IMG/VR virus record: IMGVR_UViG_2706795104_000001
Coordinates: 64,001-128,000 of that record
Source: an uncultured virus (IMG/VR IMGVR_UViG_2706795104_000001)
Lineage: Duplodnaviria > Heunggongvirae > Uroviricota > Caudoviricetes > Herelleviridae
Strand: one strand, 5' to 3'
DNA: 64,000 nt
Both the position numbers and the translations under genes were made by a program. The notes under the pieces were generated by a model. The model ran no database searches, had not been told where the DNA came from, and saw only the letters and a list, made by a program, of their open reading frames with translations. How positions within the stretch are numbered: position 1 is the stretch's first letter; each line of letters opens with the position of its first letter. Below, one piece after another: positions 1 to 64,000 of this stretch.

Positions 1-2082
1 TGGTATAACGGTAGTGTAATTGGAGAGACAGAGAAATGGGGTACTGTATACGGTGCAACACCTGCTACACCAGTTCTCTCTGACTTCGATATTGGTACGA
101 AAAATGTACCTGTGACACTAGATTATTACTATGCGGAGTTTGCATATTCATTAGTGTTCACGTTCGGCAGTTTCTCAAAAACATTCTCTACGGGTGTAGG
201 GAAGACATTCACAATGACATTCGATGACAACGACATCGCTAAGATGTACCAACAAACACCGAATGACAATGTGAAGCAAGCCAACGTTTGGGCAAGTACG
301 AAGTATAACGGGGTAGAGATAAACGATGGGGTTCCGAAGGATCAGAATAAGAAGGTTAACTTACGGGTTGTAAATAGTAATCCAGCATATGCAGGAGGAT
401 TTACCTACCTAGATTCGAATGGTACAACAACTGCTCTTACAGGGAATAACCAGTACATTGTACAGAACAAATCTACGTTACAAGTTAAGATTCCTGCAAC
501 AGCTAAAGCTATCGCACAGAATAGTGCTACAATGGCTCGATACGAAGTATCTGTAAACGGTTCAACGCAGTCTATCAACTACGCAACTACAGACCTTACG
601 CTTAACTTCGGTACGGTGGATGCGGCTACTAACGCTACACTTACAGTTACTGCAATTGATAGTCGAGGTAATAGAACATCTGCATCTTCTGTTATATTAA
701 TGTTGCCTTATTCACCACCTAGTATTTCTGCTAGTGCAGAACGATTAAACAACTTTGAAGCTTCAACTACGATTAAGTTAAGTGGGTCAATCTCACCTCT
801 AACCATTGGTGGTACTAATAAGAACTCTCTTCCCGTTGTTAAATTCCAAAGAAGACAGGTAGGTGGTACATACGATAGTCCAGGTACTAACTTTACAATA
901 ACAGGAAACCCTAACTTCACTGCAACGAATGCCGTAGTAACGCTAGATAATACAGTAGCTTGGGAGATTCTGATTACAGTAACAGATAAGGTAGGCTCCA
1001 CTGTAACGGCTCTACGGACAGTAGCGGTCGGTACTCCAATCTTCTTCATTGATACAGTGAAGAATGCTGTAGGGATTAACAAGTTCCCTAAAAGCGCAGC
1101 AAGTGGTCTCGAAATAGCAGGTGACTTGGATGTTGATGGTATACTTAAATTAAAGGCTAACCAATGGATCGCACAAGGTGCATATAGTTTACATGCCAAT
1201 GGTTCCGACTTTATGGCAGTCAACTCTATCTACTTTAGTAGTCCAGTACAGTCCACTGGGCAAGGATTAAACTTCCTAAGACCAGGTAAAACAGCAGGTT
1301 CTACAAATGCGAATGACTACAGTACTTTCGGTGTTCTAGACTATGCGATGAGGATGAACAACCAAACAATATTTTACCAGTTCCCGAATACTGGAAACCT
1401 ACGATTCGGTGGGGATTTTTATTCACAGAATAGCGGTGGAATTTTCTTTGATGTATATGGGAATATGAAAGGTCAACCCGATGCAGGTAGCGGTAATACA
1501 TGGTCACTTAAAGATGCTGATGGAAGAAATAGATTCCTAACGTATATCGGTAAAGGTGCGACAGGCTCTACAGAAATTAGTTCATATACGAACGGTGTAG
1601 ACTTTTACAACGATGGTGCAAAAGTGTTGATGATATACCAATCAGGTAGTAACGTTAACCGTTATTTAAAATTTGGTGATAGTGGTGGGATCATTAAGTG
1701 GCAAAATAACCAAGGTCGTTTCGAGGTTAGAACTAGTAATGACGGTGACTGGATGGAAATTGCAGGTAAAATCACAAACGCATCTTCTAGAAAGTACAAG
1801 CGGGACATTGAGGTATTCGAGGGAAGCGCAATGGATATTATCAATACCTCTGTAGCAAAAACGTACAAGTATAGAGATAGTGATTTAACACAGGTCGGTC
1901 TTATTGCAGAAGAAGCACCTCAAATTATTTTAGGTAAGAACGGAGACACAGTAGACTCCTATGGTATGGCAACACTGTCTTGGAAAGGGCTTCAAGAGAC
2001 ATATGCAGAACTTAGAAGTGTAAGGGAAACTCTAGCAGAAGTGCAGAGAGAGCTAATAAGATTAAAAATACAAATAGGATAG
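1..2082 (+). CDS. Tail fibre / receptor-binding protein with C-terminal intramolecular chaperone (peptidase S74-like); 5' truncated by the window
   Basis: Frame 1 is open from base 1. Thr/Asn/Gly-rich beta-type sequence. C-terminal SSRKYKRDI...YKY...GLIAEEAP...VDSYGM plus coiled coil is the S74 chaperone pattern. Confidence 0.8.
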   Translation, partial: WYNGSVIGETEKWGTVYGATPATPVLSDFDIGTKNVPVTLDYYYAEFAYSLVFTFGSFSKTFSTGVGKTFTMTFDDNDIAKMYQQTPNDNVKQANVWASTKYNGVEINDGVPKDQNKKVNLRVVNSNPAYAGGFTYLDSNGTTTALTGNNQYIVQNKSTLQVKIPATAKAIAQNSATMARYEVSVNGSTQSINYATTDLTLNFGTVDAATNATLTVTAIDSRGNRTSASSVILMLPYSPPSISASAERLNNFEASTTIKLSGSISPLTIGGTNKNSLPVVKFQRRQVGGTYDSPGTNFTITGNPNFTATNAVVTLDNTVAWEILITVTDKVGSTVTALRTVAVGTPIFFIDTVKNAVGINKFPKSAASGLEIAGDLDVDGILKLKANQWIAQGAYSLHANGSDFMAVNSIYFSSPVQSTGQGLNFLRPGKTAGSTNANDYSTFGVLDYAMRMNNQTIFYQFPNTGNLRFGGDFYSQNSGGIFFDVYGNMKGQPDAGSGNTWSLKDADGRNRFLTYIGKGATGSTEISSYTNGVDFYNDGAKVLMIYQSGSNVNRYLKFGDSGGIIKWQNNQGRFEVRTSNDGDWMEIAGKITNASSRKYKRDIEVFEGSAMDIINTSVAKTYKYRDSDLTQVGLIAEEAPQIILGKNGDTVDSYGMATLSWKGLQETYAELRSVRETLAEVQRELIRLKIQIG

Positions 2083-2097
2083 GGAGCGAACAAATAG

Positions 2098-2629
2098 ATG
2101 ATATACGATGGCTTACAAATTTACGAAAAAGAACTTATTATGCAAGGATTTAACAAGATGCAACCAAACAACCAAGATGCAACCAAACAACCAAGATGCA
2201 CTAGTAAGTGCTATTGCCCGTAAACAAGGTATAACTCTGTGGCAAGTCAAACCTGAGGACATCTTAAAGTACCATAAAGAACTTAAAACAGCTATGATGG
2301 ACGAGTTCGCTGACGTGTATATTAAGCTAGGGTTTAAATCGGTTAACGGGCATAGATATCGTTTAAATGAAAATGACCAAATTAACTTCTTAGGTAAGAA
2401 AGATTGGCTTCGTGACCACCCTGAAGCTACAGAGGTTCCGTGGAAAACAGAGGATGTAGGGTACATAGTGCATACAAGAGAAGACTGGTTAGTAGTACAA
2501 GCTGAAGCGTATACACACAAAGAAACTCAATTGTTCAAATACAACGAGAAAGTTACTGCTATTGCCGCTGCTACAACACACGAAGAACTTGTAGCAGTTT
2601 CTTGGACTGGTGAAGCACCAAATAAATAA
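2098..2629 (+). CDS. Tail-fibre-associated protein (DUF4376-like), frameshifted by a 19-bp tandem duplication
   Basis: RBS GGGAG precedes ATG 2098 (MIYDGLQIYEKELIMQGFNKMQPNNQD). Removing one 19-bp unit joins it in frame to the ORF ending at 2629 (GFKSVNGHRYRL...W.T....ITTHEELVAVSW-type pattern). Confidence 0.55.
2154..2200. repeat. Tandem repeat CAAGATGCAACCAAACAAC x2 plus CAAGATGCA
   Basis: Read directly: units at 2154-2172 and 2173-2191, partial unit at 2192-2200. Confidence 0.95.
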
Positions 2630-2653
2630 TAGATTCATATAGGAGGAAATAAA

Positions 2654-2830
2654 GTGGAACAACAATTACAACAACCACAGAATAAACCAATTAACCCGAA
2701 ACACATCATTGACGAGCAGAGAGTGTCTATCTTCGACCTAATGAACGAGAACATTATGCTTAAAGCATATATTGCTCAGTTAGAAGAAGAGAAAGCACAG
2801 TCTCAGGAACCAAAGGAATCGGCAAAATAA
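2654..2830 (+). CDS. Small coiled-coil hypothetical protein (58 aa), not in ORF track
   Basis: AGGAGG RBS at 2641, GTG start, TAA at 2828-2830. Confidence 0.7.
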   Translation: MEQQLQQPQNKPINPKHIIDEQRVSIFDLMNENIMLKAYIAQLEEEKAQSQEPKESAK

Positions 2831-2846
2831 GAAAGGTGAATAGACT

Positions 2847-3332
2847 ATGACAACTGAAACGATCCAATCGGCAGATGTTATATTCTATAGACCTAAGAGT
2901 TTCATAGGCTGGGTGATTAGTAAAGTTACTAAGTCACCCTATAGCCATGTTGCCCTTGCTATCGACTCTGACACATTGATAGAAGCCAACAGGTTTATAA
3001 AAACGAGAGTCGTACCTATAGAGTATGACAAAAACATCACACATATTTATCGGTTAGATAGTTTAACGAAAGAGGAACAAGATAAAATCGTCTCTATCGC
3101 ACTAAGCTACGAAGGTACTGATTACGACTATGCTCAGATATTTGAAATGTTCTTACGGATCGTACTTAACATTAAACGTACCCTGTTCAACAATCAAAAG
3201 AAACTTACCTGTTCTGAGGTAGTAGATAGCTCTTTCTATAAAGCAGGGATTAAGAGGAAAGACACAGAGTTCCTATATGACATCACTCCTGAAGAGTTAT
3301 TGCAAAAATACTCACTACATAGAGTCCTTTAA
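2847..3332 (+). CDS. Permuted papain-like NlpC/P60 amidase (YaeF/YiiX family)
   Basis: SPYSHVAL (His) precedes YDY and LTCSEVV (Cys), the permuted order. Confidence 0.8.
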   Translation: MTTETIQSADVIFYRPKSFIGWVISKVTKSPYSHVALAIDSDTLIEANRFIKTRVVPIEYDKNITHIYRLDSLTKEEQDKIVSIALSYEGTDYDYAQIFEMFLRIVLNIKRTLFNNQKKLTCSEVVDSSFYKAGIKRKDTEFLYDITPEELLQKYSLHRVL

Positions 3333-3356
3333 GCCGAGGTTTTCCTCGGCTTTTCT
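3331..3356 (+). terminator. Intrinsic terminator
   Basis: AAGCCGAGG-TTTT-CCTCGGCTT followed by TTCTT. Confidence 0.8.
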
Positions 3357-3383
3357 TATATTATAAAAGAGAGGTGATAACAC

Positions 3384-4211
3384 ATGGGAATGTCAGATGG
3401 TAAAACAGCATTAACAAGAATTGCTTTCCAAGTAGGAAACAGATTCTTCCGATTCGCTATCAACCCTGAAAATATGACGTTTGCAAATCCACACCGTACA
3501 ACTGCTTTAAAAACAAAGAGTAGGATCGTAATTGAGGATTTCCAAAGCGACATCCCTACGTACACGATTAGTGGTACAACAGGATTCAACCCCACAGGTA
3601 AAGCTTCAGACCGAGGGATTGCTAAGATAAAAGAAATGAAAGCCTTTCTACGAGACTATGCAGAGATTGGTGGTAACGGTAAGAAATCCGCAGATGATTT
3701 TTATTTCCACAACTTTACAAATGATGAGAGCTTTGTCGTCCACTTAGCTCCTGAAGGGGTTACATATACACAGGACGTTAACGCTCCACTAATGTTCCGA
3801 TACGAGATTAAATTCGTGGTACTTAGAAAGTCTACCGATCCTGCCGATGACGATGTTGTGGCACCTGAGATTGGTAATAGATATCCTACAGTCGGTGGGG
3901 GAGGAAGTAGCTCAGGATCAAATCCTAACCAACGTCCCGACACAGATATTAACTTAGGTGGTGGAGGTCTTGTATGGCAGCCAAGCCCACTGTTCCCCCC
4001 AATAAGTGGTAGACCGAATACAGGTGGTAACGGAGGAAAGTACGACCCGAGTTCAGGTAATGATGACATCTATAACAAGGGTGAAGGTGGAGGTTATGTT
4101 CCAGGCACAGGACGTGACCCAGTTAACCCACAACGACCATCCAACCTATCATATGATTACGGTATGAACGGACTAGGATATAACATCGGTTATTACGGAA
4201 GGTGGTATTAA
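3384..4211 (+). CDS. Tail/baseplate structural protein with Gly/Pro-rich C-terminus
   Basis: 275-aa ORF with RBS GAGGTGA, at the start of the baseplate operon. Confidence 0.6.
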   Translation: MGMSDGKTALTRIAFQVGNRFFRFAINPENMTFANPHRTTALKTKSRIVIEDFQSDIPTYTISGTTGFNPTGKASDRGIAKIKEMKAFLRDYAEIGGNGKKSADDFYFHNFTNDESFVVHLAPEGVTYTQDVNAPLMFRYEIKFVVLRKSTDPADDDVVAPEIGNRYPTVGGGGSSSGSNPNQRPDTDINLGGGGLVWQPSPLFPPISGRPNTGGNGGKYDPSSGNDDIYNKGEGGGYVPGTGRDPVNPQRPSNLSYDYGMNGLGYNIGYYGRWY

Positions 4212-4215
4212 GAGT

Positions 4216-4740
4216 ATGACAATTAGAAAGCCGTTAGACCTTGTTAGATTCGTCTCTAGCGTTCCTGTTCTTACTGATGGGACTATCCCATTAAACGAGA
4301 TGGGAAACACACCACAGTTCGTCTCTAGCCTTTATACACCATCATTTAGTGTATCGGCTCTTGCAAGATTAACGTTAGAGGATATCCAACAAAATAAAAT
4401 TGAAGTGATAAATGTACCACTAGACCCACGAACAATTGTAGCTCAGGTTATTAATAGTGATTTAGCTACGTATAACCCTCGTGTGTATGTTCTAGTGTGT
4501 GCCGTAGTGTTAGAGTCCTTCGCACTATTATATAGCCTAGAAGAGACTCGTACGAGCTTACAATACGTAACGAAGAAAGATATCTTGAAGATAAAGCAGA
4601 ATATAAACTACATTGCAGATTACTTCGGTACAGAAAGAAAGTACCGTCCAATGATTGAGACTTTACGAGATATCGACATCTCTATCGGTTACTTAGAGAA
4701 CCAAGTAGAGTCCGTTATGAATAGATGGGTGGTGAGATAA
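4216..4740 (+). CDS. Putative baseplate-associated structural protein
   Basis: 174-aa ORF tightly packed in the baseplate operon. Confidence 0.5.
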   Translation: MTIRKPLDLVRFVSSVPVLTDGTIPLNEMGNTPQFVSSLYTPSFSVSALARLTLEDIQQNKIEVINVPLDPRTIVAQVINSDLATYNPRVYVLVCAVVLESFALLYSLEETRTSLQYVTKKDILKIKQNINYIADYFGTERKYRPMIETLRDIDISIGYLENQVESVMNRWVVR

Positions 4741-5489
4741 TGGCTAAGTTTAAAAGAAGAATTATCGCAGATGGGGACACGATGCAAGCTATCGCACAAC
4801 AAGAGCTAGGAGATGTGAGCCGTTGGGTAGAGTTAGCTCGGTTCAATGACCTACGACATCCGTACATCGTAGATACTGTAGCAGAGAAGCTAAAGAATCC
4901 AACACACCTACTAACTATCGGGGACACTCTACTGATTGAAATTTCTGAAAACTCACAAGAAGACTTGATGAACGTACTCAATCGTGCAACAGATTTCGAT
5001 AAAGAGGAACTGTACGCACTAGCCTTAGGTAAGGATTTAGATGTACTTCCAATTCCGAAACCGTTTGGTAAATCAGGTTGGGATAATGATGTATTCGAAA
5101 TGAAGGACAACGAAAGAGGAGATGTTGCTACGATCCGTGGAATCGAGAACTTAAAGCAGTCTCTATACATGCGACTAGTAACACCACTTGGAGGTTATCT
5201 AGGCTACCCACGATACGGCTCAAAAGTTCACGAGTATCTTGGTAAAAAGAACACAGAAGAGAACGCAATCCTACTAGACATCGAGATTGAAAGAACGTTG
5301 CGTACCGATGGTAGGGTACGAAGTGTAGAGAAAGTAGGTCATGTTATTGACGGTAACTCCTACTCAACTACTTTTAAAATCTACTCTATTGCGATGGAAG
5401 AAGCTTTCCTACTAGCACTATCAGGTGAGTTAGGTGTAGCAGGTTCATTAGTATTAACAGATAACTTCGTAGATAACATTATACGATAA
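4740..5489 (+). CDS. Baseplate wedge protein (N-terminal LysM-like, gp25-like domain)
   Basis: GDTMQAIAQQELGD..RWVELARFN (LysM-like) and GIENLKQSLYMRLVTPLG....PRYGS...DGRV (gp25-like). TAATG overlap with the previous gene. Confidence 0.8.
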   Translation: MAKFKRRIIADGDTMQAIAQQELGDVSRWVELARFNDLRHPYIVDTVAEKLKNPTHLLTIGDTLLIEISENSQEDLMNVLNRATDFDKEELYALALGKDLDVLPIPKPFGKSGWDNDVFEMKDNERGDVATIRGIENLKQSLYMRLVTPLGGYLGYPRYGSKVHEYLGKKNTEENAILLDIEIERTLRTDGRVRSVEKVGHVIDGNSYSTTFKIYSIAMEEAFLLALSGELGVAGSLVLTDNFVDNIIR

Positions 5490-5502
5490 GGAGGTTTACC
5501 CA

Positions 5503-6549
5503 TTGAGATATAAACAAATGACAGAAATCTATGGGAGATTGGTAGACCATACGATTACAAATACAAATAAGATTAATGACTTCTCTATCGGTAGTGCAAT
5601 CCGAGCGATGTACGAAGCTACTGCTAGGGAGATTGAGCAGCTATACATTTTAACAGAGGAGAATATCCGAGAAGCTATTGCGGCAGGAGTATACTCTTCA
5701 TTCGGGTTCCAACGTAAACCTGCACAACGAGCATATGGTAAAGTCCAATTGGTCTTCCACAATGCCGTACAACAGACTTTACCTCTACCAAGGGGTACAA
5801 GGTTCACTTCTAGTTTAGCAGACTACACGATGACATATGAGACGGTAGAGGACTACTACGTACCACAAGGTGCAGTTACTGCCGAAGTACAAATATTCTG
5901 TACGATTTCAGGAGAGATTGGTAACGTACCAAACAACGTAATTAACATTATGATGACTCCCCTAGCAAACATCAAGTCTGTAACGAACGCACAAGCTTTC
6001 CAAACAGGACAAGACGAGGAGCCATTAGAAGAGTTGAAGTCTCGTTTCCGTGCTTATATCGAATCTCTAAGTAAGGGTACGATTCCTGCACTAGAGTATG
6101 GTACACGCTCCGTTGCAGAGATTTCAGGTGTATGGATTGATGAACAGACAGGTATCGTATATGTTTACGCACACGACCGAAATGGAGACCTTCCTGATGT
6201 TGTGAGAGACAAAGTAATTGCGACATTACAAAACTACCGAGCAGCAGGAATACCAGTTGTTGTACGACCTGTAGTACGTAAAGCAGTTAACATTGATGTT
6301 ACAATAGTAGTAGCTGATAAAACTGCTATTACAAAGGCGCTACAAGATAAGATAGCGTCTGAGATTTCAAGATACCTTAACAACATGCAGACTTCACAAA
6401 GCGTAATCCTATCTGACCTATCTAGTGTGATTAAAGGATTAGATAGACGATTAATCTACGATATCACGTTTAACGATCCGAAAGCAAACGTAATCGTAGC
6501 AGGTAACGAAGTTGTTCGTGCAGGTACAGTTAAGGTTACTCTAGTATAG
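5503..6549 (+). CDS. Baseplate J-like protein
   Basis: AQRAYGKV.LVF...LPRGTRF; GEIGNV; GQDEEPLEELKSRF; RAAGI. TTG start with AAGGAGG RBS. Confidence 0.9.
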   Translation: MRYKQMTEIYGRLVDHTITNTNKINDFSIGSAIRAMYEATAREIEQLYILTEENIREAIAAGVYSSFGFQRKPAQRAYGKVQLVFHNAVQQTLPLPRGTRFTSSLADYTMTYETVEDYYVPQGAVTAEVQIFCTISGEIGNVPNNVINIMMTPLANIKSVTNAQAFQTGQDEEPLEELKSRFRAYIESLSKGTIPALEYGTRSVAEISGVWIDEQTGIVYVYAHDRNGDLPDVVRDKVIATLQNYRAAGIPVVVRPVVRKAVNIDVTIVVADKTAITKALQDKIASEISRYLNNMQTSQSVILSDLSSVIKGLDRRLIYDITFNDPKANVIVAGNEVVRAGTVKVTLV

Positions 6550-6560
6550 GAGGAACTTAA

Positions 6561-7586
6561 ATGTCATTTCTAAAACATCTACATCCAGGGTGGAAAATCG
6601 GTTTACAAGATAAGACAAAAGTGAATGCGGCCATCCTAGATGCAATTGACCAAGAACTGAAAGTAGCGGAATCGGATATGATTGCTAGTAAGTTCGATTT
6701 ATCTTTAGAAAGTGCAACAGGTCAATGGTTAGATGAATACGGAGATGTATTTGGAGTAGTACGACAGGACAACGAGAACGATACGGCTTACAGAGCACGA
6801 ATCATTCAATACATCTTGTTAGACCGAGGTACTATTCCTGCTATTAAAAAAGCAATCCTAGCATTCCTAGGAGACCCAAATACATACGTAAACATCTATG
6901 AGCCATTCAATAATATCTTCTTCTTAAACAAGTCTAAGCTAAACAGTAAGGACTGTCTACTAGGAGAGTATTACACAAACGCAGTTATTGATATCTTCTT
7001 CGCAAACAACTTCCCTGTAGCCGTTATTGACATCGTTAAGAAGTTTAAGCCAGCAGGGGTATCAGTATTTTTAACAAGACAACCAAAAGCATATAATCCT
7101 GCGGTCCAACCGTTTAAAGTGAAACAAGGGACTGACCCTGTAGCAGAAGCAATGAAGATGCAAGCTAATAGGGACAGCACATACTTGTCAATTGGGGAAT
7201 CTGCTATAATAGGTTATAAGAGGATTCACAAGATTATGTTAGCAAGACCTCTAAAAGATACAGAGAATGTTAACAACCCTCCATACCCAGTAGTAATGTA
7301 TGGAAATAAACCATTCGTACTTGTTCCTAGAGACAACGCAGTAGCCGAAGGTGCGAAGTGGTTATACATAAATGTAGCAGTCGAGGACACGGACTTTGTG
7401 AATCAGTCCTACTCTAAAACAGGAGTCTACTTTAATCTTGTTCCTAAGGTAAGTAAAAAAGATACACTGTTACCTAGTGAAGTGACGAGTGCAGGTACAT
7501 TACTAGTTTCCGAGACAAAGGATTCACAAGGTCGTAAGCTAGGACTAAAAATGGACGAACAATTCATGATTGAATTTACAGTATAA
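6561..7586 (+). CDS. Baseplate wedge subunit (P2 gpI-like N-terminus)
   Basis: SATGQWLDEYGDVFGVVR...ENDTAYRARI...GTIPAIK...KPAGV, directly after baseplate J. Confidence 0.75.
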   Translation: MSFLKHLHPGWKIGLQDKTKVNAAILDAIDQELKVAESDMIASKFDLSLESATGQWLDEYGDVFGVVRQDNENDTAYRARIIQYILLDRGTIPAIKKAILAFLGDPNTYVNIYEPFNNIFFLNKSKLNSKDCLLGEYYTNAVIDIFFANNFPVAVIDIVKKFKPAGVSVFLTRQPKAYNPAVQPFKVKQGTDPVAEAMKMQANRDSTYLSIGESAIIGYKRIHKIMLARPLKDTENVNNPPYPVVMYGNKPFVLVPRDNAVAEGAKWLYINVAVEDTDFVNQSYSKTGVYFNLVPKVSKKDTLLPSEVTSAGTLLVSETKDSQGRKLGLKMDEQFMIEFTV

Positions 7587-7600
7587 AGGAGTGAAACGTT

Positions 7601-10600
7601 TTGGCAGATATCATTGATTTAAGCGGTAAACCGTATTATGACCGATTCGATTCTAAGAAAGGTCGCTCTAAGGTTCTATTCCGTTCCGACAGACCATTAC
7701 AACAAGCAGAACTAAATGAGATACAATCTATCGCAGAAGATAACTTAAAACGACTTGGGGATCGCGTATTCTCTGATGGAAACATTCAGACAGGTATGGC
7801 ATTCACATTCGACAACATGGAAACAAAAACGAAGATTACGGTAGAGGATGGATTGCTTTACTTAGCAGGAAAGATTCTACCATTTAAGAAACAAACCATT
7901 CCATTCACAGGTAAAGGTAGAGAAGTGATTGGTGTGAAAGTCGTACAAAGAGTTGTTACATCAAATGATGACCCTACTCTATTAGACCAAACACAAAACG
8001 CTCCTAGCTATCTATCACCAGGTGGAGACCGATTAGAAGAACAGGTTGTATTAACATATAACGATGATAGTACAACCATGATTTACCGTTTTGACGATGG
8101 TAAGTTATTCATCGAACCGAACCGTCCCGAGTTCTCAGGTATCATCGAAATGATTGCTCAACGTGACAAAGAGACTTTAGGTTCGTACCAAGCCGAAGGA
8201 TTTAATATGTGGGCAGAGAAAGGTAGAACTCCTGACACAATTGATGCCGTAGTTGATGCAGGTATTGCTTACGTAAACGGATACCGTATTCATAAACCTA
8301 CTGCAACTCGTATAGCAGTTAAGAAGTCTTCAGATTTCCGTTCTATCGTACAAGAAGCAAGTACATATAAAGCATCTACAAGTAAGGTTAACGTAGGTAG
8401 CATCTTCGTAAAACAAATTAAGAATGTAGTAGGACGTACTTTAAGCCCTGCTGGTGGCGTTCAAATCTCAAAGGGTACGGTAGACGGTCGAGACGCTTTA
8501 CCTGCCCAATACACGAACGTAGACGCTTCTACGGTGCAAGTATATGTAGGAGCTAAAGTATACAAACAAGGGACAGACTACACTATCGTACAAGACAGTG
8601 GTATCCAGTACGTAGATTGGAAAGGTACACTTAACGGTGAAGAACCTACACCAGGTACAACTTACTTCTTAACATTTGAGTATGACCGAGTAATGAAGTT
8701 AGGTACGGATTACAAAGTAGTTACAACACCATTAGGTGATACAACGCCTGGGGCAACCACTGTAATCGACTTTAACGTTGCAGGTGGAGTGAAACCGAAA
8801 GATGGTGGAACGATCCGTGTAGACTACGACTACTACCTATCACGAGAAGACATCATCACATTAGACGTTACAGGTAACTTCACAGTAATTGAGGGGCAGC
8901 CTGACCGTGAAGGTTTAACAAAGCAACCCGAAAACCGTGACCCGTTAACACTGAAAATCGGTAACGTTCACGTATACCCATTCTCTGACTTCGCAGAAGC
9001 TAAGAACACTGCCGTTATGCGTCTCCGTATGGAAGACCTACAACGTATGAAGACTCGTCTAGAGAACGTTGAGTATAACCAAGCTATGTTAATCCTTGAG
9101 AAGCAAGCTACGAAAACAGAAGACCCGTTAACACTACGTGGTGTATTCGCAGACCCATTTACAGACTTCACTAAAATGGATGCAGCTATCTCGTCAGTAG
9201 CTTTCTCATTCGATGACGCTACTATTACGATCCCAACAAAAACTCCTGATGACCAAAAGGTTAGACCGAAGTTCATGGAGAACGAGTCAGTAGCAAACTC
9301 TTGGGGCCGCTTAGTAACTGCACCGTTCACAGAGATTAAAGAGATTAGCCAACCCCTAGCTACAGAAGCTTGGAACGTTAACCCGTACATGGTATATAAC
9401 AAGCAAGGTGTACTAAAGTTAACTCCTGAAACAGATAACTGGATTGATGAGAAACGTGTAACATTATACGAAGAAGACCACATCACAACAAGCTTAAACC
9501 GTTGGTGGATGCACCAAGGAGAAGGAGACCCAGCAGGTAAGGTTAGTGACTGGAATAAAGAGTTAATCGACAAGACACAACTTGAGGGTGGAATCCAGTG
9601 GAATGAATCTTCTATCGGTTGGAGAGAGAAACAAGAAGGATCGTTTTGGTCTTCTGCTCAAACAACTCGTAATGAAGTAATTGAATACATGCGCCAAATT
9701 GAAGTAGCATTCCAAGCAACGAACTTGAAACCGAATGAGAATAACTTATTTATGACATTCGATGGATAATAGAGTCGCAGTTAAACCAACAGGTGCAACA
9801 CAACCAGGTAGTGACGCAGGTACAGTACGTTCTAACGCACAAGGAGAAGCTTCAGGTACATTCATGATCCCTACAGGTGTAAGAACAGGAACACGAGAAG
9901 CTACGTTACAGAATGCGAATAACCAAGCTACAACAACATTCACGGCTCAAGGTTCTGCAAAGATTACGACAGATACAATCACACGTACTCGTGTAACATT
10001 CAACCTATACGATCCACTTGCACAATCGTTCGCATTTCCACAAGCCCGAGTAATTACGAGTGTTGGAGTTTACTTCGGTTCTAAGTCTACTAAAGATAAT
10101 ATCATCATGCAAGTGCGTGGATTATCTGAAGGTGGTTTACCAAACCGTACGATTTACGCAGAGCGTGTACTAACTCCTGACAAGGTTATCGTTTCTGACG
10201 ATGCTTCTAAAGAAACTCGTATTGCTCTTGATGATCCGTTAATGGTTAAGCCAGGAGAGAACTACTGTATCGTGTTCATTACGGACAGTGCCGATTACAC
10301 AATGTGGTGCGCTACAATGGGACAAAAGACATTAGGTTCTAATCCACAAACTGTAATCTCTAACCCGTTCGTAAACGGTGTGTTATTCAGTTCTTCAAAC
10401 GCAGTATCTTGGACAGTACACCAAGAGACAGATATGAAGTTCAATATCTACACTGCTCAGTTCGAAGAGGAAGGTATCATCGAATTTGATACAATGAAGA
10501 ATATTGATTCTAATGGTATCCTGTTAATGGCTTCTTACTTAACACCTGATAACACAGGTTGTGTATGGGAAGTTAAAATAGTAAATGCTTCAGATGTCGG

Positions 10601-11096
10601 AACTGTATCTATTGATAGTGTACCGTGGATGCCACTGGTAAACTATGCAGGAATTGAAACACCGTTCGTAGTTGGTTTAGCTAAGTTACGTGCGAAGTTT
10701 AAGTCTAACCGATATATCTCTCCAATGCTTGTACTTGATGATTTACTATTCGTAAACTTCGTTAGTGCAACAAAAGGTGAGTATGTCTCTAAGACAGTTG
10801 ACCAATCGGCAGCTCCGTTCAACCAAGTTACACTTGCATACGACTCAGCAGCACCAGCAGGAACTCGTGTTAAACCTTACTACTCGTTAGACCAAGGTGC
10901 AACATGGAAAGAGTTTACGAAAGCACCAACTACTACGAAGAGATCAGCAGAGTTCACTCGTTTCACATTCGTAGAGAAAGTTGCAAGTTCTGCAAGAGAG
11001 ATTTCGATTAAGTATAAACTGGTACTTGAAGGGGATAACCGATTCCTACGTCCAAGGGTTAGACAGTTAACTGGTATGACTACGGACGCAATCTAA
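7601..11096 (+). CDS. Large baseplate/adsorption protein (DUF4815-like), split by a +1 frameshift near 9766
   Basis: PYYDRFD...VLFR..RPLQQAELNEIQ N-terminus and YDPLAQSF in the second ORF. LFMTFDG then NRVAVKP joins if one base is removed (GAT GGA T AAT AGA). Confidence 0.75.
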
Positions 11097-11108
11097 GGAG
11101 GGAAACAC

Positions 11109-11300
11109 ATGCCAACAGAACATCGTTGTCCAAACTCAGGGGCGTTAATATTCGTCCCTACTTCCTCTGAAAAATCTACGATTCAAATTGCTAGAGAATT
11201 TAAATCTAGTAAAGAGGAACTTGATAAGAAACTTGAAGATGTGGATAAGTTGAAAGAGGAATTGATGACCTTAATAGCTAAGGCTAAAGAGGAAAAATAA
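11109..11300 (+). CDS. Small hypothetical protein (63 aa) ending the tail operon
   Basis: AAGGAGG RBS and coiled-coil C-terminus. Confidence 0.7.
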   Translation: MPTEHRCPNSGALIFVPTSSEKSTIQIAREFKSSKEELDKKLEDVDKLKEELMTLIAKAKEEK

Positions 11301-11303
11301 GCA

Positions 11304-11337
11304 TAAAAAAGAAGAGGTGTTGATAGCACCTCTTTTA
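11304..11337. terminator. Bidirectional intrinsic terminator
   Basis: AAGAGGTG-TTGATAG-CACCTCTT with an A6 run on the left (U-tract for the minus strand) and TTTT on the right. Confidence 0.75.
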
Positions 11338-11421
11338 AATTTGTCCTTATTAATATGTGAGTCCGTATTTGGGAAATGGAAGATAAGGACGGTTCTAGTG
11401 TGAATTGTGGATGCAATCACA
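11304..11421 (-). ncRNA. Candidate structured small RNA (~115 nt)
   Basis: Minus-strand TTGACA-18-TATACT promoter at 11456-11427, two stems, a U-tract terminator, and no RBS-led ORF. Confidence 0.5.
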
Positions 11422-11474
11422 AACAAAGTATACTTGAACAATGTGAAACTTGTCAACACTTTTATAAATAATTA

Positions 11475-11717
11475 TTTTTGACATATTTAAAACCCTTATA
11501 AATAAAGGATTCTTGACTAAATAGTACACTTTTTTGTCCTATTTAATTTTTAACATGGTACGTATATTATTATTTAAATATACTTAATTAATACTAATAT
11601 TTAATATAAATAATAATTAATTATAAATACAAGCTAGTTATAATTTTAATATGACTAACTTCAAATAGAAAAGTACGATAATCCCTTATGTATCAACGGT
11701 TTAAAATATGACAGAAA
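11475..11717. repeat. Imperfect ~36-bp inverted repeat flanking a very AT-rich core (candidate replication origin)
   Basis: Left arm TTTTTGACATATTTAAAACCCTTATAAATAAAGGAT (11475-11510) versus reverse complement of 11681-11717, TTTCTGTCATATTTTAAACCGTTGATACATAAGGGAT. Confidence 0.6.
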
Positions 11718-11741
11718 TTTAAAATTAGATGGTACATTCAA

Positions 11742-11770
11742 TTGCTCACACTGTAGTCTTATGGTAAAAT
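11742..11770 (+). promoter_or_regulatory. SigA-type promoter for the replication module
   Basis: TTGCTC-17-TAAAAT with extended TG. Confidence 0.55.
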
Positions 11771-11809
11771 AGAGACATGGATATAAAGTAAATATCAAGG
11801 AGGAATATT

Positions 11810-12082
11810 ATGGATTTAACAGGTGGCGTTCATACATACATATTGTTTGGTGACGAAATGAATAAACGTTTCAATTCAGGTGATGCTCCATTAGGACGTA
11901 AAGTAAAATACCTTAACAGAGGTGGATGGGACGGAGATAGAGAACATGCCAACCGTTACTTCAAAGAGAGAGATATTTTAACAGTTAAAGAGATTTACGT
12001 TGGGCGTTCAAGTTCCGATGTAGAGTTTGTGGAACATCCATACAAGAAATTTAACACAGTAATGTTCGAGGATATCAAATAG
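11810..12082 (+). CDS. Hypothetical protein
   Basis: AGGAGG RBS, 90 aa. Confidence 0.7.
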   Translation: MDLTGGVHTYILFGDEMNKRFNSGDAPLGRKVKYLNRGGWDGDREHANRYFKERDILTVKEIYVGRSSSDVEFVEHPYKKFNTVMFEDIK

Positions 12083-12103
12083 CGAAAGGATGTAATTGAA
12101 TAC

Positions 12104-13876
12104 ATGAAAGTTACAGTAGACATTATGTACACGAGTGTAGACTTTCAAGGTGATACGCTCTTACAAGAAAAGGTTCATGACATGATGCACTTAGCAATGG
12201 GAATCAAAGAAGAAGGTGCATTCCACTCACGAGCATACAAGTCAGGTCACTGGGATGGAATTACTGACTTCTACGACAAGAAAGAGGACAAGTTCCATAC
12301 AGGACTACTACCTCAATTCCTAGAAGGTATGCGTGCCCTGAAGAACCAGTACGCTAACCTTTCATACGAGATTGAAGATATCCGCCCTCCTCAATTGATG
12401 CACCATGACAGTATGGACGAAAAAATTGTACTGGGCAATGGTGACAAAGACCCAATTACTCTACGTGATTATCAATACAATGCAGTAAAGAAAGCATTAG
12501 AGTCCCAAGTACAAATTCTGAATCTTGCGACAAACGCAGGTAAAACGGAATGTGCTTCAGGGATCATGCAACAACTTCTACCCCACATTAAACGAGGAGA
12601 ACGTATTGCATTCTTCTGTAACTCACGAGAAATCTTCCACCAAGGGGCTGAACGTGTAAGTAAACGTTTGAACTTGAAGGAGAGAGATATCGGTAAAATC
12701 GGTGACGGTAAGTTCGACATCAAGAATAAGAAAGTTGTATTCGTGATGGTACCGACATTAGCTAGTGCATTGAAAGACCCGAAAAAAGGATTAAGCTTCA
12801 CACCGAAGGAACGGGTTATCAAGTTCATTGCAGAAGAGATTGTTCCTAAGTTCAAGGGTACAACGAATACAAGGCATCTAATGCGTAACTACATCAAGAA
12901 CTGTAAACTCGATACACGAGTATGGAAAGATGCGGAAGAACAGTTAATGTACATCGCATACGATAACAAGTTCACTGATAAGTCTGCCCAAATGCAGTTG
13001 AATAAATACATAGTCGAGTTCGACAAAATCATGCAAAAGAAAAACAAGAAGAAGTATACGAAGTTTAAAGAGGTTTCAGAGTTCATGGATTCCGTTCGAG
13101 TAGCGATCCAAGACGAAGCGCACGAGATTAATGGTGCCACTATATTCGACACTATATCTCGATTACCTCATGCACAATACCGTATCGCACTAACAGGTAC
13201 AGTTGACCAAAAGAATAAAATGCTATGGCAACGTATGCAATGTATCTACGGAAATGACTTGTTCAAGGTATCGAATGACTACTTAATCGAGCAAGGTGTA
13301 TCATCTAGACCAGTCATCCGTTTGTTCCCAATCAAGGAGCCGAAGAATATTGATTTAGCCGATACATACTTAGAAGCGTACAAGCTAGGTATTGCTGAGA
13401 ACGATTACCGTAATACAGTCATTGCAAGATGTGCTAGTTGGTACCTGAATAATAAACCAGGTGGAGTATTAATCTCTGTAAACCACATTGAGCACGGATT
13501 AAGAATACAACAGATTCTGAAAGAGCAGTTCGAAGTGGAGAGTGATTTCACAAACGGCAGCTTACATATGGATGACCGAAATGAATACTTACGTAGATTC
13601 AGTACAGGTGAATCACGAGTACTTATTGCTTCCAGTATTCTTGACCAAGGGGTAGATATCCAGTCTATCGGAATGCTCCTCATGTCAGGTGGAGGTAAAA
13701 GCTTACGTGTCAACTTACAACGGATCGGACGTGGATTGCGACTAAATGGTATAGACGGTAATACAGTCCAAGTGTTCGATTTCTTTGATATGACACACAA
13801 GTACCTGTTAGACCATAGCAAGGAACGACTAAAGATTTACAAAAACGAGAACTTTGATGTCCGAGTAATGGAATAG
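12104..13876 (+). CDS. Superfamily 2 (DEAH-type) DNA helicase
   Basis: LRDYQ, ATNAGKT, QDEAH, LTGT, QRIGRGLR motifs. Confidence 0.92.
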   Translation: MKVTVDIMYTSVDFQGDTLLQEKVHDMMHLAMGIKEEGAFHSRAYKSGHWDGITDFYDKKEDKFHTGLLPQFLEGMRALKNQYANLSYEIEDIRPPQLMHHDSMDEKIVLGNGDKDPITLRDYQYNAVKKALESQVQILNLATNAGKTECASGIMQQLLPHIKRGERIAFFCNSREIFHQGAERVSKRLNLKERDIGKIGDGKFDIKNKKVVFVMVPTLASALKDPKKGLSFTPKERVIKFIAEEIVPKFKGTTNTRHLMRNYIKNCKLDTRVWKDAEEQLMYIAYDNKFTDKSAQMQLNKYIVEFDKIMQKKNKKKYTKFKEVSEFMDSVRVAIQDEAHEINGATIFDTISRLPHAQYRIALTGTVDQKNKMLWQRMQCIYGNDLFKVSNDYLIEQGVSSRPVIRLFPIKEPKNIDLADTYLEAYKLGIAENDYRNTVIARCASWYLNNKPGGVLISVNHIEHGLRIQQILKEQFEVESDFTNGSLHMDDRNEYLRRFSTGESRVLIASSILDQGVDIQSIGMLLMSGGGKSLRVNLQRIGRGLRLNGIDGNTVQVFDFFDMTHKYLLDHSKERLKIYKNENFDVRVME

Positions 13877-13957
13877 AATTTAGATATTGCATTCGTTATA
13901 GTATGTGTTATACTGTAGTTACAAAGCAACAAAGGATTAAACCAAGGAGGAGAACCA

Positions 13958-15628
13958 ATGGAGTGCGGAGTGTACTTAGAATCGTCAGTAGTAGGTATCA
14001 AGCCTAAAGTATTGGATTTTTTAACAAAGTTAGTAGAGAAAGCGAAACAAGCAAGTGAGTACGCTATCTCATTCACAAAGAGAGAGTTGTCTAACGATAT
14101 GGGACAAGATATACGTACCACACATCGTTACTTGCAAGAATTAGAGAATAAAAGAATCATCGAGTTAAAAGCGAAGAGAGGTCGTGGGGGTGGAACAGTA
14201 ATCATGTTCAACCCTGACCTTATTCGTTTTGAAACATCGGATAAAGCACTCATCAATTCAGAGGAGCGTGTAACCATTGAAGATGTTTTAGAAGAGAAGC
14301 TGCCGAAGAAGCAGAAGGAACCAAAAGAAAACAAACGTAACCGTAGAACGAAACAACAGTTATTTGAAGCACAGCTTCTACGTTCCGAGCAACAAAAGAA
14401 ATTAGACGAGTTAAACGATGAGTTAGACAATTGTGGAAATCATCCGAACTGGGAGTGGTTCCAAAAAACAGAAAACCCAGTAGGTGATTACCGTACATAC
14501 TTAATCACTCGTTTATACAACCGTTATGCAGTTCTATTCACAGATAAGAACAACTTCAATGTCGCAAACGGTTTAGAAGAGGGGAACCCAGTTCCTACAG
14601 TAAGCAGTGGGTATGACGTATTACCTGAACGATTCTACGGATCGTCACGTTGGCAACAATTTGCAAAGTTCCGTGAGTTCTGCGAAGAAAACAACATCGA
14701 CCCTGCTGTATATTTATCTGCACAGTTCAACCGTTCTATCTTCGATAGTTCCCGTAGAGGTAACAAAAAGATGCTTCCATTCACGAACGCATTGATGAGT
14801 GATACGTCTTACGATGTATACAATCAATACTGCTCATACCAAAAATCATACAGTGGCGCATACACAGTGTACCAAGAGTACAAAGCGAAGTTCATGAATG
14901 ACTTCGTAGTTGTAGCTATTCGTGACGCCTACGAGACTGCTGAAAAAGGCACAGGGTTACTGCAATACGCAACAACGATTAAAGAGTTTTTACGTGGTGA
15001 GTTCGCTAGTGATAGAGCAGACGCATTAATTGATTTCTACGATATGACTAGTGAGAACCTTGTAAACCAAAAAGTGTCATTTAAAACTCGTAACACGATT
15101 AAGAAGTTCCTTGTGTTACAGTCATTGATGCAACTTGAAGGAGAGCAAGTATTACCTCGTTACGTGATTCTTGGTTCTGAAATGGCACAAATTGCGTTAG
15201 CTTCTGTTAACGATCCATCTAAGAGCAGAGAACAAGTTCGTGAAATTAGGGAGTTCATCTTAGGTGCGCTTGTAATGCCAAATGAAAAGAAAGAAGTACA
15301 GAAGCAAGTAGGTGGACAATTGTATTACGAAATGGTTGCCCTTCACGAAACTCGAAACGTACTACAATTGATTGCGGAACGAAAAGGTTTAGCGTTAACT
15401 TTAGCAGACCTTCAAGAAGCATTCAGTGAGTACGGAAAAGAGAAAGTTCCTGTAGACGAGTTCTCTATGCTAGACATTACACAAATTGTCGAGTTCATTA
15501 ATAGAGAACAATCATATCAAGATGTAGTAGACCACAAAGCTATTACAGACAACAAAGACTGGGAACTAGTAGGTAGTGTACAACCGAAAGCAGACATGGA
15601 CAAGTTGATTACTAACTTCTTCGGATAA
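13958..15628 (+). CDS. Winged-HTH Rep-like / DNA-binding replication protein
   Basis: N-terminal FTKRELSNDMGQDIRTTHRYLQELEN..IIEL.AKRGRGGGT wHTH. Lies between the two helicases, as in Herelleviridae. Confidence 0.7.
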   Translation: MECGVYLESSVVGIKPKVLDFLTKLVEKAKQASEYAISFTKRELSNDMGQDIRTTHRYLQELENKRIIELKAKRGRGGGTVIMFNPDLIRFETSDKALINSEERVTIEDVLEEKLPKKQKEPKENKRNRRTKQQLFEAQLLRSEQQKKLDELNDELDNCGNHPNWEWFQKTENPVGDYRTYLITRLYNRYAVLFTDKNNFNVANGLEEGNPVPTVSSGYDVLPERFYGSSRWQQFAKFREFCEENNIDPAVYLSAQFNRSIFDSSRRGNKKMLPFTNALMSDTSYDVYNQYCSYQKSYSGAYTVYQEYKAKFMNDFVVVAIRDAYETAEKGTGLLQYATTIKEFLRGEFASDRADALIDFYDMTSENLVNQKVSFKTRNTIKKFLVLQSLMQLEGEQVLPRYVILGSEMAQIALASVNDPSKSREQVREIREFILGALVMPNEKKEVQKQVGGQLYYEMVALHETRNVLQLIAERKGLALTLADLQEAFSEYGKEKVPVDEFSMLDITQIVEFINREQSYQDVVDHKAITDNKDWELVGSVQPKADMDKLITNFFG

Positions 15629-15711
15629 TACGGAGAAGTTATAGTACTGTTTACAAAGTAGGACAATCATGATATAATGCAACACAGACGCAAGTACAAG
15701 GAGGAGAAACA

Positions 15712-17175
15712 ATGGAATCACCAATTATGACCCAAATATTACGAAAGGCAATCGAGAACCCAATCTTCGCAAAAGAGGTTCTTGCAGTGGCTCCCTTGAC
15801 AGTGTTCGAGGGTTCACCTGCTTATACCGAGTTAGCAGGTATTGTAAAACGGTATTACCAAACGAACAACAAGCCTTTAACAGAAGATGCATTCCTTACA
15901 TTGACGGAAGATAAACTGGACCGCATGAAAAAGGATGCACTGACACAACAAGATTACTTCGGTAAGATTCATTATCTGTACGAGGTACGCAACAGTGGGG
16001 ACAACGATGTTATAGACGAGAAGATTGAAGAGTACATAAGACAAAAGATGTCGATTGACCTTCTAACCAAGGCCGCAACGAACTTAAAGAATAAAGAGTT
16101 TCTAGAGAAGTTACCTGATGAATTTAAAAAGATTCTTATGTTAAACATTTCAGGTAAACGTAATGAAATTATCAACGTATTAGATGACGCAGAATACAAG
16201 CGCACATCTTTAAGTACGTTATTCCAAAACATGATTCCAACTGGATTTAAAGAGATTGACCATCTAAACGGTGGTGGATTAGCAAAAGGTGAGTTGGGAT
16301 TAATTGTAGCAGCTTCAGGTACAGGTAAAACATTAGTACTTACCAACCTAGCTACTAACTATACGAAGAATGGTTACAACGTACTATTCATTGCATTAGA
16401 GGAACTTGAGAACCGTATGATTCTGAAGTTCGAGCAATCGTTACTACGACAAAACAAGAGTACAATTCTTACAGGATCGGTACTGAACCAAGAGCAGTTC
16501 GATAAGAGACAAGCTTTCATTAAACAACACCGACAACATTTCGGTAACTTGTTCTTTGCTCGTTACTCTCCACAAGCAGTTACTCCTGCTAAGATTGAAC
16601 AATTGATTTCGGATTTAATGATCCGTGAAGGTATCCAAGTAGACGCAGTTGTAGTCGATTACCCTGAGTTACTTCGTAACCCACGTTCTACTGGTAATGA
16701 AGCAGAAGATGGTGGACGACTATTCGAAGAAATGAGACGTATTGCCCAAGACTATAACGTGGTAATGTGGACTGCCGCACAGATGAACCGTACGGCTTAC
16801 TCTGCTTTAGTTCGTACTGCCGAGCACATGGAAGGTTCTCACCGTAAGAAGAATGCGGCCGAGCTAGTATTAACAGTTAACCAAACCCCTGAAGAGTACC
16901 AAGCAGGATTCATTCGTTTATATGCGGATAAAGTACGTAACCCACCTGAAGGACAGTACAATAGAATGCTAGGTTTCAAGGTTGTAGGTAGTGCCCAAAC
17001 TGTACGAGACTTTGAGAGCGAACAAGAACGTAAGGAGCACCAGTACGTATTGGAAGCTGCCGATGAAGCACGAGACGCTATGTTCAAGTCAAAACGTAGA
17101 GACAGTAAGGACAATACACCTAAGATTGACTATGCAGGGGAAATCAACCAATCCTTACAGAATATGAGGGGGTAA
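15712..17175 (+). CDS. DnaB-like replicative helicase
   Basis: IPTGF..ID....GGL.KGEL..IVAASGTGKT; IALEE; VVDY; AAQMNR. Confidence 0.92.
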   Translation: MESPIMTQILRKAIENPIFAKEVLAVAPLTVFEGSPAYTELAGIVKRYYQTNNKPLTEDAFLTLTEDKLDRMKKDALTQQDYFGKIHYLYEVRNSGDNDVIDEKIEEYIRQKMSIDLLTKAATNLKNKEFLEKLPDEFKKILMLNISGKRNEIINVLDDAEYKRTSLSTLFQNMIPTGFKEIDHLNGGGLAKGELGLIVAASGTGKTLVLTNLATNYTKNGYNVLFIALEELENRMILKFEQSLLRQNKSTILTGSVLNQEQFDKRQAFIKQHRQHFGNLFFARYSPQAVTPAKIEQLISDLMIREGIQVDAVVVDYPELLRNPRSTGNEAEDGGRLFEEMRRIAQDYNVVMWTAAQMNRTAYSALVRTAEHMEGSHRKKNAAELVLTVNQTPEEYQAGFIRLYADKVRNPPEGQYNRMLGFKVVGSAQTVRDFESEQERKEHQYVLEAADEARDAMFKSKRRDSKDNTPKIDYAGEINQSLQNMRG

Positions 17176-17181
17176 CATGTA

Positions 17182-18268
17182 TTGGCTAAGAAATTTGTTG
17201 TTTTCGGAGATTACCATTTACATAACTTCGCAGATTATGCGAAACCAGTGACTGCCACATTGTACGGACAGGAATTAGAAGTTACGAGATCGTCTAGTAG
17301 CGCATGTTAAAACAATAGACAAGCTATTTGAAATTGCTCACGAGAATGACGCAGACGTAATATTCGTAGGAGACTTCTTCCACTCCCGTTATAGTATCCC
17401 AACCTTAGTATTTAATCTAGGGTTCGATGCTATTTACGAGAACATGCAGAAGTATCCGAATACTAATATGTACATGATTGTAGGAAACCATGACCAAAAG
17501 GATAACTCACGATTTCCTGTACATAGTTTACGATCCTTTAGAACGATTGACAGAGTACATGTGCTAGATGAGTTCCGACCAATGGACATTGGTTCTTGTG
17601 TACTGTATCCTGTTTCTTATTCGGACGATACAAGATTCTTAAAAGAACAAATCGTTCAATATGCTCAGGACGCAAAACTGCAAGACAAACCAACTCTACT
17701 ACTGGGACACATCGGTATAGATGGTAGTGAAACAGGACGATACAGTCACAGACTAGAAGGTGCATTCAAAGTAGGGGACTTATTCCCTCACATCTTTACA
17801 TATGGTTTATTTGGTCACTATCATAAATGGCAGTTTCTAGCAGGACTACTCCACTTCCTTTACACAGGTAACACAATCCAAACCAGTTTCTCAGATGAGG
17901 GACAAGACAAAGGTGTGTGGCTAGTAGACGTGGAGAACATCGGTAGACCACAGTTCATTCCGATACAAAATAAAAAGTTCATTACGTTAACGGAGGTTCC
18001 TGCTAACGCACAAGAAGTTATCGACAATAATTACGTACGTTTTGTCGTCCCTCAATCAGTAGCTACAGAGATAGAAGTGTTCAAGGAGAGTACCGATAAT
18101 ATCCGAGTAGAAGTGCAGAGAGAGTACAAATCAGATTTACGTATTGACATTGAAGTCGGGTCGGATGAGCATACAATCGTAGAAGCATATACGGAAAAGA
18201 TGTATCCACACGTAACGAGTATAGCACTAGATGTACTAAAAGAAGCCAAAATGAGACAGACGGGTTAG
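17182..18268 (+). CDS. sbcD: SbcD/Mre11-like nuclease subunit, +1 frameshift near 17287
   Basis: TTG start gives MAKKFVVFGDYHLH (motif I). After removing one base it continues DRLVAH...VGDFFH...GNHD...GHYH. Confidence 0.8.
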
Positions 18269-18293
18269 TCCTTAGGACTAGCCCTTTTCGTCA

Positions 18294-18322
18294 TTGACAT
18301 AACACACTCTAAATGATACAAT
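18294..18322 (+). promoter_or_regulatory. SigA-type promoter
   Basis: TTGACA-17-TACAAT with TG, just after hairpin GGGTTAGTCC-TTA-GGACTAGCCC-TTTT. Confidence 0.65.
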
Positions 18323-18362
18323 GAGGTTACAGAAATGTATACACGAAGAAGGGAGATATATC

Positions 18363-20255
18363 ATGCAGTGGGACAAGTTAATCGTGAAGAACTTCCTAGC
18401 CATTAATGAAGCTACGGTACCTCTACATAACCAAGGATTAGTCCTGATTGACGGGATTAACGAGAGCGATCCGAAGTTTAAAAGTAATGGCGCAGGAAAG
18501 AGTACACTAATCCCTGATGCTTTATCGTACGCCCTGTACGATATCACAACTAAAGGGGATAAAGCAGATGATGTTATAAACAATAAAGTGGGTAAGAATA
18601 CAGAAGTAATTCTTATCGGTCGTAAAGGTGAAGATACATACAGAATCGAACGTTACAGAAAACATACAAAACATAAGAACAAAGTGAAATTGTTCCGAAA
18701 CGATACAGAGATTACTGGTAAGACAGCACCAGTAACAAACAAGTTAATCGAAGACCTTATCGGAGTACCGTATAACACCTTCATTAACAGTATCTTGTTT
18801 GCACAAAAGTCGGACGGTTTAGGATCGTTCGCAGTACTTCCTGATTCACGTAAGAAAGAGATTCTTGATAGTCTACTAAACTTAGACATCTACTCGTTAG
18901 CACAAAAGGTCGCTAAGGAAAGAGTAGCATCTAAGGAACGTGAGATTGACGAGAAGAAGCGTGAAGGGGACAAGCTAGAATGGAACCTACAACAAGTCGA
19001 TGTACTAGAAGAACGGGAGAAACAACAATACGAAAATACTCGTGCTCTGATTAAACAGGAACAGAAGAATTTAGCAGACACAATTAAACAGCTAAATGAC
19101 TATCCTGCAAAGTTCTTCCCAGTTGTGGATAAGTGCCGAGAAGAAGTGGAAAGGCTTACGAAGGAACGAGACGAGATGGCTACAGTCGATATCTCAGCTT
19201 ATCAGAATGACGTAAACCAAAAGCAACAACTTGTAATGGCTACGAAAGCTGAGATTAATAGACTGACAAAAGAAAAGGCAAGCATTGTTACGAACTACAA
19301 AAAAGTAGAGATGAGTAAAACGTGTCCAGTGTGCGGTAGTGAGTTAGATAGTACACACCGTGAACAGGAATTAAACTCACTAAAGGATCAGCTACGACAA
19401 GTACTAATCTCCTTACAATCTTTAGAGCCACTACTACAACAACACGAAACAGAGTATCAAGCAGCTTACGAAGTCTTCTCACAGCACAAGGATGTACAGA
19501 ACCGAGCGATGGAAGAGTACCGTAACATCTCAGTTCGGATTCAAAAGAACGAGCAAGCGGTCCAACATTACGAAACGAATCTGAAAGCACTCAAGGATAA
19601 AGTAAAACATATCTCTAGCACATTAGAGAAGCTTATGAGCATCCCTAAGCCACAGAAAAAGGATTCGGATAGGGAAGGTATTAAAGAACAAATAACGGCT
19701 CACAAACACTCTCTCGTGGCTTTAGAGAAAGAGAAGTTAGAGTTAGAGGATGTAGTGAAGGTGTACTCGAACGAGGGAGTTAAATCTCACGTACTTGATT
19801 TAATCACACCAGTCCTTAACGAACAAGGAAATACATATCTTGCACAATTAGCAGGAAGTAACATGGAACTGAAGTTTAGCACACGTACACCGAAGAAGGA
19901 CGGAGGATTCTCTGAGAAGTTTGATGTACAGTTAATCAACCGAGCAGGTGGAGACAAGTACAAGTCTAACTCAGGTGGAGAACGTAAACGAGCAGACTTA
20001 GCTATCTCTCTAGCAATACAAGATTTAGTATTAGGTAGTACGAACTTAATAGTTTACGATGAGGTATTCGATGCACTAGACGAAGTAGGAGTAGAGAACG
20101 TAATCGAACTACTGAAAGAGCGTGCAAAAATTATCGGTACGGTATTCGTAATTACACACAACCAACACTTTAGTAATCTATTCGAAAAACGGATTACAGT
20201 GGTAAAAGATAAAAACGGTATTTCAACATTAAAAGAAGGGGAAGGAAAATCATGA
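18363..20255 (+). CDS. sbcC: SbcC/Rad50-like ATPase subunit
   Basis: SNGAGKST Walker A, CPVCG zinc hook, SGGERKR signature, YDEVFDALD Walker B. Confidence 0.92.
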   Translation: MQWDKLIVKNFLAINEATVPLHNQGLVLIDGINESDPKFKSNGAGKSTLIPDALSYALYDITTKGDKADDVINNKVGKNTEVILIGRKGEDTYRIERYRKHTKHKNKVKLFRNDTEITGKTAPVTNKLIEDLIGVPYNTFINSILFAQKSDGLGSFAVLPDSRKKEILDSLLNLDIYSLAQKVAKERVASKEREIDEKKREGDKLEWNLQQVDVLEEREKQQYENTRALIKQEQKNLADTIKQLNDYPAKFFPVVDKCREEVERLTKERDEMATVDISAYQNDVNQKQQLVMATKAEINRLTKEKASIVTNYKKVEMSKTCPVCGSELDSTHREQELNSLKDQLRQVLISLQSLEPLLQQHETEYQAAYEVFSQHKDVQNRAMEEYRNISVRIQKNEQAVQHYETNLKALKDKVKHISSTLEKLMSIPKPQKKDSDREGIKEQITAHKHSLVALEKEKLELEDVVKVYSNEGVKSHVLDLITPVLNEQGNTYLAQLAGSNMELKFSTRTPKKDGGFSEKFDVQLINRAGGDKYKSNSGGERKRADLAISLAIQDLVLGSTNLIVYDEVFDALDEVGVENVIELLKERAKIIGTVFVITHNQHFSNLFEKRITVVKDKNGISTLKEGEGKS

Positions 20256-20824
20256 AGCTAATTAATATTTCGGAAAAGGAGATTCTGTTAGAACTGAAAA
20301 CAACAGATAAGAAGACAGAAGAAGTTTGTCTGCCCAAAGATAATATCCATTTTTGGTACCCGTTCAACATTAATTTCTACTACAAGTATTCAAGTGCAAA
20401 AGGGTATATGTACTTAGTTCAGGATAAGCATTACGAAGGAGCTAATATCTATCAGACTACGATCCTAAAACGCACAAAGAAATTAATGAAGCATGAAGGG
20501 GTTCCATTGAATCTACCAGTATACGAAAGAAACAGTTACATAATGGCTAAAGCATTTGAGTTAGGTATTCCGACTAGCGTACAGGATTACACGAGTGAGA
20601 GCGTACAGCATGGGTTCGATACACTAGCTGCTATTATGGGAGATTTAAGAAACGAGATTGAAGACCGATATGTGAAAGCAGTCGGTAAATCTAGTCCACC
20701 TGTTAACACAGAGAAGTGGGATAGAGAAATGTACAAACACGCTACAGAAGAAGAGTTAGCAGAACTACAAGAGTACGGTGAAATGTACACAATGCTTTCT
20801 GTAATGAGAAAGTTGGTGCAGTGA
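20252..20824 (+). CDS. Hypothetical protein
   Basis: 190 aa, ATGA overlap with sbcC. Confidence 0.7.
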   Translation: MKLINISEKEILLELKTTDKKTEEVCLPKDNIHFWYPFNINFYYKYSSAKGYMYLVQDKHYEGANIYQTTILKRTKKLMKHEGVPLNLPVYERNSYIMAKAFELGIPTSVQDYTSESVQHGFDTLAAIMGDLRNEIEDRYVKAVGKSSPPVNTEKWDREMYKHATEEELAELQEYGEMYTMLSVMRKLVQ

Positions 20825-21018
20825 TGGATAACAAAGACTATGAACGACATGCGAAACAAGAAGCAATTAAGTTTGAAGTTGGGAGCCTACTAGTACTAAG
20901 AAAAATGTACCAACAGTACCTAAATAACGAAATAGATAAGTACCAACTCACTAACTCGATTGTAGCGCATTGTAATGTGTACGGAGGAGACCCACGTTCA
21001 ATAGCACTTAATTTCTAA
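20821..21018 (+). CDS. Hypothetical protein
   Basis: 65 aa, overlapping start/stop. Confidence 0.55.
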   Translation: MMDNKDYERHAKQEAIKFEVGSLLVLRKMYQQYLNNEIDKYQLTNSIVAHCNVYGGDPRSIALNF

Positions 21019-21033
21019 AAAGGAGAATGTACT

Positions 21034-22110
21034 ATGTTTATGGACTTACTAGAGGAGGAGCTAGGGGAGTCTAAACCAGCAGGTAATGAGACAAGGTTTA
21101 ACTGCCCATTCTGCCTAAATACAAAACATAAATTTTATGTAGAGAACGCAGACTTAGGACGATGGATATGCTTTAAGTGTTCCAAATCGGGGAACCCTGT
21201 ATCGTTCGTTATGCAATACTATCACGTTGACTTTGAAGAAGCTAAGGAAATTCTACTAACCTACGATTATGACGTAGAAGAGTACAAGAAGCAACGAACA
21301 TCATTCTCAAGTTACGGAGCAGGAGGACTCACAGAGGAAGAGAGACTGCTCCTATATATCACTCGGGGAGGAGAACCATTAGAAGATGAGGTAGAGAAGA
21401 TTAACTACACATGCCCGAGACCTCCTACGAACTGTAAATCATTAATGGAGAACTTCAATAACCCTGAAGCATTCATCTTCTTCCAGTACTTACAAGGTCG
21501 TGGTGTGACACTAGAAAATATCAGAGACCACAATATATCCTATGTTACATACGGGGAAGTAGAACTAGTGGATGGACGAAAGATGAACCTAATCAATCAT
21601 CTTGTATTCTTCACGTTCGATGTGAATGGTGTACCTGTTTATTGGAATACTCGTAGCATTGATCCAAACCCGTTCATTAAGTCATTCAATGCTCCTGCAA
21701 AACCGACAGAATATTCTAAAAATAATACGGTTTTCAATCTAAACAGAGCACGGTTTTATGATAAAATAGTAGTTACTGAGGGTGTATTTAACGCAATGAC
21801 AGTAGGTTATCATGGAGTTGCAACCTTCGGTAAAAAAGTTACAGAAGAACAGGTTAAGATGATGTTAGAAGCAACATCACATTTTAATACACCAATCTAC
21901 TTGTTCCTCGATAAAGATGCTTGGAAAGAGATGATACAAGCTGCTCATACGATCCATCGTATTGATCCTGCTAGACCAGTGTACTACGTAAACAGTCCAA
22001 CAGACGAAGATGCGAATGACATCGGTACAGAGAGATGTTACGAATGGATTTCAAATGCGTTTTTAGCAGATGCTCAAGGAGATTTACAGTTACAACTATT
22101 AAACATGTAG
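21034..22110 (+). CDS. DNA primase
   Basis: CPFC...WICFKC zinc finger; TOPRIM VTEGVFNA and FLDKD. Confidence 0.9.
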   Translation: MFMDLLEEELGESKPAGNETRFNCPFCLNTKHKFYVENADLGRWICFKCSKSGNPVSFVMQYYHVDFEEAKEILLTYDYDVEEYKKQRTSFSSYGAGGLTEEERLLLYITRGGEPLEDEVEKINYTCPRPPTNCKSLMENFNNPEAFIFFQYLQGRGVTLENIRDHNISYVTYGEVELVDGRKMNLINHLVFFTFDVNGVPVYWNTRSIDPNPFIKSFNAPAKPTEYSKNNTVFNLNRARFYDKIVVTEGVFNAMTVGYHGVATFGKKVTEEQVKMMLEATSHFNTPIYLFLDKDAWKEMIQAAHTIHRIDPARPVYYVNSPTDEDANDIGTERCYEWISNAFLADAQGDLQLQLLNM

Positions 22111-22121
22111 GAGGAAAACAA

Positions 22122-22394
22122 GTGGAGCACAAATTTAAAATGTACGATTGGGACGAAGGTTGTTTCTACATCATTCCGAAAAACAATATTGTAGACGCAA
22201 TACACTATGCTTGGAATTACGAGTTCGATGTCTACGACAGAGAAACAGGAGAGCTAATCTTCTCAGGACAAGAAGACGATGACTTCAACTCAGAGATGTT
22301 GGAACCTTACGGGATACGACTTATTGAAAATGGTACACATCGCTGCTTACAAACGATTGAGACAGGTGAAATTCATTTAGCGGAGTGGCAATAA
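22122..22394 (+). CDS. Hypothetical protein
   Basis: AGGAGG RBS before GTG 22122. Confidence 0.65.
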   Translation: MEHKFKMYDWDEGCFYIIPKNNIVDAIHYAWNYEFDVYDRETGELIFSGQEDDDFNSEMLEPYGIRLIENGTHRCLQTIETGEIHLAEWQ

Positions 22395-22397
22395 TGA

Positions 22398-22426
22398 TTG
22401 ACAGTATCAAACCTGTATGCTAGAAT
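22398..22426 (+). promoter_or_regulatory. SigA-type promoter
   Basis: TTGACA-17-TAGAAT with TG. Confidence 0.65.
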
Positions 22427-22462
22427 ACTAGTTATAGTGAAGATATTAGGAGGAATAAATAA

Positions 22463-23260
22463 ATGGATACGTTGAAACCAGTAGAAGAATTGGAAGTATT
22501 ATACATAGCACCACCAGGATTCGAGCCAACGAATGCTCATGGCGATGATTTTTGCTATGACATCAAAGCGTTAGAGGGTCGCTTAATCCCACAAGGAACG
22601 TTTAAATCAGTACTAGTACCAACAGGGCTAAAGACTGCATTCGTTACTAAGTACGGTATGAAGCTAAACACTCGAAGTGGCTCAGGATACCATACACCAA
22701 TTATCCTTTCAAACTGCACAGGTATTATCGAAGGATCGTATCGTGGTTACATTGGTGTACTATTACGCAACACATACCAAGATAACTCAGTGGTAGACTT
22801 CGTATTTACAACGAAAGGTGAACGAGTTCCTTTGTCTGAAGTACCTGAATCGGTATTACAGAACGCTCGTGAGTTCTATGAAGAGGATTCAGTAAACTTA
22901 GGCTACCCTAAACCACTAACACTAGAAGATTACGAAAGAGAGTTTGAAGCGTGGGAGAGACGTTGGCATGGTGTCGATATCCACGGTGCAGTATCCGGTA
23001 TCCACGCTAAGTTACAACGTGGAGAAATGTTAACAAAAGAGGAAGCAGACCTTTGGACAGACCGTAACGCACCTCAACCTGAAATTCAACATCGCTTATT
23101 CGTAGACTTAGTACCACGAGGAACTGTGTTTGTTCAAGAGGGAGAACGTATCGCACAGATTCACTTCCAAAAAAGTGTGAAGATAAAGTTAACTGCAACA
23201 GACGAACTACCTGATAGTGTTCGTGGCGAAGGTAACTACGGTTCAACAGGTTCCAAATAA
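22463..23260 (+). CDS. dut: Trimeric dUTPase with a large internal insertion
   Basis: CYDI, RSGSG, GIIEGSYRG, GERIAQ and RGEGNYGSTG motifs 1-5. Confidence 0.88.
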   Translation: MDTLKPVEELEVLYIAPPGFEPTNAHGDDFCYDIKALEGRLIPQGTFKSVLVPTGLKTAFVTKYGMKLNTRSGSGYHTPIILSNCTGIIEGSYRGYIGVLLRNTYQDNSVVDFVFTTKGERVPLSEVPESVLQNAREFYEEDSVNLGYPKPLTLEDYEREFEAWERRWHGVDIHGAVSGIHAKLQRGEMLTKEEADLWTDRNAPQPEIQHRLFVDLVPRGTVFVQEGERIAQIHFQKSVKIKLTATDELPDSVRGEGNYGSTGSK

Positions 23261-23275
23261 TAAGGAGTGAAGCTT

Positions 23276-23614
23276 ATGAGCCAAACACCTAACAGTAATA
23301 AGATTCTCGAATACATTGAGGATATCATCTATTTGAAGCGTAACCACGATGGACAAGGGCTATTAGCCCTCCAACGTGAAGGAAAGGACAAGCAGGTATC
23401 ACTTGAAGAAGTGGGTTTTGCATTCATGTCTATCATGGATGACTTTACCCACTATGTTGATGCTTCACAAGGATTAATGGAGATGCGCTTTAAAGCGCTC
23501 GTAGACTCTCTAGACGAGGAGACAAGGGCTAAGGTACTCCAACAGTTCGAAGAAGCAGGAGACGACCTATTACATACGATAAAGGAGACTGAAGATAATG
23601 GCAAAGGAAACTAA
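23276..23614 (+). CDS. Hypothetical protein
   Basis: AAGGAG RBS, ORF. Confidence 0.65.
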   Translation: MSQTPNSNKILEYIEDIIYLKRNHDGQGLLALQREGKDKQVSLEEVGFAFMSIMDDFTHYVDASQGLMEMRFKALVDSLDEETRAKVLQQFEEAGDDLLHTIKETEDNGKGN

Positions 23615-23978
23615 AGTAGTAGCGTTAACAGATGAGGAATTAGAGTTATACGCTAATTACGTATTCTCAGGTAAGGTAGAAAAAGAAGAGGACGAGAAAG
23701 CAATTGAGGAATTGAAGCAACGTTCTGTTACATTAGAGGATGCGACTACAATCGCAAAAATGTTATCCACTCAAGTTGCACAACAAATCACTCACCAAAT
23801 GGTAAACATTATGGAACGAGTGCAGATTCAAGAAATTGTTCTTGAGAAACTAGGTGCAAACGGTAAAACAAAGAAAGACGCAAAAGTGAAATACAAGAAA
23901 CAGATTGAAGAACAGAAAGAGAAACTTATCAAGTTACAATCTGAAATGGCTGAGACGTTAGAGAAAGAGGAAGCCTAA
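23598..23978 (+). CDS. Hypothetical coiled-coil protein
   Basis: 126 aa, AAGGAG RBS. Confidence 0.7.
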   Translation: MAKETKVVALTDEELELYANYVFSGKVEKEEDEKAIEELKQRSVTLEDATTIAKMLSTQVAQQITHQMVNIMERVQIQEIVLEKLGANGKTKKDAKVKYKKQIEEQKEKLIKLQSEMAETLEKEEA

Positions 23979-24184
23979 TGGCTCCTCTAAAGGCGATATG
24001 TCTAAAGACCTTTCGTTTAAGGGATGCAAGTGGTTCTGTAGGTGTATTCTGTGAAAAAGGTAAAACGTACAACATTGTAGAGTACAGTGAAGACCTAATG
24101 ACACTTGAACTGGAAAAGGAATCTTGTTACCAAACAACTATTAACGATCCTGACTTCCTAGTACATTATGAGGAGGACAAGTAA
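23978..24184 (+). CDS. Hypothetical protein
   Basis: 68 aa, TAATG coupling. Confidence 0.6.
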   Translation: MAPLKAICLKTFRLRDASGSVGVFCEKGKTYNIVEYSEDLMTLELEKESCYQTTINDPDFLVHYEEDK

Positions 24185-24185
24185 C

Positions 24186-24755
24186 ATGGCATCAACTGGT
24201 AGAGGTAGTAAGACAAAAGGGTCAGGCTATGAGTTAAAAACAGCCAAGACTCTAGCAGCTTGGAGTGGGGAACAGGTACATAGGGTTCCCCAATCGGGTG
24301 CAGGAGGACACACATGGGGTAGCGATAGTCGTATGAATGGTGACATTGTATTCCCTGTAGGAAGTAAAAATCCTTTTGTATACGAATGCAAGAAGCGTGA
24401 AGGGTGGGAGATGCATCACCTATTCCTAAATATCGGTGAAATTAAAACATGGTGGGAACAGGTTGTTACAGATGCTCGAAGAATGAAAGAGCACGGTATG
24501 GCTCCATGTCTCATCTTTTCTAAGAACCGTGATAAGGACTATGTGTTAATTCCGTACCTTCCTGAAGTATTTAATAATCTACTAATAAATAAGCACCCAG
24601 TATCATTACAACGGGTACGTTACAATAATATCCGTGGAGAAGAACAAAACTTTGATACGATTCTAACTACGTTAGACGGATTCACTTCTTTTGCTCCTCA
24701 GGAATTATTCGCACTGTATCAAGATATAAACTGGGATATGCATAATGCAAGTTAA
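24186..24755 (+). CDS. Holliday junction resolvase (Hjc-like PD-(D/E)XK)
   Basis: SKTKGSGYELK...RVPQSGA...GDI....YECKK. Confidence 0.85.
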   Translation: MASTGRGSKTKGSGYELKTAKTLAAWSGEQVHRVPQSGAGGHTWGSDSRMNGDIVFPVGSKNPFVYECKKREGWEMHHLFLNIGEIKTWWEQVVTDARRMKEHGMAPCLIFSKNRDKDYVLIPYLPEVFNNLLINKHPVSLQRVRYNNIRGEEQNFDTILTTLDGFTSFAPQELFALYQDINWDMHNAS

Positions 24756-24786
24756 TACATAAGTCTGAAAGGGGCATACACAGAAA

Positions 24787-27126
24787 ATGGCAGAGGTACA
24801 AATTATTAACCGAGGTAATTTTATTGAGTTTTACGATCCGAAAAAGGTAGAGAACTATCTTCGTAGGTACACTCCTGAGGGAGTAAACGTAAATAGTATC
24901 GTAGGAAGTGTAACAGAGTTCGTAGAGTTAGAGGAGAACGTTACAAGTCTTAAAATCCAACAAGAACTCTACTCTATTACAGAAGGTTTAATCTCCGTAC
25001 GTGAGTCGTATTGGCAAGACGTAGCAGGATGTATTAAAGCAGATATCCTACGTAAAGAGGTATACAACAACCGTGGCTTTGAAACTGGTTTAAAACGAGT
25101 TCTAGAGTTAGGTTACGAAGGAGAACAGTATGCAGACTTCTTCAAGAAATACTCTGACGAAGAGATTGCAGAGTTAGAAAAACATATTAACGAAGACAAT
25201 GATTACTTCGTAAACCATGTAGGTGTACATATTGCTTATGACCGTTACACAACTTCAGTTCCAGTTAAGAAAGAACAGAACGGTAAAGAAATCACTGTAG
25301 GCGTTAAGAAGATTGAAACACTTCAAGAACGTTACATGATTGTCTCAATGTTCCTACATCAAAACGAAACAAAGGATCGTATTGCAAAAGTTATCAGAGG
25401 TTATAATCGTACAGGTGCTACAGACTTCACTCCTGCAACTCCGACATTCATGAATAGCGGCCGACCGAACGGTAACTTATCATCTTGTTTCGTAGGTATG
25501 ACAGACGACTCATTAGACGATATCTACCGTGAAGCAGACCAATTTGCGAAGGTTTCTAAAAACGCAGGTGGTTACGGATTATACTTCGGTAAAGTTCGTT
25601 CATTAGGTTCTAGTATTCGTAAGAAGCCAGGTCTAAGTTCAGGTGCAGTACCATTCATGAAACTATTTGATGTAACGGCAGGTACAGTAGACCAGCAGTC
25701 AAAACGTCCAGGAGCAGTTACAATCACATTAGATGTGTGGCACCGTGACACTAGTTCATTCTTAAAAACACCTTTAGATAACACAGTACTAGAGAAGCAA
25801 ATGCATAAAATCTTCTTAGCAGTATCTCTCCCTGATTTATTCTTCCGTAAGTTACAGAAGAACGAACAGTGGTACCAATTCGATCCGAAAGAAGTACAAG
25901 ACATCATGGGATGGGGTTTAGAAGACTGCTATGATGAGAGAAAAGATGGTGGAACTTTCTCAGAACGTTATGAGCAATGTGTACAAGCATACAAAGCAGG
26001 TCACTTACAGTTAGTAACAATTACAAACCCACTTACGATCCTAGCGGAAATTAACAAAACACGTATTGAAAAAGGACATCCGTTCTTATTCTTCCGTGAT
26101 GCAGTTAACCGTGATAATGCGAATGGTGGTATGATTTACTGCTCTAACTTATGTACGGAAATTGCAATCCCAATGTCAACTCCTGCAATCGTTACAGAGA
26201 AGATTAAGAAAGACGGAGAAGACATCATGGTTCAATATACACGACCAGGTGACATCCCAACTTGTAACTTATCTTCTACCAACCTTAGCAAAGTAGCGAA
26301 GGTGCGTATCGCAGGTGGAGATTGGAGAGCATACTTAGCAGAACTTATTCCAGTTCAGTACCGTATGTTAGCTAACGTAGTATTACTAAACGAGCAAGAC
26401 GAAATGCCACAAACGAAAATCAGTTCTCTTCGTAAGCGTGAAGTAGGATTAGGTACTATGGGTCTAGCTCATGCACTAGCAATCTCTCACATTGCTATCG
26501 ACAGTGAAAAAGCTCTTGAATGGCAAAATGAAGTATTCGAAGAAATTGCTTACCAAGTAATTAAAGCAAGTATGGAACTAGCGAAAGAAACTGGTGACAT
26601 CGCTCCTCACTTCCCTAAAACAAAGTGGGCAGATGGTAGCTATATCGAATACAAGTTTAAAGCACACAGTGAAGATAAAGAACGTTGGGAAGCTCTTAAA
26701 CAAGACATCATTAAATATGGGCTGTATTCTACAATCCATATGGCTACGGCACCAACTGAAACTATCTCTTACATTGCGAATACAACGGCAGGTAATGATC
26801 CTATCTACGGTAAAGAGTATACGTTAGAGAAAGCAGGAATCAAAACGAACATGGTAGCTCCTGGAATCGGTATGGACAACATCTTCTACTACAAAGATGC
26901 GTTCATCATCAAGAAGGACATGTTCCTAAAAGGCGTAGGTATTCGTCAACGTTGGATCGACCAATCTATCTCAACTAACTTATACTACATCAAGGACAAC
27001 CTACAAGCATTCGACATGATTCAAGATTATATCACTGCTTGGAAAGAGGGAGCTAAAACAATCTACTACCATCGTTCACAAACAACGAAAGCTTACGAGC
27101 TTGCTTGTGAGTCATGCGCTGGTTAA
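24787..27126 (+). CDS. nrdA: Class I ribonucleotide reductase alpha subunit
   Basis: PATPTFMNSG..LSSCF; SNLCTEI; CNLSS; APTETIS; C-terminal CESC. Confidence 0.93.
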   Translation: MAEVQIINRGNFIEFYDPKKVENYLRRYTPEGVNVNSIVGSVTEFVELEENVTSLKIQQELYSITEGLISVRESYWQDVAGCIKADILRKEVYNNRGFETGLKRVLELGYEGEQYADFFKKYSDEEIAELEKHINEDNDYFVNHVGVHIAYDRYTTSVPVKKEQNGKEITVGVKKIETLQERYMIVSMFLHQNETKDRIAKVIRGYNRTGATDFTPATPTFMNSGRPNGNLSSCFVGMTDDSLDDIYREADQFAKVSKNAGGYGLYFGKVRSLGSSIRKKPGLSSGAVPFMKLFDVTAGTVDQQSKRPGAVTITLDVWHRDTSSFLKTPLDNTVLEKQMHKIFLAVSLPDLFFRKLQKNEQWYQFDPKEVQDIMGWGLEDCYDERKDGGTFSERYEQCVQAYKAGHLQLVTITNPLTILAEINKTRIEKGHPFLFFRDAVNRDNANGGMIYCSNLCTEIAIPMSTPAIVTEKIKKDGEDIMVQYTRPGDIPTCNLSSTNLSKVAKVRIAGGDWRAYLAELIPVQYRMLANVVLLNEQDEMPQTKISSLRKREVGLGTMGLAHALAISHIAIDSEKALEWQNEVFEEIAYQVIKASMELAKETGDIAPHFPKTKWADGSYIEYKFKAHSEDKERWEALKQDIIKYGLYSTIHMATAPTETISYIANTTAGNDPIYGKEYTLEKAGIKTNMVAPGIGMDNIFYYKDAFIIKKDMFLKGVGIRQRWIDQSISTNLYYIKDNLQAFDMIQDYITAWKEGAKTIYYHRSQTTKAYELACESCAG

Positions 27127-27140
27127 TAAGAAATACACTG

Positions 27141-27176
27141 TACAGACTTGCTTCTATAGTAAGTCTGTATTATACT
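27141..27176 (+). promoter_or_regulatory. Internal promoter overlapped by a 9-bp inverted repeat
   Basis: TTGCTT-17-TATACT (27148-27176). IR TACAGACTT (27141-27149) / AAGTCTGTA (27161-27169). Confidence 0.5.
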
Positions 27177-27211
27177 ATAACTGTGACTATACATATAAAG
27201 GAGTTAGAACC

Positions 27212-28342
27212 ATGAAAGCAGAAAATAGAACGAAAATTAAATTACTACAACCGAAGAAGAGTATGTTGTACCCTAGTAAAATACTAGCAAATGACGGAGT
27301 TAATAGTCTGAACTGGAATGATATTCGTTTCCCTCAGTTCCACACGTTCTACGATAAACTGTTAGCTAATTTTTGGCGTGCAGAATCAGTTAAAATGAGC
27401 AAGGATGACCTTGACTATAAATCAGCACCCGAGAAAATTCGTAAAGCATATAACTTAGGATTAGGTAACTTAACTGCAATTGATGTTGTTCAGACACGTA
27501 TGGCAGCTATTCTATCGGCCGCTATTACCGATCCTTCGATTAGTGCATGTTATGCCGTAGCATCACAACAAGAAGCAGTACATACACAGTCGTATTCGTA
27601 CGCATTACTGGACAAGTTAGACAAAGCAGAACAGAACCGTATCCTGCGTGAAGCCGTAGCAGACCCTGTAGCGCAAGAACGTAATAGCTTAGTAGTAGAA
27701 GTCCTAGAAGAGATGGAAGACGCTTATAAGCTTTATGTGTTCAACGAAATGACTGCTCATGAGTTCTCTAAATACCTAGCACGAGGACTAATTGCAATGT
27801 CAGTATTAGAAGGAGTAAACTTCTATTCTACATTTATGATGTTCTACTACATCCAACACCGTTATAGTATCCTAGATGGTACTGTAAGTATCATTCGTTA
27901 CATCCATAAAGATGAGTTCCAACATACTTACCTGAATGGTCATACACACCGTGCTCTATTAACGGATTACAAAATGACAGAAGAGGAAGAAGCAGAACAC
28001 ATCGAGTGGGCTACTAACTTTATCAAGGAGAACGTAAAGCGTGAGATTGCTTACGGATTGGATTTATTCACTACAATCAACGTACGTCCTACAGAGATAG
28101 AAACATATATTACTTGGTTAGGTAATGTACGTGCTCAATCTCTAGGTCTACCATTACCGTTCCCTGATGAGAAGTTCGCTGCTAACGAGAACCCGATCCC
28201 TTGGATGAAAGCATTTGACGATAGCCGTTTAGACTCAGGACAGAAGCAAGACTTCTTCGAGAAGACCGTAACGCAATACGAACAGGCAAGTGCAACCAAT
28301 ACAGAAATGAACGTAACAGATATCAGCAAGCTACAGTTCTAA
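27212..28342 (+). CDS. nrdB: Ribonucleotide reductase beta subunit
   Basis: NFW.AE; QEAVH..SY; LEGVNFY; DEFQH; QDFFE. Confidence 0.92.
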   Translation: MKAENRTKIKLLQPKKSMLYPSKILANDGVNSLNWNDIRFPQFHTFYDKLLANFWRAESVKMSKDDLDYKSAPEKIRKAYNLGLGNLTAIDVVQTRMAAILSAAITDPSISACYAVASQQEAVHTQSYSYALLDKLDKAEQNRILREAVADPVAQERNSLVVEVLEEMEDAYKLYVFNEMTAHEFSKYLARGLIAMSVLEGVNFYSTFMMFYYIQHRYSILDGTVSIIRYIHKDEFQHTYLNGHTHRALLTDYKMTEEEEAEHIEWATNFIKENVKREIAYGLDLFTTINVRPTEIETYITWLGNVRAQSLGLPLPFPDEKFAANENPIPWMKAFDDSRLDSGQKQDFFEKTVTQYEQASATNTEMNVTDISKLQF

Positions 28343-28409
28343 GAGAGGAAATTTCCTCTCTTTTTTTTTATTTTTATTGTTGACTATTGGACAACTCACA
28401 TGTTATAGT
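28342..28409 (+). promoter_or_regulatory. Terminator followed by a TTGTTGACT-type promoter
   Basis: AGAGAGGAA-AT-TTCCTCTC plus T-run; TTGACT (28380)-18-TATAGT. Confidence 0.7.
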
Positions 28410-28442
28410 AATTATAGAAGTTAAGAAAAGGAGTTGTTACAA

Positions 28443-28685
28443 ATGAAAGTATTAACGAAAGAGCGTTACGGTAACTTTGAAGTGTTCACAGAAAATTTTA
28501 GTATGGAAGTGTCCATACACATTGAGACAGGTATAGTGAACAAAGTAGAAATCAGTGAATCGGCTTTGTTCAACCAAGCAGTAACGATCCAAGAACTAGA
28601 TTCATTTGTTGGTAAGGCAAGAGCAGAGTACCGCAAGTTTATGGGTAAGAAATACGTAGATAAGTTTACTATAGGAGGAGAATAA
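28443..28685 (+). CDS. Hypothetical protein
   Basis: ORF with AAGGAG RBS downstream of the promoter. Confidence 0.6.
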   Translation: MKVLTKERYGNFEVFTENFSMEVSIHIETGIVNKVEISESALFNQAVTIQELDSFVGKARAEYRKFMGKKYVDKFTIGGE

Positions 28686-28686
28686 T

Positions 28687-29004
28687 ATGAAAATGCCTTG
28701 GGAATGTGAAGATTGTGGTCATAAAGAATTAGCAAGTCCGTTTATGACATTCGTGTTATGTCCTGAATGTGATTCTATAAACTTCTTCCACGGTTCGATA
28801 ATCGAGGAAGAGGAAGAAGAAGTGGACGAGCATGTAACTGTCTTCGAGGATCAATACGGAGAGAAGATTACAGTTGTAAACGAGATAGATGACGAGGGTG
28901 ACATTAACTTGTTACCTTCCGATAGAAACTTATTTTTTAGTAAAGAAGAAGCTATTGAACTAGCAAAACATATTTTAAGAATTTGTGGGGAGGATTCGGA
29001 ATGA
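28687..29004 (+). CDS. Zn-ribbon hypothetical protein
   Basis: CEDC...CPEC, acidic; AGGAGG RBS. Confidence 0.65.
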   Translation: MKMPWECEDCGHKELASPFMTFVLCPECDSINFFHGSIIEEEEEEVDEHVTVFEDQYGEKITVVNEIDDEGDINLLPSDRNLFFSKEEAIELAKHILRICGEDSE

Positions 29005-29150
29005 AACTGAAGCATTTAGTACTCGATTACATTAATACGATTAAAAATCGAGACTGCCACCATTACGTTTCATACTCGTATCATGAACTGGATAAGAAAG
29101 CTCGTGAAATTGAAGAAAAAATCATGGAAAAATTAGAGGAGGAAGAGTAA
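29001..29150 (+). CDS. Small hypothetical protein (49 aa), not in ORF track
   Basis: GGAGG RBS, ATGA overlap, fills the gap exactly. Confidence 0.55.
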   Translation: MKLKHLVLDYINTIKNRDCHHYVSYSYHELDKKAREIEEKIMEKLEEEE

Positions 29151-29151
29151 A

Positions 29152-29913
29152 ATGAAAACAGTAGATTTAAGCGTAACAGGTATGAGTTGGATGGAAGAGA
29201 GAACAATCTTATTAACACCGTATGGTAGCCGTTTATACGGAACGGACACAGAGAACTCGGATTGGGATTTCAAAGGAGTTTGTATCCCACCAAAAGAGTA
29301 CTTCTTAGGACTAGAGACATTTAATGAGTATAACAACACTGGTGGTAAAACATTCAAGAACACGAAGGACGATGTTGACATCAATATCATTCATGTAAGT
29401 AAGTTCGTAAAAGATGCTATGCACGGAGTACCGAATAACATCGAAGTATTATTTGCTAGAGAGCAAGACTATATCATCTTGACTGAACTTGGACAAGTCC
29501 TACGTGATAACCGACACCTGTTCCTATCAAAACAAATCATCACGAAGTTTGGAGGGTACACACGATCCTTAACAAACAAGCTGAAGAATGGTGCAGGTCG
29601 TCAAGAGTTAGTCGAAGAGTTTGGTTATGATACAAAGAACTTTATGCAAGGTGTACGACTACAGTTGTCTGCAATCGAAATCCTAGAAACAGGTGATTAC
29701 AGTACATACCGTCCTGAGCGTGACTTCTTACTAGGATGTCGAAACGGGGAATACACTCGTGAGCAAGCACTAGCATTAGTAGAATCATATGATGAGAGGT
29801 TACAAGTAGCGCACGAGAATTCGAAGCTGCCTGAGAAACCTGACTATAACAAAATCAACGGTATGTTAATGGCTATCAATGAAGACGCATTGAAGTTTGG
29901 TATCCACTCATGA
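29152..29913 (+). CDS. Pol-beta superfamily nucleotidyltransferase (RlaP/NrdC.11-like)
   Basis: YGSRLYGTDTENSDWDFKGV; PNNIEVLF; GYDTKN. Confidence 0.85.
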   Translation: MKTVDLSVTGMSWMEERTILLTPYGSRLYGTDTENSDWDFKGVCIPPKEYFLGLETFNEYNNTGGKTFKNTKDDVDINIIHVSKFVKDAMHGVPNNIEVLFAREQDYIILTELGQVLRDNRHLFLSKQIITKFGGYTRSLTNKLKNGAGRQELVEEFGYDTKNFMQGVRLQLSAIEILETGDYSTYRPERDFLLGCRNGEYTREQALALVESYDERLQVAHENSKLPEKPDYNKINGMLMAINEDALKFGIHS

Positions 29914-30152
29914 GCGTAATGTACGTGTGGGACATACTGTATAAGCAAGGTGAGAAGGTAAAGTCTGTTACATTAAATGGGATCAATCCTATTAAAGTAG
30001 TAGAGACCCTACAACGTATCCAGTACGATAAGAGTAAGAGGATAGTAGTTTACTGCGTGGATGCAGTAGGACACATCAATAAATCGACTGGTGAGATTGT
30101 AACACTACCGTTAATGTTCGAAGGTAAGAAAGCAAAATATAGTACTAAGTAG
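29910..30152 (+). CDS. Hypothetical protein
   Basis: 80 aa, ATGA overlap. Confidence 0.55.
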   Translation: MSVMYVWDILYKQGEKVKSVTLNGINPIKVVETLQRIQYDKSKRIVVYCVDAVGHINKSTGEIVTLPLMFEGKKAKYSTK

Positions 30153-30181
30153 AGCAGGTTTCCACAACCTGTTCTTTTTTC
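30151..30181 (+). terminator. Intrinsic terminator
   Basis: AGAGCAGGTT-TCCAC-AACCTGTTCT plus T-run. Confidence 0.75.
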
Positions 30182-30302
30182 TGTTTATGGTATAATGAAG
30201 GTAACGGTATACCATTGCTTGTGAAGTCTGAAAATTCAGAATTGGAGAGATAAAAATGGGACATAGAAAATGGCAAGAAGAAATTGGACGAGGTGAAATC
30301 TA

Positions 30303-31061
30303 ATGGCTAGAAAGAAATCATTAAATATTTTTAATACAGATAGAGCATATAATATTAACTTAACTACAGTACAAGAGGAAGGTAGTTTTATTAAAGTTAC
30401 ACGACTAAACGAAAAAGAGATTGAACGAGAGATGGACAAGTTAAAAGAAGAGTCTACCCGATTCAGTCTACGTAACGATAAAAAGTATCTGCTATTCAAA
30501 GAGCGATATTCGAATGACACACTATATGAGAAGGTTATTAATCACGGTGGTTACATTAAGTATTACAGTGACGGTAGAGTCCCGATCCCTGTTATCAATC
30601 AATTATCCAGTGTACCTCAATCAGAAGTTATTTACATGTGTAAGAAGGATCATAAAATTGACGATGTATTGAATGTACAATTAGCATCTATGGCAACGAG
30701 TGTCGTAATTGATGTACCAATTGTACTTCCCGATATTAACATTTACGATTACTTATTCTCACTGTATCCTTTGCGATACCATGTTGATAAAGTTAGGCTT
30801 TCGTTCCCTCCTTTACGAGAGGATGAGATACAGGATCGACATAAAGAGTATTACGCATTCTACAACGGTATGTATCATCTCAAATCAGAGTATAAATACA
30901 AATGCTTCTGCTACCTACAGGAACCCTTATCTACGTGGAAAATGAATATATGGGTTGTATGTGATTCGAAGAAAGATAGAAAGATGGTAGAGGATTTAGT
31001 ACTAAAAGACAACAAACGTTTTAGACGTATGGAGAATCCTTTCGTAACGGAGGGAAATTAA
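30303..31061 (+). CDS. Conserved phage hypothetical protein
   Basis: 252 aa, GAGGTG RBS, directly upstream of the HU-like gene. Confidence 0.7.
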   Translation: MARKKSLNIFNTDRAYNINLTTVQEEGSFIKVTRLNEKEIEREMDKLKEESTRFSLRNDKKYLLFKERYSNDTLYEKVINHGGYIKYYSDGRVPIPVINQLSSVPQSEVIYMCKKDHKIDDVLNVQLASMATSVVIDVPIVLPDINIYDYLFSLYPLRYHVDKVRLSFPPLREDEIQDRHKEYYAFYNGMYHLKSEYKYKCFCYLQEPLSTWKMNIWVVCDSKKDRKMVEDLVLKDNKRFRRMENPFVTEGN

Positions 31062-31062
31062 G

Positions 31063-31362
31063 ATGGTTGTGAATAGAAAAGAGATTGCAAGACGTGCGGC
31101 CCACATCGGTAACTACGACATTGGTGGGACGGAAGAACTAACAAAGATAATCGAAGACGTGATTGTTAACGCTCTAGCAAATGGAGAGAGTGTGAAGTTC
31201 GGTAAAGTATGTAAATGGGAGATCGAGGAAGTACCTAAGAAGAAAGCATATGACGGTCTAAATAAAAAGTATTTTACTAGACCAGCGAAACGCATACCGA
31301 AATACAAACCGTTAAAACGGATTACGGACATCGAGCTACCAGTACAAAAGAAAGAGGAGTAA
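31063..31362 (+). CDS. HU/IHF-like (TF1-like) DNA-binding protein
   Basis: NRKEIA...IVNALANGESVKFG...PAKRIPKYKP pattern. Confidence 0.85.
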   Translation: MVVNRKEIARRAAHIGNYDIGGTEELTKIIEDVIVNALANGESVKFGKVCKWEIEEVPKKKAYDGLNKKYFTRPAKRIPKYKPLKRITDIELPVQKKEE

Positions 31363-31391
31363 CGATCCTCTTTTTTCTTTGTAATTTATTG

Positions 31392-31420
31392 TTGACTTAT
31401 AGACAAAGTTACAGTAATAT
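31392..31420 (+). promoter_or_regulatory. SigA-type promoter driving the methyltransferase cassette
   Basis: ATTGTTGACT-17-TAATAT after terminator AAGAGGA-GTAACGA-TCCTCTT-TTTT. Confidence 0.7.
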
Positions 31421-31463
31421 TATCTACAGATACAGAATACACTATTAAGTTGAGGAGGTAATC

Positions 31464-32486
31464 ATGGACGAGCTAAGAGTAGTAGAACTGTTTGCAGGAT
31501 ACGGTAGCCAATCAATGGCACTGAAACGAGCAAACATCAATTATAAAACTGTAGCGATTGCAGAGATTGATAAGGACGCATTAATCTCTTATGAAGCAAT
31601 CCACGGCAAACCAAACAACCTAGGAGACATCACACAGGTAAAAGGAGAGGACGTTCCTGACCATGACTTCCTGACATACTCATTCCCTTGTACAGACATT
31701 TCTGTATCAGGTGCAATGAAAGGTCTATTGGAAGGTTCGGGTACAAGCTCTAGTACGTTATGGGATGTAAAGAGAGTAATAGAAACGAAGAAACCTAGAT
31801 TCCTAATGATGGAAAATGTAGACAACCTTGTTATCAAATTCATGGACGATTACTTAATGTGGTTAGGATTCTTGAAGTATCAAGGATACACAACAACATG
31901 GAGAGTCATTGACGCATCTCCTTACGTACCACAAAGACGTAAGCGTGTTATAGCAATCTCTCAGTTAGGAAAACAAGGATTCGTATTCCCTGAAGACCCT
32001 ACAGAGCGTACATACGACCTGATAGATGTACTAGAAGAGTTTGACGATGCAGAAGCATTAGAGAGCTTTAAAGACCCTACAGTGCGAAGCTATACAGTAG
32101 ACCCAGTTACATATTATAACCCAAACTCAGATTACTATAAACTGCAACCTGAGAATAGTAGAGCGTCATTTATCGGGTACATAGGAAACCAACCGAAACA
32201 GGCTACAAGAGTATATGAACCTATTACGGCTTCAACACTGACTGCTAATGGTGGCGGCCAAGGTGGAAAGACAGGTCTGTATCATCTAGGTACACATATC
32301 CGAAACCTCAGTCCATTAGAAGCGTGGCGCATCATGGGTGTGAGTGACGAGGACTTTTACAAAGCAAAAGCGACAGGTATCAAGAAGACCCAACTACTAC
32401 GTCAAGCAGGTAACTCTATTGTAGTTGATATCATGGTACCGATATTTGAAAAGCTCTTTAAAGATTATATGAAGGAGACAAACTAA
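31464..32486 (+). CDS. C5 DNA cytosine methyltransferase 1
   Basis: LFAGYG (I), SFPCTDIS (IV), MENV (VI), PQRRKR (VIII), TLTANGGG (TRD), QAGNS (X). Confidence 0.93.
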   Translation: MDELRVVELFAGYGSQSMALKRANINYKTVAIAEIDKDALISYEAIHGKPNNLGDITQVKGEDVPDHDFLTYSFPCTDISVSGAMKGLLEGSGTSSSTLWDVKRVIETKKPRFLMMENVDNLVIKFMDDYLMWLGFLKYQGYTTTWRVIDASPYVPQRRKRVIAISQLGKQGFVFPEDPTERTYDLIDVLEEFDDAEALESFKDPTVRSYTVDPVTYYNPNSDYYKLQPENSRASFIGYIGNQPKQATRVYEPITASTLTANGGGQGGKTGLYHLGTHIRNLSPLEAWRIMGVSDEDFYKAKATGIKKTQLLRQAGNSIVVDIMVPIFEKLFKDYMKETN

Positions 32487-32487
32487 T

Positions 32488-33153
32488 ATGACAAAAAAGA
32501 AACTAAAGGTATTAGAACTTTTTGCAGGAACCAGGTCAGTAGGTAAGGCATTCGAAGCACAAGGACATGAGGTATATAGTGTTGAGTGGGATCAAAAGCA
32601 CCCAGGAATCCATTGGTACGCAGACATTTCTAAAATCACTGCACAAGAGATTATTGAACGATTCGGAAAACCTGATATCATTTGGGCTAGTCCTGATTGT
32701 ACAAGCTACTCAGTAGCAGGTATCTCGCATCACCGTAGAAAAGACGATGACGGTAACTTACGTCCTATTAGTGAGTATGCCCAATTCTGCGACACTACAA
32801 ACCAACACGTAGTAGATTTAATTCGTGAACTTCAACCGAAGTATTACTTCATTGAGAATCCTCGTGGTGGAATGAGAAAGATGAACTTCATGCAGGATGA
32901 CGCTCTACCGAATGGTGGTAAACGTCATACAGTTACATATTGCCAGTATGGTGACACTCGAATGAAACCGACTGATTTATGGACTAACCACCCTGATCCG
33001 AAATTTAAAGCTCCATGTAAAAACGGTGCTCCTTGCCACGTAGCAGCACCTCGTGGAAGCGCAACAGGTACGCAAGGTATAAAAGGGTCTGTAGACCGTT
33101 CACGCATCCCTGAGGAGCTATGCAACCACGTAGCGAAGATTTCTGAGGAGTAA
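32488..33153 (+). CDS. Short atypical DNA cytosine methyltransferase
   Basis: LELFAGTRS (I), WASPDC (IV), IENP (VI), YCQYG..MKPT (VIII-like). Only 221 aa. Confidence 0.75.
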   Translation: MTKKKLKVLELFAGTRSVGKAFEAQGHEVYSVEWDQKHPGIHWYADISKITAQEIIERFGKPDIIWASPDCTSYSVAGISHHRRKDDDGNLRPISEYAQFCDTTNQHVVDLIRELQPKYYFIENPRGGMRKMNFMQDDALPNGGKRHTVTYCQYGDTRMKPTDLWTNHPDPKFKAPCKNGAPCHVAAPRGSATGTQGIKGSVDRSRIPEELCNHVAKISEE

Positions 33154-33198
33154 GCAATAGGGCACCGTAATGGTGCCTTTATTTATTGGAGGTAATCT

Positions 33199-34182
33199 AT
33201 GACAAAACTAAAACTAGTAAGTTTATTTAGTGGTATCGGGGCATTCGAGAAAGCGTTAGAAATACTAGGGGTTGACTACGAGTTAGTAGCGTTCTCCGAA
33301 ATAGACACGTATGCAATCCAATCCTATTGTGCGATACACAATATATTTTCCACCAAGAACTTAGGAGACATCAAGAAAGTAGATTATAGTAGTGTCCCTG
33401 ACTTCGACCTAATGACGTACGGATTCCCGTGTCAGGATATATCGTCAGGAGGTAGGGAAGCAGGACTAGCAGAAGGTAGTAACACTCGTTCTAGTACGTT
33501 ATGGGACGCTATGAATCTAGCCAACACAAAGAAACCAAAGTATATGATTGCAGAGAACGTGAAGAATCTACTCAGTCCGAAATTCAAGAACGACTTTGAC
33601 AAATGGATGAAACGTTTAGACCAGATGGGGTACAACACATACTACTCAGTTATCAACGCTAAAGATTTTGTACCACAGAATCGGGAGAGAGTATTCGTAG
33701 TGAGTATTCGAAAAGATGTAGATAAAGGGGACTTCACATTCCCTACAGACTATGTATCCCTTACAAGATTACACAATATCATGGAAACAGATATACTGAC
33801 TAAATATTATTTACGTGATGAGATTCAGCAGCGACTAGACTTCGATGCAGATGGTTGGGTTAGTCCCGAGAACACGAATGAAATTTTACGGATCGGTCAA
33901 GTATCTAGTAAAAAGAGTCAAGCAGGAACTGTGTACCACTCGGACGGAATATTCCCTACAGTATGTGCAGGTACTCACGGGTACGCAATGGGTTACGTAT
34001 TCGAAACTTCTACAAAACTAGCAAGGAGAATAACACCATTAGAAGCGTGGAAACTAATGGGGTTCTCGGAAGAGGATTACCAAAAGGTTAGAGATATAAT
34101 GAGTGATACGCAACTGTATAAGCAAGCAGGAAATTCTATCGTAGTCGATGTTGCAGTAGCATTACTACGTCAACTATTCTAG
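33199..34182 (+). CDS. C5 DNA cytosine methyltransferase 3
   Basis: LFSGIG, GFPCQDIS, AENV, PQNRER, TVCAGTHG, QAGNS. Confidence 0.93.
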   Translation: MTKLKLVSLFSGIGAFEKALEILGVDYELVAFSEIDTYAIQSYCAIHNIFSTKNLGDIKKVDYSSVPDFDLMTYGFPCQDISSGGREAGLAEGSNTRSSTLWDAMNLANTKKPKYMIAENVKNLLSPKFKNDFDKWMKRLDQMGYNTYYSVINAKDFVPQNRERVFVVSIRKDVDKGDFTFPTDYVSLTRLHNIMETDILTKYYLRDEIQQRLDFDADGWVSPENTNEILRIGQVSSKKSQAGTVYHSDGIFPTVCAGTHGYAMGYVFETSTKLARRITPLEAWKLMGFSEEDYQKVRDIMSDTQLYKQAGNSIVVDVAVALLRQLF

Positions 34183-34247
34183 AGGGAGCAATCCCTCTTT
34201 TTTGTGTCTATTATATTGTTGACTTATAGTATATGATATAGTAAGAT
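34181..34247 (+). promoter_or_regulatory. Terminator closing the MTase cassette, then promoter for polA
   Basis: AGAGGGA-GCAA-TCCCTCT plus T-run; ATTGTTGACT-17-TAAGAT. Confidence 0.7.
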
Positions 34248-34280
34248 TAGAGAAGATTATATGAAGGAGGAGGGGAAAAT

Positions 34281-34436
34281 ATGCCTAAGTTTTTACTGCT
34301 TTTATTTTGCGCATTACTTTTTGCAGGAGGGACAGACGACTGGATTAAGGGTAACACACCGTCAGCCGTGTTCTTCTTTATTGTAGGTGCAGGAGTATCC
34401 TACCACTTGTTCTTCCGATTCCTAGATGAACAATAA
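34281..34436 (+). CDS. Small membrane protein (51 aa), not in ORF track
   Basis: AGGAGG RBS; MPKFLLLLFCALLFAGG...AVFFFIVGAGVSYHLFF. Confidence 0.6.
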   Translation: MPKFLLLLFCALLFAGGTDDWIKGNTPSAVFFFIVGAGVSYHLFFRFLDEQ

Positions 34437-34455
34437 TAAATAAGGAGGACGTAAC

Positions 34456-37400
34456 TTGAAAGCATTATTTCTACAAGAATTTGTAAGAGAGAGTCATATG
34501 CAACGACAGAATGACGGATCGTTTAAGAACATCTTCTTCCAAACCAACGGAGGAAAGTTATTAAAGAAACTGATCCACGAAGGGCTAGAGTTAACGAAGA
34601 ACGACTACTACATAGATTACGCATTCTTCAAAGTACCTGATGTTATTACTCGTGATAATCGAGATAGAGCCATTAAGTACAAGCCACCAACTGCAAAAGA
34701 ATCGAAACCTGAATACGAGAAACTGTACCAACGTATCGTACAGGACAAGCCTGACATCATTATCCCTTCGGGTAAACTCGGATGTAAGGCTTTACTTAAT
34801 ATAGCTGAGATTTCTAAGCTACGTGGAGTGCCACAGCAAGTTACAATCACTGCTAATGTGGACATGTTCGATGAGAGTGCAGTTGTGGAAGGTGTAGATA
34901 ACTCAGGTTGGGTTACAGAAACATACACACATACATGTTGGGTTATGCCAATCTACTCTATGGAGTATATGCTCGTTAATCCAAAGATTCAGAACTTAGT
35001 AGAAGCAGACTTCGGTACACTGAAGAAGTATGTGGAGCAAGGTGACAACGCATTTATTGCAAAAGATGTAAAGTATGAAGACGTTACGACTATTGAACGT
35101 GTTCGAGAAATATTCACAAAGATAGTAAAAGAATCACCCGTTGTAGCATGGGATTTAGAGACCAACACGTTACAGGCTGAGAAACAAGGTTCTAAGCCAC
35201 TAGTAATCTCACTTTCTTGGAAAGAGGGAACAGGTGTAACCATTCCACTAGAGCATAAGGACTGGACATGGCTCCCTGGACACTTAGCCGAGATTTACAA
35301 CTACATAAAAGAGTTTGTTGCCGATCCGAAAATTATTAAAGTCGGACACAACATCAAGTTCGATATCAGGTTCCTACGTCTGTCCAAAGGATTTACAGAG
35401 TTCAATAACCACCGTGATACAAAAACAATGTATTACTTACTTGTAAACCAAGACGTAAAAGGTACCTTACGATTATCTGATTTAACGTTCGAATTTACCG
35501 ATATGGGTGGATATGATAGAGCGTTAGAAGACTTCAAGAAGGATTACAAGGAGAACTACAAGAAACAAGAGAAAGAACGTATCGCAGCTTTAAAAGCAGA
35601 ATGGAAAGAGAAATGTGCAAAAGAAAGAGCAGACGTACAACAACAAGTTAAGAGTGCAAAAGGTGAAATACGCACACTCAAGAAGCAATCTCCTACACCT
35701 GAAATTCTCACTAGAATAGAGAGACTGCAAGAGGTCGCACAACGTAAATATGTGAAACCTCCGATGCCCGATTTTGGGACCGCAGGAGCACCAGTCAATC
35801 CTGTAGACGGATCGGACTTCTGCTATGAATGGATTCCATTATTCGAAATGCTTTCTCCGTACGCTAGTGGTGACGTAGACGTGTGTTTACGCATTTACAA
35901 CCAACTAGACCAAAGATGTAAGCAGAAAGGCTTAGAGCACATTAGAGAGCTTTATACGAATCATTATCCACAACTATCTGCAACACTTGCTAAAATTGAA
36001 GCAACAGGTATCAAACTAAACATCCCATATGTAAAAGCACTAGCCGAAGCATACCAAAAAGAAGAGGATCGTTTAGTAAGTATTATTCGTAAGTTCCCTG
36101 AAGTAAAGCAAATGGAGGACGAACATCGCCAGCTTTACCAAATGGGGTTAAACGAACTTATGAAGCCTGTAGCTGAAAGGGACAAGAAGATAGCGGCCTT
36201 ACGTGACAAGTACAAGGACAAGCTAGAGTTTAATGCGAACTCACCTGATGATAAGAAGGAAGTCATGTACAAGATTACAGGTATTCGACTACCGTTCGAT
36301 AAAGAGCGACTAGTTGACTCTGTATTCGAGAAGGGACTAAAAGAGGAAGAGATTGAATGGTTCCACTATAAAACGAATACAGCAAACATGGAGTATATCG
36401 CTAAGGAGTATCCTGAGTACAAAGAGTTAATGGAGCATTTAATCCATCACTCACTTGTTAAAACACGGAAACAAAGTTTCACGTACAAGTTCCTAGGTAT
36501 GGTAGACGCAGACGACATTCTACACGGTACGTTCAACCCTGAGGGTACAGAGACATCTCGTCTATCTTCAAAAGACCCGAACTGTCAGAACTTCCCTCGT
36601 AAGACGGAAGATGTAACTCGTTTCGACTACCAACATCCTATTAAACGAATGTTCATAAGTAGATTCCCTAACGGAGCACTACTGCAACTCGATTACTCTT
36701 CTCTAGAATCTCGTATCATGGCATTAATTGCATACGATGAAGAGATGATTGATGCATTCTTAACAGGTAAAGATGTACATACGCACACTGCTTCACTAGT
36801 ATTCAAGAAACCTGAAGAAGAAGTAACAGGTGACGAACGTACAAACGCTAAACGAGTAACATTCGGACTTGCGTACGGGGAAGCACCATTCTCATTCGCA
36901 CCTAAGTACAACATGACAGTAAAAGAAGCAGAGAAACTGTTCGATGACTACTTCAAGAACAAACCGAAGATTAAAACGTACATTGATGAAACGAAAGAGA
37001 AAGCTAGACAGACAGGATTCATCTCTTGTATGCAAGGTTTCACTCGTAACTTACGAGACGTGTATTCACAAGATAAACAAAAACGTAATGGTGCATTACG
37101 TCAGTCTGTAAACACACAAGTACAGGGATCAGGTGCATACTTAACGAATAACTCTTTAATCTACATCAACAACATTATCGAGAAACAGGGATTACGTTCT
37201 CGTATTGTTCTAACTGTACACGATAGTATTGTAATAGATTGCCCACCTGAAGAAATTCATATGATGGCTCACATCGGTAAAACGGTAATGGAAAACTTAC
37301 CGATCCCTTGGTTATTCATTGAGTGGAAAGGTGAAACAATCCGATTCCCTATTACTGCCGATGTAGAGATTGGTACAACTTACAATGATATGGTTAACTA

Positions 37401-37572
37401 CGATAAGGAGGAACTGAACACATTCCAAAAAGTAGAGAACTACTGTAAGTACCATATGGACTTAAAGAGCGTAAAGCATTACAAGGAGTCAGGTGTCATT
37501 ACAGACGAGAAAGCAAAAGAGTTAAAAGCCATGATTGAATCTAAGAAACACGAGTATCAAATGGCTATATAA
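34456..37572 (+). CDS. polA: Family A DNA polymerase with N-terminal UDG-like and 3'-5' exonuclease domains; uninterrupted
   Basis: WDLETN, GHNIKFD, YASGD (Exo I-III); DYSSLESR, RTNAKRVTFGLAYG, TVHDS (motifs A-C). Confidence 0.95.
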   Translation: MKALFLQEFVRESHMQRQNDGSFKNIFFQTNGGKLLKKLIHEGLELTKNDYYIDYAFFKVPDVITRDNRDRAIKYKPPTAKESKPEYEKLYQRIVQDKPDIIIPSGKLGCKALLNIAEISKLRGVPQQVTITANVDMFDESAVVEGVDNSGWVTETYTHTCWVMPIYSMEYMLVNPKIQNLVEADFGTLKKYVEQGDNAFIAKDVKYEDVTTIERVREIFTKIVKESPVVAWDLETNTLQAEKQGSKPLVISLSWKEGTGVTIPLEHKDWTWLPGHLAEIYNYIKEFVADPKIIKVGHNIKFDIRFLRLSKGFTEFNNHRDTKTMYYLLVNQDVKGTLRLSDLTFEFTDMGGYDRALEDFKKDYKENYKKQEKERIAALKAEWKEKCAKERADVQQQVKSAKGEIRTLKKQSPTPEILTRIERLQEVAQRKYVKPPMPDFGTAGAPVNPVDGSDFCYEWIPLFEMLSPYASGDVDVCLRIYNQLDQRCKQKGLEHIRELYTNHYPQLSATLAKIEATGIKLNIPYVKALAEAYQKEEDRLVSIIRKFPEVKQMEDEHRQLYQMGLNELMKPVAERDKKIAALRDKYKDKLEFNANSPDDKKEVMYKITGIRLPFDKERLVDSVFEKGLKEEEIEWFHYKTNTANMEYIAKEYPEYKELMEHLIHHSLVKTRKQSFTYKFLGMVDADDILHGTFNPEGTETSRLSSKDPNCQNFPRKTEDVTRFDYQHPIKRMFISRFPNGALLQLDYSSLESRIMALIAYDEEMIDAFLTGKDVHTHTASLVFKKPEEEVTGDERTNAKRVTFGLAYGEAPFSFAPKYNMTVKEAEKLFDDYFKNKPKIKTYIDETKEKARQTGFISCMQGFTRNLRDVYSQDKQKRNGALRQSVNTQVQGSGAYLTNNSLIYINNIIEKQGLRSRIVLTVHDSIVIDCPPEEIHMMAHIGKTVMENLPIPWLFIEWKGETIRFPITADVEIGTTYNDMVNYDKEELNTFQKVENYCKYHMDLKSVKHYKESGVITDEKAKELKAMIESKKHEYQMAI

Positions 37573-37588
37573 TTTCTGTAACTTTTCG

Positions 37589-37649
37589 TTGACACACAGA
37601 ATAGGATAGTGTAATATACTAAGAGAAGAGACAAGCAGTTTCTTCTCTT
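37589..37649 (+). promoter_or_regulatory. SigA-type promoter with an inverted repeat over +1
   Basis: TTGACA-17-TAATAT; AAGAGAAGA (37621-37629) / TCTTCTCTT (37641-37649). Confidence 0.6.
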
Positions 37650-37676
37650 TAGTTTAAAGGATAGAGGTGAGAGTAT

Positions 37677-38216
37677 GTGCTAGATATTAAAGTGGACAGC
37701 ATAGATTTTCAGGAGCTTAGAATCATTGATGAAAACGGAGAGTACGTGATGTACGACATGAGAGAAGAGTTAAAGGTGAATGAAGCCAACCTTCTTCAAG
37801 AAATGTTACATCAACCTTCGAAGTACATCTATTGGTCTTCTATTCTTGAAAAAATAAAATTCTTCCAAGAGAAGACAGAAATGCAGTTAGAGCTTGTTGT
37901 TGCAAAGTTTGATTCTGAAGCAAGAGAGGAAATCAAGAAGAACGGGGACAAGCCTACAAAGGACAGCGTAGATGCTTACATAAAACAAAAAGAAGAATAC
38001 GTAAGTGCAAGAGAGCAATGTCACTACTACGAATACATTGCAGGAAGACTTGCACGGATCGTAAAAGCATTCGAACAACGTAAAGATATGTTACAGTCTT
38101 ATGGTAAGCAAATTGCTGAAGACAAAACATATGGAGCAGGAGCAGGTTCTCGTATAGAGCAGACACCATTCCCTGCACCAACACAACAAACGCAATATTG
38201 GGGAGGTCATCAATAA
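37677..38216 (+). CDS. Conserved helical protein, possibly UvsY-like recombination mediator
   Basis: Coiled-coil ORF with KPTKDSVDAYI, between polA and ssb/recA. The UvsY call is inference. Confidence 0.55.
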   Translation: MLDIKVDSIDFQELRIIDENGEYVMYDMREELKVNEANLLQEMLHQPSKYIYWSSILEKIKFFQEKTEMQLELVVAKFDSEAREEIKKNGDKPTKDSVDAYIKQKEEYVSAREQCHYYEYIAGRLARIVKAFEQRKDMLQSYGKQIAEDKTYGAGAGSRIEQTPFPAPTQQTQYWGGHQ

Positions 38217-38551
38217 TGTTAGAAGGAGTTAAAAAAGCTTTCTTCGGTACAGAAGGTGTTGTAGAACCTGGTTACGTAGAAGTTAATCCGATTGACGATG
38301 CAGTAGCTGCTAAACTAGGTTTTAAAGTAGCAGAAGGTCAATACAAGGACGTACAGATTAACTTGGAAACAGGAGAAGTATTTTTACTTGAAGAAGTAAT
38401 CGTAGATACACCACCTGAGTTCTCCAAGGATCGTTTCTTAGTAAACATGATGGCAGACTTCGCTAACGCAAATAACGTAGTCCTTCCGAAGTGGACTGCC
38501 GAGCCGTTAAAAATTGCAAAAGCTATTGCAGATTGGGAACCACAAAATTAA
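38216..38551 (+). CDS. Hypothetical protein
   Basis: TAATG coupling, GGGAGG RBS. Confidence 0.65.
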   Translation: MLEGVKKAFFGTEGVVEPGYVEVNPIDDAVAAKLGFKVAEGQYKDVQINLETGEVFLLEEVIVDTPPEFSKDRFLVNMMADFANANNVVLPKWTAEPLKIAKAIADWEPQN

Positions 38552-38656
38552 AAAAAATAGTCTCTAACTCATAAAAAGTTATAGACATATGATATAATAT
38601 ATGTTAGACTGTTTATAGAGTTAAATATTAAGAGAAAACTAGGAGGAATTAATAGT

Positions 38657-39949
38657 ATGTCATTTGCTGATATCATTAACAACGAACAAAAGGTTTTAGA
38701 GCAAAATAGTGGTAACGACCGAGTGGAGTACCCGCAAACGAAACAGAAGCGTCTATTCTTCGAGAAAGACCAACGTGAGTTAATCATCCAAGTATTACCG
38801 ACTGCTGATTTATTCGGGCAGTTCTTCGTTCCGATCCGTAAAATCTTCTTATCTGCTAAAAGCTCTAGCGGTAAAGACGTTAACTCTAACTTCACGTTAG
38901 ACGCAGACGCTAACCCAGGTTCTTTACTAGAACAGAAGATTACAGAGTGGGCAGGATTAGGAATGATTCCTAACGGTTATGGTGGACAAGCATCACCAAG
39001 ACGTACATATTTAGTTAACGTTGTTCGTATCGTACAAGACCCAACTTCTAAACAGTGGGTACAAGAGCGTGACGCAAACGGACAATTAGTAACACGAGTG
39101 TTTGAAATGCCACAATCTGCATTCTCTAACTACATCGAGAAGTTAAAGAATCCGTTGTTAAATACTTCAGGATCAGACTTATCGTTCATGGATATTAACC
39201 GTCCAAACCCAATTCAAATCACGAAGCCTGAGAAGAACAGTAACTCTAAAGAGTACAAAGTGGATGTATATAGTAGCATCGTTTTACCTCCATTAGGTCA
39301 AGGTTGGGAACAAACATTAGAAGACCTACAGTTACAAGCTACGCCAACGGAACGCTTAGTAAACGGTGATAAATGGGTACAAGCTTTCATTGATATGAAG
39401 GAAGGTCGTAAGCCGAACCAAGGTAGTGCAGGAGCACAGCCAACGGCACCACAACCTACATCTAATCCATTTGGAACCTTTCCTGGACAAACAGTAGGGG
39501 CACCACAACAACCAATGGGACAACCTGTAGGACAAACGGCTCCAATGCCTACGTATCAACCACAAGGGCAGCCAGTACCGATGCCAACGTATCAACCACA
39601 AGGGCAACCTGCACCAATGCCAGCATACACAGCACCTGCACCACAACCTGTAGCACCTGCACAACCAAACATTGTGATGCCTACAGGCATGGAACAAGGC
39701 GCAGGGGCAGTAGAACCTGATCCATTCGATATCGGTGTACAAACTGACTTATCTCAGAACGGTGGAGTTGCACCACAACCTACTCAACAAGTAGCGCCAA
39801 CGGCTCCAACAACACCTGCACCAACATATACAGCACCTGCAACACCTGCACCAACTGGTGAGCCAACAATTCCTGCTCCTAGTCATGCAACAGGTGGATT
39901 ACCTAACATCGAAGACCTGTTGTTAAAAACTGAGTTAAACGCTCAGTAA
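38657..39949 (+). CDS. Single-stranded DNA-binding protein (gp32-like) with long Pro/Gln/Thr/Ala tail
   Basis: IIQVLP...YLVNVVRIVQDP...VFEMPQS core; acidic/hydrophobic end; upstream of recA. Confidence 0.7.
   Translation: MSFADIINNEQKVLEQNSGNDRVEYPQTKQKRLFFEKDQRELIIQVLPTADLFGQFFVPIRKIFLSAKSSSGKDVNSNFTLDADANPGSLLEQKITEWAGLGMIPNGYGGQASPRRTYLVNVVRIVQDPTSKQWVQERDANGQLVTRVFEMPQSAFSNYIEKLKNPLLNTSGSDLSFMDINRPNPIQITKPEKNSNSKEYKVDVYSSIVLPPLGQGWEQTLEDLQLQATPTERLVNGDKWVQAFIDMKEGRKPNQGSAGAQPTAPQPTSNPFGTFPGQTVGAPQQPMGQPVGQTAPMPTYQPQGQPVPMPTYQPQGQPAPMPAYTAPAPQPVAPAQPNIVMPTGMEQGAGAVEPDPFDIGVQTDLSQNGGVAPQPTQQVAPTAPTTPAPTYTAPATPAPTGEPTIPAPSHATGGLPNIEDLLLKTELNAQ
39542..39622 (+). repeat. 36-bp in-frame tandem repeat (PMPTYQPQGQP[V/A]) x2.2
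   Basis: Read directly in DNA and protein. Confidence 0.85.
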
Positions 39950-40040
39950 TAAAAGAATAGTAGTATCAAAGTTACCTAGCCATTCTGTGGCTAGGTTGAC
40001 TTAGGTTATATAATCATTATTGACTAGGGGGCAACAATAA

Positions 40041-40421
40041 ATGGAAGAAGTTAAAATGACAAAAGAAATGGTAAAAGTTGAACATGATTTATTAACAGAA
40101 CGAGTTACAAAGGTATACCGTGAAAAGGAATCAAGTTTCCACGCACCACACTTATTCACTGTAACATCTGCTGAAGACGACAAAACATTAGCAGTTATCC
40201 ACTTCCAAGAGGGCGCATTAAACGTTGCAGGAGTCAACGGAGTAATGAATGAAGACTTACTAGTTATGATCCTAACTCGACTACAAGGTTTCCAAAACAG
40301 TGAGTTTGCTTGCAAAGAGAATGCAATGGCAATCACCAAGATTGAAGAAGCGTTACTATGGTTACGTAAACGTACAATGGGACGAGAAAAACGTGGTGTA
40401 CTAGGAACACATACGAAGTAG
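40041..40421 (+). CDS. tad1: Tad1-family anti-Thoeris/anti-CBASS signal sponge
   Basis: IHFQEG...NGVMNEDLL..I..RLQGFQ...F.CKENA.AITKIEEALLWL.KR...R..RGVLGT matches the Tad1 pattern I recall (FQ.G...GV...DLL....RL..FQ...F..RENA.A.T..EEAL.W...R...R..R.VLGT). Confidence 0.85.
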   Translation: MEEVKMTKEMVKVEHDLLTERVTKVYREKESSFHAPHLFTVTSAEDDKTLAVIHFQEGALNVAGVNGVMNEDLLVMILTRLQGFQNSEFACKENAMAITKIEEALLWLRKRTMGREKRGVLGTHTK

Positions 40422-40483
40422 TTACAGTCTTCAATACATAATGATTATAGAACTACATATACATATTAGGAGGAAATATACAT

Positions 40484-41707
40484 ATGGCAAAAGCAAAATC
40501 AAAAGGTAAACAAGCAACTACAGGCATTGATTTAGATTTATCGGCTTTAAATCTAAGTGGCGGTCTAGTGTTGCTACGAGATTCCGATTATGCGAAGGTC
40601 TTCGATAGACTTCCTTTATTCTTACCGAAAATTGATAAAATCTTTGGTGGCGGCCTACCATTCGGACGAATGATTGAGGTTGCAGGGGTACCGTCAGGTG
40701 GTAAGTCAACATTCACTCACCACGTAATGCGTGTAGCAACTGCTCTAGGTTGCATTTGCGTACTGATTGACGTAGAGGGTACATCGGATAACGAACGTCT
40801 AACTGCTTTAGGGATCGACACAAGTAAAGTATTAGTGAAGCAGCCCGATCCTGATAAAGGTACTGCACTAACAGTTGAAGAAGTTGGACAAACAGTAGAA
40901 GAGACGTTAAAACTATTCGGAGAGAAATATCCTCATGTACCTGTAGTGTATGTATGGGACTCTGTAGGTTCTACACCTTCCCAAGTAGAGTTAGAGAAAG
41001 ACTTTGGTGAGCAGAACGTAGGAGCTAGAGCTAAAGCTATTACACAGTTCGTAACAAAGGTTACACCAATGGTATCTCAATCTAAATCTTTATTCATTGG
41101 TATCAACCAAGTGAGGGACGATATTGGTGGGAATCCAATGTTCAAAACATACAAAGTACCAGGTGGTAAAGCATGGGAGCACGCTGCTACACTTCGTATC
41201 GAGATTAAGAACCGAGGGGCTATCAACAAGGGTTCAGGCGTTAATAAAGAACGTTTAGGTCATACAATGGGTGTTAAAACTCAGAAGTCAAAAGTATCTC
41301 GTCCGTTCCAAGAAGCTACAGGATCGTTATTAGCAGATACAGGTATCGACTACGAATACAACTTAGTTACAATGGGAGACGAAGCAGGAATAATCGGTAA
41401 ACCAAGTAACCAAAGTTATGAGTACGTAGACCAATTCGGAACTGTATACAAACAAAACCGAGCAAGCTTCATTGAATGGTTACGAACTCCTGAAGCACAA
41501 CCAGTACGACAAGAGATTCTAAACAAGTTGATTCAGATTGAGTTCCCTGATGGGTACACGGCACTGAAGAACGAAACATTAGATATCTCAGGTTGGATTG
41601 ACCAAGTAGTTCCAGTGATATCTCCTGAATTTTCGCAATCTTCCGATAATTCAGATAATATCGAGGACTTACTATCGAAAGAAGCAGAAGACATTCTAAA
41701 AGGTTAG
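40484..41707 (+). CDS. recA: RecA/UvsX-like recombinase
   Basis: GGGLPFGRMIEVAGVPSGGKST; IDVEG; WDSVG; INQVRD; PGGKA. Confidence 0.93.
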   Translation: MAKAKSKGKQATTGIDLDLSALNLSGGLVLLRDSDYAKVFDRLPLFLPKIDKIFGGGLPFGRMIEVAGVPSGGKSTFTHHVMRVATALGCICVLIDVEGTSDNERLTALGIDTSKVLVKQPDPDKGTALTVEEVGQTVEETLKLFGEKYPHVPVVYVWDSVGSTPSQVELEKDFGEQNVGARAKAITQFVTKVTPMVSQSKSLFIGINQVRDDIGGNPMFKTYKVPGGKAWEHAATLRIEIKNRGAINKGSGVNKERLGHTMGVKTQKSKVSRPFQEATGSLLADTGIDYEYNLVTMGDEAGIIGKPSNQSYEYVDQFGTVYKQNRASFIEWLRTPEAQPVRQEILNKLIQIEFPDGYTALKNETLDISGWIDQVVPVISPEFSQSSDNSDNIEDLLSKEAEDILKG

Positions 41708-41751
41708 GGGGTTTAATCCCTCTAACCATATTATTATAAGGAGGGTTCATC

Positions 41752-42102
41752 TTGTATAAGGACACATATGGAGATGTTGTAGCAAACACACTACAATGCT
41801 ACAGGGAGAGAACACAAAGTAACGATACTGTATCACCGACACCGTACAAGGACATCAAGGCTATGTTAATCAAGACAATGGAAGAAGGTAAGCGTGTATT
41901 ACTGGACATTAAAGACTCTTACAATACACAAACTGTAGTTGTACTATTTGAAAAAGTGTACGACCGCTGGGCAATGGGGACCGCAGTTTGTTATTATGAA
42001 GGGGAAGAAGTGAAAGTACCGTACACAATCCATTACTCTGATATCCTTTGCAAGCACATTAACATTAAGGTGATTGTGGAGGGAGAGAATCCTTTTGCCT
42101 AG
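41752..42102 (+). CDS. Hypothetical protein
   Basis: AAGGAGG RBS, TTG start. Confidence 0.7.
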   Translation: MYKDTYGDVVANTLQCYRERTQSNDTVSPTPYKDIKAMLIKTMEEGKRVLLDIKDSYNTQTVVVLFEKVYDRWAMGTAVCYYEGEEVKVPYTIHYSDILCKHINIKVIVEGENPFA

Positions 42103-42733
42103 AAACGTAGAGAAAGAGCAAGAGCAAATTTGGAACGGTAATCGGTTTATGGTTAGTACAGAAGAAACGACAGGGGTATTTATACGAGACGTAGATAAAT
42201 TGTTCCATCAATACAGAAACTTACGCATGAGCATCTATAACCAATACAAGGGTTACTTATCTTCCGATCCTGTTACACAAGATGAACTACGAAGCTATAT
42301 TGATGAACAATTTATACGCCTTGTTAAGGAGTACGATATAGGCTCAGATGTTGACTTCCCTGGGTACATTAAGATTAAGTTACACTCACGAGTGAAGAAC
42401 TCATTCATCAAGTCAGTATTCCGAGACAAGCAACGTGTATTCGTCACAAGAAACTCATTTGACGTGTCTAACCTCATCGAGCAGAACCCTTGTAACGATG
42501 AGGAGCTAGACTACTATGCGACACTTGAATACGCTATTGGGGGCTTTAAGCTCACTCAAATGGAGAAAGAAGTATTGTTCTACTTACTACAAGAACTAAC
42601 AGACCCTCAGATTGAGAGAGCAATAAAAGATGACCACCCGAGAGAGCGTATCAGTTCCGCTACGATCCGAGAAACCATTAAGGATATGAGTGAACTTCTA
42701 AGAACAAAGTTACTTGAATCGTTAGAAAACTAA
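42095..42733 (+). CDS. Phage RNA polymerase sigma factor
   Basis: DELRSYIDEQFIRLVKEYD....DFPGYI (region 2) and C-terminal HTH (LTQMEKEV...ISSATIRE). Confidence 0.8.
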   Translation: MPRNVEKEQEQIWNGNRFMVSTEETTGVFIRDVDKLFHQYRNLRMSIYNQYKGYLSSDPVTQDELRSYIDEQFIRLVKEYDIGSDVDFPGYIKIKLHSRVKNSFIKSVFRDKQRVFVTRNSFDVSNLIEQNPCNDEELDYYATLEYAIGGFKLTQMEKEVLFYLLQELTDPQIERAIKDDHPRERISSATIRETIKDMSELLRTKLLESLEN

Positions 42734-42783
42734 GTGTTTTTGTATATTAATAGGAGAAACTATTAAGTGAAAGGATGATTTTA

Positions 42784-43136
42784 ATGGCTGACATTAAAAT
42801 GGATAAAGACGGCATCACAGTACAAGGTGAAGAAGTACAAGAAGTTCATCAATCCGGTATTTCGTGCCTGTAGAAGTGCCACCAGTGGAGCCAATGATGA
42901 TTGTTCGTTTACTTGTGTTCGTACTTGCATTAGTAAACGCAATTGGTGCAATGTTCGGTTACGACTTGAATCTATCAGTGGATCAGCAAAATGTGTATGA
43001 CATTGTGTCTGCATTGTTCTTACTGGGGTCAGGATTCCACGTAGCATGGAAGAACAACAACATCTCGAAGACCTCTCGTGTGAAAGCGCATGTCGGAGAG
43101 CAAGTAACAATTGATACGAAAGGGGAACAGAAATAA
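42784..43136 (+). CDS. Holin (SPP1-like, two TM segments); N-terminus frameshifted near 42847-42862
   Basis: IVRLLVFVLALVN...AWKNNNIS. The RBS-led ATG at 42784 is out of frame by 2 nt. Confidence 0.7.
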
Positions 43137-43612
43137 TGGCTAAATTAGCAGATGTACTAAAGCAAGCAACAGTAACTTTAAAAGTAGGTGACTACTTAGC
43201 AGCGTTCACTCGTCCTGAAGGTTATGTTCCTTCTATTAAAGGAACAACTTCACTTCACACAGGAAAATACCTATTCAAAATCGTAGGTGTTGGAACGGCA
43301 GAACAAGACGGGTCGTACAAGAAAATGAACATCGTTCCTGTAGTACATACAGCAGACAACAAAGGATACGAAGACAAGTTAAAAAGTCCAATCGTAATCG
43401 TGGAACCGTTAAAAGTGACACACGCAACTGGCCGCAATGACAATGAGTACAAGGATGTTTACCACGGTAACTCATTCCACACTCACACTGTGAAAGCAGG
43501 AGAAGAAGGACGTTCAGCGTTACTTGCATTCCTTGAGTTCACGAAAACTGAATATTCATTAACTGTGAATGACTTCATGGTTGGTGGAGAAGAACTAATC
43601 GCAGGTAAGTAA
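43136..43612 (+). CDS. Hypothetical (possibly virion) protein
   Basis: 158 aa, TAATG coupling to the holin. Confidence 0.65.
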   Translation: MAKLADVLKQATVTLKVGDYLAAFTRPEGYVPSIKGTTSLHTGKYLFKIVGVGTAEQDGSYKKMNIVPVVHTADNKGYEDKLKSPIVIVEPLKVTHATGRNDNEYKDVYHGNSFHTHTVKAGEEGRSALLAFLEFTKTEYSLTVNDFMVGGEELIAGK

Positions 43613-43704
43613 GGAGAGCAGAGAATGCTCTCTTTTTTTTTATGTAGAAAAATACTAAATTATGCTAGTTTTTTGTTGACTACTATGAAACATAATGCTA
43701 GAAT
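43613..43704 (+). promoter_or_regulatory. Terminator followed by SigA-type promoter
   Basis: GAGAGCA-GAGAA-TGCTCTC plus T-run; TTGTTGACT-17-TAGAAT. Confidence 0.65.
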
Positions 43705-43758
43705 GATAGTACAGTTGTTATACACTGTACATTTTTATAAGATACAAGGAGGGATTGC

Positions 43759-44718
43759 ATGTTCAAAGACCAAGATGAAGACGAACCCTTACGGTTGAGA
43801 TTGTTCGTGCCACCGACATTCGAAGGTGTAACTAGTGTAGCAGTTATAGAGGAGATTTTACAATGGAATATAGCCCTCGAAACTGTATTCACAAACACAC
43901 TGGATTTCAGGGAACATGAAAAATTTAAAGACGCAGACATGATACTTGTGTTAGGATTAGCGTACCGAGGGTACACGCTGCCGACCGAGTTCTTCATTAA
44001 CGCAGACGTGCCGTTTGTGGATTTCGTTCATATCAGTACATACGGAAATGCAATTGAAGGTAAACATATCATATCGTTCGTAGACGAACACACCGATCCA
44101 ATTAAAGTGTTGTACAACATACTGACAAATATGTCAAGTTCCTTAAATTTATCAAAGTACGTTAAACTTACCGATAAAGCGATGTATATGGTAGAAGCAG
44201 TGAATGCGTACCGTACATGGACATGGGAAGGTAATAACACCACACGTATGTTACTAGCGCTATACCACGCTAGTTATAAGCGTCTTCCTAAGCTCCTACA
44301 CAGGCTCCCCTTACAAGAGGTAGTAAAAGCCCACGCACCTGTTATTAAAGGTCAGTTAGAGAAGCTAGAGGACTATATAGAGAGAAAGAGCCAAATGGTT
44401 CAATCACGTCAAGTGGTAATTGACGGACAAGAGTGCATACTGAAACTGGTATACGCTGAAGAATACATAAATGAGTTAGCGAACGATATCCTTCACCAAG
44501 AAGACACAACGGTACCTGTTATCGTATGTGTAGGGAGAACCACAAAATCAAATGACATATTTTCTGTACGAACAAAAGGGATACATGCAGGACGTGTGGC
44601 AGAAGTGATTAATGGTGGTGGAGGTAAGGAGAACGTAGCTACATTCTTCGCCCCAGTCGGGTGTGCAACACTTATGGCTAATGCGACCGTAACCAATATT
44701 CATAATGGTTCGTTGTAG
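43759..44718 (+). CDS. DHH/DHHA1-like phosphoesterase-fold protein, degenerate motifs
   Basis: C-terminal FSVRT...VAE..NGGGGKENVA resembles DHHA1; YRTWTW resembles the D.W.W motif. Confidence 0.5.
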   Translation: MFKDQDEDEPLRLRLFVPPTFEGVTSVAVIEEILQWNIALETVFTNTLDFREHEKFKDADMILVLGLAYRGYTLPTEFFINADVPFVDFVHISTYGNAIEGKHIISFVDEHTDPIKVLYNILTNMSSSLNLSKYVKLTDKAMYMVEAVNAYRTWTWEGNNTTRMLLALYHASYKRLPKLLHRLPLQEVVKAHAPVIKGQLEKLEDYIERKSQMVQSRQVVIDGQECILKLVYAEEYINELANDILHQEDTTVPVIVCVGRTTKSNDIFSVRTKGIHAGRVAEVINGGGGKENVATFFAPVGCATLMANATVTNIHNGSL

Positions 44719-44769
44719 ATATCATCACTTAATAGTGTGATATAATAAAATTCGGAGGGGATTTTTTAC

Positions 44770-45024
44770 ATGATTAAAGCAAAGGCATTTGAAAAATGGA
44801 TGGGTACGAGTGGTTATGTCTCCGATCCTGAGTTTGCGGCAGTTACTAATTTACTTAGTAGTCTACCAGTTATGGAGGAGAAGCATTACGGAGGATTAAT
44901 CTTTGCTTCCGTGAAAACTGTTTATGCAACAGCAGACGAACAGTACCTACAGCTCATCTACCAAGTACGAACACCGAAAACACCAAAAGGAATGCAATAC
45001 ACTTACTACTTTGGAGAAGCCTAA
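44770..45024 (+). CDS. Hypothetical protein
   Basis: GGAGG RBS, 84 aa. Confidence 0.6.
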   Translation: MIKAKAFEKWMGTSGYVSDPEFAAVTNLLSSLPVMEEKHYGGLIFASVKTVYATADEQYLQLIYQVRTPKTPKGMQYTYYFGEA

Positions 45025-45046
45025 TAATTACATGGAGTGAGTAATT

Positions 45047-46354
45047 TTGGCTAAAGAAAAATTAACGAAACATGAGCAATCATCAATTAAAGAAGAGACA
45101 GGCGCATACGTAGTAGTCATGGGTTACTTAAAACGAGAACGTGGACAAGTAGCCCCGTCTGTTTTCAACAAGATTATTGTGGAGCTTGGATATAATAAAG
45201 TAAAGAAACAAGATTTAATTATAGTAGCAGAGAAGATTGAAAGTAGCGATATCTTATCAAGTCTGTATAAGAAAGCGTACTTAGGTGAGATTACAATTGA
45301 TGATATCCCTCACGCTTACGAAGAGGAGACGCAAGTGAAAGAGGAGAACATTTTCTCCTATGTAACGAACTACTTAATGGACAAAGAAGATAATACTGCT
45401 AAACTAAGAGAATACAGAAAATTACAAAAAGATGGAACTCTTATGGCTCTACTAATGAAAGACTTGAAGAAGCATTTAGTAGAGGAACTAAAAGGTCTAC
45501 CTCGTGCGAAGTACTTAACGTCAGAACCGTACAAACCTAAAAAAGGGGACAAGCATTTAATTCTAGCTTTCTCAGATTGGCATATCGGATTCGTAAGTTT
45601 CGACATGCATACAGGTAATCACAACTTCGAACGACTTAAAATGTCTGTAAACGAGATTGTAGCGTACACACGTCAAATCGTACAGGAGAGAAACATTAAA
45701 CATGTATATGTGATGTTCTTAGGAGATTTAGTTGAGAACTTCTCAATGCGTTCTACACAGTCATTTGATTTAGAGTTTACATTTGCAGACCAAATCGCAA
45801 AAGGTACACGCATGTTTGTAGATGTATTGGCTAACCTATCTAAGTTCGTTCCTGTAACGTTCTCTATGGTAGCAGGGAACCATGACCGATTCGAGTCTGA
45901 TAAGAAGACTGCTATCTTTAATAACTCTGTAGCGTACACTGTATTAGACACATTAATCATGCTTAAAGAGCAGCTAGGTCAGTTACCGAACGTGGGGATC
46001 GTAGATAACCGTAAGGACGTTTACCGATTCGATGTAGAAGTAGCTGGGCAACATATCGTAGGTGTACACGGAGACCACTTACCAAAGAGTAGTGAGAAGA
46101 TTCCTGCGTACATGAAGAAGGGTGAGCAAGTAGATATTCTGTTCTCAGGTCACTTGCACTCTCTATGGATTAATCAAGAGAGCTACACACGATTACATAT
46201 CCAAGTGAGTTCTCCAATTGGAGAAAACTCATACTCTCGTCAAGGTAACTATCCGACAACAACACCATCACAACAAATTGTTATTTTGACTGAAGGTTCT
46301 AAAATACCTGAACTGATCCCGTTGTGGTTAGGTACAGACGGAAAGTTACTATAG
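45047..46354 (+). CDS. Calcineurin-like metallophosphoesterase
   Basis: SDWHIG, LGDLVE, GNHD, HGD, SGHLH. Confidence 0.88.
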   Translation: MAKEKLTKHEQSSIKEETGAYVVVMGYLKRERGQVAPSVFNKIIVELGYNKVKKQDLIIVAEKIESSDILSSLYKKAYLGEITIDDIPHAYEEETQVKEENIFSYVTNYLMDKEDNTAKLREYRKLQKDGTLMALLMKDLKKHLVEELKGLPRAKYLTSEPYKPKKGDKHLILAFSDWHIGFVSFDMHTGNHNFERLKMSVNEIVAYTRQIVQERNIKHVYVMFLGDLVENFSMRSTQSFDLEFTFADQIAKGTRMFVDVLANLSKFVPVTFSMVAGNHDRFESDKKTAIFNNSVAYTVLDTLIMLKEQLGQLPNVGIVDNRKDVYRFDVEVAGQHIVGVHGDHLPKSSEKIPAYMKKGEQVDILFSGHLHSLWINQESYTRLHIQVSSPIGENSYSRQGNYPTTTPSQQIVILTEGSKIPELIPLWLGTDGKLL

Positions 46355-46367
46355 GGAGGAAAAGAAA

Positions 46368-46751
46368 ATGACTGCATATGATATTGTATTAGTTACTCTG
46401 TATATGGTAGTTGTCGTAACATTCGTTACGAATAACATTCAGTTGTATAAAGAGTCTGCTAGACTAAAAGAGATGGGACAAACCCCTCTCACAGGCCGCA
46501 ACTTATCCGTAGTGATTGTGGCATTCATTTCCGAGATGTTAACCGTGGCAGGAATTATGTGGTGCTTCCAAGCACTAGATACTCCTGTAAACCCTTGGAC
46601 TGTAGCGTGTATGTTCATTGTAGGTTATTTAATCCGTAACATTGGTGCGTATGTCTCTGCTTGGGTGCTATGGACTATATTCGTACGGATCGACAAGGGG
46701 AAAATGAAACACGAAGTAGAGAAAGAGATTACTAGTGGAAAGGCTCTGTAA
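46368..46751 (+). CDS. Membrane protein
   Basis: Three hydrophobic segments, GGGAGG RBS. Confidence 0.7.
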   Translation: MTAYDIVLVTLYMVVVVTFVTNNIQLYKESARLKEMGQTPLTGRNLSVVIVAFISEMLTVAGIMWCFQALDTPVNPWTVACMFIVGYLIRNIGAYVSAWVLWTIFVRIDKGKMKHEVEKEITSGKAL

Positions 46752-46777
46752 TAGAGTCTTTCTTTTTTTTATTTTTT

Positions 46778-46835
46778 TTTATAAATGTTGTTGACTTTAG
46801 GAAAACATGTATGGTAAATTAAGTACAAGAGATAA
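46778..46835 (+). promoter_or_regulatory. Early promoter, repeat copy 1
   Basis: TTTTATAAATGTTGTTGACTT...ATGGTAAATTAAGTACAAGAGATAA. Confidence 0.75.
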
Positions 46836-46862
46836 CGAACAACATATCGAGGAGGAAACGAA

Positions 46863-47063
46863 ATGATTAAAATAAAATTATTCACAAGTAAATCAGGTAA
46901 GGAACTATTTGATATGAAGGAGACCTTTTATGCGTGGGGTAATGAGAGTAGTGTCGCACCAATCCCTTTCACAGTTTGCAAGGAACATACAGAGGACATG
47001 GGAGATAATCTTATCCACGTTAAAGATATAAGTAGTGTAAAATTTGGAGGTGTTACGAAATGA
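46863..47063 (+). CDS. Hypothetical early protein
   Basis: GAGGAGG RBS. Confidence 0.65.
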   Translation: MIKIKLFTSKSGKELFDMKETFYAWGNESSVAPIPFTVCKEHTEDMGDNLIHVKDISSVKFGGVTK

Positions 47064-47344
47064 TAGATAGTTTCGATTCAATCAAAGTAGGAGATTTACT
47101 TAAATGGGATATGATATGGGGAGTAACTGAGTACTTAGGTCGAGAGGAAGACGGTACAGTCCTATTAAAGAACATAGCAGGTGAAACAATGGAGTTCCGA
47201 CCTGAGGGTTTTCTAAGCTACGCAACAATCATAACAGACGGATATATAAAGCAAGAGTACTGGGAGAGAAGAAAAGGACTTGAAAAAATGTTAGCAAAGG
47301 AGAGAGGAGAACGTGAGAACGCAAAGGCGCAGAGAACTAGCTAA
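47060..47344 (+). CDS. Hypothetical early protein
   Basis: ATGA overlap, GGAGG RBS. Confidence 0.65.
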   Translation: MIDSFDSIKVGDLLKWDMIWGVTEYLGREEDGTVLLKNIAGETMEFRPEGFLSYATIITDGYIKQEYWERRKGLEKMLAKERGERENAKAQRTS

Positions 47345-47528
47345 GGCCGCAGGGTTCAAGTTAAAGCGTAGAAAGAATGAGTACATTATAAAGTCTAACT
47401 TATCAGTAGATGTCACTACTACTTTCGGGGACACACAAGGAGAGAGAGATGATGCAGTGTTATACTTAATTTATATAATGCGTAGATGGAGCAAAAATAA
47501 AAACTTACGAAATAAGGGAGTTGTTTAG
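47313..47528 (+). CDS. Hypothetical basic protein
   Basis: GAGG RBS before GTG. Confidence 0.5.
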   Translation: MRTQRRRELAKAAGFKLKRRKNEYIIKSNLSVDVTTTFGDTQGERDDAVLYLIYIMRRWSKNKNLRNKGVV

Positions 47529-47530
47529 TA

Positions 47531-47713
47531 ATGAAACGATGGATATATGAAGTAACGTATACAATGAAAACTTGCCCAATGCTAACGCTTAGGCTAGATG
47601 ACCTGTACGAAGACAGGGACGAAGCAGAGGAAGAAGCAGAAAACTTAAAGCTAGAGTTAACAGGAGAGTACGCAGTGATTGACGTACGACCTAGAAAGCT
47701 GGTGCTACGATGA
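47531..47713 (+). CDS. Hypothetical protein
   Basis: GGGAG RBS. Confidence 0.55.
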   Translation: MKRWIYEVTYTMKTCPMLTLRLDDLYEDRDEAEEEAENLKLELTGEYAVIDVRPRKLVLR

Positions 47714-47898
47714 TGCATTTCCAAGTAACAGGTACAAAGTATATGGTATTCGAAAAATTAACACACTACTATGACGACAACGATTCAGCGTTTGTTATGG
47801 CTTTTGACTATGAGAAGGACGCTAACGATTATGTAGCAGCTCATCCTCAACATAGCTATTACGTAGTAAAAGAGCACACATACAAAATTAATAAATAA
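47710..47898 (+). CDS. Hypothetical protein
   Basis: Overlapping start, contiguous array. Confidence 0.55.
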   Translation: MMHFQVTGTKYMVFEKLTHYYDDNDSAFVMAFDYEKDANDYVAAHPQHSYYVVKEHTYKINK

Positions 47899-47912
47899 GG
47901 GAGATGTTTATA

Positions 47913-48419
47913 ATGAAATTAGATTACGGATCAGGAAGACAACCAAAGGCAGGATTCAAGTCATCGGACTTTATTGGTACACCGTGTTACGATTACTATA
48001 TCAAGGATTACAAAGTATTAGACCTAGCAGATAATACGTGCGATGTGATTCATTGCCGTAACGTGATTCACCACATTCCAAAGGAAGACTTACCGATCCT
48101 GTTCGGAGAGTTCAAACGTTTATTAAAGCCAGGTGGACAGTTAATCATCTCAGAGCCACGAGAAGAGTTCCATAAGCAGAATTTGATTCTAGACCTTATT
48201 TGGTACCGTTGGGTGAACTACGATACAAACATCATGATTCCTTACGAGTATGTAAACTACAAAGAGTATCTAACAGACTTTACGCTGCTTGATACAGTGA
48301 ATGAGTATAACAACGAGATTCTTACATACGTAGTAAATAAGCCAGTACAAAAAATTACACGTAGAACAGGAGTGTTAGTATGGTCATCGAACTCAAAACG
48401 ATCTCTTATTACGAACTAG
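47913..48419 (+). CDS. Class I SAM-dependent methyltransferase (type 11-like)
   Basis: LDYGSG (motif I); DVIHCRNVIHHI; RLLKPGGQLIISEP. Confidence 0.8.
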   Translation: MKLDYGSGRQPKAGFKSSDFIGTPCYDYYIKDYKVLDLADNTCDVIHCRNVIHHIPKEDLPILFGEFKRLLKPGGQLIISEPREEFHKQNLILDLIWYRWVNYDTNIMIPYEYVNYKEYLTDFTLLDTVNEYNNEILTYVVNKPVQKITRRTGVLVWSSNSKRSLITN

Positions 48420-48649
48420 ACGATATCATGAAAGAAATGGAAGCAAGGGGGTTTATGTCTAAGCGTAAGTTTTGGCAAGATTACGCAACTGAATTTGGTG
48501 TTAACCGAGGTGCGATAGCGTGGTTTGGTTTCGACTACTACGAGTACACAGATAAAGCAGAGACGTATGAGGTATACTTTGCAGAAGTTAAACGTATGTT
48601 AGGATTACCTGAGAAGACTGACGGTATTATGGTTAAAACAGACTGGTAA
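48380..48649 (+). CDS. Hypothetical protein
   Basis: AGGAG RBS. Confidence 0.6.
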   Translation: MVIELKTISYYELDDIMKEMEARGFMSKRKFWQDYATEFGVNRGAIAWFGFDYYEYTDKAETYEVYFAEVKRMLGLPEKTDGIMVKTDW

Positions 48650-48667
48650 ACAAATAGGAGGGTCAAT

Positions 48668-48877
48668 GTGGAAGAACTAATCAAAAAACAAATTGAAATA
48701 GAAAATAAAATAGAAGTACTTCACGATGAGTCAGACAAGATCGGGGAGGAAATCTGCGCCACGTTTGAGAGGTTAAGTAGGAAGGAAAAGATAGAATGCT
48801 ACCACCTGCTACCGACAACATCTACAAAATACAAAGTATTTTGTAGATTTATCGAACCATTACTTGATGAAGAATAG
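48668..48877 (+). CDS. Hypothetical protein
   Basis: AGGAGG RBS. Confidence 0.6.
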   Translation: MEELIKKQIEIENKIEVLHDESDKIGEEICATFERLSRKEKIECYHLLPTTSTKYKVFCRFIEPLLDEE

Positions 48878-48888
48878 GAGGGGTTGTA

Positions 48889-49074
48889 ATGGGGTGGAGA
48901 GCAGAGTACAGAGATAAAGCACAGGCGGCCTACGGGGGTTACTGCCAAAAGGCTAGGTCGCTAGGGTGCGATCCTATACCGTATTATAGATTCACAGATT
49001 TATATGAAACATTAAGTGTAAAAGATATTGTAAAACAATTACATGGAGGGATTACTAGTGGAAAAGAAAGATGA
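48889..49074 (+). CDS. Hypothetical protein
   Basis: AGGAGG RBS. Confidence 0.6.
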   Translation: MGWRAEYRDKAQAAYGGYCQKARSLGCDPIPYYRFTDLYETLSVKDIVKQLHGGITSGKER

Positions 49075-49204
49075 GGTACTAAGAGATTGTTTTGAAAAGA
49101 TATTAATATTTATCAGTGAAAAGAACCCGAACGATCCTACAGTAAAGAACATCAAGACACAGATTAGAAGAGGTATGTGGGTAATAGAAAATAGAGAAAA
49201 TTAA
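49058..49204 (+). CDS. Small hypothetical protein (48 aa), not in ORF track
   Basis: GGAGG RBS before GTG, stop just before the next promoter. Confidence 0.5.
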   Translation: MEKKDEVLRDCFEKILIFISEKNPNDPTVKNIKTQIRRGMWVIENREN

Positions 49205-49205
49205 T

Positions 49206-49263
49206 TTTTATAAAGTTGTTGACTTATAGAAAACAACATGGTAAATTAGATTCATAAGATATT
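49206..49263 (+). promoter_or_regulatory. Early promoter, repeat copy 2
   Basis: TTTTATAAAGTTGTTGACTT-...-ATGGTAAATTAGATTCATAAGATA; TTGACT-17-TAAATT. Confidence 0.75.
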
Positions 49264-49291
49264 AAACAAATTATCAAAGGAGATGTTAATT

Positions 49292-49774
49292 ATGAAAACA
49301 ACAGCAACATTAAATACGGATCAGTTACAAGTGGTATGGGAGCAGCTAGACGGAGCGTGTGAAGCCGTAGAACGTTTACAAGAGAATGGTATTAGTACAG
49401 GATCGGTAGACTTCTCTTCACTGGTATCACTGAAGAACGAAGTGGAAGAGTTAATCCAAGCACAAGGTAAGAAACTTTCATTTAAGGATATCGTAGAAAC
49501 AAATAAAATCCCATTCAACTTAGAAGCAGTAAAGCGTGAGTTGAATGATGTAATAGATGGACGGTTCATGGTGCGACAGTATAAAGGGTACAGAATGCTA
49601 GATAAGCAAGGAATTTCCACCTATTATGTTTACTTCGACAATCCGTCACCTAAAAACAAAGACGGTATAACGGTAACATTAGAAGCACTTGGTCTAGAGC
49701 CAACGAAAATGCGTATCACTAGTGGGTCGTACGGATATATAATCGCATTTAAAGTGAAAGAGGAGGGCAAGTAA
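49292..49774 (+). CDS. Hypothetical early protein
   Basis: AAGGAG RBS after the promoter. Confidence 0.65.
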   Translation: MKTTATLNTDQLQVVWEQLDGACEAVERLQENGISTGSVDFSSLVSLKNEVEELIQAQGKKLSFKDIVETNKIPFNLEAVKRELNDVIDGRFMVRQYKGYRMLDKQGISTYYVYFDNPSPKNKDGITVTLEALGLEPTKMRITSGSYGYIIAFKVKEEGK

Positions 49775-49775
49775 C

Positions 49776-49988
49776 ATGGCGAAGGTTGTAAAGTTAGATA
49801 ACGGTCAGTTTCAAGCAACACTTAGTCAGGAGGAGCTAACTACTATAGCTCTCCTCCTAGGCTATAATAATGATAGTATAGTATTGGATTGTGCAGATGA
49901 CTGGGAGATTCCTAGCGAGGTACTTTGCGTAGGAGATGACGCAACAAACCTGTATCAAGAATTTTGGAGCAAAGTAGAACATAAATAA
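49776..49988 (+). CDS. Hypothetical protein
   Basis: GGAGG RBS. Confidence 0.6.
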   Translation: MAKVVKLDNGQFQATLSQEELTTIALLLGYNNDSIVLDCADDWEIPSEVLCVGDDATNLYQEFWSKVEHK

Positions 49989-50003
49989 GAGGGGGGAAAT
50001 TAA

Positions 50004-50348
50004 ATGATTTCAACAGGTAGAATTTCAGTAGCACAGTCTATACTAAACTTAGTTCTTGCAAGAGAGGAAGTACACCATATAGACGGTCACGTAGATACAT
50101 TCTGTAACGGTAGAGAGCAGGGTTTTACACTCTGCTTCTTCCAAGGAAGTGTACGAGCTATCTCATTTAGTGAGCACCGTAATACGGACTGTATCGTAGT
50201 ATATCATAGTTCAGAGCACGAGTCAGGTGGTGTATTTGGTTACTCGGATCAGTTTTGGGACAGTAGAAGGTTGTTTGATTACGGAGATTATGTAGGAGCA
50301 GTGAACTACATTCTTGAACTAATGGTGGGTGAGCCTAAGGAGGATTAA
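50004..50348 (+). CDS. Hypothetical protein
   Basis: GAGGGG RBS. Confidence 0.65.
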   Translation: MISTGRISVAQSILNLVLAREEVHHIDGHVDTFCNGREQGFTLCFFQGSVRAISFSEHRNTDCIVVYHSSEHESGGVFGYSDQFWDSRRLFDYGDYVGAVNYILELMVGEPKED

Positions 50349-50349
50349 T

Positions 50350-50643
50350 ATGGGTGATTTAGCAGATGATGCCGTAGAGTGGGCAATGAGAGAATACTAC
50401 GAGGAAAGGGAAGCATTTATAGAGGAGAAGTACGCTTGGACAGACCGAGCTACACACCTCCTCTCTACTAAGAACGATAAACAAGTAGTAGAGGAGGTTG
50501 AAAAAGTACTGAAGCGTGGCACCTACGATCCGAAGTACTTAGATAACCAACTATCTATGATAGCTTACTACTACGTACACGGTAGATTAACAGAAAAACA
50601 GAAGTGGGCAATGTGTTTGTTCGCTACAGAATATGAATTATAG
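50350..50643 (+). CDS. Hypothetical protein
   Basis: AAGGAGG RBS before ATG 50350. Confidence 0.65.
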   Translation: MGDLADDAVEWAMREYYEEREAFIEEKYAWTDRATHLLSTKNDKQVVEEVEKVLKRGTYDPKYLDNQLSMIAYYYVHGRLTEKQKWAMCLFATEYEL

Positions 50644-50654
50644 GAGGAAGCGCA

Positions 50655-51107
50655 ATGAAAATTAATGAATTATACGCAATGGAACCGAAGAAAGTTACTC
50701 GTGAATTAGGCGGCTTATCAGGATTCCGCTTTGACCATATCCCTGAGTTAACTAATCAGTTCTATGTAGACAGTTACTGGGGACTAGAGGAGAAGAACGA
50801 GAAGGTTGAAATTAAGTACTACATGGATCACTGTTTCGATGGTAGACGTGTGTGGGTGTTAGCTTCAGTATGGTATGAAGGTAAGCCAGTTATGGTCATT
50901 CAAAACGCTGGTCGTGGAGGTGACGACCACTATGCACGATATGTTACAGATAAGGACGCATATGATAGCATGGTTTCATATATTGTAAGTTTACTAGAAA
51001 CAGACTTCAAGATTGAGAAAGACCTGTATGACGCAGACGAAGATATTAAAGATATCACACATTTCTACGGTCACGATTTATATACAGTAGATAAAGTTAG
51101 ATGGTAA
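50655..51107 (+). CDS. Hypothetical protein
   Basis: AGGAGG RBS, 150 aa. Confidence 0.7.
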   Translation: MKINELYAMEPKKVTRELGGLSGFRFDHIPELTNQFYVDSYWGLEEKNEKVEIKYYMDHCFDGRRVWVLASVWYEGKPVMVIQNAGRGGDDHYARYVTDKDAYDSMVSYIVSLLETDFKIEKDLYDADEDIKDITHFYGHDLYTVDKVRW

Positions 51108-51110
51108 AAA

Positions 51111-51163
51111 AAAATTGTTGACTTAAAGACAACAGCATGGTAAATTAAGTACATAAGATAATT
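51111..51163 (+). promoter_or_regulatory. Early promoter, repeat copy 3
   Basis: AAAATTGTTGACTT-...-ATGGTAAATTAAGTACATAAGATAA; TTGACT-17-TAAATT. Confidence 0.75.
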
Positions 51164-51188
51164 ACTAACATATCAGGAGGAATTGAAA

Positions 51189-51923
51189 ATGGATAAATTC
51201 GGGAACCGCATGAAAGGTTATGAAAATGCTTATAGAACAAAGTTACCACAGAGAATGCCAGTAATCGTACGTATTGATGGTAAGGCATTCCACACTTATA
51301 CAAAAGGTATGAACCGACCATTCGATTCAACATTAGCATACACAATGTGGGAAACTTGCCAGTACTTAGCGAAGAACGTTATGGGTTGTAAACTAGCATA
51401 CACGCAATCTGACGAAATTAGTCTATTAATCACAAACTATGAAAAGCTAACAACTCAATCATGGTTCGATAACAACTTACAGAAGATCGTTTCAGTGGCC
51501 GCATCGCTCGCTACAGCGAAGTTTAACGAAGTTATGAGGGAATCATACCCTAAGAAGGAACTAGCTCTATTTGACGCTAGAGCGTGGGTCTTACCACAAG
51601 ATGAGGTAAATAACTACTTCTTATGGAGACAACAGGACGCTACAAAGAATAGTATCTCAATGGTAGCACAAGCAAACTTCCCACACAAAGCTCTGCAAGG
51701 TCTAAACGGTAAGCAGCTACAAGATAAGTTAATGCTAGAGAAGGACATTAATTGGAACGACTTACCTGTATGGCAGAAACGAGGAGTGTGCATCGTAAAA
51801 GAGTTCTACACAAAAAACGGAGCTTTACGATCCCGTTGGGCAGTAGATGAGAACACACCAGTATTTTCGCAAGACACAGGTTACATTAACGGTTTAGTAT
51901 ACCCAGTGAAGGAGGATAAATAA
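51189..51923 (+). CDS. thg1: tRNA-His guanylyltransferase Thg1-like protein (3'-5' polymerase)
   Basis: RMKGYE...VRIDGKAFHTYT; YTQSDEISLL; FDAR; YFLWRQQDA.KNS; W..LP..QKRG. Confidence 0.92.
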   Translation: MDKFGNRMKGYENAYRTKLPQRMPVIVRIDGKAFHTYTKGMNRPFDSTLAYTMWETCQYLAKNVMGCKLAYTQSDEISLLITNYEKLTTQSWFDNNLQKIVSVAASLATAKFNEVMRESYPKKELALFDARAWVLPQDEVNNYFLWRQQDATKNSISMVAQANFPHKALQGLNGKQLQDKLMLEKDINWNDLPVWQKRGVCIVKEFYTKNGALRSRWAVDENTPVFSQDTGYINGLVYPVKEDK

Positions 51924-51924
51924 G

Positions 51925-52311
51925 ATGGAATCAACAAAATTGTTCTCATTCGTTTACTATAAGGGAACTACAGTAGTAAGTGCGAAGTCAGGGTGCTATA
52001 AAGACTCAACAGAAGCAGTAACAAAAGCACAGCAAGAGTTACCATTGTATAACGCAGATGTTGTAGAGATTCATAGCTACAACTACAACGCAGGAATATT
52101 CTCGAAGTATATCAGTATCACTTCGAAACGAAATGATATCAAGTGGAAAGATACGTTCAACGCTAGAAACATTTTAGGTAAAGATTTCTACGAATGTCAA
52201 AATATTGCTAAGAGTGTAGGTTATAAGTATCTTCTATTCAATGGACAAGTATATAGTGTAACTGGGTCAATTAATAACGAACTTTGCGAAGAGAAAGACT
52301 TAATCGTCTAA
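51925..52311 (+). CDS. Hypothetical protein
   Basis: AGGAGG RBS. Confidence 0.65.
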   Translation: MESTKLFSFVYYKGTTVVSAKSGCYKDSTEAVTKAQQELPLYNADVVEIHSYNYNAGIFSKYISITSKRNDIKWKDTFNARNILGKDFYECQNIAKSVGYKYLLFNGQVYSVTGSINNELCEEKDLIV

Positions 52312-52324
52312 GGAGGGACAAGCT

Positions 52325-52603
52325 ATGAACCTATATCGACAAATTACAGCCGAAGAGTTAAGAGATGAGATTAACATAATGTATAATCGTGCCTTGATAC
52401 GAGAAGAGAAAGACCGAGAAGTCGTACTACATGCTGTTAAAATGATGAGTCGTAGAGAAGCGAAGCAAGCAATCCGAATGTACTTCCACGATTCTAGAGA
52501 CTGTTCTGAGTTCTATAACAGAATAAAGAAACTATACTTCGCTCTAGAATGGGTTCAATCAGGTACACCAGTTTACACAGACTACATAAGAGAGGATGAT
52601 TAA
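52325..52603 (+). CDS. Hypothetical protein
   Basis: AAGGAGG RBS. Confidence 0.65.
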   Translation: MNLYRQITAEELRDEINIMYNRALIREEKDREVVLHAVKMMSRREAKQAIRMYFHDSRDCSEFYNRIKKLYFALEWVQSGTPVYTDYIREDD

Positions 52604-53168
52604 GATGGCACTGTATATTATCCTAACTTTAATCGGTCTTTACATAGGCAGAGGGATTGTAACTGCAAACCGAGACATTGTAGACGTTAAAAAGCAGCTA
52701 ACCTTATATCAGGAAGGTAGATTTAAAGAAGTAGATGACGAAGCGTGGGAAGCAGTAAAAGATATCAATAAAATTGCAGATGTGACAGGTAATAAGTTTA
52801 CTTTTGGATTCATGTATGTGTTCCTTGTACTTGTATCCCCGTTCGCAGAAATGAAGTACTATTTAAGTCCTACGGGATTAAAAGAGATTTACGCTGATTA
52901 CAAAATGTACAAGCTAAAGAAGAAACTACGAAAGTATAAAAATGGCACACTAGTAGAAATTACAAACCCACAAGAGAAGGATTACGAGTGGGATTACGAA
53001 GGTGAGTGGGAGAAACACAAAGGTTGGCTAGGTAAGATTGTAGATTACTTCCCTCCTTCTGAGGAGCATGGAGAACGTGAAGCATATGAGATTAAGTTTG
53101 AGGGAGTTGAAGACACCTTCGAATACGAGCCTGATGAGTTTACTATCACTAATAAAGGAGGAAATTAA
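52596..53168 (+). CDS. Membrane protein with C-terminal SH3/KOW-like segment
   Basis: Two hydrophobic stretches; GTLVEI...GWLGKIV...YEIKF. Confidence 0.55.
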   Translation: MIKMALYIILTLIGLYIGRGIVTANRDIVDVKKQLTLYQEGRFKEVDDEAWEAVKDINKIADVTGNKFTFGFMYVFLVLVSPFAEMKYYLSPTGLKEIYADYKMYKLKKKLRKYKNGTLVEITNPQEKDYEWDYEGEWEKHKGWLGKIVDYFPPSEEHGEREAYEIKFEGVEDTFEYEPDEFTITNKGGN

Positions 53169-53169
53169 A

Positions 53170-53517
53170 ATGAGTTGGAAGACAAGATTGAATGGACAAG
53201 GTATAATAATTAATGGACAAGTTGACGCTTACTTGAAAGGTGAGGGATTCTACGAATCTACAATGAGTCCGAGATTCTTCAATGACTTCTCATTCTCAGA
53301 CCGTATTCAGTATCCTGACGCACCGTGTTTGCGATTAGACACTGACGATCCTGATAACAAAGAATACACAATGCGTATCTTCGTATCAGCGCACGAACTT
53401 TACATGGAAGTGCAGAATAGTTGGCGTAGCCTAGATAGGTCATGGTATGTACCTGCCCCTGACGGTGTGGACATTGAGAACATTGACGAATTGCTAGACG
53501 AATTAATTGGAGCATAG
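53170..53517 (+). CDS. Hypothetical protein
   Basis: AAGGAGG RBS before ATG 53170. Confidence 0.65.
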   Translation: MSWKTRLNGQGIIINGQVDAYLKGEGFYESTMSPRFFNDFSFSDRIQYPDAPCLRLDTDDPDNKEYTMRIFVSAHELYMEVQNSWRSLDRSWYVPAPDGVDIENIDELLDELIGA

Positions 53518-53528
53518 GAGGAATCATC

Positions 53529-53741
53529 ATGCACAAAAGTAAACTAAATATCTCGAACACATTGCGGTCCGAGATTAAACAGCAAGAAACTACAACACGA
53601 AAATTAGCGTCTGAGGTTGGTCTACACCAGCCCCAAGTAAGTAAGGTCTTAACAGGTACCAACTACCAAATCGACACGCTCATCAAAGTTCTAGACGGGT
53701 TAGGATTAGAGATACAACTAACTAAGAAGGGTGGAAAATAA
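53529..53741 (+). CDS. XRE-family helix-turn-helix protein
   Basis: TTRKLASEVGLHQPQVSKVLTG.NYQIDTLIKVLDGLG. Confidence 0.85.
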   Translation: MHKSKLNISNTLRSEIKQQETTTRKLASEVGLHQPQVSKVLTGTNYQIDTLIKVLDGLGLEIQLTKKGGK

Positions 53742-53742
53742 A

Positions 53743-54141
53743 ATGAAAAAGAAATTAATTGCAGGTTTAATGTCTATTATGGCAATAACAGGTTTAGCAG
53801 GTTGTAGTACAGAAGCAGATGTAGTTTCAGAGAATTTATCTAAATCAGCAGATTCATTTGAAGTGCAACGGAGAATTGTTTTCTTAAATGGTATCACTGA
53901 CAAGTATCTTCTTTCGATTGAGGGGTTATGTTCATTTGACGCTTCCGATTCAAAGAAGGTTAGTGTTACTTGTAAGGTCGGGGAGGGTAAATATAAAAAA
54001 CACTCTCTAGGATTAAGTGATAATGTAACATTCTTCTCAGAACAAACAGATGCTAAATACGAAGATGCGTACCACTACAAAGTACTATTCAGACCTGAAG
54101 AAATCATTCCTGATATTAAGTTACAGACAAGCAACAAATAA
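53743..54141 (+). CDS. Lipoprotein
   Basis: MKKKLIAGLMSIMAITGLAGC lipobox. Confidence 0.8.
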   Translation: MKKKLIAGLMSIMAITGLAGCSTEADVVSENLSKSADSFEVQRRIVFLNGITDKYLLSIEGLCSFDASDSKKVSVTCKVGEGKYKKHSLGLSDNVTFFSEQTDAKYEDAYHYKVLFRPEEIIPDIKLQTSNK

Positions 54142-54165
54142 ACTACTGAAAGAGGAGGAATTAAG

Positions 54166-54462
54166 ATGAGTGGAGGAAGTTTCAACTACTTATGCTACAA
54201 ACAAACATACGAACTATTTGACGAGGAGAACTTAACCGAACTAGAGAACATGGCAACTAGTTTGATTGAGTTAGGTCATAAAGATGCGGCCCAAGAATTA
54301 CTAAACATGAAATATACGATCGAGCAGTCTTTGGTACGTGTAGGGACTATGAAAGGTAGATTACGTGATGTTATGCACGCAGTCGAATGGTATGTAAGTG
54401 GTGATAGGGGCAAGGAAGCAGTTGCAGAAGCCGTAAAAGAGTACAGAGGTGAAAATTTATAA
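54166..54462 (+). CDS. Hypothetical protein
   Basis: GAGGAGG RBS; MSGGSFNYLC start. Confidence 0.7.
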   Translation: MSGGSFNYLCYKQTYELFDEENLTELENMATSLIELGHKDAAQELLNMKYTIEQSLVRVGTMKGRLRDVMHAVEWYVSGDRGKEAVAEAVKEYRGENL

Positions 54463-54534
54463 ATTTAGATAGTTACAGATGATACTTTATATTGTATAAT
54501 AGAGGAGGAATATAAGTTAGAGAGGGGTTACAGT

Positions 54535-55098
54535 ATGAATCCATTTGAGAATGAGGATTTAATTAAGATTTCAGCAAGTGATTTAACGTACCACAGACGG
54601 GGAGTTCTCTACGTAGAGAAACGTCCCTACTACATAGTAGAGTTGATTAAGGAGCCAAACACTGCGTTATATGCAGTTGTGTATGCGGTCCAACCAGGTA
54701 CAGAAAGCAATCCGAAGAAACGAGCTACACCCATTGTCAACAACGCAAACCGATTTAGTGGGGAAACAAGATTAGGTCAGATTGCAAACATGATGTTCCC
54801 TGTAAAGAAGACGACAGGGTGGAAGGAGAATCCACCACTATTCGTATCACCTGTACTTAGCGGCCGAGTGGCTACACTTACAGGAGTGAACGAAGACGGA
54901 TTCTTCGAACGTACACCTGATAGATGGACTTCTGTAGGGGGCACGAAGAAGTTAGAGCACGGTCAACCAACAGGAGTGTTTATTGGGTTATCTACGGTGA
55001 AGTGGGATGAGATTACACATATCCCAGTAGACTCACTTGTACAAGCTATGATCCGTAATAAACAGACGAGTGACTTCTTCGACTTATCAGGAAAATAA
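54535..55098 (+). CDS. Hypothetical protein
   Basis: GAGGGG RBS, TG-TATAAT upstream. Confidence 0.7.
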   Translation: MNPFENEDLIKISASDLTYHRRGVLYVEKRPYYIVELIKEPNTALYAVVYAVQPGTESNPKKRATPIVNNANRFSGETRLGQIANMMFPVKKTTGWKENPPLFVSPVLSGRVATLTGVNEDGFFERTPDRWTSVGGTKKLEHGQPTGVFIGLSTVKWDEITHIPVDSLVQAMIRNKQTSDFFDLSGK

Positions 55099-55120
55099 TA
55101 GTTTACTAGGAGGGTAATGT

Positions 55121-55264
55121 ATGCCGTATGTAATCGTAACTGAGTACTGCCCACATTGTAAGAGTGAGCAGGATATCAAACATAGTTTTGTCGTGACATG
55201 TCTTAACTGTAGAAATGTACTTAGAGACATGTGGGATGATGAGGAGGACGATGACAATGAATAG
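55121..55264 (+). CDS. Small Zn-ribbon protein (47 aa), not in ORF track
   Basis: AGGAGG RBS; CPHC...CLNC and acidic tail. Confidence 0.6.
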   Translation: MPYVIVTEYCPHCKSEQDIKHSFVVTCLNCRNVLRDMWDDEEDDDNE

Positions 55265-55715
55265 AGAGCAGCAATTAGAATTAGAAATTCTACAGAAGCA
55301 AGCAGAATTACGTAAACTACAAAAGGAGAAAGAGGATAGAAAGAAACCGATTCCTTTTGATCCTGAAGGTACATGGAGGGTAACAACCGAAGGTGACTGC
55401 GAAGGACGTAGCACTAGACACTTAGGTATATACGAAGGTCATGTACTAGATGTGGTGCGTCAGTTAGCAGGACAAGTCTACTACCAATTGACGTTAGAGC
55501 GTGTACAACCTCAGAGAGCTACAAAGCTCACTAAAGGAGCAAGACGATCCGTACAGTTCCATGTTAGCGCAGGAGACAGAGAAGAACAGGAAAAGTTACC
55601 TTCAGGTGATAGTAACGCACAGTTCAGAGCATTAGCGCAACATCTGAGAGACGGAGAGTCACTTAAAGAAGGTAACTACTACAATGCAGTAGAATTAACT
55701 TGGGAGGTAAAATAA
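55251..55715 (+). CDS. Hypothetical protein
   Basis: GAGGAGG RBS; W.VTTEGDCEGRS motif. Confidence 0.65.
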   Translation: MTMNREQQLELEILQKQAELRKLQKEKEDRKKPIPFDPEGTWRVTTEGDCEGRSTRHLGIYEGHVLDVVRQLAGQVYYQLTLERVQPQRATKLTKGARRSVQFHVSAGDREEQEKLPSGDSNAQFRALAQHLRDGESLKEGNYYNAVELTWEVK

Positions 55716-55716
55716 T

Positions 55717-56067
55717 ATGAATAAAACAATAGACTTTATGCTTAAATGGTTCTTACCAATTTGTATCATGATTATCCTCTTCTCGGGAGCAGGTCAGATA
55801 GTGTACGGTTCCGTGACTGTAGGTCTAATTCAGGTATTCACAGGGTTCTATGTCGCAACTATGATTACACCTATGAAAATGGAACGAATGGTTAAGCGTT
55901 ACGCTATTTGGTTGGGGATCTTAACTGTAGGGATGATTATTAGTCTTATCGTTCTCCTATTCATAGGAAACTACTTTGGAGCGTTCAGTACTGTGTTAGT
56001 CACTGGTGCAGGTATGTATAACATTTACATTCTATACTTCAAACAGGGTAAGGAGGATCAGGAATGA
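55717..56067 (+). CDS. Membrane protein (about 4 TM)
   Basis: Hydrophobic segments, GGAGG RBS. Confidence 0.7.
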   Translation: MNKTIDFMLKWFLPICIMIILFSGAGQIVYGSVTVGLIQVFTGFYVATMITPMKMERMVKRYAIWLGILTVGMIISLIVLLFIGNYFGAFSTVLVTGAGMYNIYILYFKQGKEDQE

Positions 56068-56366
56068 TTATACACAAACAGGAAGTAAAAGAAACCATCA
56101 AGGTGTTCCACAACAGTCGTAAAGAGATGTGGGAGAACCTAGAGAAGTTAAAGTTAGAAGGTTGGTCAGGAAATACTCGTGTAAGTGCTGTAGGTTTGGT
56201 TTTAATTCGACAAGAACTAGGTCACTCGGATATTGAGTGGTTAAACGAGAGGTACCCTGATTTAGTTATTCATGAGCCTGAAGCAGGTAGCTACATATAC
56301 ACACAACCCTATGTGTTCTACACGGAACACGAGAAAATTATCAAGGAGGAATATAAAAATGAATAG
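56064..56366 (+). CDS. Hypothetical protein
   Basis: AAGGAGG RBS. Confidence 0.65.
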   Translation: MIIHKQEVKETIKVFHNSRKEMWENLEKLKLEGWSGNTRVSAVGLVLIRQELGHSDIEWLNERYPDLVIHEPEAGSYIYTQPYVFYTEHEKIIKEEYKNE

Positions 56367-56574
56367 TTCAGACAAATTTTCAGGTATTTTCCAAATAATT
56401 GCTACTTTGTTGTTAGGGTGTACAATCGTATTTAATTTATCCACAGGAGCACCTGTTTTCGGTTGGGTGTACGTTGTCTTTGTACTCAGTTTCATTTGGA
56501 TGCTACTAGGTAATCCAATGTTCACAGAGAGGTTCCCATACTTTAAAAACTTATTGAAACGTAAGGGGGAATAA
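56359..56574 (+). CDS. Small membrane protein
   Basis: AAGGAGG RBS before ATG 56359; two TM segments. Confidence 0.65.
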   Translation: MNSSDKFSGIFQIIATLLLGCTIVFNLSTGAPVFGWVYVVFVLSFIWMLLGNPMFTERFPYFKNLLKRKGE

Positions 56575-56576
56575 AC

Positions 56577-57329
56577 TTGGGGAAATGGAAAGATAGAATT
56601 TGGTTCCATAAGTCTAAGGAGACGACAGGTCTTCGTTGCTGGCTACACTGGGGAGACGCAGTGTGGCACTATGAGGGCTACACCTTTAAGAACGCAAACA
56701 AACTAGGATTCAGTATAGATGTAGGAGGAGACGAGAACGACCTCTCCTTCTCTCTAGGTATTAAAGGACTGTTTACATTCTATTTCGGTGTAGATGGACT
56801 ATTACCTCGTAAGTGGAAATACAAACACTTACCTGTCACACGTAACTACGGGATTAGTGCATTTGACGAGTACATAAGCATTGAGTTCCACCGAGACGAC
56901 TATGGACACGAAGAAGGTTGGAGAGGTTTCCACAAGATGATTAACTGGAAGAATGTAATCTTCGGTAAAGACAAGTATACAGAGGAAGAGATACACACGA
57001 TGCGTGGGTACGTTAGAATGCCTGAAGGTGACTATGCGGCCACGATCCGAGCTTACAACGCTACATGGACTCGTAAACGCTTTGTAGCTCCTGTAACCAT
57101 TACCCGTTACGAAATCACACCTGACATTCCTATTCCTGAGCCAGGTAAAGGAGAGAACGGATGGGATCAGGAGGATGACGCTACGTTCTGTACAACAATC
57201 CGAGCAGATAGTGTATCCGATGCACTGTTCCGTATGGCACAAAGTATCATGCGTACACGAGAGAGAAGAGAAGGTAAGAACTGGGCTCCTGAAGCAGGTT
57301 TCTCGGACAAGCTGAACCAACCATTGTAA
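56577..57329 (+). CDS. Hypothetical protein
   Basis: 250 aa, TTG start, followed by terminator GAGAATGC-N8-GCATTCTC-TTTT. Confidence 0.7.
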   Translation: MGKWKDRIWFHKSKETTGLRCWLHWGDAVWHYEGYTFKNANKLGFSIDVGGDENDLSFSLGIKGLFTFYFGVDGLLPRKWKYKHLPVTRNYGISAFDEYISIEFHRDDYGHEEGWRGFHKMINWKNVIFGKDKYTEEEIHTMRGYVRMPEGDYAATIRAYNATWTRKRFVAPVTITRYEITPDIPIPEPGKGENGWDQEDDATFCTTIRADSVSDALFRMAQSIMRTRERREGKNWAPEAGFSDKLNQPL

Positions 57330-57383
57330 AAAGAGGAGAATGCTATAACAGGCATTCTCTTTTCGTTAGAGAGGGGATACATA

Positions 57384-58100
57384 ATGAAACGATTTTATGA
57401 ACAAGATATAAAAGACCTGATTCTAGAGAAGCAACATCTATTCGTATCAAATACAGACGCATCTACAGTCGTGTTTGAAAAAGGGATCGTAATTGGTTCT
57501 ACGATTGCAGACTGCTTGATATTCTCACGAGAGAAAGGTATTATAGGAATTGAAATTAAAACAGAAAGAGATTCAACACGTAGATTAAATAATCAGTTAA
57601 AGAATTACAGTCTTGTGTGTGATTGGGTTTACGTTATGTGCCACGATAACCACGTAGAGAAGGTTGAAGACATATTAGCTAAGAACGGACATCATCACGT
57701 AGGCATCTTAGCATATACGGAGTTTAGGGGGGTAGCTATCCTAGGGGAATACAGAACTCCTAAGCGATCCCCTTATAAGAAAGTAAACGTAGCATATCAG
57801 ATGCTATGGAAGGAAGAGATTAACAATATTCTCGGAAGTTTCAAACGACAGGTAAGTACACTGGAAGAGTTTGGGATGAAAGTGGATACAGTAGACAGTA
57901 GGTCAGGAGGATTAAACGGTCTCTATGTGCAGTCTAATGCTTCTAAGAAGTACTTGAAGAAGTCAGATATGATTAACATGATTATAGGTAGACTTGGGGA
58001 GACACAGGCAAATACACTGCTTTGTAACATCTTTATAGCAGGTAAAATGCACCCCGATAAACAATTGTCCTTCCACCACTTCAAAAGAAAAGATATATGA
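57384..58100 (+). CDS. PD-(D/E)XK nuclease-like protein (sce7726-like)
   Basis: IADCL...IGIEIKTERDS.RRL.NQL..Y..V.D.VYV. Confidence 0.7.
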   Translation: MKRFYEQDIKDLILEKQHLFVSNTDASTVVFEKGIVIGSTIADCLIFSREKGIIGIEIKTERDSTRRLNNQLKNYSLVCDWVYVMCHDNHVEKVEDILAKNGHHHVGILAYTEFRGVAILGEYRTPKRSPYKKVNVAYQMLWKEEINNILGSFKRQVSTLEEFGMKVDTVDSRSGGLNGLYVQSNASKKYLKKSDMINMIIGRLGETQANTLLCNIFIAGKMHPDKQLSFHHFKRKDI

Positions 58101-58138
58101 TACAATAGAGAGGAGAATAAACGTAAAGGGGAATTGTT

Positions 58139-58909
58139 ATGGCAAAGAAAATTGAAGCGGTAGAACGAGTAGGTACAGTAGGGGTAAATAGTCACGGGTC
58201 ACGGATGGTAGTAGTATGGTACGAGAACAGTAAGAAAGTTATCGTACAGTTTGAGCAAGGTAACGTTGTACAAACTAGTTGGCAGCTGTTCATCAAAGGA
58301 TCAGTAAAGAATCCGTACGACAAAACACTTCTTGGTGTAGGATACATGGGGTTAGGTCGCTATAGCTCTAAGACGGAGGATGGAGAAGATAACCCCATCT
58401 ACTACACTTGGCTTCGTATGATGAGACGTTGTTACGATGAGAATACACACAAAAGACAACCTGCGTATATTAACTGTATAGTTGATCCTGATTGGCACAA
58501 CTTCCAAAACTTTGCAAAGTGGTACGAGGAAAACTATTATGAGGTTGACGGAGAGACTATGTGCCTTGACAAAGATATACGTATTAAAGGTAATAAAGTA
58601 TACTCACCTGATACATGTATCTTTGCTCCGACTCTCATTAATAACCTGTTTATAACAAACGATAGTAGAAGAGGGGAGCTACCTGTAGGAGTCGTATACG
58701 ATAAGAAACACGACAAATACATAGCGCAATATAGGACTCCTCAAGGTAAACATTGGATAGGAAGATTCAAAACGGCAGAAGAAGCTTTCCTTGCTTATAA
58801 AGAGTTTAAGGAAGTTTATATAAAGAAGGTTGCAGAGGAATATAAGGGTAAAATACCACATACACTCTATAATATAATGATGACGTACAAGATAGAGATG
58901 ACTGACTAA
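58139..58909 (+). CDS. Free-standing HNH-type homing endonuclease with C-terminal AP2 domain
   Basis: YYTWLRMMRRCY; W.NFQNFAKW; LDKDI...NKVYSPDTC; GVVYDK...YIAQ....IGRFKTAEEA..AY. Confidence 0.85.
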   Translation: MAKKIEAVERVGTVGVNSHGSRMVVVWYENSKKVIVQFEQGNVVQTSWQLFIKGSVKNPYDKTLLGVGYMGLGRYSSKTEDGEDNPIYYTWLRMMRRCYDENTHKRQPAYINCIVDPDWHNFQNFAKWYEENYYEVDGETMCLDKDIRIKGNKVYSPDTCIFAPTLINNLFITNDSRRGELPVGVVYDKKHDKYIAQYRTPQGKHWIGRFKTAEEAFLAYKEFKEVYIKKVAEEYKGKIPHTLYNIMMTYKIEMTD

Positions 58910-58949
58910 CTTTCCATCATTTTAAGAAAAAGTAAGAAAAAAGTGGAAA

Positions 58950-59088
58950 TAGACTTCTAAAAGTATGTATGATATCATAAAGATAGGAGTATACTATAAC
59001 TACAAAGTTATCGGATATACTCCTTTCCTCCTTACATCGGAGGTTGGAGTAGAGACAGGAGACAACTAAAATTAAGGAGGAATTTACA
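58950..59088 (+). promoter_or_regulatory. Promoter plus structured 5' leader containing an anti-SD sequence
   Basis: TAGACT-17-TATCAT (TG-extended); stem 58985-58993/59016-59024; TTCCTCCTTA (59025-59034) is the exact complement of the RBS TAAGGAGGAA (59073-59082). Confidence 0.6.
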
Positions 59089-59640
59089 ATGACAGTTAAA
59101 CAGTTGAGCTTAGTAAAATACGCAGGTGAATATTTTTGCACACTAGCAGACTATACGTTAACAAGAAGTACAGAGGGTTACTCAGATAGCGCATCGGTAA
59201 AATCAGCAGTTAGAACATTCGTAGTGAAATCAGATGCAACAAAATATATCTCTTTTAGAGGAGAAGCGCAATTAAAGAATATTATCCAAGAGAATAAAGA
59301 TAACCCTCACTTCCATGAGGACGACTTCCAAGGAACTAGAATGGGTATCATCGCTTGGGATATGTTAGAACCTTTAAATAACCGTTTCAAAGAGAATAAA
59401 GAATACAAGAAAGCATTTGCTCAGTTCATGAAAGAAGCTAATGAATATATAAAAGGACAACAAAGTAAAGAATCTTCAGATACTAATGAATCTAATGACC
59501 CTACGGAGAGTCGTGCTATAGTAATACGTACATTACGATCCGAGTTGAATAGAGTTGATAAAGAGATAGAAGTTCGTCAAGTGAATAGAGAGAAACTACT
59601 TCAGGCTATTAACGCATTGGAGAGTTTAGAAGTCGAATAA
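59089..59640 (+). CDS. Hypothetical protein with C-terminal coiled coil
   Basis: Strong RBS, 183 aa, followed by hairpin AGGGTTGCA-N8-TGCAACCCT. Confidence 0.7.
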   Translation: MTVKQLSLVKYAGEYFCTLADYTLTRSTEGYSDSASVKSAVRTFVVKSDATKYISFRGEAQLKNIIQENKDNPHFHEDDFQGTRMGIIAWDMLEPLNNRFKENKEYKKAFAQFMKEANEYIKGQQSKESSDTNESNDPTESRAIVIRTLRSELNRVDKEIEVRQVNREKLLQAINALESLEVE

Positions 59641-59735
59641 AAGTAAAAGATTATGGTATAATTAAATAGTTACAGAATAGGGTTGCATTTTATGGTGCAA
59701 CCCTTTATTATATTATTTATAGAGGGAGTTACAGT

Positions 59736-60272
59736 ATGAGAGAGAAAAAAGGACAACCGAATGCGGTCCAACGAAGTATGTCACGAGGACTGGGAGCACG
59801 AGGTGATGGAACCAAGAATATTAATGACAACGGGAAAGATGCCTATAAGCGCTCTAGACAGAGTACAAAGGGACAATATAGAGTTGGGTTCACAGAACTG
59901 TTCGAACGGGTTACAGAGCGTGATATAAGCCTTAAACATACATATGCAAAAGATTTACTCTCTAACTACCTGAAAGTGCCTGTAGATATGATTACGTTAA
60001 AGGTAAAGAGGAAGCCACAGCAGACTCTAACCTCAGTAGATGAGGTATTCTACGTTAAAGTAGGATCGGATATCTACGGTAAAGTATCTATACGGGTGCA
60101 ACGTGTATTACGAGGTAACATGCTTATATTCGTCTTTCAGGAGAAAAAGGCCGCAATGAAACCACCTACTAAGTCTTACAGTAGGAAGACTGGGTTTAAA
60201 AAGAAAACATCCAGTCAAATTAGTCAGACCAAACGAAAATCTTACCATTCACGACAAGGAGGAACAAATTAA
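59736..60272 (+). CDS. Basic hypothetical protein
   Basis: 178 aa, Lys/Arg-rich termini, GAGGGAG RBS. Confidence 0.65.
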   Translation: MREKKGQPNAVQRSMSRGLGARGDGTKNINDNGKDAYKRSRQSTKGQYRVGFTELFERVTERDISLKHTYAKDLLSNYLKVPVDMITLKVKRKPQQTLTSVDEVFYVKVGSDIYGKVSIRVQRVLRGNMLIFVFQEKKAAMKPPTKSYSRKTGFKKKTSSQISQTKRKSYHSRQGGTN

Positions 60273-61126
60273 TGCGATTACCAAATGTAAAATCAAAAAA
60301 AGGTTCATTAGAAATGTTACAAGGTATGTTAAAGGACAAACGAAAACAAGTATACGGTGTATTCTACACAAACGATTTCTTCAGCCAACGTTACGTAGCT
60401 CGTAACCACGTATTAGCAGACGAGGTTAACATTGAAGAGAAGACAGTTAAACTAAAGATTGCTACACGAGTAGAGCACGCAGGTTTATGGGAGCTAGAGA
60501 ATACGTTAGACACATTAGTTCGTTACGAAGCAGGAGATATCCCAGGATACGATTACACAGAAGAGAACGCTACGATCCCTACAGTTCCTGAACCAATCTC
60601 TGTAACGAAACACCTATACAGTATCGACTTAGTTCTAATTATGAAGGAGCCATCAATCACATACCAATCGTTTAGTATTGCAGGAGTTAAGTTCTTAATG
60701 ATTAACATTCTGCATGTGATAGAAGACGATGGTGACGAGTTCGAACAGAAAGTATCGCTACTATTCAGTGAAGCAGGTAAGCTAAGTGTATTCTCTCACT
60801 TATATAATAAAGAGTTAACACCTGAAGACATCCATATGTTGTTGCATCTAATCATGGATAAGAATATTACAGGAAAAGAAATTTTAGCCGTACGTATCCA
60901 ACATAAGTCAGGGACAAAGAGTGTACTCGTTCCTGCTGATGAGTTAATCAGTACTTGGATAGCTGCTAAGGATTCATATGTTTTCAGTGCAGGGTTAAGC
61001 TATATTGACATCCCTTACGATAGCATCAACACATACACATTTACAATGCAACCGAACACCATTGCAGGTCATCAATTAGAGCTAGAGAACGAAGAACATA
61101 CGTTACATATTCTAATGGAGAACTAG
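60272..61126 (+). CDS. Hypothetical protein
   Basis: 284 aa, TAATG coupling. Confidence 0.7.
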   Translation: MRLPNVKSKKGSLEMLQGMLKDKRKQVYGVFYTNDFFSQRYVARNHVLADEVNIEEKTVKLKIATRVEHAGLWELENTLDTLVRYEAGDIPGYDYTEENATIPTVPEPISVTKHLYSIDLVLIMKEPSITYQSFSIAGVKFLMINILHVIEDDGDEFEQKVSLLFSEAGKLSVFSHLYNKELTPEDIHMLLHLIMDKNITGKEILAVRIQHKSGTKSVLVPADELISTWIAAKDSYVFSAGLSYIDIPYDSINTYTFTMQPNTIAGHQLELENEEHTLHILMEN

Positions 61127-61127
61127 T

Positions 61128-61376
61128 ATGATAACATTAACTGTCACTGTATCGGTAATCGTATACGTATTAGAGTCTCTATTCTGCGCTTGGACACTAA
61201 CCCTCCCTCTACTAACCTGGTCAGGATCAGAGGTTGAAAAAGGGTTACCTAAAGGTAAAGCCCTAAAATGGGGCTTCCTTGGTGCCCTAATAGGAAACAT
61301 AAGTATCCTTGCTCTTGTGGGAATCGTAAACCTTCTATTCGATTTAGGAGATTGGATGATTAATAACTTACCGTAA
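61128..61376 (+). CDS. Small membrane protein
   Basis: Two TM segments, GGAG RBS. Confidence 0.6.
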   Translation: MITLTVTVSVIVYVLESLFCAWTLTLPLLTWSGSEVEKGLPKGKALKWGFLGALIGNISILALVGIVNLLFDLGDWMINNLP

Positions 61377-61404
61377 ACTAGGATTAATTTCCTAGTTTTT
61401 CTTT
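61375..61404 (+). terminator. Intrinsic terminator
   Basis: AAACTAGGA-TTAATT-TCCTAGTTT plus T-run. Confidence 0.75.
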
Positions 61405-61708
61405 ATATTCACGATCCTACAGAGCCATTTTAAGTAGAAAAAAGTACACTACATAGTGCCGTTAATTTTTAGGTTCTAAACTGGTTTTTCGGTACCAATC
61501 GTGAACAGCCTGATTTCATACAAGATATTCCACATTCGTAAACGTTAAAAAACCATACTACGTTGTGTAACTTTTAAACAATTTACGAAAAAGTTTAAAA
61601 TTTACTGTATGATTTACTATATTATACGTAGACGTTGATACAGAAGGTTTTAGAGGACAATTTCCTCTATTTACGATGTGAATATATTTGAAAGGGTTGG
61701 GATTTAAA

Positions 61709-62431
61709 ATGGCAGGAAACGATAAAAAGAAATTAGGATCAAGCAGTGTATTGGTGCAGTTGTATAAGAATAAAAAGTTATGCACGAAAGTAGACAACAT
61801 GTTAGACGAAGGACTAACGTACGACTACATTATAGAGTTCTGTAAGGATAATGATTTCAGTATTTCAAAAGCTTCACTAACGAACTATAAAAAGAAACGT
61901 GAAGAAGCAATTGAAAAAGGAGTACCGTTACTTCAGTTACTGGACAAGCGTGCAAAGGATAACGTTACATACATTTCAGATAAGCAAGTAAACGAGTTTT
62001 GGAAGTCACCTGAGGACGGATCGGAAGAATCTATGTCAATGGCTTCCGTTACAGATATGACAAAAGTAGGTACAATCTTTAACGATTTAGAACTACTGGA
62101 TGAGATTATCAAGAAAGGTGCAAAAGGGTTACAGGCATTTGACGTAGTGGATACACCGTTGGCGATGAAAGCTATCGAATTGAAAGCGAAGATTACAAAC
62201 AACCAATTAAGCGGTCTATCTATTGCAGGTCTACGTGAGATTAAATTACGTCAAACTGCAAAAGAAACTGCTATGATGCAGGTTATCATGGCATACGTAC
62301 CTGAAGACCAACACGATAAGTTATTTGAAGACTTAGACCTTGCAGAGAAAGAGTTCTACGAGAACTTAGACCTTACTGAAGAAGACAAACGTATCTCAAA
62401 AGCTATCTCAGCCGCAGGACTTGGTGATTGA
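61709..62431 (+). CDS. Conserved phage protein with N-terminal HTH-like segment (possibly terminase small-subunit-like)
   Basis: VDNMLDEGLTYDYIIEFC....FSISKASLTNYK HTH-like segment plus helical remainder. Function is inference. Confidence 0.5.
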   Translation: MAGNDKKKLGSSSVLVQLYKNKKLCTKVDNMLDEGLTYDYIIEFCKDNDFSISKASLTNYKKKREEAIEKGVPLLQLLDKRAKDNVTYISDKQVNEFWKSPEDGSEESMSMASVTDMTKVGTIFNDLELLDEIIKKGAKGLQAFDVVDTPLAMKAIELKAKITNNQLSGLSIAGLREIKLRQTAKETAMMQVIMAYVPEDQHDKLFEDLDLAEKEFYENLDLTEEDKRISKAISAAGLGD

Positions 62432-62509
62432 GGAAGACAACTGAATAAGTGAGAATTAACGGAGGGTTCTGCTATATTACTTGTAACAATAGAAAAGGAG
62501 AGTAATAAT

Positions 62510-63652
62510 ATGCAGACCCTTCATTTAGATGATAAGAAACGATACGCAAAGGAACGAGGATATACATTACTAGCTGAAGAGAACTTTAATAGGAATACTA
62601 CGGTTATAGTGAGAAAGGATAGTAATGGTTACGAGTACACAGTTCATTGGAGCAGCTTCCGTGCAGGTGCCGAGCCTGTACGAACTACGTTTGAAACTAA
62701 ATGCAAGCAAGCTAAGGAACGAGGATACACACTACTTGAGACAGAGAACTTCGGTATAAATGAAAAAGTAAAGCTTCAGAACGATGACACTGAAGAGGTA
62801 TACGAAGTTAAGTTTACTGACTTCTTACACAAAGGATACAGAGAGAAATCACAGACTGTAATATCTAAAGGAGAAGCAGTTATCAAGGCGTACCTTGAGA
62901 CCAACATAAAAGAAGGATTCAGGTTCCGTTATCAACATCGTGTAGACCTAGATAACAAGAAATTATACTACGACTTCAGTATACTGGATCGTAGCGACAA
63001 TGTTATAGGGTTCATTGAGTATAATGGAGAGCAACATTACAATCCGAATAGTTTTGGTGGCTCTACCTTTGCTTTCACTCAAGAATCTGATAAACTAAAG
63101 GAGACATACGCAGAAGAACAAGGTGTACCGTTACTGGTTATCCCTTATAGTAAGTCTACACAGATGTCGATAGCTAAAGAAGTCCAAAGAGCGTTCTCAG
63201 AGTGCGTATTAGACGAGATACAGAGTTTCACACCTAAACGTATCGACCGTAGCCACTCTACGCTAGAGGACAAGCAAGAACTTGTTAAACAGAAAGGCTA
63301 CAGACTTCACGATTCAATTAAAGAGAACTTCACTACAATGGATAAAGTTACCCTTGTCAGTATTGAAACAGGAGCCGAGTGGAAGGTTAAATGGTTTGAC
63401 TTCCTTAACGGTGCAGTACCGAGAGCAGAAGAACACAAGAGAAGAACAAAAGGATCGTTAGAAGAGAAACAAAAGATTGCAGACTACTTAGGTTATGAAC
63501 TACTTGAGACAGATAACTTCTCTGTCAAAAAGAAAGTTCAATTAAAGGACAAAGAGACAGGAGAGGTTAGAATGTTAAAATGGGAACCACTAAAAACGAA
63601 ATACACTAGATTGCAGAAGAAAGCGTTAGAGTCTGCTGGTTTAGGAATATAA
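62510..63652 (+). CDS. Homing-type endonuclease: Vsr/DUF559-like core flanked by four repeated ~50-aa modules
   Basis: SKGE..I...L...QH.....YDF.......IEYNGEQHY core; repeats (AKERGYTLL.ENF....V....GY.Y.V.W..F). Confidence 0.7.
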   Translation: MQTLHLDDKKRYAKERGYTLLAEENFNRNTTVIVRKDSNGYEYTVHWSSFRAGAEPVRTTFETKCKQAKERGYTLLETENFGINEKVKLQNDDTEEVYEVKFTDFLHKGYREKSQTVISKGEAVIKAYLETNIKEGFRFRYQHRVDLDNKKLYYDFSILDRSDNVIGFIEYNGEQHYNPNSFGGSTFAFTQESDKLKETYAEEQGVPLLVIPYSKSTQMSIAKEVQRAFSECVLDEIQSFTPKRIDRSHSTLEDKQELVKQKGYRLHDSIKENFTTMDKVTLVSIETGAEWKVKWFDFLNGAVPRAEEHKRRTKGSLEEKQKIADYLGYELLETDNFSVKKKVQLKDKETGEVRMLKWEPLKTKYTRLQKKALESAGLGI

Positions 63653-63666
63653 GGAGGGAATAACCA

Positions 63667-64000
63667 ATGAGTGAAGCAGTTGATATTACACAATACGAGA
63701 AGATTGAGTACGTAATGTACACGACACTAAAGGATAAGCTAGAAGCACTTCTGAGGGGAGAGGTGCTTCTTGTTAAAAACTTCGAGCGCAGAATGAATCT
63801 TGATGTACTGATTCGGGTAGTAGACAAACGATTCACTGTATCGCAGATGACGTACGATATTATAGAAGACCCGAGCAATGCACGATACTGGGTTACATTT
63901 AACGTAGGGATTAACGACTTATCATTGTTCTCTGTATTCAAGTTCGATGATAAAGTATTCAGTTACAAGAACAAGTTCCGAGTGGATGACCGAGTAGACT
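63667..64000 (+). CDS. Hypothetical protein, 3' truncated by the window
   Basis: AAGGAGG RBS, ATG 63667, frame open to the end of the window. Confidence 0.65.
   Translation, partial: MSEAVDITQYEKIEYVMYTTLKDKLEALLRGEVLLVKNFERRMNLDVLIRVVDKRFTVSQMTYDIIEDPSNARYWVTFNVGINDLSLFSVFKFDDKVFSYKNKFRVDDRVD

What the first reader, a model, noticed from the sequence alone, without database searches (positions are those of the whole stretch)
339..63458. GATC occurs almost only as GATCC/GGATC, and RGATCY is nearly absent: a predicted second asymmetric methylation motif
Seen by manual reading: on the order of 100 GATC sites are YGATCC or GGATCR. I found fewer than 10 exceptions (10942, 17288, 31221, 48400, 48739, 51485, 54318), although base composition predicts that only a minority should have a 5' G or 3' C. 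I saw no GGATCC and one GGATCT (55916). The only two CCGG sites I noticed (22995, 42854) are both ATCCGG. Established: Sau3AI-type GATC enzymes are blocked by GAT5mC, and MspI/BsuFI-type enzymes by 5mCCGG. Inference: another cassette MTase methylates ATmCC or GATmCC (GGAT/ATCC), protecting overlapping GATC and perhaps CCGG. Four exceptions lie in the early accessory array, consistent with recent acquisition, and one coincides with a probable sequencing insertion.
Basis: partly seen in the sequence, partly recalled or inferred. Interest (0 to 1): 0.8.

Follow-up and report, generated by a model that had tools for sequence, protein, structure and literature searches.

The report
Phage GATC sites survive only shielded
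This Bacillus cereus-group phage has lost the restriction target GATC everywhere except inside the asymmetric word GGATC(A/G), most likely because one of its own cytosine methylases shields that word, and the survivors are more numerous and more evenly spaced than shielding alone explains.

Summary
In the window, 107 of 115 GATC are YGATCC/GGATCR (23 expected, p=3e-64); genome-wide it is 270 of 298. There is no GGATCC, and the only two CCGG are both ATCCGG.

The window belongs to a 152.8-kb Caeruleovirus-like myophage. All four complete relatives show the same rule. All carry two conserved C5-methylase genes (MA, MB); the third (MC) is dispensable.

Four B. cereus-group myophages of other genera have no C5 methylase and 0 GATC and 0 GGCC in whole genomes. 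So strong pressure against GATC exists, and shielding by a phage methylase is the best reading (about 0.6).

RGATCY loss is a separate pressure, because methylase-less phages show it too. The CCGG idea is not supported: GATCCGG is absent from all five genomes.

A parallel rule holds. Every GGCC (59 of 59) lies in GGCCGC, implying a second shield word, CCGC.

GGATCG is about 3.7-fold enriched, conserved at synonymous positions, and the sites repel each other below about 150 bp. Methylase-less Tsarbombavirus phages have the same GATC density and spacing, so this part remains unexplained.

Which enzyme does what is unresolved. Earlier notes of this scan on other genomes reached the same reading.

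The parts
340..63456 (.). 115 GATC sites: 107 as YGATCC/GGATCR (57 GATCC-oriented, 50 GGATCR-oriented on the + strand), 1 GGATCT, 7 with other flanks
   Evidence: list and flank table. (expectations, shuffles, binomial p). In the window the gap CV is 0.70, and 9 gaps are under 150 bp against 23.6 expected.
31464..32486 (+). MA, a 340-aa C5 cytosine DNA methyltransferase. It is found only in Caeruleovirus-type phages and is the favoured (unproven) candidate for the GATCC/GGATC shield.
   Evidence: Pfam PF00145 matches full length, E 2.3e-50. Motifs FAGYG, FPC, ENV, QRRKR and GNS are visible in the translation. The nearest solved structure is M.HhaI, E 3.7e-30. It is at least 85% identical in 20 of the 39 phage records that match; the next best is 40.5%.
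32488..33153 (+). MB, a 221-aa short C5-methylase-like protein (phrog_757). It is present in all five Caeruleovirus genomes and in many unrelated phages.
   Evidence: Pfam PF00145 matches the N-terminal half only, E 3.3e-8. phrog_757 matches full length, E 5.4e-53. There is no PDB sequence match. 65 homologues are conserved along the whole length with no variable block. Foreign contigs that carry it show neither shield signature.
33199..34182 (+). MC, a 327-aa C5 methyltransferase. This slot of the cassette is variable and is not needed for the pattern.
   Evidence: Pfam PF00145, E 6.2e-66. It is absent from G002 and G004 and replaced by a 50%-identical enzyme in G001 and G003, yet all keep the pattern. 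No k-mer signature tracks it.
17287..17292 (+). The exception AGATCG is created by a 1-nt A insertion. Relatives read CGGATCG, which is an allowed site.
   Evidence: All four relatives lack the A. The insertion shifts the frame of the Mre11/SbcD-like exonuclease gene, which is whole in JBP901.
22995..22998 (.). CCGG site 1 of 2, in the context GTATCCGGTATC
   Evidence: It is not within GATCC.
42854..42857 (.). CCGG site 2 of 2, in the context CAATCCGGTATT
   Evidence: It is not within GATCC. The relatives G001-G004 have 0 CCGG.
55916..55921 (+). The only GGATCT (RGATCY class) in the window
   Evidence: The site is unique to this genome; relatives read GTATTT, GGATAC and GGATAT.
47904..48419 (+). 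171-aa class-I SAM methyltransferase fragment. It was considered and not taken as a DNA methylase.
   Evidence: Pfam Methyltransf_23/11/25. phrog_5399 'SAM-dependent methyltransferase'. No DNA-methylase family matches.

Best explanation
Hosts of the B. cereus group exert strong restriction pressure on GATC, probably through a Sau3AI-like enzyme that cytosine methylation blocks.

Caeruleovirus phages carry orphan C5 methylases. One of them is inferred to methylate the asymmetric word GATCC/GGATC, most simply the GATC cytosine on the GATCC strand. A GATC inside that word is then not cut and is tolerated. Every other GATC is removed by selection, usually through synonymous changes.

GGATCY (= RGATCC) is also removed, together with AGATCT and GGATCC. 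These are RGATCY, a separate BstYI-like target that the shield does not cover.

A second shield word, CCGC, does the same job for GGCC and GGWCC.

What is shown:
- the sequence rule;
- its restriction to the methylase-bearing genus;
- total GATC and GGCC loss in methylase-less phages of the same host group.

What is inferred:
- that methylation is the shield;
- the base and strand methylated;
- that MA rather than MB does it.

The surplus, conservation and even spacing of the sites are not explained by shielding.
For: 1. The rule holds in the window (107 of 115), in the genome (270 of 298), and in four complete relatives: 292-334 GATC each, of which 286-302 are CGATCC/GGATCG or GGATCA/TGATCC.

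2. All five genomes carry MA and MB. G002 and G004 carry only these two C5 genes.

3. No other DNA-methylase family is found among 63 window ORFs and 112 further ORFs.

4. B5S, Flapjack, Bastille and BPS13 (B. cereus/thuringiensis hosts, other genera) have no PF00145 hit. Each has 0 GATC and 0 GGCC in its whole genome of 154-166 kb.

5. RGATCY is 0 in the methylase-less BCP78, TsarBomba and Bobb, although these keep 328-473 other GATC.

6. Parallel rule: GGCC lies in GGCCGC in 59/59, 62/62, 72/72, 60/60 and 51/51 sites. 16 of 18 GGWCC lie in GGACCGC.

7. Exceptions look young. The GATC is shared with a relative in 13 of 28 exceptions against 243 of 270 allowed sites.

8. When an allowed site differs in a relative, the GATC core is gone (55-64 sites per distant relative). 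It is almost never left in a forbidden context (1-2 sites).

9. Sau3AI is blocked by 5mC and 4mC in GATC. I saw passages of PMC2615612 and PMC10305163.
Against: - No methylation data exist. The only sequencing runs that hold the stretch are metagenome contigs.
- Methylase presence and the rule co-occur in one genus only. That is one evolutionary contrast with no natural knock-out.
- Specificity could not be assigned by homology.
- There are two conserved methylases for two asymmetric words, but MB's relatives elsewhere show neither shield. One enzyme therefore seems to be missing or unexpectedly versatile.
- A single C5 enzyme on an asymmetric word would mark one strand only, so protection would rest on hemimethylation.
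- Tsarbombavirus phages have a similar avoidance profile and no methylase, yet keep 328-341 GATC in most contexts. GATC pressure is therefore not universal in this host group.
- GGATCG is 3.7-fold enriched and conserved, which tolerance does not predict.
- GATCCGC, where the two shield words overlap, is nearly absent: 0-2 of 70-88 GATCCG per genome.
Confidence: 0.6

Rival explanations
1. GATC sites have a positive, spacing-sensitive function in the Tsarbombavirus/Caeruleovirus lineage, for example as entry, nick or binding sites for a phage or host protein. About 2 sites per kb are kept. In Caeruleovirus they had to move into the one context that survives GATC restriction. GGATCR is then a maintained signal, not leftover tolerance. 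This reading is compatible with shielding but changes what the sites are.
For: - CGATCC/GGATCG is 166 against 45+-6 in codon shuffles. It is 29-54 per genome-equivalent in the GATC-tolerant phages BCP78 and Bobb.
- Whole-hexamer identity to relatives is 0.71-0.74 against 0.49-0.51 for all hexamers. That places it 3rd to 8th of about 985-1078 words, beside AGGAGG.
- Third-codon positions inside GGATCG change in 49/306, 53/300 and 54/294 cases, against 682/2746, 712/2676 and 673/2610 in the +-30-bp flanks (p 5e-4 to 6e-3).
- 79 of 212 GGATCG columns are kept in all five genomes, against 6-39 for 12 control words.
- The gap CV is 0.64-0.75 in five genomes, against 0.93-1.24 for 212 control hexamers. 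The minimum of 2000 random placements is 0.845.
- The methylase-less BCP78 and TsarBomba have 2.10 GATC per kb (Caeruleovirus 1.84-2.06) and a gap CV of 0.77-0.78. Bobb, on another host, has 0.95.
Against: - Four related genera live with 0 GATC.
- GGATCA sites evolve neutrally.
- There is no compensatory gain near lost sites: 21 against 19.9, 18 against 16.8, 21 against 18.8 and 3 against 2.8 intervals, p 0.15-0.57.
- On the four short terminal branches GGATCG shows 17 gains and 33 losses. This fits a decaying surplus as well as a maintained one.
- Part of the conservation is explained otherwise. G1 changes unshield the site, and T4 to C makes GGACC, which survives only as GGACCGC.
- The spacing can be reproduced by short-range repulsion of about 150 bp alone.
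- The 18 ORFs shared by the two genera and absent from GATC-free phages include no candidate reader protein.
Confidence: 0.2
2. No phage methylation is involved. The relevant host enzyme itself cuts only HGATCD, and another only DGGCCH-like words, so sites flanked by G or C escape by enzyme specificity.
For: Formally the rule 'left G or right C escapes' is symmetric, so a palindromic enzyme with flank discrimination could produce it. No methylation has been measured.
Against: - Methylase-less phages of the same host group keep no GGATCR at all: 0 GATC in four whole genomes. Others keep all flanks. Neither group shows the Caeruleovirus rule.
- The GGCC rule needs two extra bases on one side (GGCCGC), which is not a symmetric flank effect.
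- From recall, no enzyme of such specificity is known to me.
Confidence: 0.07
3. The phage encodes its own GATC-cutting nuclease, for example for host DNA breakdown, and avoids or shields its own sites.
For: This would explain why the purge is specific to the genus. The phage has several uncharacterised ORFs.
Against: - No MutH/Sau3AI, DpnII or other restriction-enzyme family appears in Pfam scans of 175 ORFs.
- The PD-(D/E)XK protein at 24168-24755 is a resolvase-like protein found in 740 Herelleviridae records, including GATC-rich ones.
Confidence: 0.04
4. The pattern is chance, codon usage or an assembly artefact.
For: One exception (17288) is probably a sequencing or assembly error.
Against: p = 2.6e-64. 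None of 200 synonymous shuffles approaches the counts. The sites lie in all three codon phases. The same rule holds in four independently assembled genomes.
Confidence: 0.01

Closest known systems
Total GATC avoidance in Gram-positive myophages. Staphylococcus phage K against Sau3AI is recalled from the literature. Here it was seen in Bacillus phages B5S, Flapjack, Bastille and BPS13.
   Same: The same target word and the same family of phages (Herelleviridae). The same logic of losing sites through synonymous change.
   Different: Here the loss is conditional. About 300 sites per genome persist, all in one asymmetric context, and at a density above neutral expectation.
Orphan anti-restriction C5 methyltransferases of Bacillus phages (SPR, phi3T, rho11s, SPbeta, H2; recalled)
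   Same: Phage-borne C5 methylases without a partner nuclease protect phage DNA from Bacillus restriction enzymes, including GGCC enzymes.
   Different: Those enzymes are about 440-500 aa, multispecific, and methylate the palindromic targets themselves. MA is 340 aa with one variable region. The inferred words (GATCC, CCGC) are asymmetric and only overlap the targets, so most target sites stay unprotected and are purged.
AlwI restriction-modification system (GGATC 4/5) with its fused double methylase (PMC4081073, passages seen)
   Same: It recognises exactly GGATC on one strand and GATCC on the other.
   Different: According to the review, M.AlwI is two fused enzymes acting at the same positions as Dam, that is on adenine. 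Here only C5 enzymes are found, not fused, and no AlwI-type nuclease.
Blocking of restriction enzymes by overlapping methylation (for example Dam- or Dcm-overlap effects at the bench; recalled)
   Same: A methylase with one specificity protects only those sites of another enzyme that happen to overlap its word.
   Different: Here the effect is inferred to have shaped a whole genome over evolutionary time. It was not measured on DNA.

Membership tests
C5 cytosine DNA methyltransferase (Pfam PF00145), MA | Full set of catalytic motifs: FxGxG, PC, ENV, QxRxR, GN | tested here: met
   Pfam positions 2-324 of 324, E 2.3e-50. TIGR00675, E 1.7e-47. The motifs are read in the translation.
C5 cytosine DNA methyltransferase (Pfam PF00145), MB | Full set of catalytic motifs and a target-recognition domain | tested here: inconclusive
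   Only profile positions 1-113 of 324 match. The translation shows SPDC in place of PC and ENP in place of ENV. There is no PDB match. No variable block is seen among 65 homologues.
Orphan anti-restriction phage methylase | No partner restriction endonuclease next to the gene | tested here: met
   The neighbours are ribonucleotide reductase, a nucleotidyltransferase, phrog_1054 and DNA polymerase. No nuclease family appears in Pfam. Restriction enzymes are diverse, so absence is not proof.
Orphan anti-restriction phage methylase | Virion DNA is methylated at the word and resists the cognate enzyme | not testable with these tools
   No raw reads are available; only metagenome contigs hold at most 0.29 of the sampled words. 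The Bc431v3 paper reports poor or no cutting by six other enzymes and calls the effect of its two C5 methylases unknown (PMC3601020, passages seen).
Multispecific Bacillus phage methylases (SPR type) | Several tandem target-recognition domains; about 440-500 aa (recalled) | tested here: not met
   MA is 340 aa and MC is 327 aa. These are the size of the monospecific M.HhaI, 327 aa.
M.AlwI-type GGATC/GATCC methylase | Two fused methylase domains, one per strand, acting on adenine | tested here: not met
   The genes are single-domain C5 genes. No N6-adenine family is found in 175 ORFs. The description of M.AlwI comes from PMC4081073.
M.Sau3AI-type GATC C5 methylase | Methylates every GATC whatever its flanks | tested here: not met
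   This is indirect. If all GATC were shielded, HGATCD would not be purged to 25 of 298 sites.
Restriction-site avoidance | The word is depleted against composition and codon-aware nulls, and relatives on the same hosts show it | tested here: met

The most novel reading that the evidence does not exclude
GATC is not merely tolerated. About 2 evenly spaced GATC per kb are a maintained genome-wide signal in the Tsarbombavirus/Caeruleovirus lineage, of unknown reader. Possible roles are nick, loading or recombination sites.

Caeruleovirus kept this signal under GATC restriction by moving every copy into the one word its own methylase shields. That would explain why GGATCG is several-fold too common, is conserved like a Shine-Dalgarno sequence, and repels neighbours.
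Probability: 0.2. Interest if true: 0.8.

Novelty: new variant of a known kind. Interest (0 to 1): 0.6.

Why it matters
If the reading holds, the genome sequence alone predicts the specificities of two uncharacterised phage methylases (GATCC/GGATC and CCGC). It also predicts the restriction enzymes these phages meet: GATC, GGCC, GGWCC, RGATCY, CCGG and CGCG.

It shows a third route between 'lose every site' and 'methylate every site': methylate a longer asymmetric word and keep only the overlapping sites. That is useful for predicting the host range of B. cereus-group phages and for reading methylase specificity from k-mer statistics in other phages.

The unexplained surplus and regular spacing of GATC, shared with methylase-less relatives, could point to an unknown use of GATC in these phages.

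I found no paper describing the pattern. Supplementary files were not seen.

Earlier notes of this scan on other genomes describe the same thing, so within the scan this is a repeat finding on new DNA.

Tried and rejected
- **Specificity by homology.** Outside the genus the best full-length relatives of MA are 44-46% identical and unnamed. In named phages the best is 40%, in plasmids 36%, and in genomes a single 38% fragment. PDB, NCBIfam and PHROGs give only generic names. No assignment was possible.
- **Natural knock-outs of MA.** None exist among the 39 matching phage records.
- **MB as the shield enzyme.** I examined 73 foreign loci with MB homologues, out of 80 returned; the other 7 are Caeruleovirus. 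GATC-depleted loci (L068: 1 of 14 in GATCC context; L070: 4 of 18) and GGCC-depleted or GGCC-free loci (L084: 3 of 19 in GGCCGC; L125: 0 GGCC with 331 CCGC) show no shielding.
- **'Mutational trap' hypothesis.** The core-mutant neighbours of GGATCG are not depleted (GAATCG 66 against 61, GGATTG 63 against 60, GGAACG 65 against 56).
- **Vsr-type biased repair.** No Vsr family is found, and the donor words are not depleted.
- **Nick-pair model.** Close pairs show no orientation bias: 12 same and 13 opposite in G000. Alternations are 147 against 135 expected.
- **Compensatory turnover.** Not seen.
- **K-mer signature of the third methylase.** None found.
- **PD-(D/E)XK protein at 24168-24755 as a GATC nuclease.** It is present across the family.
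- **Gene-content screen for a GATC reader.** It yielded 18 small ORFs and no candidate.
- **Sequencing runs.** Only metagenome contigs were available, the best share of sampled words was 0.29, and I did not lay them.


Full report
**What the window is.** The window is bases 64001-128000 of a 152,778-bp virus record. A 10-kb stretch matches Bacillus cereus-group myophages. Hobo and BM15 match at 94%, and JBP901, BCP8-2, Bc431v3, Deep Blue and others at 86-90%. JBP901 is classified Herelleviridae, Bastillevirinae, Caeruleovirus. Nearly all window genes lie on the + strand. They encode baseplate and tail proteins, helicases, primase, ribonucleotide reductase, three C5 methylases, DNA polymerase, a RecA-like protein and many small ORFs.

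**The observation.**
- The window has 115 GATC, of which 107 are YGATCC or GGATCR.
- Base composition predicts that 20% of sites fall in the allowed classes (p = 2.6e-64).
- GATC as a whole is halved: 115 against 201-220 expected. The loss is uneven. HGATCD and RGATCY are almost gone, while CGATCC (43 against 5-7) and GGATCG (29 against 8-11) are in excess.
- Genome-wide, 270 of 298 GATC obey the rule.
- The rule survives a codon-aware null. In 200 shuffles of synonymous codons over 205 crudely called ORFs, CGATCC/GGATCG is 166 against 45+-6 and GGATCA/TGATCC is 82 against 65+-7. Every other NGATCN class lies 4-10 standard deviations below expectation.
- The sites occupy all three codon phases.
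- CCGG occurs twice in the genome, both as ATCCGG. CGCG occurs five times.

**Relatives.** I fetched four complete relatives (G001-G004, 87-94% identical over aligned parts).
Each has 0 GGATCC, 0 TGATCA, 0-1 AGATCT and 0 CCGG.
- All have orthologues of MA (86-99% identical) and MB (78-98%).
- The third gene, MC, is specific to this genome. It is replaced by a 50%-identical enzyme in G001 and G003, and is absent from G002 and G004. MC is therefore not needed for the rule.
- Pfam scans of 63 window ORFs and 112 further ORFs of at least 70 aa found no other DNA-methylase family and no Vsr.

**Is there pressure on GATC in this host group?** I took six B. cereus/thuringiensis myophages of other genera. 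Five had no PF00145 hit; TsarBomba was tested only against the Dam family.
- B5S and Flapjack (Bequatrovirus), Bastille (Bastillevirus) and BPS13 (Wphvirus) have 0 GATC and 0 GGCC in their whole genomes of 154-166 kb. About 530-570 GATC and 200-230 GGCC would be expected from composition.
- Against that background, a genus that carries orphan C5 methylases and keeps GATC in only one asymmetric context is best read as shielding by overlap.
- Sau3AI-type enzymes are blocked by 5mC in GATC (passages of PMC2615612 and of PMC10305163).
- That B. cereus-group strains make GATC- and GGCC-specific enzymes is my recollection of REBASE entries. It comes from no call.
- BceSII (GGWCC) of B. cereus ATCC 10987 is documented as active (PMC2615612).

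**RGATCY is a separate matter.** BCP78 and TsarBomba (Tsarbombavirus) had no hit to the D12, N6_N4 or Dam methylase families where tested. Bobb is a B. pumilus phage identified. These three keep 328-473 GATC but have 0 AGATCC/GGATCT, 0 AGATCT and 0 GGATCC. The absence of GGATCY in the window therefore needs no special methylase specificity, although a YGATCC-specific enzyme would give the same picture.

**A second shield word.**
- All GGCC sites of all five Caeruleovirus genomes lie in GGCCGC/GCGGCC: 59/59, 62/62, 72/72, 60/60 and 51/51.
- 16 of 18 GGWCC lie in GGACCGC.
- The common word is CCGC.
- CCGCG is not tolerated (1 against 41), and CCGG cannot overlap CCGC in register. This fits methylation of the first C of CCGC, the base that blocks GGCC enzymes. 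That is inference.
- By analogy, the GATC cytosine of GATCC is the likely target of the other enzyme.

**The CCGG idea fails.**
- GATCCGG occurs 0 times among 70-88 GATCCG per genome.
- The two CCGG are TATCCGG and AATCCGG.
- The relatives have none.

**Which enzyme does what?** This is unresolved.
- MA is confined to this genus. It is at least 85% identical in 20 of the 39 matching phage records, and the next best is 40.5%. No homologue of known specificity was found.
- MB belongs to a short methylase-like family (phrog_757) that is 60-72% identical in dozens of unrelated viral contigs of 27-60% G+C.
- MB is conserved along its whole length with no variable block (65 homologues).
- Among the 73 foreign loci, those depleted in GATC or GGCC show neither shield. 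Two of them (L069 and L128) avoid GGATC altogether: 0 of 99 and 3 of 86 GATC.
- If MB's specificity is conserved, it explains neither word. MA is then left as the candidate for GATCC by elimination, and the CCGC enzyme is open.

**The exceptions.**
- In 13 of the 28 genome-wide exceptions the GATC is shared with at least one relative. The figure for allowed sites is 243 of 270. This is what weakly deleterious young variants would look like.
- AGATCG/CGATCT is the commonest exception (16 of 28), and a few copies are conserved in all five genomes.
- The exception at 17288 is a 1-nt A insertion relative to all four relatives. Without it the site reads CGGATCG. It breaks the frame of the Mre11/SbcD-like exonuclease gene that is intact in JBP901.

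**Beyond tolerance.** Three further properties were not in the finding.
1. *Surplus.* GGATCG is about 3.7-fold above the codon-aware null. It is 3-6-fold above its count in the GATC-tolerant phages BCP78 and Bobb.
2. *Conservation.*
   - CGATCC/GGATCG is identical in relatives in 71-74% of cases, against 49-51% for all hexamers. That places it 3rd to 8th of about 1000 words, beside AGGAGG.
   - Third-codon positions inside it change about one third less often than third positions within 30 bp (p 5e-4 to 6e-3 in the three distant relatives, which are not independent). They change less than half as often as the same codons elsewhere: 46 of 303 against 104.5 expected for G002.
   - GGATCA is neutral by both tests.
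   - Part of this is explained. G1 changes unshield the site, and T4 to C creates GGACC. The low rate at G2 is not explained.
   - The core-mutant neighbour words are not depleted, so there is no mutational trap.
3. *Spacing.*
   - Gaps between GGATCR sites have a CV of 0.64-0.75 in the five genomes. For 212 control hexamers the 5-95% range is 0.93-1.24, and the minimum of 2000 random placements is 0.845.
   - Gaps under 150 bp number 25 against 63 expected. Gaps over 1600 bp number 5 against 16.
   - Orientation plays no part.
   - A simple exclusion zone of about 150 bp reproduces both figures.

**Tests of explanations for these properties.**
- There is no compensatory gain near lost sites.
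- Terminal-branch gains and losses are 17 against 33 for GGATCG and 34 against 16 for GGATCA. Part of the surplus may therefore be an old legacy drifting from G to A at position 6.
- Site positions show no preferred place within genes, but genes lack a site less often than a Poisson model predicts.
- Most telling, BCP78 and TsarBomba have no detected methylase and GATC in most contexts. Yet they have the same density (2.10 per kb against 1.84-2.06) and the same regularity: CV 0.77-0.78, short gaps 50-54 against 89-94 expected, long gaps 2 against 11. Bobb, on another host, is random at 0.95.
- Spacing is therefore not a consequence of the shield.
- Either close GATC pairs are penalised in these hosts, for example by an enzyme that needs two sites (Sau3AI is recalled as such an enzyme), or GATC has a use in this lineage.
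- I could not decide between these. A screen for genes shared by the two genera and absent from the GATC-free phages gave 18 small ORFs and no candidate.

**Literature.**
- The Bc431v3 genome paper reports poor or no digestion by DraI, SspI, EcoRI, NdeI, HindIII and AccI. It notes two C5 methylases of unknown effect (PMC3601020, passages seen).
- The review PMC4081073 describes AlwI (GGATC) with a fused pair of strand-specific methylases acting at the Dam positions. It also describes AciI with a double methylase (passages seen).
- My searches found no description of conditional GATC retention in these phages.
- Earlier notes of this scan on three other windows of other genomes state the same reading: CCGC and GGATC shields, and GATC too common and evenly spaced. 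I reached these points from my own calls before reading them. They are not independent evidence.

**Verdict.**
- The methylase-shield interpretation is the best available, at about 0.6, but it rests on comparative sequence data alone.
- The CCGG extension is not supported.
- The enzyme assignment is open.
- The surplus, conservation and spacing of the sites are a genuine unexplained remainder.

Noticed in passing
whole genome; window 1-64000: Every GGCC (59 of 59; 19 of them in the window) lies in GGCCGC/GCGGCC, and 16 of 18 GGWCC lie in GGACCGC. GGCCGC is 54 against 4.0 in codon shuffles. This implies a second shield word, CCGC.
   Followed up: yes
whole genome: Asymmetric 5-mers are almost erased: CCAGA/TCTGG 2 against 195, GAGGC/GCCTC 2 against 129, CGACG/CGTCG 3 against 142, CGWCG 3. 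The same words are erased in BCP78 and TsarBomba but not in B5S, Bastille, BPS13 or Flapjack. These are probably targets of unidentified Type IIS or Type III enzymes.
   Followed up: partly
whole genome: Many 6-bp palindromes are absent or nearly so: ATCGAT 0, CTCGAG 1, GTCGAC 0, GAGCTC 0, CCATGG 0, GCATGC 0, GCTAGC 0, CTGCAG 0, GTGCAC 0, CTTAAG 0, GAATTC 2.
   Followed up: no
window 17178-18268: The Mre11/SbcD-like exonuclease gene is split by a 1-nt insertion at 17287. It is intact in JBP901. This is either a sequencing error or a real frameshift.
   Followed up: yes
five Caeruleovirus genomes: GATCCGC, the overlap of the two shield words, is nearly absent (0-2 of 70-88 GATCCG). YCCGC is depleted (TCCGC 45 against 85, CCCGC 7 against 49), while GCCGC is enriched (80 against 38). 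This is unexplained.
   Followed up: partly
W02 (BCP78) and W06 (TsarBomba), whole records: These phages have no detected DNA methylase. They have 328 and 341 GATC, evenly spaced (CV 0.77-0.78), with RGATCY 0 and TGATCA 0. CGATCG is above expectation (41 and 33 against 22-24).
   Followed up: partly
L069 and L128 (IMG/VR contigs with an MB homologue): The inverse pattern: 99 and 86 GATC, of which 0 and 3 have a 5' G or 3' C. GGATC is therefore avoided, as expected under an AlwI-type enzyme.
   Followed up: no
G000 outside the window (L145:14670-14930 on the minus strand; L150:7334-7663; L150:7676-8443): Anti-defence genes Tad2-like, Tad4 and Apyc1-like were found by Pfam.
   Followed up: no
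G000 139953-142274 and 136085-137182: An FtsK/SpoIIIE-family ATPase (773 aa) and an Alp7A/ParM-like actin lie in the phage genome.
   Followed up: no
five Caeruleovirus genomes and comparison phages: CCWGG counts differ sharply between groups: 74-90 in Caeruleovirus, 333-346 in Tsarbombavirus, and 0-1 in B5S, Bastille, BPS13, Flapjack (80 kb each) and Bobb.
   Followed up: no
phage record MN364664.1: A record named Xanthomonas phage Xoo-sp15 is 87% identical to this Bacillus phage and carries MA. The host label looks doubtful.
   Followed up: no
window 34456-37572: The DNA polymerase A gene is a single ORF here (1038 aa, with a weak UDG-like N-terminal match). In JBP901, Bobb and phiAGATE it is interrupted by an inserted ORF.
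   Followed up: no

What the first reader, a model, noticed from the sequence alone, without database searches (positions are those of the whole stretch)
31392..34203. Three-methyltransferase cassette whose target may be readable in the genome: GGCC and GGWCC survive only when overlapped by CCGC/GCGG
Seen: a cassette with its own promoter and terminator encodes three cytosine MTases and no restriction enzyme. Every GGCC I found by eye (about 20; e.g. near 6628, 9305, 16071, 16856, 25458, 27516, 31097, 32256, 36194, 40651, 43430, 46494, 47345, 48926, 51497, 54288, 54861, 57037, 60149) reads GCGGCC or GGCCGC. Every GGWCC I found (near 7102, 15918, 19558, 35777, 41978, 53565, 54686, 59764) reads GCGGTCC or GGACCGC. 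The shared element is CCGC/GCGG, not GCNGC. Established: HaeIII/BsuRI-type systems methylate GGmCC and Sau96I-type systems methylate GGNmCC. In both overlaps that base is the first C of CCGC. Inference: one phage MTase writes mCCGC on an asymmetric site. This hemi-protects overlapping palindromes, while selection has purged all unprotected copies. That would be a combined site-avoidance and overlap-methylation anti-restriction strategy whose specificity can be predicted from k-mer context alone.
Basis: partly seen in the sequence, partly recalled or inferred. Interest (0 to 1): 0.85.

Follow-up and report, generated by a model that had tools for sequence, protein, structure and literature searches.

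The report
Restriction sites kept only beside methylase motifs
This Bacillus cereus-group phage has erased the cutting sites of its hosts' restriction enzymes except copies embedded in a few fixed flanking words, which most likely mark where the phage's own cytosine methylases protect the DNA, so the enzymes' targets can be predicted from the genome alone.

Summary
In the window, 19 of 19 GGCC and 8 of 8 GGWCC lie in GCGG/CCGC context. In the whole 152.8-kb genome it is 59 of 59 GGCC, against about 14% under a codon-shuffle null. In eight Caeruleovirus genomes it is 482 of 482.

The same logic governs other sites:
- GATC: 270 of 298 read GGATCR.
- CGCG: 5 of 5 read GGATCGCG.
- GGWCC exceptions read GGWCCWGG or GGWCCAGC.

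Four related Bastillevirinae without MT1/MT2 have purged GGCC, GGWCC, GATC and CCWGG almost entirely (0-5 copies each).

The rule is kept through heavy site turnover. No flank-only change appears among 57 single-step variants of GCGGCC.

The rule tracks the conserved MT1-MT2 operon, not MT3. MT3 sits in a variable slot and is absent from Bc431v3 and Deep Blue, which obey the rule.

Best reading: overlap (hemi-)protection by asymmetric-motif C5-methyltransferases, one CCGC-like and one GGATCR-like, combined with purging of unprotected sites. Which enzyme writes which motif, and which cytosine is methylated, remain unproven. MT2-to-GGATCR is only suggested.

The protected words are enriched 3- to 6-fold, which is unexplained.

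The scan had noted these patterns by eye in this genome, and analogous flank-conditional purges in marine phages.

The parts
31063..31362 (+). HU/IHF-like DNA-binding protein gene directly upstream of the cassette (context)
   Evidence: PF00216, E 5.8e-10; ORF
31392..31420 (+). sigma-A-type promoter-like site (TTGACT-17-TAATAT) ahead of MT1
   Evidence: the Bc431v3 record annotates a SigA promoter at the equivalent place
31464..32486 (+). MT1: canonical 340-aa C5-cytosine MTase, conserved in all Caeruleoviruses examined; candidate CCGC-type writer
   Evidence: PF00145 full length, E 2.3e-50; motifs FAGYGS, PC, ENV, QRRKR, GNSI; full-length match to M.HhaI, E 3.7e-30; present in 8 of 8 genomes obeying the rule
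32488..33153 (+). MT2: compact 221-aa divergent C5-MTase, conserved in all Caeruleoviruses examined; candidate GGATCR writer
   Evidence: PF00145 N-terminal half, E 3.3e-8; predicted fold matches M.HaeIII/M.HhaI/DNMT3 catalytic domains; invariant PDC, ENP and Cys/His cluster; GGATCR bias in MT2-homolog loci
33159..33179 (+). terminator-like hairpin after MT2, the end of the conserved MT1-MT2 operon
   Evidence: the Bc431v3 record annotates a terminator at the same place
33199..34182 (+). MT3: canonical 327-aa C5-cytosine MTase in a variable slot; not required for the context rule
   Evidence: PF00145, E 6.2e-66; 89% identical to BCP01/PK16, about 50% to the third MTase of Hobo/BM15/JBP901, absent from Bc431v3 and Deep Blue
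34181..34198 (+). terminator-like hairpin after MT3
6627..6632 (+). GCGGCC (protected-context GGCC)
9305..9310 (-). GGCCGC (protected-context GGCC; also GGGCCGC)
16071..16076 (-). GGCCGC
16855..16860 (+). GCGGCC
25457..25462 (+). GCGGCC
27517..27522 (-). GGCCGC
31096..31101 (+). GCGGCC (also GCGGCCC)
32254..32259 (+). GCGGCC inside the MT1 gene
36193..36198 (+). GCGGCC
40650..40655 (+). GCGGCC
43430..43435 (-). GGCCGC
46494..46499 (-). GGCCGC
47345..47350 (-). GGCCGC
48925..48930 (+). GCGGCC
51497..51502 (-). GGCCGC
54286..54291 (+). GCGGCC (also GCGGCCC)
54860..54865 (+). GCGGCC
57036..57041 (+). GCGGCC
60149..60154 (-). GGCCGC
7101..7107 (+). GCGGTCC (protected-context GGWCC)
15918..15924 (-). 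GGACCGC
19557..19563 (+). GCGGTCC
35777..35783 (-). GGACCGC
41978..41984 (-). GGACCGC
53564..53570 (+). GCGGTCC
54685..54691 (+). GCGGTCC
59763..59769 (+). GCGGTCC
7759..7766 (+). GGATCGCG: the only CGCG in the window, overlapped by GGATCG
1..64000 (.). Window-wide GATC set: 115 sites, of which 72 read GGATCG/CGATCC and 35 read GGATCA/TGATCC (107 of 115 in GGATCR); no GGATCC, AGATCT or TGATCA

Best explanation
The phage belongs to the broad-host-range Bacillus cereus-group myophages of the genus Caeruleovirus. Its hosts carry restriction enzymes that cut GGCC, GGWCC, GATC and CCWGG. This is inferred from the complete loss of these words in four related phages.

Caeruleoviruses carry a conserved early operon of two orphan C5-cytosine methyltransferases, MT1 and MT2, next to the DNA polymerase gene. 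Variable extra methylases (MT3 here) are added in some members.

The conserved enzymes most likely recognise short asymmetric words, one CCGC-like and one GGATCR-like, and put 5-methylcytosine on one strand. Where such a word overlaps a palindromic restriction site, the methyl falls on a cytosine inside that site: GG(m)CCGC, GGA(m)CCGC, GGAT(m)CG, and (m)CGCG within GGATCGCG. Restriction enzymes must spare hemimethylated DNA after host replication, so one methyl is enough to protect the site. Selection has removed every copy that lacks the protective flank.

Shown: the context rules, their statistical strength, their maintenance through site turnover, and their co-occurrence with MT1-MT2.

Inferred: that methylation is the cause, which enzyme writes which word, and which cytosine is modified.
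For: 1. Context rules
- GGCC: 59 of 59 (genome) and 482 of 482 (eight genomes) read GCGGCC.
- GGWCC: 141 of 163 read GCGGTCC, and 162 of 163 fall in four contexts.
- GATC: 270 of 298 (genome) and 2242 of 2482 (eight genomes) read GGATCR.
- CGCG: 5 of 5 (genome) and 45 of 56 (eight genomes) read GGATCGCG. The chance per site is about 0.008.

2. Null model (codon shuffle)
- In-context fractions under the null are 14% for GGCC, 4.6% for GGWCC and 26% for GATC.
- The motifs occur in all reading frames and on both strands, unlike the codon-driven GCAGGT.

3. Comparison with relatives
- Troll, CAM003, Kamfam and LY2 have no MT1/MT2 homolog by tblastn. They have GGCC 0, 0, 0, 0; GGWCC 0, 0, 0, 1; GATC 0, 0, 0, 4; CCWGG 0, 3, 2, 5 respectively.
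- All eight MT1-MT2 carriers keep 51-69 GGCC, 16-29 GGWCC, 279-334 GATC and 71-142 CCWGG.
- Hobo, Troll and Kamfam were isolated on the same host species.

4. Turnover
- Of 84 orthologous GCGGCC columns, only 17 are conserved in all aligned genomes and 17 are singletons.
- 0 of 57 single-step variants touch the two flank bases, where about 19 are expected.

5. Consistency with known enzyme behaviour
- GGWCC tolerates overlap with CCWGG, but GGCC is never found as GGCCWGG. This matches the recalled rule that outer-C methylation blocks AvaII/Sau96I-type enzymes but not HaeIII-type ones.
- The GGATCGCG survivors place the methyl on the C of GGATC.

6. The enzymes
- These three genes are the only DNA MTase genes found in the genome, and there is no restriction-enzyme ORF in the cassette.
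- MT1 has all the canonical catalytic motifs.
- MT2 has a C5-MTase fold.
- In bacterial loci with MT2 homologs where GATC is depleted, 72 of 168 GATC read GGATCR (38 expected). In non-depleted loci it is 80 of 499.

7. Literature
- Asymmetric sites such as CCGC (AciI) and GGATC (AlwI) are served by strand-specific MTases (PMC4081073, passages).
- B. cereus hosts have GGWCC, GCWGC and multispecific m5C systems (PMC3459991, passages).
- R-M is the commonest defence in the group (PMC11811056, passages).
Against: - No direct methylation data exist. No run with raw reads of this phage was found.
- Homology does not assign specificity. MT1 and MT3 resemble M.HhaI (GCGC) and M.MpeI (CG) about equally, and M.HaeIII only in the catalytic half. 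MT2 has no sequence match in the PDB.
- The comparison with relatives is phylogenetically a single contrast, one genus with the operon against three lineages without it. No Caeruleovirus lacking MT1/MT2 was found.
- At least three motif classes are tolerated (CCGC-type, GGATCR, context-free CCWGG, plus GGWCCAGC), but only two MTases are shared.
- All 16 protected GGWCC read GCGGTCC and none reads GCGGACC. This needs a side explanation: GCGGAC is itself avoided, 0-2 copies against 21-31 in relatives.
- The protected words are enriched 3- to 6-fold and stable across genomes. Protection alone does not predict this.
- C-to-T change at the putative methylated cytosines is not elevated at synonymous sites: 15 of 41 against 104 of 227 in control ATCG.
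- A gut phage with a 62% identical MT2 homolog shows no GATC or GGCC context rule.
- An earlier scan case (e1-5342260) reports a GGATC-like rule in a marine phage whose MTase-less relatives also follow it.
Confidence: 0.62

Rival explanations
1. Several enzymes with different words act, rather than one CCGC writer. A GCNGC-type (Fnu4HI-like) methylase protects GCGGCC, as in phages phi3T and SPbeta, and a different specificity protects GCGGTCC, GGWCCAGC and CCWGG.
For: - GCGGCC always contains GCGGC, which is a GCNGC word.
- GCNGC is tolerated: 200 observed, 235 expected.
- MT1's recognition-loop core (STLTANGGG) aligns with the TL..GGG module shared by the multispecific H2, rho11s and phi3Ts enzymes.
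- More motif classes are tolerated than there are shared enzymes.
- The T-only asymmetry of GCGGTCC fits a word such as RCCGC better than plain CCGC.
Against: - The flank is the same dinucleotide at the same distance for GGCC and GGWCC. One word explains both more simply.
- GCGGT is not GCNGC.
- Only two MTases are shared by all carriers.
- The T/A asymmetry has an independent explanation in the avoidance of GCGGAC.
- Assigning the TL..GGG module to GCNGC rests on recall, not on a call.
Confidence: 0.2
2. Methylation is not involved. The surviving contexts are simply flanks that the hosts' restriction enzymes cut poorly, or another phage function protects these words.
For: - There is no methylation evidence.
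- An earlier scan case has MTase-less relatives obeying a G-5'-flank rule (e1-5342260).
- Bc431v3 virion DNA is reported to resist enzymes whose sites contain no cytosine, DraI and SspI, which hints at something beyond 5mC (PMC3601020, passage; data not shown there).
Against: - One-sided flanks of up to 2-4 bases would have to rescue three or four unrelated palindromic enzymes.
- Relatives on the same host species keep none of these contexts: GCGGCC 0 and GGATCG 0 in Troll, CAM003, Kamfam and LY2.
- The CGCG survivors need the neighbouring GGAT, which makes sense only if the shared C is marked.
- The different tolerance of GGWCC and GGCC to CCWGG overlap matches methyl-position logic.
Confidence: 0.08
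3. GCGGCC and GGATCG are positively selected functional words of the phage, for example binding or marking sites. Their overlap with restriction sites is secondary.
For: - Both are enriched 3- to 6-fold over codon-shuffle expectation: 59 against 10, and 181 against 59.
- Copy number is steady in eight genomes.
- They are more conserved than average 6-mers, 0.70-0.76 against 0.54.
Against: - The sites turn over heavily. Only 17 of 84 GCGGCC columns and 59 of 231 GGATCG columns are conserved in all genomes.
- They show no positional, strand or frame preference.
- This reading cannot explain why every GGCC or GATC outside the word is missing, or why cassette-less relatives have none.
- At synonymous sites, conservation is not significantly higher than in controls.
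Confidence: 0.06
4. The pattern comes from mutation bias, either 5mC deamination or very-short-patch repair, rather than from selection by restriction.
For: - The commonest single-step changes of GGATCG are the two CpG transitions: C5>T 19 and G6>A 15 of 61 losses.
- VSP repair is known (recalled) to enrich methylase target words in E. coli.
Against: - No Vsr gene was found (PF03852).
- No excess C>T appears at motif cytosines once codon position is controlled.
- There is no general CpG hypermutability: 0.172 against 0.163 for CpT.
- Mutation bias cannot give 100% compliance or complete absence of flank-only variants.
Confidence: 0.03

Closest known systems
Orphan (solitary) phage DNA methyltransferases used against host restriction, e.g. 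in lactococcal 936-type phages (PMC4190342; title and start of abstract seen in a search listing only)
   Same: Phage-borne MTases without a cognate endonuclease, expressed from the phage, and presumed to protect phage DNA.
   Different: Here the inferred targets are not the hosts' palindromic sites themselves. They are asymmetric words that only partly overlap those sites, and the genome has been reshaped so that only overlapped copies remain.
Multispecific C5-MTases of Bacillus phages SPR, phi3T, rho11s, H2 and the B. cereus prophage enzyme BCE_0393 (specificities for BAMTA208_6715 and BCE_0393 from PMC3459991 passages; the rest recalled)
   Same: Bacillus phages, C5-cytosine methylation, protection against GGCC and related enzymes, and recognisably related catalytic cores.
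   Different: Those are single 443-503-aa proteins with tandem recognition modules that methylate the full palindromes. MT1-MT3 are separate 221-340-aa proteins with one short recognition region each. Full GGCC or GATC methylation is excluded by the purge of non-flanked sites.
Restriction-site (short palindrome) avoidance in phage genomes (recalled general knowledge; no paper read for it here)
   Same: Strong depletion of many 4-6-bp palindromes and some asymmetric words.
   Different: Avoidance here is conditional on flanking bases for four site families, and the exempt words are enriched.
Strand-specific MTases of asymmetric sites: M1~M2.AciI (CCGC) and the fused AlwI methylases (GGATC/GATCC) (PMC4081073 passages)
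   Same: The inferred words, CCGC-like and GGATC-like, are the sites of these systems, and asymmetric sites are served strand by strand.
   Different: No sequence comparison with M.AciI or M.AlwI could be made. AlwI's methylases are described there as protecting like Dam (adenine), while these are C5 enzymes. No cognate endonuclease is present.
Flank-conditional restriction-site purges noted earlier in this scan in marine T4-like and jumbo phages (e1-5703456, e1-5755077, e1-5342260; AI notes)
   Same: Restriction words survive only with a particular neighbouring base or bases, read as the footprint of a sparse phage DNA mark.
   Different: Those cases involve GpC or GCY contexts linked to C5-MT/TET clusters or to unknown writers in uncultured phages. 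Here the phages are cultured, no TET was found, and the contexts are longer (GCGG, GGATCR).

Membership tests
C5-cytosine DNA methyltransferase (PF00145 / TIGR00675) | Profile match above the curated cut-off | tested here: met
   MT1 172 bits and MT3 223 bits over the full length. MT2 33.8 bits (cut-off 22), but only profile positions 1-113.
C5-cytosine DNA methyltransferase (PF00145 / TIGR00675) | Catalytic motifs I (FxGxG), IV (PC), VI (ENV), VIII (QxRxR) and X (GN[SA][IV]) | tested here: inconclusive
   MT1 and MT3 have all five. MT2 has FAGTRS, PDC and ENP, and lacks QxRxR and GN[SA][IV] by pattern. The variants are invariant across 25 homologs.
C5-cytosine DNA methyltransferase (PF00145 / TIGR00675) | Catalytic-domain fold | tested here: met
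   MT2 model (pLDDT 77, pTM 0.80) matches M.HaeIII, M.HhaI and DNMT3A/B catalytic domains at Foldseek E 7e-9 to 5e-7, TM about 0.5. MT1 and MT3 were not folded.
C5-cytosine DNA methyltransferase (PF00145 / TIGR00675) | Transfers methyl to C5 of cytosine in a defined DNA word | not testable with these tools
   No methylome data were found. The sequencing runs located hold only assembled contigs, with at most 0.27 of the sampled words.
Orphan phage anti-restriction methyltransferase | No cognate restriction endonuclease encoded beside it | tested here: met
   Between the HU-like gene and the polymerase, only the three MTase ORFs are non-nested. The same holds in the annotated relatives, apart from an HNH homing-type ORF in BCP8-2 and BMBsp2.
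Orphan phage anti-restriction methyltransferase | Methylation protects phage DNA from host restriction | not testable with these tools
   Only indirect support: the context rules and the comparison with cassette-less relatives.
Multispecific Bacillus-phage C5-MTases (SPR/phi3T/rho11s/H2 type) | One polypeptide carrying several tandem target-recognition modules | tested here: not met
   H2 and rho11s are 503 aa and phi3Ts is 443 aa, with two to four TL-type modules. MT1 (340 aa) and MT3 (327 aa) align with one module-length insert.
AciI-type CCGC methyltransferase (M1~M2.AciI) | Recognises CCGC/GCGG; composite double enzyme, one half per strand | not testable with these tools
The architecture is described in PMC4081073. 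MT1 and MT2 are separate genes, not a fusion.
C5-MT / TET cytosine hypermodification cluster | TET/JBP dioxygenase encoded with the methylase | tested here: not met
   No PF12851 match in the genome. The control genomes did not ring either, so this is a weak negative. No such ORF lies in the cassette.
VSP-repair-driven motif enrichment | Vsr endonuclease gene accompanying the C5-MTase | tested here: not met
   No PF03852 match in the genome, while the control rang in 3 of 14 genomes.
Restriction-site avoidance | Site counts far below composition and codon-shuffle expectation | tested here: met
   Observed against base-composition expectation: CCGG 2/235, CGCG 5/235, GGCC 59/235, GATC 298/537. 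CTGCAG, GAGCTC, GTCGAC, GCATGC, ATCGAT, CTTAAG, AGATCT and TGATCA are all 0.

The most novel reading that the evidence does not exclude
The conserved MT1-MT2 pair may be a 'hemimethylation stealth' device. By writing 5mC only on asymmetric words, the phage puts a single methyl into each retained GGCC, GGWCC, GATC and CGCG site. That is enough to block the hosts' type II enzymes. The phage never creates a site methylated on both strands, so it also escapes the methylation-dependent (type IV) enzymes common in the B. cereus group.

Under this reading the genome has been sculpted in three ways: unprotected sites purged, protected words favoured, and doubly flanked sites such as GCGGCCGC removed.

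Evidence that does not exclude it:
- GCGGCCGC occurs 0 times in eight genomes, against about 7.8 expected among 68 unique GCGGCCG contexts.
- GGATCC and GGATCGATCC are absent from all eight genomes.
- B. anthracis encodes at least three type IV enzymes, and 175 type IV systems were counted in the group (PMC4722110 and PMC11811056, passages).
Probability: 0.2. Interest if true: 0.85.

Novelty: new variant of a known kind. Interest (0 to 1): 0.72.

Why it matters
If the reading holds, the recognition words of uncharacterised phage methyltransferases can be predicted from the phage genome alone, by asking in which flanks otherwise-purged restriction sites survive. It would also follow that a phage can defend many different palindromic sites with a few sparse, strand-asymmetric marks.

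This case is unusually testable:
- The candidate writers are identified: two conserved genes and one variable gene.
- Several cultured relatives exist with 2, 3 or 4 methylases.
- Cassette-less relatives on the same host species provide a built-in control.

It also gives a concrete list of restriction specificities that matter in nature for B. cereus-group phages. GGCC, GGWCC, GATC and CCWGG matter for all of them. CCGG, CGCG, CCSGG, CCAGA, GAGGC and CGACG matter for this genus. That list is relevant to choosing or understanding phages used against B. cereus in food settings.

The original description of Bc431v3 says the impact of its two methylases is unknown (PMC3601020, passage). My three literature searches aimed at the phenomenon listed no paper describing it.

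Tried and rejected
1. Deamination footprint. Eight genomes were projected on ours. C>T frequency at putative methylated cytosines at synonymous third positions was not raised: GGAT[C]G 15/41 against control ATCG 104/227; [C]GATCC 10/42 against 59/154; CCGC positions had too few sites. Synonymous sites are near saturation, so this is inconclusive. It does not identify the methylated base. The raw loss spectrum of GCGGCC (G4>A 7, C6>T 4, G3>A 2, C5>T 0) leans towards the first C of CCGC, but the numbers are too small.

2. Homology typing of specificity.
- PDB, NCBIfam and PHROGs gave only generic 'DNA methyltransferase'.
- The large protein searches also gave only generic names. MT1's nearest non-Caeruleovirus relatives are about 44-46% identical.
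- An annotators' note in BMBsp2 calls the MT1 ortholog 'Sau96I'. I did not rely on it.
- The TRD alignment with H2, rho11s and phi3Ts shows only a shared TL..GGG core.

3. Separating MT1 from MT2.
- They co-occur in every Caeruleovirus record.
- A gut phage with a 62% MT2 homolog has unconstrained GATC and GGCC.
- Plasmids gave 3 weak hits.
- Only 1 of 401 sampled genomes of one order had MT2.
- The 19 bacterial loci gave only a suggestive GGATCR bias. They include host flanks, and some carry other C5-MTases.

4. Role of MT3 and MT0. A differential k-mer screen between MT3+ and MT3- genomes, and between MT0+ and MT0- genomes (two genomes against two in each comparison), showed no word clearly tolerated only with the extra enzyme.

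5. Direct evidence from reads. `look-up of sequencing runs` returned only Logan contigs holding at most 0.27 of the sampled words. I did not lay them, because contigs cannot show base modification.

6. Other modification genes. No Vsr. No N6/N4 or Dam-type MTase. No TET/JBP, though the control was silent.

7. Literature.
- Searches (0 papers).
- Passages were read in PMC3459991, PMC4722110, PMC4081073, PMC4113786, PMC11811056, PMC3601020 and the bioRxiv preprint 10.1101/2024.07.15.603628, which has no CCGC or GGATC motif in its main text.
- The HFTV1 search was seen as a listing only and not followed.

8. GCAGGT/ACCTGC enrichment was rejected as a protective word. 103 of 140 copies are sense frame 0, the Ala-Gly codon pair.

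9. GCGC survivors lean towards TGCGC (76 of 88). This is explained well enough by avoidance of CGCG, RGCGCY and TGCGCA, so I did not claim it as a context rule.

Full report
**What the window is**

The 64-kb window is bases 64001-128000 of a 152,778-bp virus record, 96% complete by the record's estimate. The stretch 31000-37600 is 94% identical to Bacillus phages Hobo and BM15, and 84-90% identical to Bc431v3, Deep Blue, JBP901, BCP01 and others. All of these are Herelleviridae, Bastillevirinae, genus Caeruleovirus, and all infect the Bacillus cereus group.

**The cassette**

- 31063-31362: an HU-like gene.
- 31392-31420: a promoter-like site.
- 31464-32486: MT1, 340 aa.
- 32488-33153: MT2, 221 aa.
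- 33159-33179: a terminator-like hairpin.
- 33199-34182: MT3, 327 aa.
- 34181-34198: a second hairpin.
- 34456-37572: the family-A DNA polymerase.

The Bc431v3 record annotates the same promoter and the same post-MT2 terminator.

MT1 and MT3 are canonical C5-methyltransferases with all five signature motifs. MT2 matches only the N-terminal half of PF00145 and carries the invariant variants PDC and ENP. Its predicted fold is nevertheless that of a C5-MTase catalytic domain, with a very short, poorly modelled recognition loop rich in conserved Cys and His.

No other DNA methyltransferase was found in the genome, and no restriction enzyme ORF lies in the cassette.

**Checking the observation**

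The window has 19 GGCC and 8 GGWCC, and every one reads GCGGCC/GGCCGC or GCGGTCC/GGACCGC. The 3 GGSCC are overlaps of such sites.

Genome-wide, 59 of 59 GGCC and 27 of 29 GGNCC comply. GGCC is depleted 4-fold against base composition (59 against 235).

I ran a codon-shuffle null that keeps protein sequences and the already biased codon usage. It gives 71 +/- 7.5 GGCC, of which only 14% are in context (maximum 23.5% in 200 shuffles). For GGWCC it gives 4.6% in context.

**The rule is part of something larger**

An unbiased k-mer survey turned up more cases.

- GATC: 298 copies (537 expected), of which 181 read GGATCG and 89 read GGATCA. Only 28 read otherwise, and GGATCC, AGATCT and TGATCA are absent.
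- CGCG: 5 copies (235 expected), all reading GGATCGCG.
- CCGG: 2 copies. CCSGG: 0.
- Absent or nearly absent: many 6-bp palindromes (CTGCAG, GAGCTC, GTCGAC, GCATGC, ATCGAT, CTTAAG) and some asymmetric words (CCAGA 2 of 225 expected, GAGGC 2 of 124, CGACG 3 of 146).
- The exempt words are the most enriched 6-mers of the genome. GGATCG has 181 copies against 34-59 expected, and GCGGCC has 59 against 9-18.

GGATCG occurs in all three frames on both strands. GCGGCC is spread over five of the six strand-and-frame classes (none in sense frame 2). The co-enriched GCAGGT, by contrast, is a codon-pair effect: 103 of 140 copies are in sense frame 0.

**Comparison with relatives**

The cassette varies among Caeruleoviruses:

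| Phage | MTases in the cassette |
|---|---|
| Bc431v3 | MT1+MT2 |
| BCP8-2, BMBsp2 | MT1+MT2, with an HNH ORF between them |
| Deep Blue | MT0+MT1+MT2 |
| Hobo, JBP901 | MT1+MT2 plus a third MTase only about 50% identical to our MT3 |
| BCP01 | MT0+MT1+MT2+MT3 |

I fetched eight whole genomes. All obey the rules:
- GGCC: 482 of 482 in context.
- GGWCC: 141 of 163 read GCGGTCC.
- GATC: 2242 of 2482 read GGATCR.
- CGCG: 45 of 56 read GGATCGCG.

Four Bastillevirinae have no MT1 or MT2 homolog by tblastn: Troll (Bequatrovirus), CAM003 and Kamfam (Bastillevirus), and LY2. LY2 has one unrelated-slot C5-MTase. Their counts are as follows:

| Site | Troll | CAM003 | Kamfam | LY2 |
|---|---|---|---|---|
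| GGCC | 0 | 0 | 0 | 0 |
| GGWCC | 0 | 0 | 0 | 1 |
| GATC | 0 | 0 | 0 | 4 |
| CCWGG | 0 | 3 | 2 | 5 |

Hobo, Troll and Kamfam were isolated on the same host species.

Two conclusions follow.
1. The four site families are under universal selection in these phages, and tolerance of them in fixed contexts goes with the MT1-MT2 operon.
2. MT3 is dispensable for the rule.

The caveat is that this is phylogenetically one contrast, one genus against three lineages. I found no Caeruleovirus that lacks MT1/MT2.

**Is the rule inherited or maintained?**

The other seven genomes are 86-94.5% identical to ours over 79-89% of its length. I projected them on our coordinates.

- There are 84 orthologous columns where at least one genome has GCGGCC. 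Only 17 are conserved in all aligned genomes, and 17 are singletons.
- Among 57 single-step variant states, none changes the two flank bases. About 19 would be expected if changes were spread evenly (p about 1e-10).
- All changes destroy the GGCC core instead.
- GGATCG shows the same behaviour: 231 columns, 59 universal, and position 1 changed in 4 of 144 single-step variants.

The rule has therefore been enforced through many independent gains and losses.

**What the contexts say about mechanism**

- In GGATCGCG, the only base shared by the flank word and CGCG is the C of GGATC. A protective mark must sit there, giving GGAT(m)C. That is also the position that blocks Sau3AI-type enzymes (recalled).
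- GGWCC has two minor exempt contexts, GGWCCWGG (5 of 163) and GGWCCAGC (15 of 163). GGCC is never found as GGCCWGG. This matches the recalled rule that Dcm-type outer-C methylation blocks AvaII/Sau96I-type enzymes but not HaeIII-type ones. HaeIII-type enzymes need the inner C methylated.
- The raw loss spectrum of GCGGCC leans the same way (G4>A 7, against 2, 0 and 4 for the other transitions), but the counts are too small to decide.
- All 16 GCGGWCC read GCGGTCC. I first took this as evidence against plain CCGC. However, GCGGAC is itself almost absent from every Caeruleovirus (0-2 copies, against 21-31 in the four relatives), so the asymmetry has an independent though unexplained cause.
- Asymmetric sites such as CCGC (AciI) and GGATC (AlwI) are normally served by strand-specific methylases (PMC4081073, passages). 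This fits single-strand marking.

**Which enzyme does what**

Homology does not settle this.
- MT1 and MT3 align over their full length, recognition region included, with M.HhaI (GCGC) and M.MpeI (CG). They align with M.HaeIII only in the catalytic half.
- MT1's recognition core aligns with a TL..GGG module of the multispecific Bacillus-phage enzymes.
- MT2 belongs to a very conserved, sporadically distributed family. Copies 70-84% identical occur in Heyndrickxia, Oceanobacillus, Enterococcus, Mammaliicoccus and B. paranthracis, yet only 1 of 401 sampled genomes of one order has it.
- In 19 bacterial loci with MT2 homologs, those depleted in GATC keep 72 of 168 GATC as GGATCR (38 expected; p about 9e-9). 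Loci not depleted have 80 of 499.

That last result suggests MT2 writes GGATCR, which would leave the CCGC-type word to MT1. It is weak evidence, because the loci include host flanks and some carry other methylases.

The number of tolerated motif classes exceeds the two shared enzymes: CCGC-type, GGATCR, context-free CCWGG and GGWCCAGC. Either one enzyme has a relaxed or compound specificity, or CCWGG tolerance has another cause.

**Tests of rival causes**

- No Vsr gene.
- No general CpG hypermutability.
- No excess C>T at the candidate cytosines at synonymous sites.
- No TET/JBP gene, although the control for that search was silent.
- Flank-dependent immunity to cleavage would require unrelated enzymes to share one-sided flanks, and it is contradicted by the total absence of these words in cassette-less relatives.
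- A purely functional role for the words is contradicted by their turnover and their lack of positional or strand bias. Their 3- to 6-fold enrichment and stable copy number remain unexplained.

Possible causes of the enrichment are funnelling by synonymous flank changes, a relic of an older state, or real positive selection.

**Literature**

- The Bc431v3 paper reports poor or no digestion of virion DNA by several enzymes (data not shown there). It states that the impact of its two C5-methyltransferases is unknown (PMC3601020, passages).
- B. cereus ATCC 10987 has GGWCC, GCWGC and ACGGC methylases and a multispecific prophage enzyme (PMC3459991, passages).
- R-M is the commonest defence in the group, with 1387 type II and 175 type IV systems (PMC11811056, passages).
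- Three literature searches aimed at the phenomenon listed no paper describing context-conditional survival of restriction sites in these phages.

**Earlier notes of this scan**

First readers of neighbouring windows of this same genome saw the YGATCC and GCGGCC patterns by eye (e1-6222230, e1-6232330, e1-6232331). My counts confirm them.

Follow-up agents reported analogous flank-conditional purges in marine T4-like and jumbo phages. In one of those cases, MTase-less relatives also follow the rule. I take that as a caution against equating context rules with a particular methylase gene.

**A more speculative reading**

GCGGCCGC would be marked on both strands. It is absent from all eight genomes, although about 7.8 copies are expected among 68 unique GCGGCCG contexts (the contexts are not fully independent).

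Together with the abundance of methylation-dependent enzymes in these hosts, this leaves open an explanation for the asymmetric words. They may be favoured because they give hemimethylated sites, which block type II enzymes, and never fully methylated ones, which might attract type IV enzymes.

**Verdict**

It is not a property of the three-gene cassette, and GGCC/GGWCC are not the only protected sites. It is also unproven in its specifics: one enzyme, mCCGC, first C.

This is a new variant of known kinds, orphan phage methylases plus restriction-site avoidance. It has a clean, quantitative genomic footprint in cultured phages and can be tested directly.

Noticed in passing
whole genome (G000) and 7 relatives; e.g. 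window 1-64000: Caeruleoviruses almost completely lack several asymmetric words that four cassette-less relatives keep at normal levels: CCAGA/TCTGG 0-3 against 229-299, GAGGC/GCCTC 0-3 against 88-132, CGACG/CGTCG 2-6 against 62-82, CTGGAG 0-4 against 43-79. CCGG, CGCG and CCSGG are also nearly absent from the Caeruleoviruses, but only some of the four relatives keep them (CCGG 237 and 133 in Troll and LY2 but 1 in CAM003 and Kamfam; CCSGG 140 and 64 against 0 and 0; CGCG 39-178). This looks like a genus-specific set of restriction pressures, possibly type IIS or type III.
   Followed up: partly
whole genome; eight Caeruleovirus genomes: GCGGAC/GTCCGC is avoided in its own right (0-2 copies against 21-31 in relatives). 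No enzyme known to me explains this, and it accounts for the absence of GCGGACC.
   Followed up: partly
eight Caeruleovirus genomes: GCGGCCGC, the doubly flanked form, is absent everywhere, although about 7.8 copies are expected among 68 unique GCGGCCG contexts.
   Followed up: partly
genome 41577 (outside the window) and relatives: Exceptions to the GGWCC rule are themselves patterned: GGWCCAGC (15 of 163) and GGWCCWGG (5 of 163) across eight genomes. The CCAGC context is unexplained.
   Followed up: partly
L041 (BCP8-2) 1994-2605; L042 (BMBsp2) 1991-2602: An HNH endonuclease ORF is inserted between MT1 and MT2 in two relatives, probably a homing element. It is absent from our window, where MT1 and MT2 are 1 nt apart.
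   Followed up: no
window 34456-37572; L003, L040, L041: The family-A DNA polymerase is one intact 1038-aa ORF here. In Deep Blue, JBP901 and BCP8-2 it is annotated in two pieces separated by an intervening ORF, and CAM003 has I-BasI there. These are intron or homing-endonuclease insertions.
   Followed up: no
window 32488-33153 (MT2): The MT2 family has invariant C177, C183, H184, C212 and H214 around its 40-aa low-confidence loop, a possible zinc site in place of a normal target-recognition domain. The family is 70-84% identical across distant Firmicutes yet sporadic, so it is probably mobile.
   Followed up: partly
relative Bc431v3 (literature): Virion DNA of Bc431v3 is reported as poorly cut by DraI, SspI, EcoRI and NdeI, and uncut by HindIII and AccI (data not shown in the paper). 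DraI and SspI sites contain no cytosine, so either the DNA preparation was poor or a further modification exists (PMC3601020).
   Followed up: no
whole genome: GCAGGT/ACCTGC and related words are 3-fold enriched, but this is a codon-pair effect: GCA GGT, Ala-Gly, in 103 of 140 copies in sense frame 0.
   Followed up: yes
phage record MN364664.1: A record labelled 'Xanthomonas phage Xoo-sp15' carries the same cassette at 86% identity over 84% of the query (MT2 96% identical). It looks like a Bacillus Caeruleovirus, so the host label is probably wrong.
   Followed up: no
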